A DNA stretch of 64,000 bases, taken from positions 1,658,269 to 1,722,268 of the forward strand of contig CAJINV010000017.1 in assembly GCA_905178155.1 (NCBI GenBank), written 5' to 3'. Under the pieces are notes generated by a model. That model was not told where the DNA came from. It worked only from the letters and a program-made list of their open reading frames with translations, and searched no databases. A program made the position numbers and the translations under genes. Positions 1 to 64,000 of this stretch are shown here, piece by piece; within the stretch, counting starts at the first letter, position 1, and the number at the start of each line of letters is the position of its first letter. The DNA is from Amoebophrya sp. A120. Its lineage: Eukaryota; Protista; Dinoflagellata.

Positions 1-139
1 GTGAGTCACCTTTTTTCGACAATGTCAATGCTTCAGATCCCGCAGTATGGGTATGTATGTCAAGTCGTTGTTGCACTTGCAGTGATCACCTTGTCCGTTA
101 CGACTACTTACCACGTCTACCATTTACTCATCACTCCAG

Positions 140-1925
140 GTAACCGACGGCGCAGAGATCTGCACTGCTCTGAAGAGCTCCGCAACGGTCGAGTGCGTGT
201 GTGAAAACGAGAAGATGCGAATCCGCCGAAAGGACGGCAAGAAAACCCTGCCGAAGTTGGAGCCGCGCCCGGCCAAGGGCAAGGGAAAGGGGAAGGGAAA
301 GGGCCAGCAGGTGCAGGACACCACAAACATCATTGACACCATGCAGTTCGAAAAAGACATCTTCAGATCTGGCCCGGTTTTGAGGTAAAATCTATAATGA
401 AGTTGGTGATAACATCTTAATCTTTCACACTACGTTGAGCATGAAACAACAACTATTGGACCTTTTATAATTGCTGCACCTGCATACTCAGCATACGCTA
501 AGACTCAGAGTAAGCTTTCCTAAATCCTATCCCCCCAAGAACTACTAGAAGCAGCTCCACCGGACACAATTCAATCCCGAAAAAACAGAATCACCGACCT
601 TCCGGAGGGTATGCAGTGGAACGAGGTGAAGGGCGCTTTTTTGACGTACGTGAAAGAAAACAAGGACAACAAGGACTGTGCCTTCAGTCAGGCGAAGGTC
701 ACGGGCCAGCACGGCGGCAAGGTGATGTCCGTTTCTAAGGTGTTGAGGGAGGCGGACAACGGGAAGGCCATCGGGGTCATCAGCAAGGACGACACGACGG
801 CGGGCCCGAGAACCGTCTACGTCATGATCTCCGGGTTCCCGGGGGACATTTCGTATTTCAAAAACAACATGACGGAAATCAAAATCGAATTCAGAAAGAA
901 GGAGGGGGAAGAAGCGAAAGGTACAACTTCGTGAACACTTTTGTCAGAAATGGAAATGTGCTAGTCGTGCATCTAAGAGTCTTCTTTTGGCATTCTTGCT
1001 TTTCGATTTCGATATATGCAAATCATCGTCAGGCGCTAGTTATTCACGCACCAGTTTCTGAGCTGCTGCGAACAAAGTTCACAAAAGTCATGTGTTGGGG
1101 TGGAAACCCTTAAGCGTTCCATGAACTACATAAAAGAAACCCCCTATTAAAAAATCCAAACCAGACCCGATCATCCGTCCGATCCAAGTGGTGACGGACA
1201 TCAAGCCGCTGAACAGCCTGTTTGAGAACCCGGAGGTGATGAATAAGGAGCAGAAGGAGCGCCGCAAGCGCGTGGCCCACGAGCGCAGCAAGCAGCAGCG
1301 CGAGAAGGGCGAGGGCAAGATTGTCGTGGGAAATGTGATGACCTTCGAGAACCTGCAGAAGCTGAAGGCCCACGTCCGCCAGATTCAGCAGGCCCGGAAG
1401 GACGGGGACGTGCTGGATAGCACCAAGAAGGACTTCAAGCTCATCGCCACCCTGCTGGACGCGCACCCGCGCGGCAAGGCCAAGAAGGAAAACATGTCGG
1501 GGCTGAAGATCGACATCTCCGAGCAGGGCAACAACCGCTGCTTCTGGGTCATGAAAAAGGACGGCTCCAAGGAAGATTTTTCCATGATCAAAATCTACGA
1601 CGAGCTGGAACGGAACGTGAAACTCCTGGCCGACGCAAAAGCCCCGGTTATGGAGGCGGAGGAACAAGCACCTGCTGGTTCCAGCTCTGCAGCTTCGGCT
1701 CCTGCGGAGGTCGTCGCAAAGGAAGGCGAACACAAGGAGGCCGCAGCAGCTGTTGTCAAAATTACGGAGGAAGGTGAAGCTGCTGCTGCTGCACCGACTC
1801 CCGCTGCTCCGGCCGCAGAAGAGGCGAAGAAGCCCGAGGAGGAAAAGGCTGCTGTTGTTGATGCTCCGAAGAAAGAAAAGGCTGACGAAAAAGATGCGGA
1901 AATGAAGCCGGCGGGAGCTGCTTAA
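140..1925 (+). CDS. La-motif RNA-binding protein with RRM-like and C-terminal DUF3223 (DCL) domain; 5'-partial; exons 140-384, 589-920, 1165-1925
   Basis: GT-AG introns 1-139, 385-588 and 921-1164 join the frames (VLR|ITDLPEGMQW; AK|DPIIRP). ALKSSATVECVCENEKMRIRRKDGKKTLP resembles the end of a La motif. LLDAHPRGKAK...NNRCFWVMKKDGSKEDFS is the DUF3223 signature. Confidence 0.8.
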
Positions 1926-3357
1926 AAAGTCTTTTTCCGCTGTACATGACGAACAAGTGAAATACTTCCTAGACGACTGAAGGAAATCCCTCGACTTGCA
2001 CACAGTTTCCAAGAACCTGTTGCTTCTGAAACTACTTGATGCGCGCTTCTTTCAGACTTTCTCTTTGCACTCTGCCTTTCGCGACTTCTTTATCGCAACA
2101 AGAACAAAGAACAAATGATAACTCAACATCCCATATAACGAACGCATTTTTTCACGTTATTTGAAAACGTATGTATCTCAAACTCAATCTACCTATTGTA
2201 ATGATCGCAACCTCTAGAGCTGATGGTGACCACGCATCTAGAATGTAGCGAAACTGAGCCAGCGATGACATTTTGTCGCTGCGGCTTCTGGGAAGCGGTA
2301 GACGAAGATTGTACAACTGCGTGTTACAACACCACTACCACCGATGGCACTACTACATGTACATCTTCGAACAAGATGAGGAGCAAGCAAGTTCTTCACA
2401 CAGCGAATCTTAGTTTAATGCCTGGAACTGAAAATAGTGCAAGTACAAAATGAATCGCGCGCAATTTTTTCACGTGCCGTGAATGACTTCACTACATAAA
2501 GGAAAAAACAATGTTGAGATGATGCCTCGGTGGTTTTTTCCTCGAGGCGCAGACGACGACTCGATGTCATTGGACACAACGCCGTGTCCTTCGTGATCAT
2601 CTGTTCTGGAGGTAATAGCTTCTGGTATAGCTATTGGGAACGCGAAGGGGTAATCGTAATTGATATACAGAAGAGCACAAATGCTCTTTTTCTGAGCCGT
2701 GCCTGTCATCGACGCAAGAAAAAAAAAACGACCAAGATCAACATCCGGGTGCACTTACTTTTTTTTCCTTTGATTGCGAAGGAGCAGGCACGGCCATGCG
2801 GATCTATCTGAGTTGTCAGCAGCTTTCTATGCGTTAACGATGATCAAGTATTCCATGAAGATACTCAAACCCCTGTTGCTGCCTAGTTCTACTACCTAGT
2901 ACTCTTCTCGTATACGAGTTTTAGGATCCTGTAATAGGCTAGCGTTGCAAATAGATACAACCAAAACTACATTAAGTATGTACCTGTTCAGAAGTTCTCT
3001 TCTTCATGGCGAGTGTATATCATTCCAAAGGCAAAGCGGTACTTTGTTTCAGGTCGTGTTTTTTGTTTCTTGAAAATTGGTACCTTGGTTTCGCGCTTTT
3101 ACGGTAGTTATTTGGAAAAATGTATACAGGGTCAATGTGGCCCGTATTATTGATCCAGAAAGAGAAAGAACTCAAACTTCATCTATTGATTGTTTGATCG
3201 TTGGAGAGTGGTATCTTCACGAAGAGATGAAATCAGAACTACGAGAAAACAATCTCACGCTGTTGATCTGCTCTGCATTTTTTAGTTATTGTACAGTTTA
3301 GAAGATGCATATGTAATTTTTGTAAAATTTTTGTTTACTCAAAGAACTGAAGTTGTC

Positions 3358-6300
3358 ATGGTGTGGGTTGCAGCTGCAGGCGTGACAGCACTAAGAAGTG
3401 GACGGAGAAGGAGTTCTTCTTCCGGCACCAGCCCGATGATGATTTCAAAATCTAAATCATCTTCATTCCCGCTGCTCATCTTGCTTCTCGTCTCCCTCCA
3501 CAGCCTGTTTCCCGCAACCACCTGCTTTGCGAAGCTACTGCGGGCGGGGTGGCCCCCCGTTGCGGGGGGCCACCGAGGCTGGGGGACAGCAGGACCTTCT
3601 ACAGGAGACCCGAGTAGATCCTACTACGGCGATGCAATGTACCCGCGCCCGGGCGATCCACCTTATCATGGGGTAGCTGGTACAGCAAGAGCTCCTGCAC
3701 GCGCCCCGCCGCAGCGGCAGATGCGGGACCCTTATGCACGAACATCGCAAGCACCTGCGTCGAGCTTTAATTACGCGCCACTCAACTCACCACAAGGACA
3801 AGTCCAGCAGGGTGCGTCCTCCGCCCAGCAACCAACATCCGGTGGCTCTTCTACTTCTTTCCTGAGCTCTTTGTTCGGCACGGGAGGAAGAACATCTTCG
3901 TCAAGTGGAGCTCCAGCAGCTTCGATCTCTGTGGCCCAACGCCTGCGGCAATTCGTCCAAGGCCCGCCGATTTTGCAGGACGGGCTGAAGAAACCGCTTC
4001 TGGCGGCAGAGGTGCGGAAGCTGCACGAGTCCCGCGCCCAGTATTGCTGCTGCTTCAGCCGGCGCCAGCAGTGCTGCTCTGCGTCGCGGCGGGACCGGTG
4101 CCGTACCGACTGCGATTGCAGCTGCGATTGCGGTGGGGGCGGGTACGGGTGGAACTACGGGAACGACTACTGGTCGGGCTACCAAATGGGGGTCCTGAAC
4201 GGCCTCGACTCCCACAGCGGGCACGTGAGCCCCGAGGGCACCTTCACGCGTGATTTTTGCTGTGGCCCCTGCTACAACTGGGGCTACCAGGACGGGAAGA
4301 CGTTTGGCGTATGAAAGCCTCAGGTTGGAAGTCCTCAAAGTGGAAATGATAGATAAATTTGCAATGCAATGAAACGACTCCAGTTGAAGCGCCATTTCTG
4401 GTGTGCGCATGACAAATTTCCCCGGCACTCAAAGCATGTCAGTCTGTCATGCTAGTCAGGGCAAAGGGGTACCCTTCTCTCGTGCTAATCAGCAGCCTAA
4501 TTCTGAACCCCTAGAAGCACAATGGTCGGACTCCATTGCGTCCTCTGCCATACAGTCTTTTACTTTTTCTTTGGTGTCGCATTTCATACATCGCAAATTC
4601 TTTCCACTTTGAGAGTTTTCATTCTGCGGCTTTCATACGGCGCGCAGCTGGCAGACAGCGTCGACCGGCACCCGGGTGCGTATTACGGCGATGGGCTGCA
4701 TCATGGTTACTTGGCACCATTCGACGGTGGACCCAGCGGAGCGGGAGCAGGAAGTACACCTATTAACACGCCGTACAGTTCTTGCGGGGATCCGCAGGTA
4801 GACCACGTCGTCCGCGCCCATGAAACCATCATGCACGGGGGCGACGGGGGGGCTGGTCTAGGGCACCACCTCCACCACGCCGCGCAGCACATGTCGGGTT
4901 CGGGACCCCCGGAAAACCTGCATGGAGACAGCTGCTGTCCGTGCGCCAGCGGCGGCACCCACGATATTTGCATATGCAGTGGACACAAGAAGCAGCGCAC
5001 TACGTTGTATAAACCGCATCTCATCTTCACAAATTTTGGGGAGAACCTTGTGATTTAAAAACGTTGATTCAGTAGTTGACACAGACAACGATATAAGTAA
5101 GTAAGTAATCATGACTGCGATTCATACGAGTGCGACAGCGATCCTTTTGCACTGCATAGTGCACCCTGCCAGGCGACAGCTGTTGCACCAACGACAACGG
5201 CAAGATCGACGGGTGTCATTTTTGCTGCACGCACCGCCCGCCGGGCGACAACGACCCGCAGTGCTGCGGCCTGGTCCAGCCGGATCTGCACCACGAACAG
5301 TGCCACAAGTGCTGCTGCATCGACGGGCAGAATGAGGTGAACCCCTGTGCTTGCTGTTTGCAGACGCAGGGCGAGGGGGCGGACCAGTTTCAGCAATGCG
5401 ACATGTGTTGCTGCGTGCGCTTCTGCTGCCACACCGAGAGCAACCACCTCGCCTGCTGCAATCCCGGGGGCTGCTGCGGCGAGTGCGGCAACCTGGACCC
5501 CCAGCACGGAGAGATTTGCTGTCACGGGTGCGGGAACTGCGACAACCTCAAGTGTGACAACTGTTGCCCAAGCGGTGGAGGCGGCGGCAGTGGGGAGGAG
5601 GCTTGCGCTCTATGTGCTTTTTGCGGAGCTGCACTAGCTTTCGTCGCCATGCTGCTGCTGATGACGATGACGGCAGCTGCGGGCTTCGTCTACTCGGGTC
5701 TCATGTTTTTCCCGCTCGCGGCAAAAAAGTTCATCATCCTGGTCTTATACACGAGCACCACGGGCGTTTTGCTCGACCCGGTCCCCATGCGGCAGCCGGT
5801 GGCCATGCTGATGCTGCCGGAGCCGCATTCCATGACGTCCGGCCTTGTTCCATCCGGCCTCACCGACGCGGAAATCTACGATACAAACAGCGTGAACGCC
5901 TTTAACGAGACGGCCCCCACCCCGTTGGCGGAGGAACTTGCCGAGGCCTATGCCGACGTGAGAGCCATCCCGATCGACCTGCACGCGGTGCAGGTGAACT
6001 CCGACGGCCACGTGCTGCGCGTCTTTCGGGTGCGAGAAGACACCTACGTCCCCGACGCGCGGCAGTCGTGGCGCCGCGCCGGTGCGTACGAGGCCCCGGT
6101 GGTCCTGCTTCCCGGCGTGAACTTGTGGAGCTGGCGCCGCATATGGCGTTCTCAACTGTTACATTCTCAACTGTTACATGAATTTGTAATGCAAGAATGG
6201 CAAAAATGATAGGGGAGATCGTGCGCGCCTTGCATGACAGATTTTGCGCCGATCATCACTGAGAATTTGTCATGCGAAGCAGCTTGATAGTGTCGATTCT

Positions 6301-6869
6301 GAAGGCTATTTTGCTGCCGCACCCCCCCGGGCTTTAGTCGCGCAGTCTGTTAAGCATGACAAATCATGTAACAGTTGAGAATGTAACAGTTGAGAACGCC
6401 ATACCGCATCAAGTGGTTTTCGGACGCCGTCGCGTCCACCCTGTGGCCCTACCAGGCGGGGTATCGGTTTCTGGCGAAGGGCACCCTGATTGCCCTCAAA
6501 CCCGTGCCCCGGGGACACGGACCGGAGTGCAACCTGGACGAGACGCCCGCGGCCGTCGTCATGGGGCAGCACGAAAAGTGGCACGACCCCTTTCTGAAGG
6601 TGGTTCCCTTCCCGGGCTTGGGCGACAGCGACGCCGCGACAAACAAGCAGCACGACTGGTGGCCTATTAACATCTCCAAATTTCCGCGCGACGCCTATAC
6701 ACATCCGGTAGCAAGGTTGATGATGATGATGAATCTAGTAGGGTGTTGCATATGCACTGCCACCTGTGTAGTCGTGCTTCGGCTTTACATCTTCAAACGA
6801 ACACTCTCTCCGCAACTTCCATCACCTGCCTCCTGGCACCGTGCCTCTCTCCGAGGAAGGAGATTATAA
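3358..6869 (+). CDS. Cys-rich secreted/membrane protein of unknown function with three TIR introns; 3' end uncertain
   Basis: ORFs 3289, 4522, 5337 and 6390 fuse in frame after removing 4309-4638, 4972-5159 and 6141-6404. Hydrophobic N-terminal segment (FPLLILLLVSLHSLF), CC-rich middle, TM segments (ALAFVAMLLLMTMTAAAGFVYSGLMFF). Possible further donor near 6707. Confidence 0.65.
4309..4638 (+). mobile_element. TIR introner (GT...AC), TSD GGC
   Basis: GTATGAAAGCC...CTCAAAGTGGAAA pairs with TTTCCACTTTGAG...GGCTTTCATAC. GGC on both flanks. Frame restored (KTFG|AQLAD). Confidence 0.9.
4972..5159 (+). mobile_element. TIR introner (AT...AG), TSD TGC
   Basis: ATATGCAGTG...CACTGCATAG with TGC flanks; joins DIC to CTLPGDSCC. 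Confidence 0.8.
6141..6404 (+). mobile_element. TIR introner (AT...AC), TSD CGC
   Basis: ~40-bp near-perfect TIR TATGGCG(TTCTCAACTGTTACA)x2; CGC flanks; joins WRR to RIKWF. Confidence 0.92.
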
Positions 6870-7014
6870 AATGAAGACGTTGTCCAAATTATAGAGAGAG
6901 CAAGTAGACCACGTAAGTAATGTTCATGGAACAACCATCTCCACATCTAGTATCCCACTGCCACATATTCAACAGGATCTCCAGCCCTACGACGGACCGA
7001 TGCCACCCAAAATT

Positions 7015-7599
7015 GCACCAAGCACGCCCCGGGGGCGAGGAGTGGATCGGTGGGGCCTTGGTGCTGCGACTCGAGGCACCAAGCCAAGTCCCGCTGCCGG
7101 GACGGAGGGCGCGAGAGGCGAATGGGACCGCGGTGCCGCGACTCACGGCACCAAGCACGCCCCGCTGCTTGAGGCGGGTGGGACCTTGGTGCCGCGACTC
7201 TCACACTCGAGGCCGGGGCATTGGGTGGAGAGCGACTGGGGGCGCCCACCTGCGACCAACGGATCCAGCGCCCCGGGCCGGGGCGTTGGATGGGGGTCGA
7301 GGCTGGCCAGCAGGCCTTGGAGGATCCAGAGGCCCTGGCTGAGGCGTTGTTTGGTGGTTGCGGCTGTCCACCTGCCATCGGCGGATCTAGCGCCCTGGGC
7401 CGGGGAGTGGGATAGGGGCCGGCCCGAGGTTGGCCAGCAGGTCGAAGAGGGCTTATCCAGCGACCCGGGCCGAGGCGTTGGATGGGGATCAAGGTTCCGG
7501 GTGGTCCGGTTCCGGGTGGTCCCGTTCCGGGTGGTCTGGTTCTGGGTGGTCCGGGACCTATCCACAAGAGCGCCCGGGCTCCGCCCGGGCCAGCCTTGT
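7015..7599 (+). repeat. GC-rich repetitive element ending in hairpin GCCCGGGC-TCC-GCCCGGGC then CAGCCTTG|T (Helitron-like 3' end, tentative)
   Basis: Internal repeats (GGTGCCGCGACTC; CCGGGCCGGGGCGTTGGATGGGG; 15-bp GGTTCCGGGTGGTCC tandem). Inverted homologues at 19275-19397 and ~30800-30985. Confidence 0.55.
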
Positions 7600-10500
7600 A
7601 CTTATATGAATGAAGATCAAGATCTTGTCCAAATTATAGGGAGAGAAAAAAGTAGACCATATTCATGGAACCATCTCCACAACTGGTATCCCCCCACTAT
7701 AACATTGTCAGGATCTCCAGCCCTACGACGGACCGATGCCACCCAAAATTCGGACCTCCGCAAGACACCTCAACCGGCCTGAGTCTAGCGCTATGGCCGG
7801 CATTGGTGGCCTTCGCGGTTGGGCGCCAGAATTAGAGCGCATTACGCTGGGCTGTGTTTTACCCTGGTTCCGGTTTTTCTCTTACGCTTGGTTTCAGTGT
7901 GTTTTGCCCCAGTGCCTCTCTGACATTCTCCGCCCGGCTCTCTTTCTGGCGGCGGCGCTTTCGTTCTGCTTGGAGCCTCACGCGCCGTTTGAGTGCGGCG
8001 AGCCCCGATGCGTTGACGGCCAGCCAAAGGTCTTGGATTTGCATCCGAGCAACCACGAGGGCAAGTGCCGGCCTCCCGGGAAATAGCCTTTGGGGGTCGT
8101 CCTTGGGGGTTCAAGAATGGGGTATCCGACATTTTGCTCCGATGCATTTTTATCCATCGTGATTCGCTTCAGAAAAAAACGCATCGGAGCAGTTTTTGTC
8201 GAGGTTCTTGTTAGATGTATATGGACAACATTGGATCTCGTCCAATCTGCTCTGATGGAGACAGGGATGCGTTTTTCGGATCGAAGCCCTGGGCCTTGAG
8301 TGCCTTTGGACCGCTAACAACCTGAAGAGGTCCATCAGGGCAACTCGCGCGAGCCTGGGGGCATTGCTCTCAACTTTGGTGACGAAATCGAGGAAAACAT
8401 CGCCCAGATCCCTGATCCGGAAAACGCATCCGTGTCTCCGTCCGAGCAAAATGCATCACCAGCAAACTTGCTCCGCTACGGTTTTCTTTTATGGAGGCAC
8501 GGGTGTGCTTTTCGGATCAGAGATTCGAGCAAGCAAAGTAGCGAACTTGCTCTAGTGCCTTCTTTACTGCTTCGCCCTTTGTAAGACGGCTTGGTCTCTC
8601 TCCAAATGCATCAGAGCAGCCTCGTGTCTGATATCAGTGCGCGCGCCAATGTCGTCACGGCGGGTAGGTTTTTCGCTCTGTGTGGCCCTGATGCGGAGAG
8701 GCGGGGAATTGCATCGGAGCAAACTTCCAAAAACCTGCTGCAGCAACCCCTTCCGAGGCCTTTTTCGTGCTTATCAGCCCAAGCAGGTCAAATTGTCTTC
8801 GAGCTCCTACATTTTGCGCAGATGCTGGCGCGGATGAAAATTTTGCACCTTTAACACATCTCCAACAGGATCTCCAGCCCTACGACGGACCGACGCCACC
8901 CAAAATACGGCTATTTTCTGTACTTTGGCACCTCCAAGTTGAAGAAAAAGGCTGCGCTGTATGTTTTGCTGCAAAAAGTACTCAAGACCGGCGCCCCCGC
9001 CCTGCTGGCGGGGGTTGGCCGGCGTGGGAGAGAGCACGAAGCGCCCGGAAAAGGGAAAAGAGGCCTTTTCCTGAAACTTGGCGGCCCGAAGTTGCAGAAA
9101 AAGGCCTCCAAATGATTGCCGCGAGCAAGTGCGCGCACTTGGTCCGGCTTGGCTTCTTTGGCTCGGGCGATGCTTCCTCGCTGTTGTTGGGCGCGCAGCT
9201 GGGCGCGCGGTTGGGTGCAAGCCGGCTTCTTGGCTGCGATAGCTGCGAAGAAACGAAAAGCCGAGCTTTTTCTGCAACTTGGCGGCCCCAACTTGTTGAA
9301 AAAGCCTGTCAGACGAAACCTGTTGAAAAAGACCGCTGCGCCTTTTGCTGTTGCCTGGCCAAAGGGGCCCGGTGACCTTCCGCCCTAGGCCCCCCCTCGC
9401 ATTTTTGCCTGGCCGCTGACTGAGGCCTTTTCTGGCAACTTGCGGCTGGGAACTTTTCCAATTTGCGCGTCTTCTTTTTGTGTTTCTTGATGTGGGCTCT
9501 GGAGCCAAACGAAACACTTCGAAAGCGCCACTCCCTATCGAAGCCTGGCGTCCCATGGCCATGGTAGTGGACATTTTGAGCGCGTTTCAGAAGCCACCCA
9601 GTTGCTGGGCCGATTTCACTCCGACATCTCCACATCTATTATCCCACTGCCACATCTTCAACAGGATCTCCAGCCCTACGACGGACCGATGCCACCCAAA
9701 ATTTTAGGCAGAGTAAAGGAAACCATATTCATAGAACCATGTCCACATCTAGTAATATCTAGCACAGGCGGTCGCTCCGCGACCGCCGGGGAGGTATGGA
9801 GTAGACAAGGAAACGATGGGCCCGATTTCCTACTAGGAAGGTTGCTGCAGTCGCGGGGAAGGGCGGGGCAGCAGGCGGTAGGCGTCCAAGCGAATTTATC
9901 CAAGGGCTCCGGCGCTCACTAGAGCCTCACACCCCACGTCCCCGGAACGACCTCGGAAGCGGGTGGGCGGCGGGCCTTCTGGGCTGTTTGCAATTTGCGA
10001 GCACCCCCCGGGTGGGCGAGCTAGTAATATGTGCATTTTGCTGGATACCCCCGGGAAAGTGGCCGCGGCCTAAAAAGCCCTACCTACGCAAAGGGGCGGG
10101 GCAGCCATGCCCAACGGGCCACCCTCCCACCGCGAAGGGAGTGGGCGCCCGCGATGCACATGAGAGGCGAGCGGGGCTGGAGAAAAGGGGCGGCCTGCCC
10201 TTCTGAAAGGCAGGGATACCCGCGCGCGCCAGGGGGGAGCCGGCCCCCTGAGTCCAAGGAAAGAAACACCAGGCGCAGCGCCACCCCGGGCCCCTGTGGC
10301 GCAGCCAGTATTACTCTGGCCCCCTGCCTCTGCGCCTCCGCTGCCAGCGCCACGAGCCGCGCACACAATTGCAACAACGCGCACCGCGCCTCCACTGCCG
10401 CAAGGGGCAGCGTACGCCCCTCCTGGACCGCCCTCCCTTTTGCAAAGCGTCCCACACCGCCCCCCGCACCCCACACCGCCCGAGACCACGGCGGCGGCCT

Positions 10501-10677
10501 GCCCGCTGCGAGTTTCTCCGCAAGGGGCAAGGGATGCCGACAACACGCACAAGCGGCGCGCCGTAGGCTCACAGCGAGCCGCTTTAGCGGGACAAGAAGC
10601 GCTCTGGGAGAGCTTGTTTCGGAGCACCTCGGCGTTCGCAGGGTCGTTCCGCGCTTTGGCTTTTGCCCAGTTTTCTC

Positions 10678-10846
10678 CTAGTACGCGCTCTACTAGTACG
10701 CGCTCTACTAGTACGCGCTCTACTAGTAACCCGTCCCCGTTTTACTAGTAGAATTTTTGCTCCCTTGTCCCGATAAACTTACTAGTAACGTTTTTTACTA
10801 GTAAGAATTTGCGGGCTTTCGTTACTAGTAAGATTTTTACTAGTAG
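10678..10846. repeat. Cluster of palindromic TACTAGTA octamers (8 full, 1 partial)
   Basis: Three 15-bp tandem units (TACGCGCTCTACTAG) followed by five more TTACTAGTA copies. Confidence 0.85.
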
Positions 10847-11706
10847 AAATCTGGCCATGCGTCAATCGATTTTCTTGCCGTATAGTATATAGGGTATTGT
10901 ATCCCACTACGACATTTTCAGGATCTCCAACCCTACGACGGACCGATGCCACCCAAAATTGCGGCCGGCACGCAATTCGGGGCGATTTCGCCCGAGAAGA
11001 TCGACCTCATCAAGTGCCGCAACAGTTGGGAGACGGGCCCGACGAGGTGCGCGTTGCCGGCGTGGAAGCTGCCGACAGACAGCAAGCTTTTTAACCAGCA
11101 GCACCGGCTGCAGGCTCGCGAGGCAGGAATGAGCTTCCCTTCCGAGCTACGTCCAGGAAAAAAACTTGCTAGATATGTTTTTCTTTTTACTCGTCTACCC
11201 CCGCCGTAGACCATACGAGACAACACAGCGTACGGCTACGCTTGTACTCATGCCCGACACCGACCTACGGTCGTCGCCCCTTAATTTCGCGATACTAACT
11301 ACAAACGCCTTCACATCATGCATGTTTCCCAAGAATAAATATGCCAGTCGAAAGAAGTTAGTAGGTACTATGCACAACTTAGAAGTAAAGAAGTTTAGGT
11401 TATTTTCTTGGATACCAGCAGGGGGGAGAAATGACACAGGCGGAATGGGAAAAGATGCCCAAGGAAGTTGCCGATGGGGAAAATAGTCTACCGCTGTCTA
11501 CCATTTGCGTCAAGATCGCAGGTACTTAAATAGAAGCATGCCCTCTTTTCTTTTGGTCTCTTTATTTTTGATGCGTTTTCTTTTACAACAGGAAGTCCAT
11601 ATTAATTTGTTTCGAGCACTCCCACTCGCACTCCTCTCCATGAGCGCGATTCAGCACAAGGTGAAATTTTTCCAATTCCAACCAATACCATTATTATTGA
11701 TAGTAG

Positions 11707-14700
11707 ATGGTTCGCAAGAAGGGGAATACTCGTATTGAAAACCAAACAGATGGAGATGGTGTCGGCAGCGGGCCCAGCTACAAAAATATCCTTCAAAAAA
11801 ATAACACGCCAGAGGACCAAGGCCCTTTGTCTGACGACTACGTGGAGATGCTTGGCATGTATGGTAAAAGATGCATCATCTATGTTTGCCGCGCATGGTC
11901 GTGCACCTCGCAAGTACACAACCACCAAGCAACCGACGCCTGTTTAGTATCGTTGAAGATAGTGCTACTAGTACGAGTGAAGATGTTGATAGTACTTCTA
12001 CCGGTTGTACCTTCGCGGCGTTGCTCGACTTGGTATTCTAGTATCGTCCAAAAGACTAGATCCCCCCCGAACAAGACAAGGAACTCGGTCGTGGGTTCTG
12101 TGCTGCGTTAAAAAGAACCTTTTCCTTCGCATGCGCCAAACCCTTAGCCTACAGAACGTGCCCGTTTTGTTGCGTCACCGCAACGAGTGGATTCCCGATG
12201 GCTCGCAAGTCGTCGACGCCCGCAACGACTACGGCCCGGAGACTTGGCACCACCTGGTGCGGGACGCATTCTACGCGAAACACCCCGATGTAGCAGCAAA
12301 TTTCAGAGCGGAGGGAAGAGAAGCACACGACAGCGCGGGAAGTGACGCTGCTACATCATCGTCTGCAGCTGCAATTCCAAGCGGGGACGCGTCCTCGCAG
12401 GCTGTCGGCCCGGCCTCCGGGCCGCCCCTCCCCGCAGCCGCAAGCGCGGCTACAGGCTACGATTTTTACAACTCGCAGGGTGGAATGAGCAACACCGTCG
12501 CGTATTATGAAGATGGAAAACTACAACCTGCCGGGGACGAAATGACTGCTGCAACAGGCCGGAAGACAAGCACGATCGAGCAACAAGAGAAAGCTGCAAT
12601 GCAAAAATCTACTCGGCTACCAACAACATCCTCGCCTGCAAGGCAATTGAAAATACAGGAGTTTTTGGCTGGTTCGACGGCTAAAGCAGAAGGGCCCGAG
12701 CGTGCTGTAGTTGATCCAGTTTCTATTCATGTCGAGGACGTAGAAGACAACGACAATCACGAACAGCCAGAACAACATGTGGCCGACTACAGTGCAAGGA
12801 CTCACGACAGCAGCACAAGCTCTTCGCAGCACTTCAAAAACCACGCCCATGCTGCTGAAAAACGAGGAGCTTCTTCCTCCTCATCCCGTCCTCTGCAAGA
12901 GGATCAACAGCAGGAGCTGGCGAACAAGAACAACGAGCAACGACAAAAGCGAGTTTCTGGTCGTGTTGCAGAACAAGCTCCGAAGCAACAAGAGATGACG
13001 ATGACCGGCACGTCGAAGAAAAACCGGTTACTTTCGTCACTATCGGGAGCTGCGGGGACCGCTGGTGCTGTGGGGGAAAGAACCAAGAGCAGAAGGGCTC
13101 TGGCGTGGGAGAGAATGAAAAGTAGTAAAGATAACGAGGAGGATCCGATCTCCAGTATGAAAAGCCAAGTGCTGGACTCGCTAGAGCTCATGGACCTGTT
13201 TGAGCAAATCGAGGACGGGTCCTACAAAAAATCACCGCTGGAACTAGTGAAAGACTTGAAGCAGTACTTCCCCGATGTCGCGGACAAAATGCTGCGCGAC
13301 CCCTTTGTCTCCCAGCAAGTGAAAAGCGCAAATGTTTTCGGGTTTACTATGCCAGGTGAATGACCATGGTGCCCACGCCATGTTACCTCTGTTACTTGAC
13401 TACATGACCTGCTCATCTTGATGTCGAGCATCTTGCATGTGCTGCATAGACGAGAGTTTGTTCTTGAAAGAAACCCGCAAGACTACAAGCGGATTCTCCG
13501 CGGTCGCGGTGTGTACAACACATAATTAAATGTGTGATGTGGTATCGAGAGTCGTTGTCGTGGGCGAAAAATTTTGTCTGGCATAGTTTTCGAGGTCTCG
13601 TTGGAGGAGGATCCGGCCAAGCGGGATGTATCCACAGAAAAAAGCCCATCCCCATCCAAGAATGTGTCATGCAAAGCATGCGTAAAATCCTTTGCTTGTC
13701 ATGCAAAAACTGAATAGGGTGTTATTTTTCTGTGGATAGGCGGCAGAAAAGTACTACAACATACCGGAGGACGTCGTAGAAAGAGAGAAAAAGGCTGGGC
13801 GCTTCGATATCCAGACGAAATTTGATGATGATGCCGCACGAGCACAAGAAGTGCACATCCATGTTCATCTTGAGACCACGTCTGCATGACAAATTCGCGA
13901 TCATGCAAATTCAATTTATGTTTCTGTTTCTGTGCGGTAACAGCTACAGCATCAAAGTTGTGTTGCATATTCCACAAAGTGATCGGGGACATGCGGGAAG
14001 AGATGCTGGGAAAGATCAAGTATGAAATGCAAATCTGTCTGGGTCAGAAAGAACGTCGCAACGGCATTTTTTTTCATGGTCGGCTAGAAGCAGGTAGGGG
14101 ACTCATCTCTGTTATGCATGTTACCCAAAAGCACCGTACCGTTGCTCTGTCATGCAAGCACGTAGTTTGCCATGCAGCATAGCCAAAGCCTTTGGCTATG
14201 TTTGGCTATGCTGCTTGGCAAAGCAGCTCAAATAAATTTTGTGCTAATGATTAATCTACAGCCACAGTGTCACGGCGAGACGACATACAGACATATAATT
14301 TGCACTTGATATCAAGAAAGCGAAAAAGGGCGAAAGACCCTCTACTGGCAGTGGCAGCTCGAGCTCCCGAACAACTTCCGATGCTGCACAAGACGAATCG
14401 CGGAAAACCGAACGTAATAACTTCGAAGACGCGTCAAAAAATGTGAAAAGCGGGTGCACCGGTGACCAGAAAGTAGAGCAGGGTCTCCTCTTGCGTAAGC
14501 GAGCCGCTGCGGCAACCGTGGCTTCTTCTTCCTCAAACCCAAACGGTTTACTTGAGGCTCAGAAAATAAACCCAATGCTCGATCATATGGCTACGCGGGC
14601 AGACGGCGCGACGACGTCATCTGGAGCTGCAACCACATCTGGAACGCCGCGCGTCGAAGGTGGACAGCAGGGGAACCACGAAGGCAGGTCAACTACAGTG

Positions 14701-14748
14701 ACTGCGGCAAGCACTTCTAGCAAAGGGCGCAATATGAAATTTGCGTAA
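11707..14748 (+). CDS. Hypothetical low-complexity protein, multi-exon (model partly uncertain)
   Basis: ORFs 11707, 12005 (452 aa) and 14443 are linked by putative introns, e.g. MP|DYKRILRGR|VFEVSLEEDPAKRD|AAEKYYN. Some junctions at 13860-14300 are unresolved. Confidence 0.5.
13628..13739 (+). mobile_element. TIR introner with canonical GT...AG ends, no TSD
   Basis: GTATCCACAGAAAAA...TTTTTCTGTGGATAG; exact removal is in frame; same TIR family as 41855-41987. Confidence 0.85.
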
Positions 14749-17700
14749 CTCCTGTATTTAGTGTCTCGCAACGGTCTTTCTTTGTTCCATCGAAGGACCC
14801 CGGTGGATGTTGGACTGGTCCCATTTGTCAGGCGACAACTACTTTGATTGATGAACTCGAGAATACAAAACTAGGTAAAACAGCAGGAATTACGTTTTTG
14901 ATTCCGTTCACCCTCGTGTCCATGCGCATGCAAAGACCAATTTATCACCCTTACGGTATCGCTCCTCACTCATTTTTCTCGGAAGTTCGCAGGAGCGTGA
15001 ACTACTAGTAACAGGTAAGGAATGGAAACTACAGCAAGTGCTGATAGAACACATCTAGAATGATCGAAAGCTGGGGCTGATATTCTTGTGCCTGGTTCTG
15101 GCGGTAGGATCGCCAAAAACTATATGATCTTCAAAATGTATTCTGAGACTACAGCTCAAATTTTGAATTCTGAGTAGACTACAGCTCTCTCAAAATAATT
15201 TCAGAGACTATAGCTTCTGTTAGTGTTACTTTTGTTTTGCGAAATGCAAGTACTAAGGGATGAAAGTTGCATTTTGTTCGCGAGCCGAGGACCAGGTCCA
15301 GGACGGTAAGTGCTTGTAATGATAATGGATCATCCGCAAAACCCAAACTTTTAGTCCTCTATTGCTCGATCTTTTACTTTTTCTGCCGAAATCAAAAATG
15401 TAAGTATGTCGAAAAAAGAAAAATGCTCCCACTTCTACCCCTGGGTGACGCCAGTGTTTTCCCTATTCGTTAACGAGCCTGTAGACGTGTTTCGGACATC
15501 TTTCTACGTGATAAGCATAGGACTAAGAAGATGGAAGCACTTGCATTATCTTGCTCGCTCCTGGTTGCACTCGCAGGACGAGCGCCTCCGTAGATCTTTT
15601 TGATTTTTTGTCCGAGCAGATGTATGCGAAGCTTTTCTTGTCCGATCATCATCATGACAGGACTAAGAATGTGGCGTCGTGCTCGTGGTGCAGCGAAATG
15701 TCATCTACAAGGCACCTCAGAATTGGCCTTTGAAACAGGATCTTGCAGACACTCCTCGTGGAGGTTCAGACCAGAATATAGAATTTCTCTGACTGCTGTG
15801 CAAATCATGTGCTGACAGCTCGCTATTGCAACACTGTCCTGATTTTCATTTACTTATTCCTGTGTTCCTTCTCCTGCTCGAGGCGAACTCCTGTGACTCA
15901 TTTCTGCACCTCGACCTCCTACTAGCGTGGCCCAACAGATCGATGGCGAGGTCGTTCTTCTTCCGCCTGGGTCCAGGTATTTGTCATAGGATGGATCACG
16001 AACGTCGAATACGACGTTACTTCAACATCGTGCGCTGCGAAAAAAGACGGCGTTGGTTCAGGATCATCTACAAAACTCGAAATCAGAAATCGTCGCAGGG
16101 CATAGACAGACCCAGACGGACGCCGTCGTAGCTTAAGTAGCATGTTGAAATACAAGACGCAAGCTGCGAGACGGTGTTGGCTCGTCGCTTTCGTCGCATT
16201 TTTTAGTGATGTAGTTTTTCTTCTCACGGATCTCGGTCGATCACGTCAATTAAATGAAGGTCTCACGATTTTGGTGGTCCACCAGCTTCCATATTTGCCT
16301 TTCGTTGGTGCGCGAAAATTCGCCCGACGGATAAAACTCGGTCCAGGTAGACCGGATATGTTGGCACGGACGAAAAAAGCGTATGGCAGGAGAAAAGCTG
16401 TAACTGAGGTTTTCGAGTCACGACCTTGTTCGATTTGGAGGTTGTCATTTGTCTGTGGCCCGTCCACCTGAAGGCCAAGGGTAAAGTTTTTACATGACCA
16501 CATCAAGCAACGCACAACTATCTCGGGTGACTTTTTGTTGCGTTGCTGAAGAGTCCTTTGCTGTAACTGCTAGTGCGAGTTCGAGTTTGAATTTTTCCTT
16601 TTGCAGACTGAAAAACCGAATACACTGCCTTTTTTCGCCTATACCCCCGTCGGAGACGATTGTCTCTTCCTCGACTCAGCCTCGCGAAAGCTTGCGGCGC
16701 TGGAAACCCGAAGACAACGGCGCGCGAATTCGGCCACTCCACTGCTCCGACCGCCGCCGCCAACCACCGTGTTGCCGATCGTGGGGTCGCCGCAGCATAG
16801 GAAATGCAAATGGGTCTGGAAGTGGAATGTTGCTTCTGCAAGAGAAACAGTTTGTAATGCTCCCCCCCCATGCTCCTAACGTGACCCTCCTGAGCGCTTC
16901 AATGCATGATGCGAAACAGCGTTTCTAATCTTCGTATGTAGTGGCATGCAAGAACAACGCCGCGGCTCCATCTCATGCAGATGGACGGCTCAAAAATATT
17001 GTTGTCTCCGTTTGTTGCCTACCACGGTGCGTTCGTCATGGACAATTTTTGTAGCATGACAACATATTTCCGTACTCCGAATTGAGTTTTTGCAAGGCAT
17101 ACAGGAGTTTGGGCAGCAGCTGGCGCACGAACTTGGATTCGGCTCTCCCGTGCGGATTGAACGACCGCCGCCTGTATGCGAAGGAAAAGAAGGAACGGTC
17201 CCGGGCCTCACTGCGCTGCTGCTCACACGAGAAGAAACTCAATTTTTCTTGCGAACAATTTGCATCATTGTCAGCCCTAGCCGGAATGAATTCACCGCAT
17301 GGGGTGCGGCATGGCGCCCCTCCCCCTCTATCTCAGACCTAGATGAGGCAAAAAATTATCATGAAAACATTCCACAGACAATTCATATTCAAGTTGAGGT
17401 GTTGCGTGCCGAAGTTCCTTCTATTTTCCACCTCGACAACGTCCAGAGCCGCGACTGTTTCCACAATATTTGGAAACAATTTGCGACATGATTGGCACGG
17501 TTTTGTGCATTATCGAGGGCAAACGAAGGGTTTGACGTGATGAGTCAGAAATAGATCGATGCAGATGACAGAATGAAGATGAGCCGCTTTATGTTTTGCT
17601 TTTTCATTCTTGCTCGGTAGGGTAGGGAGAACAACACTACGTGGCCAGGCCGCGATCACCACCAGAACAATTCAAGTATGTCAGGCGACAACTCACCGCA

Positions 17701-18045
17701 AGACGAGCGGCGTGTCAGCACGCATAAATCTTCGAAACTCCAGATCAAAACTTCAAACCCTTCAATTATTGTTTCTCATATCCCTGTTGCCCCGATGTCT
17801 GGGCTGCTTTTGCGGTGACATCTGCGCTTGCTTCACCAGCCTCCAATTCCGACGCCGGTTATCAAACATGAAAACGAAAATCGTTCGGAATTTTGTTGAA
17901 ACCTGGCATGTAATCCTTACCATGGTGGGGACAACAAGCTGAAAGAACTGAACATCATGATACCGTCAGAGATAGAATTGAACATCAACATGAAAAACTC
18001 CTTTATTAAATTATCCATCTTCAATTTCGTCCATTGACATTGTGA

Positions 18046-18165
18046 TTGCATAATTTTACGGCTTTATTTTGGAAACTCCAGCGTGTGGCTGTGGTTACAC
18101 ACTGGAGTTTCCAAAATAAAGAAGAATCCGAGCGCCAACGTGGCTTGCATAATTTTACGGCTTTA
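18046..18165. repeat. 19-bp perfect hairpin between 21-bp direct repeats
   Basis: TTGCATAATTTTACGGCTTTA at 18046 and 18145; inverted repeat TTTATTTTGGAAACTCCAG/CTGGAGTTTCCAAAATAAA at 18063-18120. Confidence 0.75.
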
Positions 18166-19883
18166 CCTTCTGGTGGGGAGACGATGTGCATTTTCACCGG
18201 GACTATCCATGATCATGAAGGTAGCGATAAGAAAACCAAAAAAGAGAAAAACACAAAACGCGCCCGCAACAGCAGCTATTTTGGAAGACAAGAATTCTCA
18301 AGAGAAAAACTCCACGGACAAAATCGCAAAAAAGTATGCTTTTTGGAAGTAGATTGATTTCTAGATCCCCGAAAACACTTTTAGATTCGACAAAGGCAGT
18401 AGCTTTTTGATATTTTCCGGCTTTCGCAGATCTTTGTAGCTTTCACACGCATTTATTTTCTTCATATTTATATAAGTGCATGTACATCAAGTTCTAGAAT
18501 TTTTTTGTATGTTTTCGGGGTACCCGGGAACCTCTTCTTCCCACGCTGGGTATAGGCAAATTCGCCCGTAAGGGTCTCGTCTCGGCGGACTGAAAAAAAG
18601 GAAGTATGTGTCTGCAAAACGTGAAGAATTTTCCCGAGAAAGGCATATCACCCGAAATAAACAAAGAACAAGAATATCCAACTCACCTCCGAGGAAAAAT
18701 TTTTGTTTCATGTTGTCCATGATGATATTCTCCCAGAGATAGATTCCCAACATATATTCCAAACAACAATTGGGGTTGCTGATCATATGAATGGATAATT
18801 CAAATTGATCATTTCGGTGAAGAATATGATGTTTCTTTCTATCTTTCTTGTCGTGTCTGGCCATGGCATCAAATATTCAAGATCCTAAAATAATCCATCA
18901 TGATCTTGATCTCTCTTTCTTCTTTCCCCACAATCGATATCGATATCATCTCTTTTCTATCTTAAAAATACAACCTAACTAGAATATCATCATGATTGAG
19001 ATCATTGATTCAATCATATATTGATATCATATAATCAAGGATTATATTTTCAAAATGAAAATAGATATCATTTTTTCTTGAAGAATGAAGATCGATGATT
19101 TATATTATTCGCATCTAGGATTCAAATTTTATTTCGGTTTCTCTTTAAATTTATGAATTTGATGAAATATGAAAATGATTGAAAATATATATCTCTATCT
19201 GAGAATCAGGATGGATAAATCTGGATCAGATCTAGAATAAATTTAGAGTATTTATTTTTTTTCTAATATAAATCACAAGGTTGGCCCAGGTGGAGTCCGG
19301 GTGCTCTTGTGGATAGGTCCTACACCTACCGGAACCGGATCACCCAGAACCGGACAACCCTGAACCAGCCGCAGCCGCCATCCAATGCCCCGGCCCCTCA
19401 GTCAGAGGCCCGCGGGGCGGTTTCTCCCCCTATTGGCCTGCTATCTGGCGCGGGAGTTTTAATTTTGTCGAAATGCGAGGGGGCCCCTCTTCTTATGTAG
19501 ATCGCACGGTCTCCGTGTGCCACCCCCCTGAAGTTGATTTAGGTCCTGGCCAGGTTGTTTCTGTTGTTCCATTGGGCAGCATCTCTGCCCGGTCAACGTA
19601 GAAAAGTTTCGACATGTCTTCGTTGCCCGGCTGCCGGTGTTCATTTTACCGCCCTGCATGTTGGTCGTGTGGCTGACCATTGATCTCAGATTTTTGCGTT
19701 TTCCCCTGTTATCTCGCGTTGTGTTAATTTGGTTTCCAGAATGAAGGTCCGTCTTTCGTGTTTTGGAGACCTGTGTTGGTCTGATTAATAAGCTTCAAGC
19801 GATATCCTGCCCCACCTGTAGCTCTAGACTTGACGCGATGATGTGTGTGTAGATCTGGTCCAAGGTTTTCCATATCGGGCAGA

Positions 19884-22800
19884 ATGGAGTCCGATGAGGA
19901 GGAGGACCTGCTTCTGCCATTTTCTGGCTTTAGTATTCCAGTTTCAATGTTTCGCGATTTGGTCACCTTGCCTCGGATGACGCGGATCAGCCGGGGGCGG
20001 TACCTGAAGTGGTACATCCGCGGGCTGGCGAAGCAGTTGGGGGACACACAGGCGGCAGAAGCTGCGACGACTACCTCCGAGGAGAAAGCGGGCCTAGCTT
20101 TTGAACAAGCTTGGAGAAAATTAAAACTCGCCTTGCAGTGTTGTGAGGTGAAAACTATACGGAATCGCTTACGGTCCGCGGTCCCGGGAAAGGGTGTTTT
20201 GGAACATCTGGAATTCGACGGAACGCCATTGCGGGTAACGGTAAAGGGAGTAGTGGACGCCGGTGACTGCCTCTGCATTCTGCAGGGCTTTGCGTTTTTT
20301 GATGATCCGGACAGCGCAGGCGCTGAGCTTCTCCGCAGCGGGGGACGCTTTTACGCAAAGCCGATGGCTCGCATGTGGCGGACCCTGGACATCAAGCACG
20401 TGGTCCATGGGCACGCAGATGTGAGATTGTATGCTGAATTGGACCAAACCGAAACCGCCCGGGAGATGATCCTGGAAGCAGATCCGAGATTGGAGGACGC
20501 GATGTTCTACGCATTGCAAAAACATCCCACCAACACTCCCTGCATGAAAATTCCTTTCTGTTTCGAAGAAAAAACGAAATCTGTCATGCGATATCGGGGA
20601 AGACATAAAATTTCTCATGTCGCGGCGCAGTTTGTCTAGGTGCGATGTTTTTGAATTTCATATGTGTTTCTCCCTCGCGCGATATTGTGGCGATGGTGCT
20701 ACGGCCGGAACATTGCGGCACTATTGTGGGTATGCAAGGCAAAAAAAAAGCTCGCGTAAGAATCGCAGTACAACTTTATCAACATGCATAACGAAGCTCG
20801 TCTTACCATGTAATGCCCCGAAGCCCCTTTGTGTCATGCAGTTTTGCGATTTTTACACATGCAGTTTTTTTGCACTGCATATCCACCAAAGACACTCGGA
20901 GCAGAATATAAAGGTTGGCACGGCCTTGGGTGCGGAGATGAGTTTGTGGGTGGTCGACGAGTGTTGTGGGCATGGCCTTCATGGTGGAATCGGGGACGGC
21001 ATAGAAGTTTTTATTGCCAGCAACGACCTGGAGGAGGACTTCAAGAAAGTGCGCAGAAGTTTTCGCCGCTCGGCACGGGCACTGCGCGATGGGGTGGCGG
21101 CCTGGATGGACCGGGTTTATTTGGAGGCCCCGATGGAGGATCACGAACGCGAACGCTACCAGCAGGCCGTGCGTGCGTTACTGCCTGCAGAGGATGGTCC
21201 GGACTCGGTTGAACTTGCTTCCGAGTTAATTCGACTGCAACTACGATTCGAAGGCAGTTTCCTGCTTGGCGCCGTCGGGGCCGCAGAGACCGACGCAGTG
21301 GCGGACTTGGTGTTGCGTCTGAATTTCCGGGAGATCCACTATGTCACTGGGTCAGGGGTGTTGGGGGCCAAACACGCTGAGCTATTTGCGGCCTTGGTAT
21401 TCTATTTGCCCTCACGAGAAGCTAGGTTTGTCATGCGGAACTGGGAAATTTTTATTGATGGGACAGCGCGCGAAGCATGGCAAGATCGCTCTTGCCATCC
21501 TTCTTTCATGCACATAGCTCGCAAAAGGGCCCCCCGCACCCTGCTTGACTCTTCCATACCCCGTTCGGGCGGTTCGGGAACGTCGTCTCGGGAATGCGGC
21601 GGGCCGCACTTGCAGTTCTTGTCGGGGTGTTGAACCTGGGGAGCTTCGTGATTGATAATTGTACTCGGGTCGGCTTTTTGAAGCAGGCGGCGCAGGTGCA
21701 GATGGCAGAGGCGGACTTCGTTCGTGCTACTTGGGGGATCGGCTTGGGGCTTGGAGTTTTTGAAAAGGCGGAGAAAAAGCTTCTGAAACAGGACAACATC
21801 ACCCGCCTGCACCAAATCCGCGAGGAACTTCTGGTAGACATTGACGGCGCGCGCTTCTCGAACTGGCTGCAGCTCTTGCCGGTCGCAAATCTTCCCCCCG
21901 AACAACAGGAGACCTTGATGCGGGACATCGGGCACGCAATACATAGAAGCCAGCGCAGCGAGTTTCGAGCTGTACCCTTTTCGCCGCCTCTTCGTCGCCC
22001 CGTGCAGTCTCCTGCAGCCCGGGAAGGATTTCCAGCTCCGAGAATTCCTGCAGAGGGTTGCTGCACACCCCGAAGCGGAGTCGGATTCCGGTTTCACGAT
22101 GAAGATCAAATATCTGCAGCAGAACGCGCCAGCCGTCCTGTCCCGGTGCCTCGATTCCCTCCGCGATGTTTGTGAGCTGCTCATGACCGCCCCGCAGTCA
22201 ATCTATTTCTGCGAACGGACACGCAAACTCTCTAGCAAGTTGCACAAAGGCCGGCGTGGGTTTCCGGTGGTGAATGAGTCCGCATGGAACGAGCGACACA
22301 CGCAGGCCAACAACCTCGTAGGATTGAAAAAAGAACAACTTCCGAAGGGTCCGCTAACGGTCGGGGAGGCGGTAAAGGAAAGCGGAGCGAGCCAAGTGCG
22401 CACGAACTCGGTCTTTTTTTCCGAAAACGCACTAAAGGGGGCAACTTTAAAAGAGCAGGCCGAGCACATGGGCAAAGTGATGGAAACCTACGCGAGGATC
22501 AAGCACGACCCCGAAAAGTGGTCAGGCCTTCTGCGGAAAGTTGAGGACAAGCGGAGGGAGAAGCGGTCGAAGGCTGTTGATAAGATGATCAAGCTCTCCA
22601 GCCGGTACGACCAGCTCGAGGAGCTGGAAATGGATCGGGTTAGCCGTTTCATGATCAGCAACAGCTTCAACATCGACGACCACATTACGGATTTCGCTGT
22701 TTACAACGCTGTAAAGGACCTGGCGGGGCAGAATGTCGACACCCTCGCACGGAAGGCGTGCGAGCAGCAGCACCTGACCGACGAGTTCGCTGTCGTCGTA

Positions 22801-24287
22801 ACGGAGGGAGCATTACGCACCGGGACATCTTGATGGCCCCTGGAAGATGCGGAGTGCTCTTGCTTCTAGATTAATTTGTCATGGTGCGCGAAAATTCTGC
22901 ACCCCGCCTAGAAGCCAGAGACCGGCAATCTTCCAGGCCCGGCCGGGTTTTTTTCTTTGATGCCCCGAGTCCGCCGAGTTCGTCCTGCCCTATTTCCACT
23001 TGCCGGACCTAGACTATCGGGTTTCAGAACTGGTGCGGCGGCACAAGGCCGGCCAAAAGATTCGGGGTGGGTTGCTCGTGGTGCGGCCACGGACCCCCGG
23101 TCAGTTTTTCTTCGACGCAGCGGTGGACATCTACCAAATCTCCCTTGCAGTAAAAACCCCGCTTCTGCTCGGTGGGGTTCGTCTGACGCAGGCAGAAGGC
23201 GACGCCGCCTGCCCGGCTTTATTGTGGAAGACTACCGAGCTCGTCGAATTCACGTTGTTTGAAGAGTTTGCCGAAGTTTTCTTCATCTCCCCAGAACAGG
23301 CGCGGACCGTAACTGTTGCGTGTCTCGGTCTCGATATGCAAATAACAGCCCACAACATTTCCCACCATCCCTCCGCGACTATGCTTGCCGGTGGGAAGGT
23401 TCAGCGGCGGGACCAGAAGGAAAATCGATCAGAGCAGCACATCCAGAAAAAGAAACGAGAGTTAGCTGCGCACGTCAGGCGGCTGCGGGACCTCGAGGTC
23501 AACAGGCCGGCGGACCATGTGCGGGATGATGAGCAGTATGAAGAAATGCGACAAGAAGCAGCAGACGAACTGGCCCGCGCGCGCAGAGAGGCAGAGGAGA
23601 AGTATGGAGGCGAGACCCTGGACTTCACGACCGACCCGGCTATGAGAGTCATCGCCCGCGGCGGGGCGTGGTGTGTGAAACACCTGAAGACCGCGGTGGC
23701 AAATTATAAATTTGATATAATCGACAAAGAGCTCAAGAAAAGGCTCGGCGACTTGGGACTTCCAGTCGCAAAAGACGCCGCGGTTAGAATATGGGGCGAG
23801 GAAGCAAAGGCTAGAGAGCACTGCGCTCTCCTCTGGCGGATTTTTAAATGGGCCGTCGCAATATCAAAAGTCATCTACTTGAGGCCTGTCATGTTTCGGA
23901 TCAAATTTGTGATGCGCAGAGCCCTTCCCGCATGTCAGGGCGGCCCCTAGGCAAGGCTCGCGCTTTTATGTAGTGGAGCAAATCAGCATGACAAACTCGA
24001 GCAATCTCTTGTCTCGGAGATCGGAAGAGGCTCATAAAGTGGAGCCTCTTGTAGATTTTTTTGATCAATAGCGTGCTGGTATTGAACGTTTTGACGCAGA
24101 GACTTCTGATCCCTACAGCGAGATGTGCCGCGCAGAATATGTGGAAACATACTCACCACAGCTCGATCGTGATCGCAAGCATTTGAAAGATAAAAGTCTC
24201 TACTTCGACAAGAACCGGAGCAGATATTTCGAAGCACTGGACGGTCTAGGATCTGAAGGCATCTTTATCAGACCCGTTGAACCTTAA
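19884..24287 (+). CDS. DDE transposase with hAT-like motifs, ~1,150 aa; 4 introns and one apparent frameshift (possible pseudogene)
   Basis: Motif order EFDGTP (D1), HADVRL (candidate D2), ECCGH (CxxH), GRF (RW-like), PQSIYFCER (catalytic E). Introns 20507-20882, 21339-21559, ~22813/22823-22967/22975 and 23861-24071. Frame change at ~21917-21955. Confidence 0.7.
20507..20882 (+). mobile_element. TIR introner (CT...AT) in transposase
   Basis: CTACGCATTGCAAAAA...TTTTTGCACTGCATAT; exact removal gives DAMF-HQRH in frame. Confidence 0.7.
21339..21559 (+). mobile_element. TIR introner (CT...AC) in transposase, flanks CCA/CCC
   Basis: CTATG...GGGTG..GGGGGCC pairs with GGCCCCCGCACCC...CATAC; frame restored into PFGRFG. 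Confidence 0.7.
23861..24071 (+). mobile_element. TIR introner (AT...AG) in transposase
   Basis: ATATCAAAAG..ATCTAC..GAGGC pairs with GCCTC..GTAGATTTTTTGAT..ATAG; removal gives WAVA|RAGIERF, open to stop at 24285-24287. Confidence 0.75.
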
Positions 24288-24536
24288 ATGAAATAGTCAC
24301 GCGATGAATTGGCACGAAGCACCGAGATCCCCGGCTCATATTTTGTTTTCCAACTTTTGGCGTTGTTTTCCTCCTCAGCCTGTTTTTCTTTTTGGATTTG
24401 TGCAACACGTGATGATGGCGCCATGCATTACAAATTCCCGTTTCTGTGCATGAACCTTTTCTAGTCAGCGACTCTTCCGCATTGCCTCGGCAACGTTCTC
24501 TCCTTCCTGTTTGTCTTGCAAACACCAAAAAACATC

Positions 24537-27500
24537 ATGGCCCCCGGACTTCTCTCTAGCACCTCCACCGCGAAGGGCGCGGCCGCACCGGGCAGCAACC
24601 CGAGTAGTGCGCTGCTCAACGTCAAAAACAAAAGTAACAAGCGCCCCGCGGGCCAGGGTTCCGACGACGTCCTGCAGCTTAACGACCCAAAGTTTTCGGC
24701 GGGCGCGAGCGAAGAGGTATTTTTTCTACTTGTTCGTAGGTGAGTGTGCGTATTTCTCCAGGAGATCCTGGGGGGAATTGCTTCTCTCAACTCTCCCGGG
24801 AGAAGCAATTCCGAGGCTCCGAAATTGCGGGATTTTGGCTTGCGGGCAGGCTGATTTCTGCTGCTATTCGCAGAGGGGCTGCGATTTCCCTGTGATTTGC
24901 AAAGGAAATTGAATAGAAGCAGATCAAAAGTTCGGCCGCGACCTTTGCAAAAAGGCCGCGAAACCGAATCGAATAGCAGTTGAATAGAGGCCCCCCAAAA
25001 GGGGGCCCAATAGCAGGTTGAATAGCAGGGTGAATAGCAGGGTGAATAGCAGGCCCAGGGAAAGGGCCAAACCCGACCGCACTCCCGGCCTGATTGCGTG
25101 CGTTTTCGCCTGCAGTTTGGGGGGGGGGCAAAAGCGCAAAAAAAGCCCGCAAAACTTGCGCAAAAATTAGCCGAAAAGCGCGGGGCGTTTTTCCCGGTCT
25201 TTTCGGAATCTGTGGAGCCACCCCGTCCGCCGTTTCTCATGCTGTTTTGCAGCATATTGCTTGACTTTTCCCGGATCTCCTGGAATATTAAGGTAAGCAG
25301 CATTACAAACCAACACGTAGAATCGCAATCACGACCTGGGGCGGTCGGGGCAGACCTGTTAGCTTTGTCAGATTTGAGTAGTACAGGTGCACTTTTGGGC
25401 GATTGACTTGAAATCCAAATACAACTATCGCGTACTCCATCTCAGGTATTGGAAGCGGAGAACGGAGAAGACCAGGCCCACCAGGCGGCCCCGAAGAACA
25501 TCCGCAAGAGGCAGTTGACCGACCCGCTCAATGACGAGGCTTTGAAAGACGCGATCGCTACGTGGTTCCAGAGCAAAGGTAGAAACTGTGAAGGTTGGAA
25601 GTTCACCCCCGACCTGCTCACCCGCAAGTTCATCTACGACAGCGCCAACCATCAAAAGCAAAAGCTGGATATTGTCGAGCACATCATCCTCAAACTGATC
25701 CCGAAGAACAAGAAGACTTTTAAAAAATTTGAACTCGGGAAGCAGAAGGAGGAGCAGGTGAAGAAGCTGCTTCTCGCTGAGCAGGACGCGATGGCGCAGG
25801 AAAAGGAGGGGTTGTTGCGGGACTCGGTTGCGGAGGTTTTCGGGATTACCAAAAAAGAGAAACAGAAAGAGATGGCTATTGCTCTCTGCAATGGCCACGC
25901 TGATGAGCTGCGGCGCCTGTACCAGCCCAAGAATTCCTTGTTCGCGGCACCCGTCCACCAAAACAAGAACATTGTTGCGGCCCCCGCCGCCTCGAACAAT
26001 TCGTCGCTCTTGGGAGACACGGACGCTCTGATGGAAGACGCATCTTCTACCGGCCCCCAGGCAGCTGCATTGTCTTCTTCTTCTGCGGCGATCAACCAGA
26101 ATACGGCGGCTCTGGCGGGACCCTCTTCTTCTTCCTCGATCAATAGTTCGGCCGTCGCCGGCGCTGCCGGTGGAGGGGGTGGCTTTGCGGCCTCCCAGTC
26201 CCACTCGCAGAACAACAGTAACATGGTGGTGCCCTCGCAGTCCAGCTATCCATTGCAAAAACCTACAACAAAAGATACTGCTACCCGGAGAGATTACTTG
26301 CTTGTTCGATTTTTGCATGACAGATTCAAGTTTATAACTGGCAGCGCATCATTGTTTTGCAGAATCTTTTGTTGATATGATCTTTTGCATTGGATAAGAT
26401 TCAAGCTTCAGAAATTGACCCTGCGACCCTGGCTATGATCAACGCGTCCACCGAATTGTTGGAGGGTGAGGATGATCCAGTGGATATCGACATGGACGGG
26501 GGACAAGCTCACATTCCGTCTTCGGAACTGCGGCGGCCATTCACCTCCGATGAGATGGGGTGCTGGAATGTCGGCAAGGGCCTGCTGGGGATTCTCAAAT
26601 CCTGCGACGACCCGGAGGGTGACAGCGAGACTATCGAGTGCGTTTACGCGATGGACCGCGCGGCAGAAGGTATCGCTTCACCTTTTTCAAATGGTGACTT
26701 CGATTCAGGGTCCACCACGTGACCATGTCCACCCGAGCACTTTTTTGCATGACAGATTTGTTGTTCGAAACAAAACAAAATAAAACGCACTCCAGTTGCG
26801 GGAATTACGACTGACGTGCACAAGAAGGACCTCAAGACGGCCGGTCGTGGGTTGCTCACCTCGCGGTGGTCTGTGGGAGGGTTGACCCGGAAGCAGTATG
26901 CGGAGCGGTATTGTATTCCTTTGCACCTACTAAAACACATGGAGTTTCTTCTTGCAACGACCACAGGCCGAAACTTGTTGGATTCTTGCACGCCGTATCT
27001 TTCTTTGCCTGCCCCTCGCGTTGAGAAAATTACTTCAAAACCAACCCACACAGCCACCGCAAGCACCTGGCTGCGCTTGATGCCGATTCTTTGACCGCCC
27101 ACGAGGTGGTCGTGGCCAACACGGTGGGTGGAAAATTCAAGGTCCCGGAGTCCAAGGCTCTCGAGGTGGTGAAAACCGTACGCGAAAAAATGCAGCATCC
27201 CTACTGGCAATTGCGCATGACGAAGAGATGTTTTTTTTGCATGAGAAAGAGATGTTTTTTCGCATGGCGACGAGATTGCTTTCGGAGCCACGAGGCACGC
27301 GGCATTTTTGGGATGCATATATATTGAAAAAAAGCCAAGTGCTGGGCTTGTTCAAAACCGAACTCGACTCGTTGAAGGACATGGCCGATTTGGTGCAGGA
27401 GAAAACGTCCACTCTAGCGGTACTGTTTCATCGTGTAGTGATGCCGTGTGACATCCCAAGAACTAAATACCCCATCACCCATCTCGTAGCCTGCCTCCTG

Positions 27501-29186
27501 TGCAGGAGCTTTCGCCCTGCTAATATGACCACAAAAGCCACTTCTTCAGGTAGCACAGCCGATCGTCGATTGCTACAAGAGTAAGAAGCCGCTCGAGGGC
27601 AAGGCGTTGCTTACATTTATCGGAGTGAAGTTCTGGGCCTGGTTGGGTCTGCAACGCGAAACGAAATCTGCATTGCAGATTTCGCTCAGTGGCGCAACGT
27701 GCATGACAAATCTCCTGAAGGGGAAAGACGAAATTTGTAATGCAGACGGAGGCAAAGGCAGAAAATTTGTAATGCAGAGGTGGCATAGGTGCAAGTCTGA
27801 CCACTTTTACACAGGATAGTAAACGACTTGAGCAGATGCAGAGTGTGCGTTGCAAATTCAACCCGGCCGAGGCCTGTGGGGGTATACTTGTGAGCGCCAA
27901 CCTGCAGGACCTGAAATCGAAGGCGAAGAAGGATAAGAGGGCCGGAGGCTGGTACAAAGCCCTGTTTGGGGTTTTGCACGATAGCGGCGTCCGCTGCTGC
28001 GGACCCTGGCTCCGCCCGGTCTTTCTGGACAACAAAACTCCGGCGGAGATGCACGAGTGCCTTGCGGGGATCGATGTCATGCAGAACCTCAAGGACGCGC
28101 GGATCGACGTGCACAAGAAATTGGCGAAGCGCATCGAGGGCGGGTCGTGGAGCGTGTATTGTTATTGTTGCGTAGGAATGGTTTCGAGTTTCTCTGAGTA
28201 TTGCTTCACATGCCGGGAGAACGATAGATGTTGCGCGACTTCTTTGTGTATTTACATTGGTCTTTGCCAGGGGGGGTCGCGGTAATCATGGCGTGACGAG
28301 CTAACCGGCTCTACTTCTTTTAGATTATAGCTTGCTCCTCCACTGCGATGCGGGGCACCGGTTTAAAAAAGAAAACACATCTTCAAAACAGCCAGGCTCT
28401 TTCTCAAGCAGGCCACCGCGAAGAAGGCGGGCGACCTGCCTGCCATTTCCTACGACCTGTTCCTGCTGGAGAAGGAGGTGAATCAGATCGACCGGGACCA
28501 ATACAAGCTTCTGTCGGAGTGCAAGGACGAGTACGCCGAGGACAAGAAAACGTGGACGCGTGGTGGGAAATGGGACACGGCTTCGGAAAAGATGAGCAAC
28601 TGGCTGGCCCTCTCGTACACCGGCCGGCAGGAGGCTATCAAAATGGGAGCGGGCGACGACGAGACGGCCCAGCTCGTCAAGGACTACGGTACCCGCCTCG
28701 CGAAGGCGCAGAAGGTGAACCTGAAGGCCGTCGCGCCGTTGCTCAAGAAATTCGTAGGCATGGTGAAGGTGTTGGACACCAAGCCGACCGAAGCACGTGC
28801 TTCCAACTTCGATTTTTTATAATTGCGTAGTGGCGCTATGAGTTCCTTCCTATCTCGTTTCCTCCTATTTCGCTTTCATTCTCCTAGTGCGCAGCGGTGT
28901 TATGTTTTTTCCTATTTCGTTTTGATTCTCATCCGCTGGAATTTACGAGTACAGTGCCCGTCTCCAACTATGAAAATAATAATCATTCACAGTTGCCAAG
29001 ACCGCCCAGGACCTGCACACGATGCTGAAATACTCCGTAGTGTATTTCACCGAGAAAGAGGACGAGGAATTCGACATGTACGCGAAGAAACTCGCCGCTT
29101 GGGAGCAGAAGCGGAGCAACATAACCGACCGGAAGGCTGCCAAGAATCGCGGCACTTTGAAGGCCGCGCGGGCAAGTGGGAAGTGA
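24537..29186 (+). CDS. Transposon-borne second gene, unknown function, ~9 introns (canonical and TIR type)
   Basis: ORFs 24516, 25449, 26390, 26816, 27091, 27228, 27607, 27836, 28478 and a last exon (LAKTAQDL...SGK*) link through GT-AG or TIR introns. One junction at ~27620-27820 is unresolved. No recognisable domain. Confidence 0.55.
24750..25288. mobile_element. Introner-type TIR element nested in a GT-AG intron
   Basis: GTATTTCTCCAGGAGATCC...GGATCTCCTGGAATAT; internal GAATAGCAGG tandem at ~24970-25053. Confidence 0.55.
26246..26397 (+). mobile_element. TIR introner (CT...AA)
   Basis: CTATCCATTGCAAAA...TTTTGCATTGGATAA; exact removal gives SQS-R-IQASE in frame. Confidence 0.8.
27178..27320 (+). 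mobile_element. TIR introner (GT...AT)
   Basis: GTACGC..AAAAATGC pairs with GCATTTTT..GCATAT; gives VVKT|ILKKSQ in frame. Confidence 0.55.
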
Positions 29187-31613
29187 TGGGCTGTGGGGAA
29201 CCGGTCGGCCGGATTGTTCTGCAGCAGTTTCTACTTGATGTCCACACTTAGTTTTTTTACGTTATCTTCTAGAGAGTATTTATTTCCATGTCTACTCTCA
29301 CCAGGACCATGAGCTCCGGTCTCTGGAAAACGAAAGAACCGCGATCGTGTTTCTCTTTGGGATTTTGAATGTGTGACTACAATTCTTATTAGCAGTGCGC
29401 TACACTCCGAACTATCTCAGCTTTTTCGTTAGTCTTTACGAAGAGAATTCTCTTGATTTTCACCGCGCGAGGAATGCACCTCAGGGACCTGGTCCAACAG
29501 AACACGAATTTGAGAAATCTGATATGGCTTTGCATGGCACCAACGAGCGACTTCGTCGGGTAGAAAAGAAGCTGGGTTTTTCATGAATGAGCAAGAACTC
29601 CTTGCATGTTTCACCATGCAACCACAGACCGACAATTTCTTTGTCCACACGACGAGCACTTTTTGAAAATTGACAAAACGAAAAGGCCGATGACAAAACC
29701 GATGATGAAGCTGTCTCTCAAGTCCAATGCTATGAATCCCGACAAGGGCCGGGGAGTGGGACAACATTGCGAAATGTTGCGGCACAATGACCACCAGCCA
29801 ACATCTTTTGAAACCATTTGGACCAGATCTAGAACACATCAGTCACCACGCATGACAGATTCGCTGTTTTTGTAGTATAGGCTTGCAAGAATGGTGGCAC
29901 TCAGCTGGTTGACATGCCTGAGCCCATTCGCCCGCGTAGTTTTGATCGCGTTTTCGTACTGCGTGTGGCGCTTCCGTCAGACAGGCATCTTCTCGTGTGT
30001 TTGGGTCCGAGCCCGCTGGGCCATCTTGCGTTTCTTTCGCAGAGGCTCTGCAAGGCTGCTCGGACGGGGCCTGAGCTTCGTGCTGCGAGGCCTTTTCCGA
30101 TTGTAAAGGGACGACTGACAAAAAGGCCTTCTTCCCGGCCCTTCTCTGTCATGACCCCTAGGGCCCCTCCCCTTCATGGAAATTTCGCGACTATGGGCCA
30201 GCCACAAACCTGACAAGACCCACCTCCTGCGGCGGGTTTGCGCAGTGGCACGGGCCGGGCCCCTTTGCGCCGGCGAACTTGTTCGCCTCGCGGCCCCACG
30301 AACAGGCTTTCTTTTTTGAAAATCCCGCACGGGATAGCGCCTTAATAGGCGCCCGCCGCCGCCCCGGGGCCTCTGACTGAGGCCCCGGGCACTGTAACTT
30401 GTCAGCACATCAAACCACCGGCGTTCCATTGGATGTCAAAAGAACGCTGCGAGCAAGCGTGCGTGCGAGAATGGAAAGAGAACTGAGAGCGAACTTGTGA
30501 AGATCCTCGCGCTATCGTCGTTCGCTGAACAACAAACAACTGCGAAGCAAATGTGAACCCTTTAGGAAAGAGAAAGATTATTCGTGTCGCCAACACGCCG
30601 GCGCGGTTGGCAAGAAACTGGCCAGACGAATTTGTGTCGTCTGTGCGTGTACGCTGCTGCTGGATCGCGCAGCTTGTTCTTCGTAGATCTGCAGTGCATT
30701 CGTTTGCGTTTCAAGATGATCACGAAGACACACTACGTGTAACTACCCAGTTACAGGCACTGGATGCTCCACGACTTGCTGGCCAATCTTGATCTCCGTC
30801 CATCGCCCCGACCCGGGGCGCTGGATCCATGCTGCCCGACCTGCCGGCCAGCCTCGACCCCCATCCAACGCCCCGGCCCGGGGCGCAGGAAGGATCCGTC
30901 AGGAGCCGGTGGGCACCCCCAGTCGCTCTCCATCCAATGCCCCGGCCCGGGGCGTTGGATCCATGTCGCTTGGTCGCGGCATCAATGGCACAGGGTTTAT
31001 CCCCTTGGCCATTTTTATCAACTGCAAATAATGTAATTCCGAACCCGTCATCTTCTCGTCGTGCTCCTGCTCGTGCACAAGCACAAAGGAAGTGAGTCAT
31101 AGAAAAGTCTATCACTATCTCTATCATGTAGTTGACGGTAATGCACGTCTTGCAAACCCAAATTACCGGCTCCTTTTTGATGTCCACACAAGCAAGGCTG
31201 GCCTTAGTTGCGCAAGACCGATACAGGCATCGATGACCCTAAGCAAAATCTTGTAGAGCTTGTATGCAAACACAAGCAGCAGCAACAGTTGATGCGACTC
31301 AGCGACACTACTTGCAGTCGATAGCGCGCTCGTCCGTTGTAAAAAGTTTCTTCATCCTCATGATCCTGTTCCTGATCGTCCGTATTCTGTGCAAAAGTAT
31401 CGTAGAGTCGTCTCACTGCAAGATTACGGCTTTATTGCAGAGTGCTTTTCTTTCTTTCCCCGATTGCTATTCTTCGAGCACGAGCATGATCAGGGTAACA
31501 AACTCCGTTATTGCTTCGTCATCGTCCCCACCAAGGTGAATAGAAATTAGGCGTTTGCTGTAGTGCTAATGTTGCTAATCTTGCTTTTATCTTTATAGAT
31601 CCTCCATCTAGAA

Positions 31614-34600
31614 TTACGATATTTTTTTCCGTGCATAACCCGAGGAAACCGACGACTTGCTGTTGCTGCGCTCCGAATCGGATCCAAAACTCGGCCCTTG
31701 TTCCAGATCCTTGCTTTGTCCACTGCTGGTTTTGCTGCCATTCTTCTCGACACCGGAGGACGTCGTGGGGGTTTGCCGCTCCTGGCCACGGGAAAGACTG
31801 CGCCCGCCCGATGCGTGCAGTGGTACCTTATTTATCATAGCTACGGACATTTACGTTTTGTTGTTAAGCTATAGTAGAGCTTCCAGAGTCAGATCATTCT
31901 TTCGCAGCAATAACGTGCTCACTGAGTAGTTCTACCTTTTTTTTCCCTTTCGGTGGAGCACATGTTCCGGTGAGGTTCTTGCGCTTCACCACGGAAAACA
32001 GGATGAGGAGAATCAGCAACAGGGTGACAACAAAGAGAAATGAGGAGGCCGGGTGTGCAAAAACGAAGTCGGTGGCGTGAAGGATTACCTGGTGGCGAGT
32101 GTCAGTTGGTGTAGTTTTTCCTGCATGGTGCGTGCAGCGTTGTTTCCTTCTTCCCAACAGGAAGGAATTGTTACGGAACAGGCAAAGTGAGATGAGAAGC
32201 AATTTAACACCTCCAAAAAACCAAGGCTAGCGCTAGGCACAGTCGTATGCAGCATGGAGATGGAAATCAATGAAAAAGTACTTATATTTATTATCCGCAG
32301 AGGCAGATGGTGCAACCATTGCAGTTGTTCTGCTTCTGTACCTGTTCGAAGCTCCCAACAACTCGCATCAGAATCCCACCAGTGAAAACATTGCCGCCTG
32401 CGTGCCCGTTTGAATTCGCGGCGGCCGGTAGTAGATTGGAGTTCGAGTGGCCTTCACTTACCGGTCCTTCCGTGCGCAACATCTGTTTGCCGGCTGAGGC
32501 TGAGGAAGAACTGAGTGAAGAAATGGAGACAGAATCGTGTTTGTAGGAGGCTGCGGCCGTGTTCGGCTTCTGCTCTTCATCGTGCGCCACATCCCCTCCT
32601 CCACCAGACACCGTTGCAGCTTCGGCACCGAGCTTCGCAGTAGATGATGTCCCTCGTGTGGCTGAAGAAGCGTCTTTCGCCACGGAAGACGGTGCGGCGC
32701 TCGTCGCCAATGGCGCTGTTGGTTTAGTCACTGCAGTGGCGCGACTGTCACGGCTTCTCGCGTTTTTCGAGTATTCTGAAAAAACAGCTGACCCTGACGC
32801 CGACGCCGACGCGGACCGCTTTACCGATTGTTCCCCCGGAAACGTTTGCTGCGCTGCTGTAGATGTAGAAGCACGGTCACGGAGAGCCGGCGGCGCCATG
32901 CCATCTGCCTGGATTTCTCTTCCTATTTGCGACTGCGCTTCATCTGACACTGTGCTGCGGGCGCCGGCACTTGATGTTTCTCCACCGGGCGTCGCTGCAG
33001 ATGCAACTTGCCGAGACTGACCGAGGCCCTTGTTCGTCGTCGGGTTTCTATTGGCGTCCCCTGTGGACGACCCCAGCGCAACGCGCGGCATAGCAGTGTC
33101 CGCACCGGGTGGCGGCGCCTGCTGCGGCTGTGTTTCCGCGGGGGGGGTGCCCTCGGCTCTTGGGCTTGCAGGCGTTGGGGCCAGTGCTGCGGCAGCTGCA
33201 TCTTTAGCGCCCTCCAGCTCCACGAAAGAGGCCAATCGAGCTTGCTGCCTTGCTTGCGCGTTTTTTTGTTGTTGGTCTTCGTTGCGCGCCCGAACCTCTA
33301 CCTGGATTCGTTCGCGGATTTGTCTGACCGCTGTCTCCGGGCCATCGCGGTCCAATGCTGGCTCGTCCATTGCCAGATTTCTTTGCGGAGCGAAAATTGC
33401 GCTCAGCACGTTACCGGCGAGTGGCCTCAGTACCGCGGGGTCAATCGGGAGAAGGGGATCCACCAGCCACGCCTGGGCGTGCTGGATGACATACACATTC
33501 TGGTCGACGACGTTCACTGGTGGCCGGAGCTGGACCTTCTACATCAAGTTACTGCGCGGCTGCAACGTGCCTATGTTGTTGAAGCGGGGTCCCGCGGCCT
33601 GGGGACCGGACAGCAGCAGTGGTTTCCAGCCAAACTGCTGCTGCTCCTCCACCGGGGCGTGGGACAGTTCGAGCATCTGCATATTTATGAGATGGAACTT
33701 CTGGTCTGTCTGCGTCCCCTGAAGGATCGGCTCCGGTACCAGAATATTAAGCTTGCTCTTGACTGTGTACGTCTGCTCGACGCCGCCAGCAACGTCGCCG
33801 GCGGCGGTCTTAATTTTTTGCGTTAGCAAATAATTCCAGGAAGTGCCTTCGGACTCGGCGACCTCGATGGTCGAGGAGTAGCCTTCTATGACACGACCTT
33901 CCCCGACACCAGGGTAGGGCACTCGCCCCGAGGCGGGTGCTGCGGGCGCGTCCCCCACTAGCTGAAGGTTTGCGTTTGGTGGAATCGGAATTCTGCGCTT
34001 TACTTCCTTGAAGTTGGGATCGTTGTCGTCCAGTGGCAGAATCTTCAGTCGGTTGGTATGTTGGTCCCCGGGCGGTGATTTGGAATATGCCCACGCGAGG
34101 ATCGGCGTGTGATAGAAAGCACCACAGACGATGCTGTACATGACAGCTGTATGCAGGGCAGGGACTAACTTGTTCTGCACATACGCCATCGTTAACGTTT
34201 CATCCGCTGCCGCGGCCGCCGTTGTAGTTGTTCCAGAGCCCATCACTCTACTTCTGATGGCAGCTACCACGCTGGCCTGCGTCTCAAGTTCTGACGTCGC
34301 CTTGCTTGCTTCTCGGTGTACAGTTCCTGTCGACATTTTCATTTGTTGATGATTGGTTGGGCTTTGCTGCAACACATCGCCCATGGCCATGCTGACCTCG
34401 GGTGGGTGTGGGTTTACATTGGAGTCCTCGACGTGGCTTGTTGCGCGAGGAAGAGATGATGAAGAAATATGCTGCCTCTTTTTTGGAGCTTGATCATGAT
34501 CCTCTTGACTTGCACTTGCTGAGGCACCACCAGTGGTCATAGCGTATTCTTCATGATCCTGGATGTTGTGCTCCGAGGTGGCCGCGGTGCTGCTTTCCGT

Positions 34601-34885
34601 ACTAATCATTCGTCCTTGCGCCGTCGGCAAGACCGGCGGAACTGTATCTGTGCGAGGAATGGGGGAGCTACTCAGCTCATTCTTGTTGGGATAAGATGTT
34701 GTCGAAGGAGATGTCACTTGATGTGTCTCCGGAGATTTTACACTACTCGTAAGTTGTTTCTTGTCCTCGCCGCTGCTTGTCACCGGACTGCGATCCTGAA
34801 TTTCGGCCGCACACCTTCCGCACCAGCTGCACAGAACCGCGAGCCGGATACAGCTCCAGGTAAGGCGCAATACGTGCGGCGGCAT
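31614..34885 (-). CDS. Signal-peptide/transmembrane low-complexity protein with an in-frame TAG at 33539-33541
   Basis: ORFs 33539-34903 and 32291-33517 are in the same frame across one TAG. N-terminal signal-like segment; TM segments ALHTAVMYSIVCGAFY and FLFVVTLLLILLILFSVV. Putative GT-AG intron ~32089-32341; last exon ~31614-31850. Confidence 0.55.
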
Positions 34886-35747
34886 CCTGGCGGGCTTCGT
34901 CACCTTGCGACGGACGCGCTGACGCTGAGAGGGGAGTCCAGCAAACGTCTCACAACCGTGTAAAAGAGCTGCGGGTGGAGAACCACAAGGCCGGTTTGCC
35001 TGCGTTATTAAGTGACGGAACTTTCGTTTGTCCCAGCAGGCTGCATTTCAAGCGTGTTGGTGGCTTCTCAGATACTGAGTAGACCACTGCCGCACCCGGA
35101 GTCAGGAAGTAACTCTAGCCCTATCTTTCAAGGCTCGCCGAGAATAAGAATACTAACTTGAGGATTACTAATCGTGATCAAGACATTTTCGCTCAAATAC
35201 TCGCATCATGATCTTCTCCACTTGAACCGATGCACTCAAATGACAGAAAAGCAAGAATGACATCCTGCACCATGACGATACTAGTAGCCTTAGCCTGTTT
35301 CTGTTTCATCTGTTTCGCCCAGCGAACGCTTTTCTTGTTACATAATTGCACTCATTCTCATGCGCTCGTTCTCCCACCGGTTTCTCATCTGAATCTGATG
35401 TGTACGCAAAATTTTCGTTTCCGTGCGAACTTCATGATCATGAAGAGACTAAATACACTGCTGCGGCAGGCGCCGATAAGCACCAGAAAATTATTCAATT
35501 CTAAATTCCGTATCCGTAGCCGTCGGATAGCATTTGCATTATTTGCTAACAGTGCTACTAGACAAGCCTATTTCATCGACCTTCATCTCCACGGACTTTT
35601 TTGAGGCAGGTCCGGTATTTGTTACTCATGATCTCCGTGAATATTGAAAAGAGAAGAATGAGCTAGAAAGGTACTTCTAGTTCCTTCGGGGAAAGTTTTT
35701 CTTGCGCCGATCCACTAACTAAGTAATCGCAGCATGATCATGTATCT

Positions 35748-38700
35748 TCATCTTGCGCGTCCCGCGCCTCCTTTCCCACCACCCAGCAGCTGATTTGCGT
35801 CCGCAGGTGGCGGCCTCGCGAAATTTTCTTCAAAAAAGAAAAACGCGTCGAAAATGTCCATGTCTTCCGCCTCATCGCCGACAAACAGGAAATATGAAAG
35901 CGCTTCACAAACCCCCTGCTTACCTCCTTTTTTTTTTCGCTTCCACAAGACAGATTTCGCTTCCACAAGCCAGATGATTCCACGTCCTCTAGGCAGAAGA
36001 GCTGCTTGATGGGGTGCAGCATGTTGTGATGCAAACTTGGGCTAAAACTAAAGGAAAAAGGCAACGTCTCGAATTGTGTTGAAGTTGATATGATGCCTTA
36101 GCCTTTCATCGGATCTGCATGACAAATTAGGTGGAGGTAGGACACTAATCGTGCACTCTCATAGCGACCCGGCCGCCGGGGCCAGAAAGTTGAAGCAGGA
36201 AGACGGTAGCATGTTGTCGCCGGACAATCCCCACTTTTCCGCCCCGCCGGGGGCCTCCCACCGGGTACCGTGAATGACAAGTCCCTCGCCCGCGCCAACT
36301 CCGCGGCGACCGAACACGCTACGGAGCTGCCGGACCTGCGTCGCCACTTCCCAGCTGACGACTTTCTCGTATTTCCACGAGTGTAGCTGCATCGCCTCGC
36401 CGAACGGCCCGATCACATCCTTGAACAGGAAGCGGTGCTTTTCCGGGAAAACCAAAAAGTCCCGAGGTTTTCGGTAGGCCAATTGCAGTTTCTCGTAGTC
36501 GAGGAGCACGCGCGGCTGCTTTTCTCGCAACTCCGCGGTTGCTTCCCCGGTGTCAGCGTAACGAAATTGGTCGCTGCTGTCGACCATCCACCAGCCACCG
36601 CTCCAGGACTTGCCCTCGGCGGTGTCCAAATTTTGCGTGGTGGTTTGCGGCTGTTCGCTTCGCCCGATGATGGCGGCGGAAAGGAACCGGTACAGACTCT
36701 GTATCAAATGTAAAAATGTCTGGGTCTGGAAGATTCATGCTGTTTTTGCATGACACGGAAGGTCTGGCATGGAAGCTCTAGCATCACAGGTTTCGAGAAG
36801 CTTCCGCAATGCCGAACCCGCATGAGAAATCCCCCACTTTGGTGACAGAAAGTGGGCAGCTTTTGCTACCTATGCATGAGAGATTTTTCTGTGTTCGAAA
36901 ATGCGCATCACAAGTTAGGATCCTTCCAGACCCAGACATTTTTGCATTTGATACTCTGCGTGTCCGCGCAACCGACTTTGAACTTGAACGGAGGGGACAT
37001 TTTCAGGCCGTAATGCAGCGTCAATTCCTCGTCCGAGATCTTCAAGTGCTTGTCGATTTTGCCAGGAAGGCTCAACTTCCAATAGTGAATCTCGTCGTAG
37101 GGGATGCTTCGCCACCTGGACCGCGAGCCTTGGGATATGCACGAGAAAAAGTGCGTCAGTGTAAGTCTGTGATGCGAACAATAAACATGCAAGTAGAGAG
37201 ATGCGTCTGTCATGCTGGATATGGATTAGAGAATGAATCAAGTCGAGTAGCGAGCGCGCGTTTTGACGTCCTATCTGCGCAGGACATGAAGAGGTTTTTG
37301 CTTTTATACCGGATAGATTTGAAATGCTGTTCCACCAAGTGACACTTACACACGTGTTTTCTTGGATATGCGAGGTGAGCTGTGTGGAGGAGAAAAATGT
37401 TGACGCGGTGTTGTCATAGTCACGATGCAGGATGCGGAAGCTGGTAAACATATGGAACCGCCAGGAGGCTCGAAATTAATGACAAGAGTGAACAAGAAAG
37501 TAAGGACTTGCAATGCCGATGCATGAAAGGCAGCCAGGCACAGAGTGCCTGTCCTGCAGGAGTTGCAGTAGGGTCAGAGTCAGAGATGGACGAGCAGCCT
37601 GTGAAAATAAAAAATGACAAAAAAAGGTGTCTTTGTTTCCCCAAACAGCATCAGAGATTGGATTTAATAGGAGCGTCCGAAATTTGTGATGCGCAGCCTC
37701 GAGATTCAAGTTGGGTTTCCGATTGGTATCATCTATCTTATGCACTCCAGCAAATTATTTCAACTTTCTTTGTAGTCCATTTCGAGCACCATGACGCATC
37801 CATAAAACAGCAAGATGTCGTGCCGGTTCTGTGCGGTGAAGCCGAAGTGAATCTTTTCACCGGGAAGAAACAGGTGCAGCCCAGGATTGTTCTTGTCGTT
37901 CTCGCCTCCGCTCGGAGTCGATTCCGTTCCTTCCAAGGTTCGCGCCATCAGAAGCTGCTTGACGGTTTCCGGTATCAAATGCATATATGTCTGGGTCTGG
38001 ATGAAGATTCTGAGATTTGTCATGCAGTTTTTCCAAGCTCCGCTAAGTCTGGAATGCAGGGCCTAGCATCGGAGGATCTGCAGTCGCTTACCCTTTGTGA
38101 TGCCTGTTCTGCATGAGAAATGCCCTGTCAGCATGACCAGAAATGAGCACCTTTTGCAAGTCACGCAACACAGATTTTTGTATGATCCGCAACATGCATC
38201 ACAAGTTCGCATCCTTCCAGACCCAGACATATTTGCAATGCATATCCGGCTCCTCCTGGTAGTACTGGTTTGCCAACCACGACTATCGCAAGAAAAAAGT
38301 CGTGTTGCAGTTCCACATTGTGATGCTGCAGGACCGGCATGACAGACAACCTTTGTCATGCGCAAAATGCTTGCGGGCTTGGCTTCATTCATGTTTTCCC
38401 GTCTGAGCTCTGCATTGGAAGATTTCTCTGATATGCAAAAAGAGTTTGTAATGTATTTTTGAAGTACATCAAGTAGTTCTTACAAACAAGTGTGTAACGG
38501 TAAAACTTTTTCCCCGGGATAACGACACTCCGGACTGAAACCAGCTGCTCCCCTGTTCGCACACGTGCTCGTTTTCTTCCACAATGCTCCGCCAGGTTTT
38601 CGTATCTTCTTTTGGCGGGGCAACGGCGCCCTTCTTTTCGGATACCCGCGTGAGCCGGAAGGACAAGTAAGCGTGTACGGCGATATTGAGAGGAAAAATG

Positions 38701-41700
38701 CCCCCTCCCCATATTGAAAACGCATTCGTCTGAAAATTTGTGATGCAGATCTGAGGTCACAAATCCTCTGTGTCTTGCAAGAAGGCAAAGCCAGAGAGTC
38801 CGCCGCATAATGCCGGCGGTTTGTGATGCTGTTTGGCTTACAGAGCCGACGTCTGTCATGCTAGTCCCCTACGTCAAAACCCCTCGACCCAGGCTTGGCA
38901 TATGCCTGCAGTCCTCTCCAGCAAGACAGACCTGATTTGTGTACGCAAATCCAGCATCAGAAACTTTGTTTCGATATGGGGAGGGGGGATTTTTCCCTTT
39001 GATAGGCGAGCAAGGACTCACTGCCCCGAAAATCGACCATCACTTCTCTCAGCCCGTTGTTGAAATCCCAAGCTCTTTAATCGCAGGAAAAAAAGTGGAT
39101 CGTGTCAGTCTAACGAGTGCAAGCGGACGCGGTGCTGGTCTACGTAAATCTAATTCTTAAGTTCATTTTTTCATATAATATTGTCCAGAATTACATGCCA
39201 GACTACACCCAGCACACGTATCATGTTGCCAACAAGAAAGAATGACGTATGAAAATGAGTGTCCCTTTGAGGCAACGGAAACGGATTTGATTTCACAGGC
39301 TAGATTGTACATGATGTTGACAGTGAAAGGTTTTTTTTTTTCAGCTGCATGACTGAGCATGCAGGGGACACGAGAGTGAGACAAATCTTCTGAATGTGTA
39401 GGAAATTACTGCGATGTAGTTGTCAGATGATATCTTCTAAAGGAGCGCCAGCAGTTCCGACAGTAAGACTGACGCAATACTTCCTACTTGTCGGATATCC
39501 CGCCGCTCTGCACTCGTCAATATTCGTGCACCATCCAGCGACCGAATTTGCAAATTGCAGCATTTGTCCTTCACGTTCGCGCAATCCCAGTTCCTGCTTG
39601 CTAACCTGCGTGGCTTGCTGCTCGCGTTGCTGCGTCATCAGCGCCTGCGCCCTGGCGGACTCGGCCTGCTGATGTTGATGCAGTTCTTTCCGAGCGGCCT
39701 CATTTGTCCCGGTTTTTCTTGCCGTCTTGTCCCGATGTTGAACGAGATTTTCTTGTTGTTCTCGGTTGTTCATTGCGATCGTGTTGTCCAACTCCATGAA
39801 AGCGTTTCTCAGTGCTGGCGGTTGCTTATGAGAGTGCACAACTCCCCCTTCCCCACATTTGTATAGCATGAAGATGAACAGCAAAAATTATACAAACACC
39901 AGAACACGTGGAGGCTACGCATGACAAATTTGAGTACCTAATGGAGTATACTGTTTCCGTTTGGGCTCCTTCCGAAATTGGTCATGCAAACAGTGCTACA
40001 AGGCAACGACTGAATTTGGCATTTTGCATCACAAATGGGGGGGAATGGGATTTGTGCAATGTCATATTGCGAAAGAGCATGACGCAGCTCCCGATCCTCA
40101 TCTTGTCCTTCATGAGCTGGCGACGTATTCGCTACTAGGCCTGTCTGATCAACATCTTCATCCTCGTTTTTCAGTCCGCCGAGTTGCAGATAGGAGTAGC
40201 TCTGTGAGCCCCCCTCCAGAACTTCGGCCACCGATGTGGATACTAAAGAAATCGGCGAAACAGAAGTCGGGGTTGCGGCCACGATGCTGTCGCCAGTGCG
40301 TGGCTCGACCTCCGACGACAGCGGAGAAGTAAGTCCAGCACGGGCTGAAGTTGACGAACTTCGGGAAGACGTAGACATTGCGCCCGTCAGATGATGCTCC
40401 AACGCAAGATCTTCTGCGTCGTGGTCCTCCGATGGTCGCAGAGTGCTGCTTTTCACCACGACGCCTGCAGAAGTAGTTGGACTAGCGTGCTTCTGGTTCT
40501 TGGCTCCATCGTGGTCTACGACAGCATCATGTTCCACCTCCTTAACCTCGCTGAAAGAGAGGAACGAAGAAGACACAAAAGCACCCAACAGCTGCACACC
40601 CTCTCCAAGCAACTCGAGTCCCGCACCAACTTCCCCTCCCCCGACCCCGTCATGTTCTGGATCCGGAGGAGGAATGTAGACGCCCGGCACGTATGAAATG
40701 CAAAAGTGTCTGGGTCTGGAAGAATGCAAGATTTGTCATGCATATTTCTCATGACCCATGATGCCTGTAATCCTTGACCTAGCATCGCAGACTTTTAGAG
40801 GGCTTCCTGATGCACCTTCCACATGAGAAATACCCTGTCCGTGTAGCAAAAACTGTACCCCTCTTGCTAGTCATGCAATACAAATTTTTTTAGAGTCCAA
40901 AAACAGCATGACAAGCTGCATTCTTCCAGACCCAGACATATTTGCACTTGATAGCACGTCGGTGGACACGAAGAGTTCGCCCTCGCTATCGTAAGGAAAA
41001 ATCCCCCCTCCCAATATCGAGATGAAGTATCTGATGCTGGATTTCCGTACATAAATGCGCGCTGTCTTGCAGTAAGGCATCGCAGCCAGAAGATCCTCAG
41101 CCTAGGTAGGGGCTTTGGGTCTAGTTGTTTCGCACTACAAACGGCTGGCCCCTAGGCCCAACAGCATGCCAAATCGCTTCCATATTAATGGCGCGAAAGC
41201 CTCTGCGCTTGTCTTCTTGCAAGACAGGCGTGATGTATGGTCTCAAGTCAGCAACACAAATTTTCGGAATCATACCGTTTCGATATAGGGAGAGGGGATT
41301 TTTCCTTTTGATACTCGCCCCAGGGCAACACCTTCTCCGTCGCCGCCTTTTCGCGCAGCGCGAAGGACTGAATGGCGTTGTAGCCGTATGCAAGAAAAAA
41401 ACTGTGTTAGTGTAACTCTGTAAGTAATGCAGAACATGCAACAGGTTTACACCTGTCATGCCCCATAGCCATGAAGTCCTCTTTTCAACATGTGTGTTTT
41501 TCTTACAAGCCACGTATGACAGGTTTTCTCTGTCATGTAGACCGAATTTCTGATGCTGTCAGCCAAAGAAAGTTAGGTTCACACGGTTTTTTTCTTGCAC
41601 AAGTCGATGGAAATGTACTGCTCGTTCCCGAGAAACCCGCCCAGCAGGTTTCCAAAATCCACGAGCTTGTTGCGCTTGATTACCAGGCGTTTATTCGTGA

Positions 41701-44378
41701 AGGCGAACATCCCGGTAGCGGAGTCGAAGGCCATGTCCACCGTTTCGCCGGCGTCGGGCGTGAGGAAATTGTCCAGCATGTCCTGCACGATAGATTTGTC
41801 CCGGATTCGAATGCCGTTGTCCAACTGCAAAAGCCAGTCGAAAAAGCCCCCGCTCTATCCAGGAAAAAACACCCATCCACATCCAATTTCTTTGTCATGC
41901 AAAACATACATTCATAAAATTCTTATTCTGTGTCTGTCATGCAAAAAATTATATATGGGGATGCGATGAGTTTTTTTCTGTGGATACGCTCGCCTGCTCC
42001 GCACCAGCCCCTCCCGCTTCTCCGTCCACCAACGCCAGCAGCTTGTCGCCCATCTTGGCCGCGGGCGCGTTGCCCAGGACCCGCCAGGATAGGAGGTGCG
42101 TGACCAGCAAGGGGCTGGTGCCCACGCCCCAGAGCGTCTCGTAGCCAAAGGTGGTGCCACCTTCCCCGCCCCCTCGGATGTTCAGGTGAATGGTGCGCGG
42201 GCCGTGCGTATGCATTGCAAATACGTCTGGTGCGTTTAGAGTTGTGATACCGGACAAAAACAAGACCTGTCAATGTAGTGGATAAATGCATTGGCCGATT
42301 CCTGTTCGTTGTTCTCAAGGGCAATTTGTAGTTTACAACTCCAGACGCAGTTTATTTGCCTGTGATAGTGCGACCCGTCCCCCCGGCTTTCGTAGATTTT
42401 CGTGTGAATCACCACGGTACTGTCCCAGTCGAGAAAGGAGCCCGGCGTGTGAAAGGTCCAGGCGCGGACGGCGGAGTAGAGGTAGGAAATGTAGTTCGCC
42501 TTGCCGCCCGTGAGGTGCTTCTCGAGCAGGTCGGGGACGTCCTGCTTGAGAATCCGGTAATTGGTAAAGATCACCGCGTCGCGAATGTTGGTATCCAGGT
42601 CCACCGCCCCGGCCTCCGACGCCAGCGCGAGTTCGACCCGCTCGTCGTGCAGCAGTACCTTTTTCTCCCGCAAAATCGCCTGCGTACACGCCGGGTCCAC
42701 CTGTTTCATGCCCGCCTTCCAGAAGAACAACTGCGTCGTGCTCAGGATCCCGCCGTTCCCGTTGTCGTGGCCTTTTTGCTTGAAATTTTCCAAGTCACAC
42801 GGCTCGTGCGCGGCGGCGAACCTCTTGCTGAACCCCGCGGGCTCGGGCAGGTGGAGCGAGTTGGAGGCGAGCAGCCGCCAGGACAGAAAGTGGTGCAGTT
42901 CGAAGGCTTGCTTCACGTCCACGGAAACGTTAATTTGCCGACTGTCAGTTTCCGTTTCCAGGGTGAACTTGGAGTCCAAATCCAGCCGCGTTCCCACCGG
43001 CTCGCTGCACCAGGAAAGAACCGCCGACCACCGCATGGCGCTAAATTTGGTCTGCGGCTGCTCCGTGCCGACGGTGTCTTTCCAATAGTACGGCCACCCT
43101 TCTTTGACGTTGATGTGCAGGATCTGTATGCAATGCAAAAGCATCGTATTAGTATAATTGCATTACAGATTTCCTCAGAATGACAAATGCAATTTGTAAT
43201 GCTGTTCTACCTTAGGAAGAAGAGTTGCAATGCATATTTGCAATTAGTACGAGTACGATACTTTTGCACAGAGTAATCTGCTCGCTGGTCCAAAACATGA
43301 CGTCCTGGCCCGCGGACTGCTTATGGGAGTGTCAGGATTGAAATCGACAAACTTGAAATAACTTGCATCGCGTAAAATCGATACCAGATGCAAGCCCAGT
43401 TTCCTCCAAGCGGTGCATGACAAATTTCGAGACCTTCGAAATCCATTTTGTCATGCTGTTTAGGGACAGACGGCGTCTGTTGTCGTGCTGCTTTAGCAGC
43501 TCTATCGCAGACCCCAAACAGGCCGACAGTCGGCCTCACTTGGCATCCCTGCAAGAGAGGCGCTTCATGCCTATGCCTTGCAATTTATGCATGAGAAGTT
43601 ATTTCATTTTCAACGTTGTCGATTTCAATCCTGACACCCCCATACTTCTCGAAAATGTAGTGCAGTTTTTCGCCCCGGTCAAGTAATTTCCGGTAGTTCT
43701 TCGGGCCTGGCTGCGGGTCGTCATCGCCCGCGCGGCGCGCCTGCATCACGAGGAAAAACTGCTCCACTGCTTCTTTCTTCTCTTTCATCTTGTCCTGTGG
43801 GACGAGATCCCAGATCAACCCAAAGAATTTTCCAGCGGAAGTCAGCACGGATCCACGCAGGTTGCGTTTCTGAACATTTTGCGTTGGATCGTAGTCGTAC
43901 CAGAGTTTGCGAATATCACTGTTTGAATATTTAAATTCACCGTAGAGATGAATATGCATCATTCAGATTAACATCATCAATCTACAACTACCTCCTGCTG
44001 TGCTTGAGAAGTCGCCTGCTTGTTTTCCACGGCCTCATCGAGTCGCCCGATTTCGTGCTGCAACGCGAAGGCGAAAATGTAAATGGTACTCGTCGTAGTG
44101 GGCGGAGTTCGAGTTGGAACAATTCTTGCGCCGTGGTTGACCATCAGCTCGTTGTTCTGCAGCTTTCCTATCGTGCTCTTGAATCGGGAAGTAGTAGTAG
44201 GGGTGAAAAAACGGAAATGCTCTTCGAGGGGAACAAGGTCGGAAAACAAAAACGCGCCGAGAAAAGCTGCGGCACAAGACTTCATGGTGAATGTCCAGAA
44301 AGCGGCTGCGCACATTGACGAGACCGTGGTCTGCCCAAGGGCAAGGCTCGACTTTGAGCCGCGACTTGATAACATCAT
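35748..44378 (-). CDS. Tandem bacterial-type PH-domain (bPH_1/YvbH-like) repeat protein, at least 5 domains, at least 14 TIR introns; both ends uncertain
   Basis: Repeated motif LLxxxE-x-V/I...RD-x3-FT-x2-RI/L...Y-x-S-x2-Y..D..EL: IRDAVIFTNYRIL, FAFTNKRLVI, RHDILLFTSFRIL, PRDFLVFPEKHRFL, GQDVMFWTSEQIL. Exons join in frame once the introners are removed. Confidence 0.75.
36701..36954 (-). mobile_element. TIR introner (sense GT...AC), TSD TCT
   Basis: ~32-bp TIR GTATCAAATGYAAAAATGTCTGGGTCTGGAAG. Confidence 0.92.
37135..37369 (-). mobile_element. TIR introner (sense AT...AT), flanks GGG/GCG
   Basis: ATATGCACGAGAAAA...TTTTCTTGGATAT; frame restored (LTS-P-QGSR). Confidence 0.7.
37450..37805 (-). 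mobile_element. TIR introner (sense TT...AT), TSD AAC
   Basis: ATATGGA...TCCATAA; rejoins DILL|FTSFRIL of a PH domain. Confidence 0.8.
37972..38245 (-). mobile_element. TIR introner (sense AT...AC), TSD CCG
   Basis: TIR contains ATGTCTGGGTCTGGA (same family as 36701 and 40691). Confidence 0.9.
38283..38522 (-). mobile_element. TIR introner (sense TT...AG), TSD CGA
   Basis: CTATC..AAAAAG pairs with CTTTTT..GATAA; frame restored (SGVS|SWLANQ). Confidence 0.8.
38683..39005 (-). mobile_element. TIR introner (sense CT...AT), TSD GCG
   Basis: ~36-bp TIR with GGAAAAAT.CCCCCTCCCCATAT.GAAA; same family as 40986. Confidence 0.9.
39826..40067 (-). mobile_element. TIR introner (sense AT...AA), TSD TGC
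   Basis: TTATGAGAGTGCACAA...TTGTGCAATGTCATAT; same family as 60334. Confidence 0.88.
40691..40954 (-). mobile_element. TIR introner (sense CT...AC), TSD CAC
   Basis: TIR contains TGTCTGGGTCTGGAAGAATGC. Confidence 0.9.
40986..41314 (-). mobile_element. TIR introner (sense GT...AG), TSD TCG
   Basis: ~35-bp TIR TATC..AAGGAAAAATCCCC.CTCCC.ATATCGA. Confidence 0.9.
41386..41602 (-). mobile_element. TIR introner (sense TT...AC), flanks GCC/GTC
   Basis: GTATGCAAGAAAAAAACTGTGT pairs with ACACGGTTTTTTTCTTGCACAA. Confidence 0.88.
41855..41987 (-). mobile_element. TIR introner (sense GT...AG), TSD GCT
   Basis: CTATCCAGGAAAAAAC...GTTTTTTTCTGTGGATAC; gives EQAS|SGGFFDW. Confidence 0.88.
42208..42368 (-). 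mobile_element. TIR introner (sense CT...AC), TSD TGC
   Basis: GTAT..GCAAATA.CGTCTGG pairs with CCAGACG..TATTTGC..GATAG; frame restored. Confidence 0.8.
43126..43276 (-). mobile_element. TIR introner (sense TT...AC), TSD TCT
   Basis: TGCAAAAGCATCGTA pairs with TACGATACTTTTGCA; rejoins WTSEQ|ILHINV. Confidence 0.82.
43321..43645 (-). mobile_element. TIR introner (sense GT...AA), flanks TGC/TTC
   Basis: 30-bp TIR TATGGGRGTGTCAGGATTGAAATCGACAA. Confidence 0.9.
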
Positions 44379-45803
44379 CAAGCTCCTTTCGGTCAATGAT
44401 TTTTTCGTACTATACTTTGTAATTTCGGTACGTGGAAAAATGTGCAGGATTTCTTTATTTATTAGGATATTGTAGTGTACAAGATCACAGGTAGGATTTA
44501 GAATTTCAATTTTTATTTTACTTTTACAAGATAAATTTAAATATACAATTAGCAATTTCTCCAAGTGGTTCTAGCATTTGCATTGCGGTATGATGTTCAT
44601 GGTAGGATAGGATTTGAATTTCGTCAAAAAACCAAGTTGTCGTGTCTTCCTATTTTCAATTAGATCAATCCTACTGGTGCGCTGGTTGTAAGTAATTGCT
44701 GAAGTGTTAGAATGTTGCGTGGGCGCGAATTTGCAATCCCACCAAACGTCGAAGCCACCAAACGTCGAAGCAGGAGTCCACTGACTCCTGTTTAACATCA
44801 TGAGCACGATACGAAAGAAAAATCTGTTTTTGTTGACTTTTTCCATTTCGCCCACGAATAAAGCTTCACGAAGACGACAGACACCCCAACGAGCGGGAAA
44901 AAGTAAATAGAAGATGATGCGACTTGTTCCAGCACGATAATCTTCTTGTTCACAACGAGTCAGTAGTTTTGGTGCTGTCAATGCAAAAAGCCCACGAGCA
45001 ATGAGAGACCATCGACATTCCGGCGCGTCGATCAATGCGAAGATCTGTTCGGAAAGCAAAGTCATGCAGATGCCCGGGCCATCAAGTCGTAGACAGTACA
45101 CAGGCATCATCAATGTATTGTGATTGCAGATACAACCATACATCGCACCGAGGCAAGATCTTGAACTTGATACTGATACGCCGCGGGTGCTCCTGTCCGA
45201 GAACAACGACAAAGAGATCTTTTGCATCCAAGATTTCTTGGCACAGATTTGAATGCTGTTTAGCCCTTCGGAGTAGATTTGTCATGCGAAATAGCTTGAT
45301 TGTCTGGCTCTGGCGGCTTGAGGTAGTTTTGCGCATGACACATCCATGGAACTACATTTGAGAAGGTAACCGATTTGAGAAGCTGTACTTATCCCATACA
45401 GCAGGAACAGGTCCTGGTGTCACCTGCCGTCCCATCACCGAGAGGTCTTGCGGCTGCGCTGCAGCGGACGAAGACGAGAGATGAACATGGCCGCTTGTTG
45501 TCCCGGCGTGCTGCAACGTCGTGCTCGAGTCAACAACACCTTGTTGTTGATTTGATACCAAGGTCGTGCGACGCGTTTCCCTTGCGGTCATTAGCCGCTC
45601 GCCAACGCGGGCGAAGGAGCTAGCCGAACTTTTGCTGTAAGACGGCCCCTATGGACTGCGCGGGCGGAAAGTGGCGGTGCCGTGGACAGCGAAGATCCGG
45701 GTAGAGCCCCTTGATGGCCGCTGGTAGAAGAGCCAGCCCCCAGTTGTAGGGGGCCCCGGTGGTGCTGACCCCCCGTTCTGTACCCCTCCTTGCGGTTAGC
45801 CCT

Positions 45804-45892
45804 CGCCAGTTCGTACCCCCTCCGGCCTCTCTCCTCCGTCTCCGTCGCCAGTTCGTACCCCCTCCGCCCCCTCTCCTCCGTCTCCGTCGCCA
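45804..45892. repeat. 42-bp tandem duplication (ATETEERGRRGYEL x2 on the minus strand)
   Basis: CGCCAGTTCGTACCCCCTCCG.CC.CTCTCCTCCGTCTCCGT repeated, inside ORF 45591-45983. Confidence 0.8.
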
Positions 45893-46390
45893 GATTGTCC
45901 ATGTCCTTGTCCATGTCGTATGCAGATTTCGTAGATTTTGTAGAATTGTAGAACGCGACGAGGACGTCGCGAAGTGCGAGCATGACGGTTATGAAGAAGT
46001 TGCGCGGGCGAAGGGTGGAAACGTTGCATCGAAGACGATGTTGATAAGACTAAGTACGGAAGTCGAAATCACGACGCGACGGCAGAAGCGCAGCAGGGGC
46101 ACAGGTGTTTCTGTTTTTTGTTTTGTAGCATCCGATCAGATTTGTTTTTCAACCGCTGATGGAAAAAAAAATTTGCACATGCAGACGAATCGCTTGTAAA
46201 AATCATTTTCATTGTGAACGGATGCTACAAAACAAAAAACAAAACGTCAGGTGGTTATGTGTTGAACGAGGACAAGCGGTTGAGGTGTGGGGTCGCAATG
46301 CAAAATGCAAGAGCACGGCGTTACATCAAGAAAAAAAAGCATGAACTTCAATAAATTGCTGAACGTGCTGCGCAGACCGAGCTTTTGCCT

Positions 46391-47338
46391 TCATGAAAAA
46401 GATAAGTAGTTGCAACGCAGCACGCAGAAATATCGAGAAACAGAGCGAAGCAATACACTTGCAAGAAGTAAACCGCGAGCGCCAAAGATGGCAAACAAAC
46501 GCTTTGACCATACGCCGCGGGTGCTCCTGTCCGAGAACAACGATAAAGAGACACTAACAGCTTGGAAGTGCTTCGCCGCCACATCGGGATCGAAATCCGC
46601 CGCCTTGGACAACTTTCGCTTCCGGGTTCGCTGGGATCGGGTGTGGAGGTCGGTGTTGAAATCAGATGCCTGGGTTAAGCGAAATTCTGCCCGCTCCGCT
46701 ATCACGCCCGAGAGGTGCTCACACTTTTCCCGGTAAGCCGCGCCGGCCGCTGGGTCGTCTGGGTCGAGGGAGGCGCCGAGGCGCCGCACCTCTTTGCGCA
46801 GGATCTTGATGCGGAGGTCGAAACGTCTGCGCTTTTTGTAGTCGTGGCTTCGGTTATAGCGGCTGAGCTCCTGTTGCGCGGAGCCAGCTAGGATACCGCG
46901 CGCGGCGACAAGCGCAGCCGGGATGCGCGAAATCGGGATCGCCAGCGGCGCACTGTTTACTGCTGGGTCAGAGGCCGCGGATTCATCACCATCTGCAGGA
47001 GCTGGGAGCAACGTCTGCACAACAGCATCGGAGAACTGGTGCTTTGCTGATGGGGTGGCACGCCACAAAGGTGCCGCAGCGTCAACATCAGAGCGACGGC
47101 CCTCTAGGGTCGTAGCGTCAACATCAAGGGTCGTGGAGAAACTGTCAGGAGGTGCACTGTCAACAGCATTGGCATCGTAGGAAAACTCCGTCCCCAGTAT
47201 CGCGTCGATCGGTGGGCCTCCCTTGAGATGAACATCGGCAAAATGCTGGAGAATTTGTTCTCTTTTTTCGAAGCGATTTCTGTTGCTCCTGCAGAGCAAC
47301 GACGACAATTTTTTTGAAAGGCACCAAAATAGGTGCAC
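46391..47338 (-). CDS. Hypothetical protein ORF (315 aa) between repeat copies 2 and 3, reading through copy 2
   Basis: Long open frame with protein-like composition (basic helical C-terminal part); no recognisable domain; start uncertain. Confidence 0.35.
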   Translation of the reverse strand: MHLFWCLSKKLSSLLCRSNRNRFEKREQILQHFADVHLKGGPPIDAILGTEFSYDANAVDSAPPDSFSTTLDVDATTLEGRRSDVDAAAPLWRATPSAKHQFSDAVVQTLLPAPADGDESAASDPAVNSAPLAIPISRIPAALVAARGILAGSAQQELSRYNRSHDYKKRRRFDLRIKILRKEVRRLGASLDPDDPAAGAAYREKCEHLSGVIAERAEFRLTQASDFNTDLHTRSQRTRKRKLSKAADFDPDVAAKHFQAVSVSLSLFSDRSTRGVWSKRLFAIFGARGLLLASVLLRSVSRYFCVLRCNYLSFS

Positions 47339-48658
47339 GGTCGCTTGTCACGTTGCGAAATGCCCCATGCGGCGCAGGTCACGTTGCGAAAATAATCTCT
47401 CATCAGACTAGATCACGCCACCTGTCCGACTAGATCACGCGAAAATGATCTCTCATCAGACCACTATACGCCGCGGGTGCTCCTGTCCGAGAACAACGAC
47501 AAAGAGGCACAGTAGACTTATCCTTATTTGAGCAGCGGTTCGCCTACGGCTTCTCGTTTGTCAAACACAGTCCATCAATTAGTGCGGCGCAGCCAACATT
47601 TACATTGAGCATGACCGCAAATGATAATGAAAATAGAAACAAAATTGCTACTTCTGCACCGCATCACATCTGCTGTGCAGGTCCAAAATGAAAAAGTGCA
47701 GATTTTTCTTTGTTGAAACCAAACCAGTACACGAATACGGACGACATAACTCTTCAGCTTTATTTCAGCAGGTGGCACGTTGCCTGGTTGCAAGAAATGC
47801 GCTACAAGAATTTCACCGAATAACTACGGTATGATGCCACGGATTGAGGATCCTATATGCAGAAAAATCGTCAGTGCTGTGTTAGTTTGAGTGCTTCTAC
47901 TAGGAGGACCTAGTACGACGTGAAAGTTAAAGTACTATTTTCCTTTTTTTTTTTTAGGTCCACTGCTTGCGCAAGAGAGAAGGCGGGAGCTTGGGCCACT
48001 GCTATTGCTTTTCGTGAAGAAGTATTTAATGAAACCTTGATCTTTAAGGTTCGCTTTTGACAGTAGTTTGAAACGATGACACAATAAACAGTCTCTGTTT
48101 AATTGAAGTAACCTGCCTGCCGTCGTCGTCTCCGCGAAGCGGAAGTAACTTCGGACAAGAACGACGGGCAAGAGGGCAAAACATAGATCTGAAAATACAT
48201 ACGACCCTGGCGATCATCTTGAAAAAAAAAATACGTGAGCCTGGAGCCCACTGTTGTTTAACACGGCCAAGTCTGAAGTAGCATACAAGGAATAAAAATC
48301 GAGGACAAAAGTTGGATACATCGAACTGCGACTTTAGTTCAGATGAAGGGCACAAACCTTGGTTTACATACGCACAGCCTTACCAAGGAATTACAGAAAG
48401 TGAAAGCTAGCAAAATTATTCAAAGGTCAAAACAGAATCGTATTTGATTTGGAATGCGTGAAGAAGACGTGATGTCTTAAGTTTCTTTCTCTTTCTCTTT
48501 GTACTGGTCCTAACTAAGCTAGATAGATCTTAGATCTAAATTGAAGAGTCCTACCTCCGTTGAAACCTAAACATATAGGAAGCTGCGCGCTTTGAAAAAA
48601 AGATCTTCCAGTGTTCTAAGGCACAGACGTCGTGCTGCTGCTGCTGCACCGCGCATCA

Positions 48659-51600
48659 CTACACCGGCAACCCTTGCGGCGACCTCGGATCCACGAGCTC
48701 GATGGGTGCAGCTATGGAAAGATAGTTAGTACGATACTGAGTTTTGATTTTTTCTTCCCGCGACATCACAAAGCCAAATTCCATTTGGCAAGGCCCAGGT
48801 GAACCCAAGTTGGAGGACATACATTCCGAAAGGCAGCAAAATGGCTGTGGTCCCCGACAAGGTAGAGTGTTAGGCGAGAGTACAAGCACACAGATGGACA
48901 TGCTCTTGTACTGCCTTTGGACAACTCTGCTCATACTTCTATGTCTTCTGGTGCTTTGACTTATTCATCTTCATGCATTGCGGGCAATGAGTCAACGTGT
49001 TCAATCATGCCGCTGGTGTTGGAAGTACAAAGGAATTCAGTATCGTCTTTCTCAATTTCATACCAACCGTGACCAGGAAATCCGCGGTCGCGCCGGTTCC
49101 CCAACACAGATGGTAGTAGTCCGGCTTCGTGCGGTTTGTGAGCAGGCCGAAATCCAGAATTTCTGAGTCGTAGCGGACCACCGGCATACTGTCGATTCTG
49201 GTGGCGTTGCTCTCGCACGAAAGCAGGATAGTTGCCTGCCCGGTCACTGCGAGAGGTAGTTTTCATGGCGTTGATTTTTCTTTACCGGAAGCTTGACAAA
49301 AATGCGGGCCGCGGAAAAGAACAAAAAAGACTTCGTGATAAAAGCTGAAGAAGAACTGAAGGACTTATCATTGTCGTGGTTCTACACCTCATCATGATCA
49401 TGAAAGAACAACGCAAAATCAAGCGAAAAGATACATCAATTGAAGATAATATAATACCTCCCATCTGATTGGCGAAATCTAAGTTTCTGATGTTGTATCC
49501 ACAGTAAATTTCCTGTACACGTACAAATGCGGTGTCTGCATGACAGAACTTGGCTTCGATGTCGATCCTAGTTTAGCATGACAAGTTTTACGCTCCAAAT
49601 TGATGAAATTTGTATTGCATGTTGTACATGTACGGGAAATTTGTATTGCATATGTTGCACGGGAAATTCATAACGCACTTCAATGTCGCCTCCAGCGTCC
49701 ACTTCGTTGCCGCCTCGAGTTCCAGGTCGCCCACTACCAAGGGCTGGTAGCTGTTTGCGGGGTCGCCGTAGATCCTCTCGTACTCGGGCGTGGCTGCGGT
49801 GTAGGCTTCGATTTGGCTCCGGGCTTTCGCGCTGCCGAAAACGCAGCCGACTGCGCACCAGGCGAGAGAGTACCTAAGAAAGAGTGTGTAAGTGTATGTT
49901 CCTCGTCGACCACAACAGTTTCAGACGAATACAGATGAAAGAACAGTTGTGCGTGTATTCACTTTTTTGTTTCAGATTCAGTGTAGGAACACCGGTCGGC
50001 ATACAATGGTGTCAATCCATTTTTCATTTGGTGTTTCACATGCAGCAGCAGCTACAGCTTGCTCTAAGGTTATACTTTCCGCCCGGAAGTGTGCTTTTCG
50101 TTGGAAACGTGAATGTCGCTGGTGCCATGCTGTAATTCGCTTGCCTTTCCACTTCCCAAGTTGCGTCGGAGGCGTTCTCTACAGTCTTAAAGTACTGATA
50201 GCGAGCATTGAACCTGTTTTGATTTGGTTTCTTTGCGATGAACAAAAATGAAAAAGCGATTGAGATTTTTGCAGATGTTGCATTGCAAGCTGGCGCAGTA
50301 GTCACAACATTGCCTCGCTACAAGTGTCCCGCCACAGCCACGGCTGACGAACATACCAGGCTTCAGCGAATGCGAAAGTCTCCTTACCTCTCCGACTGCA
50401 TTCTGAGACTGGCTTCCAGAATTTCGTTGGAGCTTTTTTCGAGGACGTACAGTCTCGATCCCGGTGTCGTGTTGAATTCCTGTACGTGCGTGATTCTCAG
50501 CGGTTCGCTGCTGTTCGCCTGCACGGTTTGCTGCGGGAGCTCAATGCCCTTGGCGTACAGCTTCCCGATACTGATGCAAAAATCCTTGCCGCACCACTCG
50601 ACCAAGTGGTCCCGTCCAGCTTGCATCAGCAGCGGTGCCGCGACGAAGGTCATCGAAGTCGCAGCGAGGGTAGAGGTCGGCAGAGACCGGTAGGCACGAA
50701 CTTCCACCTGATAATAGTTCAATTCGGCAGATTAAGACTTGTTGTGAAAAATAAACACGGAGACGACATCGAACCGTAGAAGTGCGCTCACAACCTATCA
50801 ATCGTACATCATCATCATGCTCAAGGTCCCGCTTCTCCGCAAATTGAATACTATGACTATCTATCACAAATATGCGAATTCGAATTTCTTTACCGTCCCC
50901 GCAATCTTCAGGTAGCCCGGGTCTTTGGAAATCGGCGGCACAATAGGCGTCGGCTGCACTAAATGGTTCCAGTTCCCCCTCACCTCGAAATTGCACACCA
51001 AGCCCAGCTCGCACATGAACTCGTGATCGCCGAACGGGCCGTAGAGAATGACGTCGCTCAACTTCCAAAAGTGCACTGCGGTTGGATACTCGGCGGCCAA
51101 GGGTTGGAACTCGGCGAGAGTGGAGTTGGAACTCGACGTCGAGCTAGATTGGTCTGACGTTGCACTCCCTGTTTGCGATGAAGCTGAGTCAGATTGTACC
51201 ACCCCCGATGTAGAAGTTGATGTCAGATTCGTGCCGTTTGTGCCATTTCCGAGATCCTCGCTTTCCCCCTCCTCTTCCGTGAGGTTTTTCTCTACCAACA
51301 AGGTCGTGAAGTTCGCTTCCACGTAACTCGCGTACGCTTCCACGTATAAAGCGTACGGCTTTTCGACCGTGGACCCGAGATACGGCAACTTCGCCCAAAC
51401 GTAGGTTTGCCCCAGCGACTCCCGCCGGTCCGCCCTTTGCACTTTTTCCGCGATCCTTTTAAACAGCATATCCTCTTTCGTCTCGTTCCACCCCTGGACC
51501 GAGCTGTTCACCCCGTAGGGGAAGGACAAATTGCCGAAAAACGTCTTTTCCTGCACGGTGACGTGTTCGGAATACAGGTGGGAAAACACCGTTTCGTTCC

Positions 51601-54600
51601 GGTAAAAGGGGTAAGAGCCGTTCGGGTAGAAGACCTCCTGGATTTTGAACGCCTCGTACTCCCGAACCGCGTCAAACGCGAGCATAGAAGGGTGGGTGGT
51701 AAACGCATAAAACCCGTTGTCGTCGATGTTGTCTGAGGGGATTGTGAGTTGCCCGGAGGAGGTCCTCGTTGCAGCCATCAAACGACGTCTGCGGTAGCCG
51801 TAAGAACTACCTGAGGAACTGTAGGAGGAAGACGAGCTCGTACTCGAGGCTGTTGAGTAGGACGACATAGAGGAAGAACTACTTGATGACCCGCTAGTGC
51901 CTCCTGTTCCAGAAGAAGATGAAGCTACTGAGGAGTAGGCACTTGATGACGACCCACTGGATGAGCTGTACATCGTGCTAGAGCTGCTGGAAGTTGAACT
52001 GCCACTGCTTGTCGTCGCATCAAGCGCCATCGGAACACCGCTGCTTTCTACCGCGACCGCCGCGGTACTAGCTGCTCCTGACGCCGCACCTGCCGTGGCA
52101 TAACTCCTCGAGACAACCGCCGTCGCGTCCAACGGATCGCTTCCGTCCCCGATGTTCGGGTAATCCTGCCTCGCCACCGGTAACACGTACGGCCCCGTGT
52201 AGGCCGCGCTGTAGCTGATCGGCTCTTCCTGTTCGTGATATTCTAATGGTGGGACGCTGAAGAGAATACTCGTGTCAAACGGGTCGGTGGTTAAAACCCG
52301 CCCGACTTCCGGCATCAAACCGAAGTACATGTTCGGCCCGAGATGCGGCCTGCTCGCGGTTTCGGCGGTCTCGTTGTTTGCGATGGACAGCAACGTGTGA
52401 AACACGTCCGGCTGTGGCGTCTTCGTAGTATGCTCGGACGCCGATGAAGCTCCGGTGTACACTAGTCCATGTGGCGCTTTCGTCGTTTCTCCTCCGTTTT
52501 CTTCATTCGTCTTAAGAAATCCGTCGACAGAGATTTTGCAAACCGAGCCGACAATGCAGTACTTCTCATTTTTCTGCGGAATCCGCGGTCCGGTCACGTA
52601 CAGCTGCCCGGCCGGCATGTAGGTTCCCTGCGAGAAAGTCACGTTGCAGGAATAGTTGCCGAAAACTTGGTCGTTGATGAGATCCTGCGGCTCGCAATTC
52701 TTGTACTCGGTTCTCTCGTTGTTCAGCCAATTGCTGTAGGTGGTTTGCAAGGCAGAGAGAGAAGCTGCACTAGGTTTGCTGTCAACCGTTACAGAAGTTG
52801 CAGTCGTGCTATTGTCTGCTCCTGTGGAGGTCGTGGCGCCACCTATTGTGTCGTTCAACAATGAACTATCTTGCGGCACTTCCGGGTTGAAATACGTGTA
52901 GTCGTACGCTTTTTGTGCTTCGTATAGCGCATTTAGTGTTGGTTTCTTCCCGGGTAAGAGATTCAGTATCTCCGAAGAAAATCTCTTCCAACACACATAA
53001 TACGGCGCGTCCGAAGCCTGCAGCGCTGGATTTCGCCAAGGGTGCGGCGTGAACTGAGCGCCTACTTTTAGAGTGGTTGTGGTGGCAGATGAACCAGAAT
53101 TGTCCCCCTGCTCGTTCCTACTGCCAACGGTTACAAACATAGCGCCGGTTTCGTTACTGTAGGACACGTCGCCCGCTGCGATACTTCCGCCACTCGTCAC
53201 TACCACTTGCGAAAAATCGACGACCGACTTCGGAGAGATCGCCGCACAAGGGTCTTTACTGATGAAGACATAGTCGTTGTTGTTTGGACTCAAATCGTAC
53301 CCTTCCAAATCGATCGTGCACGGCTTCAACCGTTTCTGCGTGTACGCTGTGGTGTTTATCACGACCTGCGGGTACTCGTTGGCAATTTCCTCTTCCGAAA
53401 TGCCTTGGAGAAACGCATTGTATTTCCGCGGTGCGGACACGGAGTAGTCGTTATTGTTTTCCCCTTGCTCCGACACCCGCAGCATTGAAAGATCCAGACC
53501 GGGTAAGACCTGCTTGTTCTCCGTCTCCCCTAAGTTGCAAATCTGCACCCTCTGCGTATCAAAGACCCCGGCGACGTTGATCACTCCCGCGTCGGCGGAG
53601 AAGTCTAAGTGCGATTCGCAGATGCTGAAGGCCGGCTCTTGCAGCGGCTCTGGCGGGCCGTAGATGTCGGAGCTTAGCGAGCTGTAAGTTTCTTCTGGGT
53701 ACACCGGATTGAATTCAGAAACGGTTAAAGGGAGGGAACCGGGGACGATTGTTGTCGTGGCGCGACTTGCGGTTGTAGTGGCTGAAGGCGCTCCTGTCGC
53801 TGCACTCGCCGTGGTCTCTCCTAATTCCATCATGGTAGTTCCAGCAGCTGCTCTCACAGTCGTTGTCATGGTAGTCGTGGTTGTAGCCGCTGCCCGGGAT
53901 GTGGTTACCGGCGCTGCAGTAGAAGTCTGCTGACTGCTAGTACTTGTGGTCATGCTACTGCCATAAGAAGCGGGCGCCGGAGTCGGCTGTGAAGACGAAC
54001 TAGAGGCGTAGGAAGATGATGAGCTAGAACCCGTCTCAGCACCGTGGTAACTCAACTTTCTCCTCCTCGGTTGTTCCACAAACTGCTGCCCAGCGCTCGT
54101 CGTCCCTCGAAAAACACCACGACTTGTCGTCCGGGAAAAAGAAAAACCAGTTCCAGCCTCCGCATGAATCTCCTCCAGCTGTCTTCTGTAAAACCCTTTC
54201 GGCGCGACGAATTCTGACGCCGACGTTCCGCCGTCACCGTGCAGTGCCTCGTTGTACCCCAGCGGTCTCGGGTTCGTAATCACGGACGCAGGCTCCACAA
54301 CGTACGCGCTTCCATCCGGGTACTCCACGGTTCTCGACCCGGCCCACGTGTTCAAGTTGTCGAAACTGGGGGTCACCACCGCGAGTTGCGCGGATCTGTC
54401 CCCCGCGTATTTTTGGTACGCCTGCTCCAACGCGGATTGCGTGCTGTAGTACTTTTGGCCCCCGCCCGTGGTGGTAATCACGGAGGATAATCCGGGGGAG
54501 TAGACGATTTTATCCCACTCTGGGACCGGTTGGATCTGCCCGGAATTGTACAACGCGTCGTCGATCGCTTTTTCCCGCTGTTCACTACTGTAGAAAGTGG

Positions 54601-57600
54601 TTTCGGGGAAGATGAAGTTCGGTAAGTAGTCACTACTGTAGACCCTGTCCGGATTCGCATTCCAGTAGTCCCTTCTCGCGTACTGCGTCGGCTGGCGGTG
54701 GAGAGCAGCACTGTACCCTCCGCCGTCGATATTGGAAAACCCGGCGAGCTGCTGCTCAGAGCCCGGCTTCAAATAATTTTTTTCGTCGAAAAAGCTCGGC
54801 GACTTCCGCGGCACTTGCTGGTTTTCCGGTAGTATTGCAGCAGGTAAGTCTGTTTTCGGATCCAGTCTATCAGTACTGAAGTAGACTATCTTCCCATCCG
54901 CCGTGGCAGTTTGGAGAAAATCCTCCTCGCTGTCCGTTTTCGGGCGGTAGTAGGACTGTATTGGATATTTCGTCAAGGAGTACTGGTAGCGGAAATCGAT
55001 GTAGCGGTCCTGCGTCGCGATCATGGGCCAGCGCTTGAAGTTTCTCACCGATTTTTCCTTCCTCCGCGATTGCGCCCGCAAGGAGCAGGTGCAAACCCGA
55101 AACGTGCCCCCCTCGGGGATCTGGCCGGCTTTCAGCGTCGCCTCTAACTTGCTCGATACCATCGCGGATTCCCCGGTCTGGGGGACTGGATCTAAGAGCG
55201 GGATGTTATCCAGCTCCAACGTGAAGGTCTTCAGGTGGCCGTAAATGCTTGTCTTTTTCATGTGCGTCCCCGGTTTTTGGACGACAATGCCCTGGAGTTC
55301 AATCGGCTTTCCGAAATCGATCTCGTAGTAGAGAACTTTGTCCACTTCGTATTTTTTTGTACTATACGTCGTGTTCGGCAGTGGACCGTAACCGGAAAGC
55401 GAACCGTACAGCGTTCCTAATTTCTGGTCCTTAATCGCCAGCCGCCCTAGAATCGGGTCCGAAATTTCCGGTAAATCCGGGACGCAAACAACCGCGGGGG
55501 TAACGATGGTTGTTAGCGTCGAGCAGGGCGGGCGCTGGAAATTCGTGCTGTTTAACTTGCTGTCGCTGGGCATTGATCCTGCTGCTGTTCCTGCTCCTGT
55601 GCAGATATTTCCACTCACTTGCGACTCCAACCTCGGTAAGTACGGTCTTTGGAAGCTCGCGTACCTGATTTCCCCCGGCGTGTTCCGGTCGGAAACCAAG
55701 CCGAAATCGGCCAACCCGCCGAAGCGGAAGCTCGGGTGCTGCTTCTCCCAAGTCAAGGGGTAGAGCCGGACTCTGCGCGTCGCTTTCGGGCCTTCCTTGA
55801 ACAAATGGAGGGAGTATTCCGTGTCCGGGAGGTCAACGAGGAAGTTGTTGTTCACCCCTATGGTTCTACTGGACGATTTTGAAGACGCCATGTTGCCAGT
55901 TGTACTCGCGCTAGTGCCCCCTCCAGCAGCTGCAGCTCCTACCGGATACAAAGTGTTGCTGAGCGCCTTGGTTCCCTCGTCGAAGTAGCTGGTCTGGAAA
56001 ACAGTGGGGTACACCACGCCGCACTTTTCCGTACTCGGGATCGTCCGGATTCTGTCGCCCTCCTCCACGCCGGACTCCCTCAATTTGTTCAAAAAGCACG
56101 GCTGGCCCGTCGTGCACTGGAACACGTTGTCGGAAACCTTCGGCCCGACGATCTCTACCCTCTTGATAAACACGTCGCCGTTCCAGCACAGGGCGTAGTT
56201 CCCCGTCAAAGTTGGCACCGGGAGGAAGGAAACGAGCAGCGAGATTTTCTTGGAGGAGTATTTCGTCTGGGTCAGGTTTCTCTGTGGCGGCGGCTGGTAC
56301 AGGGAGGAGGCTGTGTGGAGGTGAAGATCTTGGGCTGATGAGCTTTCTTCATAACCCCCTTCTTGTTCATTTTTACCATTCATCCTGTAGTGCATATCCC
56401 TCTCATCGAAGTAGTACTCTTGCAAATCCGTGGCGTGCGCCTTCCCGGTTTTCTCCCGACAAAGTCTCCTTCCGATGGAGTTCTCCCCGCCGGAGACTTG
56501 ATACAATTCTGCCGCTTCCACCTCGTTCAAGTCCTTCTCCCGTGCCCTGAACGCGTTCAAATCTTGCGGGTCGGAGATGTGCGAAAAGTAGAAATAGTTT
56601 CTCCCAATCTGCGCCCCGCCGACCGTTTCGTTGACTGCGGTTTCCCCCGGGAGAATTTCGTTGTCTCGGATAATGATGCTGTCTGTGGTCTTGTAAAAAT
56701 CGCCGGAAACCCGGAATTGGCAAACCTCGCCCCATTGACACACCTGGAACAACTCCTTCGGCCCGACAAGGGAAGTGGCGGTAGTTGTTCTTGTGCTGGT
56801 GGTGGCCGCGGCAGGTTTTATTTGCGATGTGGCCGCTCCTGTGGCTGTGACAGCAGCTGTTCCGCTTGCTGTCGCGTTTCCACCGACAGTCGAGGTTGAT
56901 GTCGTCGCAGATGAAGTGCTCCTCGCTGCAACAAACCCGCCCGCTCCCAACCTCGTCACCGACGCTTTCGCGACCCGCACATCCGGATACGCCCGTCCCA
57001 TCCCGGTTTCGCGTCTCTGCCACCGCATCTCTTCCAAGCAGACACTTGGTCCGTAAACGAAAATCTCGCCGTAATCCACGTAGGAAAGCGGGTCTGTCGG
57101 GTCCACCGTCCAACACAGGTGGTAGAACCCGCCCTGCGAAACCACGAACCGCGGCATATCGCCATTCGATGCTGCTGTCATCTCAGTGACAGGCTCGGTG
57201 ACATTGTGGTAGTAGAAAGACTCCACGGAGGTTAAGGAATTGGGCTGTTTCAGTTGAACCTGCTTCAAATCTGGCGGGTCGCGCCACATCTTTGTCGTGG
57301 CAGAAGATGCCATAGTTGTACTAGTGCTCCCGTTCGCACTGGTCATCGTATTTCTGGTGACCTCCACTCCGCCGTCCGTGGCAATCCAGTCGGAGACATT
57401 CACTTTCGCCAAAGCGCAGCTGTACCGCTGAAGCTTCAGATGCCCCTTGGGGAAATTCCCGCACTGTAACCGGAAAGGTAACCCTGCTTCCAAGATTTGC
57501 CCGTTGTTCAAGACATTGCGGATACCGTGGTCGTATCTCGATTCCGTGTCCGCGATGACCGCTTGTCTCCGGCTTTCCAACTCAGCTGCAGTAAGTGGCG

Positions 57601-60600
57601 TGTACTGCTCCAAGTGCTTTTTGAAATAGTGCAGGAACGCGTAAGTGTCTTTGTGAATCGAGATGGCTTGCAGATTTTGCCTCGATCCCGGGTAGGAGGG
57701 GAACAGAAAATCCTGGCGCCAGGAACGAATTGCGGTCGGGGCGAGAGAGGAGATAAGAGAAGAAGAACCTCCCGATGCTGATGATCCCGATGACATTTGC
57801 AGATACCGGTCGTAACGGGGCGGGCGAGAAGCGCCGTCGGCTGAAGAACTAGTCGCGCCTTCTGTACTAGAGATCCCACTAGCTGCCGCAAAATCGTCCT
57901 CCTCGTCTTCGAATCCAAACAACCGCCTCTCTCGCAACATACCAGAAGCATTGCCTGTTGTAGTAGTGCCGTTTATCGACGAGGAATTCGCATCTTGGTA
58001 CTGCTGTCCACCACCAGCAACATCAGAACTAGTTTCGTTAGAAGCTGCAGTCGCGTTGCTCGCATTTTTTCTATCACTATCACTAGCCACCTCAGGAACC
58101 GTCGTCGTTGTGGTACTGGTCGTGAACGCCATTTTCAACTTGTAAATCCGGATCCTCTTCCCCGCCAACCTCCGTTGCGAATACGCGAACGCGTCGTTGG
58201 ACCAGAACAACTCGCCGGTTTTCACCAGCGACTCGGCACTGCCCCGCTCCGGCGACGGCTCGGACAGCAAGCCAAACCCTTCCGCGGACAAAGGCGTCGT
58301 GCAACAGACATCCTGGTCGCGAAACAGACCGATCCGGAACTGCACCGACGCGTTTTGCGCCTCGTGGATGTAGTGGGTTAGAGTGTGATACTCAATATCC
58401 TCCTCCGTCGCATTCGATCCGTTCGTCGAATTGACGTCAAAATCTTCGTCGTCTTGAAGAACGAGAGAGGACCCTGATGCTGAACTATGGCTGCTCATGT
58501 TAGTCGTGTCATTTGAAGCACTAGTGTTCATCATTCCACCACCCATCGACGTGTTAGTACTCGTCCCATTTGATGTTTGTTGGTGCATCGTCAGCACCCT
58601 TCTGTAGTCGACGATCCCAACATCGCTGTCCGTGTCTTCATCGAACCCGAACTCGACGAAGTCTTCGTTCTGTTCCAACACTCTTGGTTGCATTTTACTT
58701 CCCATCCTGTTCCCAGCTACGGTCGTGTAATAAACCGTCCTGACCCGTCTTGCAGTCTGTCGCGAGATCGCATGGAAGATCAGTTTCGACAAGTGGCGAT
58801 GCGCGTGGCAATGGTGATGATCGTTGCTCGTGAAGTTTTCGTTTGTTTCTCGAATTGGATTTGGCTCGCGGAAGAACAAGCTGTCGTACCCTGACTTGAA
58901 GAGCGGGTTCTTGACCCGGTTGAAAGCGCCAACAGAGAGGTACGGTTCTTGATTCGGCTGGAACAGCGTGTTCGAACTGGTTTCGTGAAGATGGAGCGAA
59001 CTGGTGTCCTCTGAGTCTGTCGCACTGTTGGCCGTTGCGGTTCCATTTGCGTTCATTCCCGAAACGCCGCCACTGTGAAGTCTCTGCACCGCATGCGACG
59101 TGCCATTTCGCGCAGTGAGGTTTCTCTCCTCGATCGGCATCGCGCACATCGATGAGCTAGTGCTGTTTTCGCTCGCCACTCCTGTCGGAAACCCCTCGCC
59201 CAAAACCAAAGTCTCCCCGAGCACCAAGTCTTTTAAAGTTTTCGTGTCGACAAACCCCATATCGATATCAAAGTAGAAGTCGTAATACTGCGGCTCGCTT
59301 GCCACGTACGCATCGGCGGAGAAGTTCGACAGTTGATAGGTGAAATCCGGCGGCCCGTACGGCACTTGTCCACCAGGGAGGGAGAAAACATTTTTCTTGT
59401 CCTGCGACCGGAAGTTTTGGTTCATGTTCACTGTGCCAGTCATGAGGTCTCTTTCCATATCCACCACCTCGACACGCAACCCGCCGAAAAACCCCGGCTC
59501 GGCGTATTTGTTGGACACAAAGCTGGGCACGCCGGTGGATCCGCGGTAAAACCCATTTTTCCGCTCCGCATCCACAACTGTATCCAACAAAACCTCATTT
59601 GGATCAGAAAAGCGGTGGATCGAATGCGGTCCGTAGTCCTCTGCTGGGACGGTGAGTTTCTTGATTCCATTCCTTTCCTCGACGAAAACAGAACTCGTGT
59701 TGTGCTCCGCGTGCTCCCACGCCGGGCCGTCGTAGGAAAAAGCGGAATTGTCCACGGTGCCGTCGATTTGGATCGCGATTTCGGGGGAATAATACCCAAC
59801 CCACTCGTTGCCGTACAACTCAACTTCGCAGATGTGCAGTGGAATAGGGGACCCCAGGCCGATCTCCTCAAGCAATGGATTCGCACTCGACGCGTTCTGG
59901 TGCGCCTTTCCAAACAACCGGAACGTCCGGCCCGTGATGTCGCAGTCTTGGGATAACGCAACAGAAGTTGTGGTCGTCGGCGTCGGGGAGATCATCGAGT
60001 TTGTCGCGTTTGTCAAATTCAGCTCAACGAAGTCCGTTTCTTGGACCAACGGGCATGCTTTCGTCCCGTCAACGACTAAAATTGTGTTGGACAGCATTGC
60101 TTGCATGTCGAACGAAGTCGTGGTGTCACCACCAGCACCGAAAGAAGATCCACCAGCACTTGGACCGCCAGAACTAGAACTAGAACTGCCAATCTGCCCC
60201 TGTTGCGGCCCATGCACCATGATCCTCCGCAACCTCGTCGGCCTGGGGAGTTGGATTTCCAACACCGAGTAGATGAAGGACCAATCCGTCGTTTCAAACC
60301 ACTTGGTGCTGTTGTCAAATTCGTCCGTGTCATTTATGAGAGTGCACAGCTCGTCCCCCTCCCATTTGTATAGCATGAACGGCAATACAAGCACCAGCAA
60401 GAGTGCCGGTTTTGCATGACAAATTTGCACTGGAGTGTAGTGTTGTTTGGGCTGCCAGAACTTGTCATGCAAGCGGTGCCATGAGGCAAAGGCAAAGGGT
60501 GGATTGGGTATTTTGCATGACAAATGAGGGGGAGGGGGAGTTGTGCACTGGCATATCGTTTGTCAAATTTGTATTGTTCGGGTCGAAAAACTATGAAATG

Positions 60601-63600
60601 CAAAAGATTCGTAGTACTCCTACTCTGAGTTGTGCAATACATATACAACTTAGCTTAGCATGACACATGATATTTGTCATGCTGTTTTACCTTGGAAAGG
60701 ACATTTGTCAAGCATAGTTGCGATTAGGATTACTACGAGAAGTACGATATTATTGCAATGCATAAAAACTCCTCCGTCACATTCGGCTTTTGCGTTGCGG
60801 CGATCGCAAGGATCTCCTCGTCTGTGAGGATGCGAGATTTGACGCAGGTCTCCCTATTTCCGTCCACCGCGTTCAAGTCTAGTAAACTGCTGAAATCCGC
60901 GGAATTCTTCTCCACCGTCGCGCGCTGGACGATCGACGGCAGCTGCCTCTGCAAAGCAGCCTCGACCACTTTCTCGACTGAGTACGAAACCGAGTCGAGG
61001 TCTGTCGGGAGCGTAGTGGAGTTTTGCTCCGCCAAAGGTAGCATCTTGACCGTGGTCTGTTTTCTCGCGGTGACCCACTGCTCCTGCTTCCGGTAGTAGA
61101 TCGGCTCTTGGCCTCTATCCGGGTTCAGGGAGCTGCGGTCTATGATCTCTTCTGCGGTGAACAGAACTGTTTGTGAATATGTTCCAGATCCGGCGAAAAC
61201 CTCCCCACCATCGGGATTGTTGTTCATCGCACTTATCACGTTGTTTTTCGTTTCCCGGTTGTTGCAGTGTTCGGTGGTTTTGAACCAAAAGACATTTTCC
61301 ATCGGGTTCTGTACGAAACAACCGCAACTCTTGTCATTCAGGCACTTCTTTACCGCGTCTTCGAAATTCATGTTGAAGTACGCGTACTGTAAGTCGTACT
61401 CGAGATAGATCGGCTCGCAGACCGGGGTGTCATTGAAATTCGTCATATTATCGACTTCTAGTTGCGGGATGCAGTTGTTTTCCGTGTAGTTGCTGTCGTT
61501 TGATAGCAGTTGCATGGAGATGGACGTCGAAAATTGGCTGGAAATAACTCCTGAAGAACCAGCAGCAGAACCTCCACCTCCTCCGACGTGAATCTGTGTT
61601 GCCTGCGTCGCGCCGGAGATTGAGGAGGAATAGGCAGACGATCCGGTCGCTTGTGTCGTATTTTGTTGCGCACCACCAGAAATGGCATCCAAATCTCCGC
61701 CAGGGCCGACAACCTCCCCCACGAATCCGACCATCTTGAAGTGCGGAATCCGAATTTTCGCAAATTCGTCGATCACGTCCGGCCAACTTGTGAAGGTCGT
61801 GGTTCGGGTATGGAAGCGGTGAAATCAGGTAGAGTAAAGAGTAGCAGCGAATATCAATTTGCAATTTTTATGCAATGTCTTCTAATGCAGAAGCAAAAGC
61901 ATGGACATCATCACGGAAACATACAAAGATTGACGCGTTGATTTAGTGTGGTAACATTGCAACTTAACTCGTCTACTGCAACAGAGTGCAAACAGAAACA
62001 AGATTTCCCCCGACATAAGTTGTGGTCGTCGACGTCGTCGTGGTTGTCGTTGTGGTCGTCGACGTCAATGTAAATCCCTCCGGAAAAACCGCCAGCGCTA
62101 AAGACTCCCCGGTATCGGTCGTCTGCACCAAATCCATCACCTTCACATCCGCAAAACCGATCGCAAAGGCATCCGCACTCGCGGATAACACCGGGTCCGC
62201 GGCGATTGCTGTGGTTAACTCAGAGACGATTAACGAGCCAAACGTCTGGAGTTTCGAGTTGATTTCTGAACTTATCGCCTCAGCGATGTTCACCAGTGAG
62301 GAAACGGAGAAGGACTCGTCCTGCGCCTTCAAGAACGCGTCTTTGTCTCTCGTATACAGCGCGTCCGGCTCAGCAATGCTGTCGGACTGGCCGACGGAGT
62401 TGCGAGAAATGGTCATATCGTACTCGACACTGAGCATCACCTGGGACGTGGAGAGAAGACGCTTGTTCTCTGCGTCTGATTCTGCTGCTTGTTGATGAAA
62501 ACCTCCGCTTTGCAGCCTTCTTTTCTTCTTCTTCATTTTCTCCTCCTCATGCTCCCTTTTCTGCTTCGCCAAGTCCACCTGCGTCCTGACGACGTCGGAT
62601 ACAGCAGCAGCTTCAGATGAGCCCCCGGAATAGAAGTCCTCCCCGCCTGCAACTTCCGCTACTTGCTGCTTCGCCAACTTCCGCAACACCAGACTCGCTT
62701 CGTCGTCCGGGAATAGAGAATCTTCCCGCAGCGGCCGGGCTTCCTGCCGCGTCCGGATTTGCAGGTCCAAGTCATGGTCCGGCGTCGCCTGGTGGATTTC
62801 AAATTTTGAAGATAATTTTGACGGAGCTGATGCGAGGTGCTGTAACCCCCCCAAGTTAAAGCCAGGCTGTCCACCTCGTCCTCCTCCTTCCTGTAAAAGC
62901 GCCCTCGCCCGCAACGTGGCTAAAGACGTCACGACAATTGGCTTCGTCAAATTGAACTGGTTGCAATCTAGTCCCCCAGCCCCAGTCGCCTGCTGCGTGC
63001 TGTTCATGCTGTTCATCGCCTGACAGATCCCCAGCGCGATCGCCTTTTTGAACGCCTGACAGTCGGTAAAATTTGCTTCCAAGCTGTTCATCTTCTCCGT
63101 CGTGTCGCAATTGTCACTCACCCCCGCTTGCAGACTGACCGCACCGGAGAGGACGATGTCGGAGACCGTGCTCATACTGACGTTGATAAACCGCAAGTCC
63201 GCGTTTTTGTTCAGCAACGTCAACGCATCCTGCTCTTCCGCGATTTTGACAAACGGAGGGGATTGGACGACAATGGTTGAAACCGACAAGCCCCGGTTGC
63301 ACAGTTCGTAGATCCCGCGCGGGAACCGGTACTCAATCACCATAGAAGTCATCAAATCCGCGGTCAACCCCGCGTAGTACGTGTTGTTCACCTTCACAGG
63401 GCCGCCGTACTGCGCCAAGTCTTCCGTTTCCGTGTTGGCCAACGGTTTCGCGCCGTTCATCAATCGTATCGGGTACTTGCACGCTTTGCACTCGGTTTGT
63501 AATTCCGACAAGCACAGGTCGACGAGGGATTGTCCGACTTTCATGTTTTTCCCCAGTAGCTGTAGTTTTTCCAAATTCCCAGCGTAGGGAAAAAAAGGCG

Positions 63601-64000
63601 CTTTGCCGATGCTGTCCGCAACACCGAGAACGCCGTTGATCCAGAAGGTACCGATGTCGATCCAGTACGTCGTCATATCTTCCTTATCGGTTGTCCAACA
63701 GGCACGGTATTCCCTGGCGCGGGTTTTGGACCCCTGGAACAGGCGGTAGTCGACACCAGCAACGCCCGTCCTGACCTCATCACAGTCATCTTTCGGGGAG
63801 ATGATCACAATGTCCCCGCCGGAGGGGAGAACTTGCGCGTGGTGGGAGTCTGACTCGATCAGGGACTGTATCATGTCGGCAAAGGTGTAGGGCTGTTTAG
63901 TCTCCTCTCCTGTTGTTCCCTGATCTACTCCTTCCGATGGGGCACTTTCATGTGATGTCGTCGCCATAGTACTAGCACTTCCTTCTCCTCCACCAGCCGG
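48659..64000 (-). CDS. Giant (>4,500 aa) surface/secreted-type repeat protein with F-type lectin (FTP) and discoidin-like domains; 5'-partial
   Basis: ORFs 61973-63967 (open to window edge), 60733-61776 and 50864-60523, plus small 3' exons (50384, 50036, ~49680, 49005, 48659). Repeats C-x2-G-x2-C...G-x-Y-x-L/V-CW...G. Motifs AVDGNRETC...LEIQL...LHICEVELYG and YYEIDFGKPIELQGIVVQ. S/T-rich linkers and RRL basic sites. 3' exon model tentative. Confidence 0.75.
60334..60556 (-). mobile_element. TIR introner (sense AT...AA), flanks CAT/CGT
   Basis: TTATGAGAGTGCACAGCTC...GAGTTGTGCACTGGCATAT; gives NLTN-D-DTDEF in frame. Confidence 0.88.
60591..60765 (-). mobile_element. TIR introner (sense TT...AG), TSD AAA
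   Basis: CTATGAAATGCAA..TCGTA pairs with TACGA..TTGCAATGCATAA; frame restored. Confidence 0.8.
61808..62018 (-). mobile_element. TIR introner (sense TT...AC)
   Basis: GTATG..CGG.GAAATC pairs with GATTTCCCCCGACATAA; exact removal gives TTT-T-RTTTF in frame. Confidence 0.7.

Follow-up and report, generated by a model that had tools for sequence, protein, structure and literature searches.

In the window, a 64,000-nt stretch of contig CAJINV010000017.1 of Amoebophrya sp. A120, genes on both strands are split by inserts of 100-420 bp with TAT...ATA terminal inverted repeats (TIRs), and these inserts are removed from RNA in a single polar register. Read in transcript direction, one cut lies 1 nt upstream of TAT and the other 4 nt downstream of ATA, on either strand (1+4). 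It is likely that A120 employs a second splicing mode that serves most of its introns and measures the cuts from the transposon ends, matching the 5-bp stagger of the transposase. Any exonic insertion, in either orientation, would be erased scar-free without G+1, AG or U1, be it by a spliceosome that follows a new rule at the 3' end or by a new nuclear nuclease/ligase pathway. The introns themselves have already been published; what is added here is the 1+4 rule.

The inserts belong to the introner class described for A120 (Farhat et al. 2021, PMC7789003). The earlier note had rightly seen in them non-canonical introns of transposon origin, as known from Amoebophrya. Like that class, they have TIRs and direct repeats and are removed from RNA without GT-AG ends. 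Sixteen sites in the window combine a perfect 5-bp flanking repeat with at least 8 of 14 paired bases, against 0.8 ± 0.9 (maximum 3) in 30 shuffles, i.e. a frequency far above chance. The 33 supported introns are 115-424 nt long and TIR-bounded, and the short direct repeat at their exon-intron borders is a 5-bp target-site duplication (TSD). A 3-bp TSD was dropped in favour of 5 bp on account of the flank identity in the window introns (mean 0.78 at 5 bp versus at most 0.33 at other lengths, 30 introns) and of the copies in a related assembly, where 95 of 118 members of one element family carry a perfect 5-bp TSD with near-random targets. The element is therefore TAT...ATA plus a 5-bp duplication of random target sequence. 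Family copies also occur inside the window, and at copies elsewhere loose read ends halt at TAT/ATA. According to logo and consensus, the inverted repeat consists of TAT, about seven variable bases and then a run of A. Short length, TIRs, a TSD of fixed length and the lack of coding capacity are the features of a MITE. A Pfam scan of window ORFs revealed no transposase family among those scanned; its only matches were a bacterial-type PH domain in the deposited protein P0001 and DUF3223 in the first gene. Family fam38 of PMC12130899 is a lead towards an autonomous partner that would share the element ends and encode a transposase.

At 20 of 20 RNA junctions (among the joints listed) the contigs remove the unit proposed in the earlier note plus 3 nt. 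Sixteen of these junctions are listed joints and four were inferred from contig piece or exon lengths. The deposited proteins P0001 and P0002 agree with the 1+4 register at all 18 TIR junctions crossed and add 13 junctions beyond the RNA set, which gives 33 supported introns (Table 1). Only a 5' offset of 1 is compatible with all 20 RNA junctions; offsets of 3 or more are ruled out at 11 of them, and at 13347 (+) and 31379 (-) the placement is unique. The register is unchanged where the TSD matches at just 1/5 positions. It is likewise unchanged in seven RNA-supported introns (11147, 11786, 16797, 17510, 17859, 38280, 39075) with a terminal pairing of about zero, as predicted by long-range folding, which is unreliable. 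GT..AG dinucleotides sitting at the ends proposed in the earlier note were passed over, at 13628 according to the RNA and at 40983 and 41852 according to P0001. The junctions do not fall at unrelated GT/GC-AG sites; they are tied to the TIR ends, at an offset other than that of the earlier note.

The RNA runs carry one sample label and are available as unstranded contigs; strands were assigned from ORFs and adjacent GT-AG introns, the assignment being probable for the gene at 16-18 kb. The deposited proteins were probably built on the same RNA data. Run X6 shows a 1-nt difference at the 11147 junction. The transcripts lack the inserts, as the earlier note had implied, with partial retention of the 31379 intron in X3 (depth of the unspliced contig 17 versus 7.3 for the joint). 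Two raw RNA runs from 2026 (X11, X12) match element repeats only and yield no junctions in the window. Two genes, one at 19.8-24.3 kb and one at 24.5-29.2 kb, lie outside the RNA cover, the second also without a protein match, and the inserts at 60.3-62.0 kb lie outside protein support, P0002 starting at 59458. Against the earlier count of at least 26 inserts on both strands, 33 are supported and about seven more predicted.

Table 1. TIR introns (supported and predicted) and canonical introns of the window; X3 and X4 are RNA runs, "joint" an RNA contig junction
Position	Strand	Feature	Evidence
4309..4641	+	TIR intron GT-GC, TSD 4/5	inferred, contig piece lengths X3, X4; unit of the earlier note 4309-4638
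4972..5162	+	TIR intron AT-GC, TSD 4/5	inferred jointly with 4309, piece lengths
6141..6407	+	TIR intron AT-GC, 40-bp TIR, TSD 5/5	joint 6136>6404, skip 267, three RNA runs
11147..11418	+	TIR intron CT-AG, TAC variant, TSD 4/5	inferred, piece lengths X3, X4
11786..12137	+	decayed TIR intron AT-CC, ATG end, TSD 1/5	joint 11785>12138
13347..13589	+	TIR intron CT-TT, TSD 2/5, unique 1+4 placement	joint 13346>13590, no slide
13628..13742	+	TIR intron GT-CG	joint 13627>13743
13807..13973	+	TIR intron AT-CC, TSD 4/5	joint 13806>13974
14020..14315	+	TIR intron GT-AA, TSD 5/5	joint 14014>14311, skip 296
16381..16647	+ (gene strand probable)	TIR intron GT-CC, TSD 1/5	joint 16379>16647
16797..17105	+	TIR intron AT-GG, TAG variant	joint 16796>17106
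17174..17442	+	TIR intron GT-GT, ACA end	inferred, exon sides 67, 68 and RNA contig span; open frame
17510..17784	+	decayed TIR intron TT-CC	joint 17509>17785
17859..18155	+	decayed TIR intron TT-TT, TSD 1/5	joint 17858>18156
31379..31638	-	TIR intron TT-GA, unique 1+4 placement	joint 31378>31639
35889..36164	-	TIR intron CT-TC	P0001
36698..36954	-	TIR intron GT-GA, TSD 5/5	joint skip 257; P0001
37132..37369	-	TIR intron AT-CC	P0001
37447..37805	-	TIR intron TT-TT	P0001
37969..38245	-	TIR intron AT-GG, TSD 5/5	joint skip 277; P0001
38280..38522	-	TIR intron TT-CG, TSD 5/5	joint skip 243; P0001
38680..39005	-	TIR intron CT-GC, TSD 5/5	joint skip 326; P0001
39075..39498	-	decayed TIR intron AT-AG, ATT end	joint skip 424; P0001
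39823..40067	-	TIR intron AT-CA	P0001
40688..40954	-	TIR intron CT-TG	P0001
40983..41314	-	TIR intron GT-GA	P0001
41383..41602	-	TIR intron TT-GC, TGT variant	P0001
41852..41987	-	TIR intron GT-GC	P0001
42205..42368	-	TIR intron CT-CA	P0001
43123..43276	-	TIR intron TT-GA, TAC variant	P0001
43318..43645	-	TIR intron GT-CA	P0001
48709..49063	-	TIR intron GT-TG	P0002
49492..49653	-	TIR intron AT-AC, TSD 5/5	P0002
20507..20885	+	predicted TIR intron(s), one of 379 nt or two (20507-20666, 20730-20885)	profile scan; both readings open frame
26246..26400	+	predicted TIR intron	profile scan
31012..31324	-	predicted TIR intron	profile scan; extends frame
60331..60556	-	predicted TIR intron, TSD 4/5	repeat scan and frame; upstream of P0002 start
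60588..60765	-	predicted TIR intron, TSD 5/5	repeat scan and frame
61826..62018	-	predicted intron, T-TATG start, weak 3' repeat, 3' end uncertain by 3 nt	frame joins flanking ORFs
6708-10921		canonical GT-AG intron, GTA start	
11522-11749		canonical GT-AG intron, GTA start	
31827-31935		canonical GT-AG intron, GTA start	
32089-32341		canonical GT-AG intron, GTA start	
43870-43991		canonical GT-AG intron, GTA start	
49247-49457		canonical GT-AG intron, GTA start	
49874-50075		canonical GT-AG intron, GTA start	
50214-50387		canonical GT-AG intron, GTA start	
50708-50893		canonical GT-AG intron, GTA start	

With these borders the terminal bases can be read directly. G+1, A-2 and G-1 are lost as requirements in the TIR introns: +1 is mixed (G10 A10 T7 C6), -2 is A in just 4/33, 3' AG occurs in 2/33 and there are 13 distinct 3' dinucleotides. 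GT-AG ends are absent from all 20 RNA junctions and from the whole set (0/33), so that the GT/GC...AG termini of U2-type introns are missing, and U at +2 is present in 33/33. The invariance of +2 T and the disregard for terminal Gs claimed in the earlier note were thus borne out; the invariant A at -2 and the three GT-AG inserts vanish at the supported boundaries. At the 3' end, -7 is A in 33/33 and -6 is T in 32/33. Strictness of the -7 A is weakened by genomic copies elsewhere, since among the confidently stranded variants -7 is changed in 2/11 and -6 in 1/11. In introns and copies with a broken +2/-5 pair, the altered base is -5 in 2/2 window cases and in 4/4 confidently stranded cases elsewhere, which argues that the +2 U is kept on the transcript strand only; two low-confidence variant calls place the change on +2. 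The 5' end reads N-TAT-S, and the 3' end comprises a T-rich tract at -18..-15 followed by S-A-T-A at -8..-5. The -12..-6 consensus fits the standard U2 branch helix poorly, G being commonest at -9. U12-type introns have an RTATCCTT donor and AT-AC or GT-AG ends, and they are not matched by mixed +1 bases and a single AT-AC among 33. Bulge-helix-bulge introns of the tRNA type have a 4-bp helix between the 5' exon end and the intron 3' end and two 3-nt bulges; they are not matched either, as the two segments concerned repeat each other directly and are not complementary. Minor snRNAs are reported absent from A120 in the genome paper (PMC7789003). Nine canonical GT-AG introns, four known from RNA joints and five from P0001/P0002, share genes and transcripts with the TIR introns, in agreement with the earlier note, and all nine donors start with GTA.

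The earlier note had proposed that N-TAT...ATA-N is cut out symmetrically and that +2 T and -2 A are invariant; one extra codon would then stay in the message. This reading is scarcely credible. It fits none of the 20 RNA junctions and none of 15 tested P0001 junctions, whereas the core plus 5 nt fits 15/15 of the latter, and the RNA cut is polar. Its N bases belong to the 5-bp TSD that flanks the TAT...ATA element. Excision of the symmetric unit does restore the frame, and eight of the nine top classes given for A120 in Table S4 of PMC7789003 are NT-AN; however, removal of 3 nt more also keeps the frame (1598 versus 1589 aa; 1443 versus 1427 aa), and therefore the frame argument cannot decide between the borders. 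It is also very improbable that the joints are artefacts of template switching by reverse transcriptase between direct repeats across a hairpin, or insertion-free DNA alleles. Either route would drop the element and one TSD copy, and fresh copies carry perfect repeats and hairpins. Yet joints with a repeat of 0-1 nt (13347, 31379, 17859, 11786, 16381) keep the fixed, strand-dependent register, three runs have the joined form in their assembled contigs, and long ORFs are rebuilt. Moreover, the inserts, missing from the RNA contigs, are present in the DNA-like run X1, which is continuous over 10933-18547 without other letters and without any of the listed joints.

As to the machinery, we lean towards a relaxed U2 spliceosome that retains the +2 U and, instead of seeking an AG, measures the distance to the 3' cut. 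The N-TAT-S start would be recognised in the way in which the GTA donors of canonical introns in these genes are. The T tract with S-A-T-A may anchor the cut at a fixed distance, and a branch A may lie at -7. A fixed, short distance from branch to 3' end is known from other organisms, the branch A lying at -6 in Yarrowia and at -8 in Trichomonas and Giardia (counted from PMC2483917). A target NNAGG with the same geometry would yield a textbook GTAT...NNAG intron, so that the 1+4 rule would equal the canonical rule with three terminal bases freed. Terminal pairing might help to draw the intron ends together without being obligatory. A less probable alternative is a spliceosome-independent nuclease and ligase of the sort proposed for euglenid nonconventional introns, which would recognise the stem base and make a staggered cut, 1 nt on the 5' arm and 4 nt on the 3' arm. 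It would accord with the disregard for both terminal Gs and AG and with the strong terminal pairing predicted in young copies. Euglenid introns pair +4..6 with -8..-6 and also have an uneven overhang (PMC11282704). The genome paper lists U2, U4, U5, U6 and most proteins of the spliceosome for A120, in favour of the spliceosome; it did not find U1 snRNA, which speaks against the spliceosome and would suit the nuclease (PMC7789003). Old elements keep some pairing (0.46 at +5..+11 versus 0.34 in the control, permutation p 0.03, n=10), so that structure may matter, another point for the nuclease. The seven introns with near-zero predicted pairing and identical register speak against a nuclease, and they leave the hairpin-defined signal of the earlier note only partly supported. 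Pairing alone leaves unexplained why +2 U is fixed and its partner -5 A varies, and TIR and canonical donors have TA at +2,+3 in common. Improbable, finally, is a spliceosome whose two cuts are placed by a protein adaptor on the internal GCATGAC/GTCATGC motif. The motif is enriched (45 matches in 7.8 kb of TIR intron versus 1 in 9.4 kb of exon), but it is absent from 10/30 introns, occurs in both orientations and at variable distance from either end, which also excludes it as a branch site; a transposase-binding role would account for it equally well.

The genome paper reported over 60% of A120 and A25 introns as non-canonical and left borders and mechanism open (PMC7789003). Its introners come from A120, the strain after which the deposited proteins of the window are also named, and share with the window introns the inverted repeat of TAT, about seven variable bases and AAA, the short direct repeats and the mixture with GT-AG introns; here we add the 5-bp TSD and one polar 1+4 register at every junction seen. 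The A120 families in Dataset S2 of Gozashti et al. 2025 (PMC12130899) are TIR DNA elements, too. Fam38 is annotated there with "5-bp TSD, TA/TA termini", and the automated rows for fam56, fam74 and fam160 give a TSD of 5 and place the splice sites 1 nt upstream and 4 nt downstream of the element, fam85 being equivalent. Other families among 50 of the 58 rows have TSDs of 2-6 and five mechanisms, and no common rule is stated in them. In the literature texts searched, key figures excluded, we found no common border rule for A120 introners. The introners of Micromonas, Aureococcus and Symbiodinium (PMC11282704, PMC9860276) are likewise MITE-like with TSD and TIR, co-opt splice sites from the TSD and often leave mRNA length unchanged. 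According to these texts, however, they require GT/GC or AG in element or target, whereas the A120 termini are random target and need neither G nor AG. Fritillaria borealis (PMC13326754, PMC11282704) has transposon-derived non-canonical introns and an altered U2 spliceosome, a precedent for the relaxed spliceosome favoured here. Its main classes are AG-AC and AG-AT with a YAY 3' end, whereas A120 keeps the +2 U and frees the last four bases. Euglenid nonconventional introns (PMC11170887, PMC11282704) resemble those of A120 in free end dinucleotides, uneven overhang and a proposed transposon origin, and also in terminal pairing, which in A120 is predicted to be strong in young copies. They differ in consensus and offsets and in their reported circular products, and the texts searched report no fixed +2 U.

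The single register turns the varied end dinucleotides into a rule, their variety being that of random target sequence. As 1+4 equals the TSD length, the element is removed together with the final base of the left TSD and bases one to four of the right TSD, and a fresh insertion leaves the mRNA unchanged; since both element ends are alike, an exonic insertion becomes an intron in either orientation. Such scar-free removal, independent of orientation and target, explains how the elements were able to multiply within exons in their tens of thousands. The rule permits a genome-wide re-annotation of borders and points to exact positions, namely the +2 U, the -7 A, the T tract and the stem. If the spliceosome is responsible, it manages without contacts of G+1, A-2 and G-1, which are credited with docking the 3' splice site; otherwise, A120 would possess a new route of nuclear mRNA splicing.

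The TIR introns of the window are excised as the core element (TAT...ATA) plus 5 nt. This was read from RNA contigs of X3, X4 and X6, which share one sample label and are three of the four presumed RNA runs that cover this DNA, with the DNA-like run X1 for contrast. The exon matches of these contigs contain no differing letters, and the contigs skip GT-AG introns as well as TIR introns, which bears out the view of an earlier note on this DNA that both kinds run side by side. Among the joints listed, 16 lie at TIR elements (6 and 10 in two alignment sets), and the lengths of contig pieces and joint sides allowed four extra junctions to be deduced (4309, 4972, 11147 and 17174, introns being named by start coordinate). 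At 20/20 junctions the skip equals core plus 5. Most joint rows are flagged 'between: not known'; contig arithmetic closes this gap across 13347-14315 (143 nt = 38+64+41), contiguous contig pieces close it at 6141 and 16381, and introns 4309 and 4972 together give 524 nt (333+191), not 518. Template switching or empty alleles are an unlikely source of the joints; X1 runs unbroken across 10933-18547, with none of the listed TIR joints. Two raw RNA runs matched only repeats in the window.

Two window exons are 100% identical to deposited Amoebophrya sp. A120 proteins. One of these proteins, P0001, fits core plus 5 at 15 of the 15 junctions tested, as do three further protein junctions. The deposited proteins were probably built on the same RNA data and thus add coverage rather than independence. 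The border chosen in the earlier note, core plus 2, fits none of the 15 P0001 junctions. It had been argued there that excision of this unit restores the frame. Open frames are indeed obtained, but core plus 5 is open too (1598 vs 1589 aa and 1443 vs 1427 aa under the two border models), and since the units differ by 3 nt the frame is unable to place the borders.

That the inserts in genes are real, as previously claimed, was confirmed. When the window was scanned for TAT-like...ATA-like ends, 16 sites combined a perfect 5-bp flanking repeat with pairing at 8 or more of 14 bases; 30 shuffles gave 0.8 ± 0.9 such sites. The inserts are absent at the RNA joints. Loose read or contig ends of other copies delimit the element proper as TAT...ATA: left-hand ends halt at 36702, 38684 and 43322, right-hand ends at 36953, 38244 and 6403, in some rows with a shift of 1-2 nt. 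Flanking-repeat identity in 30 introns averages 0.78 at length 5 and is at most 0.33 at other lengths within 2-9. In a related assembly (177 loci), one family carries a perfect 5-bp duplication in 95 of 118 copies, several misses being wrongly paired ends that are still counted, and target composition is near-random. Because the flanking repeat is 5 bp, the N formerly counted as part of each element end is a base of the target-site duplication (TSD).

A perfect TSD lets the cut slide across six positions, a probable source of blurring in earlier work. Junctions with decayed TSDs pin it: all 20 junctions (among the joints listed, plus those deduced) are compatible with one 5' offset only, namely 1, and 11 of them exclude offsets of at least 3. 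Since this placement is unique on the plus strand (intron 13347) and on the minus strand (31379), the cut is oriented by the transcript, falling 1 nt upstream of TAT and 4 nt downstream of ATA, and the strand-symmetric NT...AN signal has to be abandoned. Strand was assigned from ORFs and GT-AG introns of the same transcripts; for five introns at 16-18 kb the plus strand is probable (229 aa plus vs 176 aa minus), and the 1+4 rule also holds without them. In the 33 supported TIR introns, +1 is G (10), A (10), T (7) or C (6), followed by A at +3 in 32 and T at +4 in 30; near the 3' end, A occupies -7 in 33, T -6 in 32 and A -5 in 31. Of the two bases taken to be invariant, T at +2 stood (33/33), whereas A at -2 occurs in only four. 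The 3' dinucleotides number 13, and the few GT-AG ends reported before dwindle to none; ready GT...AG ends of the core-plus-2 unit are bypassed at 13628 (RNA), 40983 and 41852 (protein). Canonical donors start with GTA in 9/9 cases.

What sets the cut? Elements with a 1/5 TSD retain the 1+4 register, and therefore the repeat does not. The stem is not clearly the determinant: predicted terminal pairing is about zero in seven RNA-supported introns, though a slight excess of pairing over control persists in ten old elements (0.46 vs 0.34, p 0.03), so that the hairpin-defined signal proposed earlier is only partly supported. Excision by a hairpin nuclease/ligase, as proposed for euglenid introns in the available text of PMC11170887 and PMC11282704, is to our mind a doubtful explanation. 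Symmetry of the elements at the DNA level should spread end variants evenly over both sides unless RNA processing selects. At the +2/-5 pair, changes fall at -5 in 2/2 window cases and in 4/4 of the related assembly, there among 11 confidently stranded variants (16 in 244 elements; strand calling correct in 23-26 of 28 tests); five variants with uncertain strand lie at +2 (two), +3 (two) and -5 (one). Changes at the +4/-7 pair split 3:0 in the window and 4:2 in the related assembly, and hence A at -7 is favoured, not strict.

Beyond the observed anatomy and register, we lean towards a relaxed spliceosome in which U+2 is retained and the 3' cut is placed by its distance from the T tract and ATA of the repeat. 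With the 1+4 geometry, an element inserted in NNAGG would give GTAT...NNAG, so that a spliceosome that dropped its need for G+1, A-2 and G-1 would be the simplest path. A putative branch A, 6 nt before the intron end, would have a spacing intermediate between that of Yarrowia and that of Trichomonas/Giardia (PMC2483917, in part), and the available text on Fritillaria describes a U2 spliceosome able to widen its range (PMC13326754). Two points are unclean for this picture: X6 differs by 1 nt at the 11147 junction, and intron 31379 is partly retained in X3.

Further features of the window (coordinates window-based)
Coordinates	Feature	Observation
1134-1925	ORF with DUF3223 (PF11523)	End of first gene
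3440-14750	Two apparent genes forming one transcript	Cysteine-rich, membrane-anchored protein, ~1540 aa; no Pfam match in two ORFs searched
6186-6360, 60415-60680 (examples)	TIR introns with internal GCAT(G/T/C)AC and complement, both orientations	45 matches in 7.8 kb of TIR introns, a strong enrichment over exon (1 in 9.4 kb); possibly a transposase or RNA-binding site
6708-10921	4.2-kb GT-AG intron	Four extra copies (6973, 7709, 8866, 9662) of its acceptor and the next exon's first ~40 nt; RNA joins the last acceptor copy (10919-10921)
19842-29190	Two multi-exon genes	No RNA cover in the X runs aligned; internal motif within likely decayed inserts
24718-25445	Short tandem and GC-rich repeats	
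35751-44378	P0001, 1420 aa	17 introns, 16 of TIR type; repeated bacterial-type PH domains (PF08000)
36702-36735, 38161-38180	Near-identical element end in raw RNA reads of X11	Reads match no window exon, hence a family also present in a second strain or species bearing this label
46105-46245	132-bp hairpin, 24-bp arm	TGT...ACA-like ends; outside supported introns
60733-64000	Frame of deposited protein P0002 (3169 aa)	Runs upstream to >4170 aa after removing three predicted introns, so the deposited model seems truncated at its 5' end

The TIR introns of the window are members of a published class. According to the available part of the A120 genome paper (PMC7789003), more than 60% of introns are non-canonical, inverted-repeat motifs begin with TAT, direct repeats measure 3-5 nt, a clear splicing signature is absent, splice sites vary relative to the hairpin, and U1 snRNA was not found. 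For A25, its Table S4 gives TT-NN ends, from which an invariant 5' end and an unconstrained 3' end would be expected. In the 50 of 58 A120 rows of Dataset S2 available (PMC12130899), one family is annotated with TA termini and a 5-bp TSD; 1/4 offsets with a TSD of 5 appear in three automated rows, amid many conflicting calls. A common border rule was not found stated in the accessible parts of the literature searched, including PMC9860276, PMC11453091, PMC12787238, PMC12005148 and PMC12621601, and the portion available of a Roy preprint listing does not mention Amoebophrya. The corrected splice rule is thus apparently new to the literature, although figures 3 and S19-S23 of PMC7789003 may bear on its novelty. 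The elements themselves were known; the addition is the corrected splice rule, and the mechanism is now testable.
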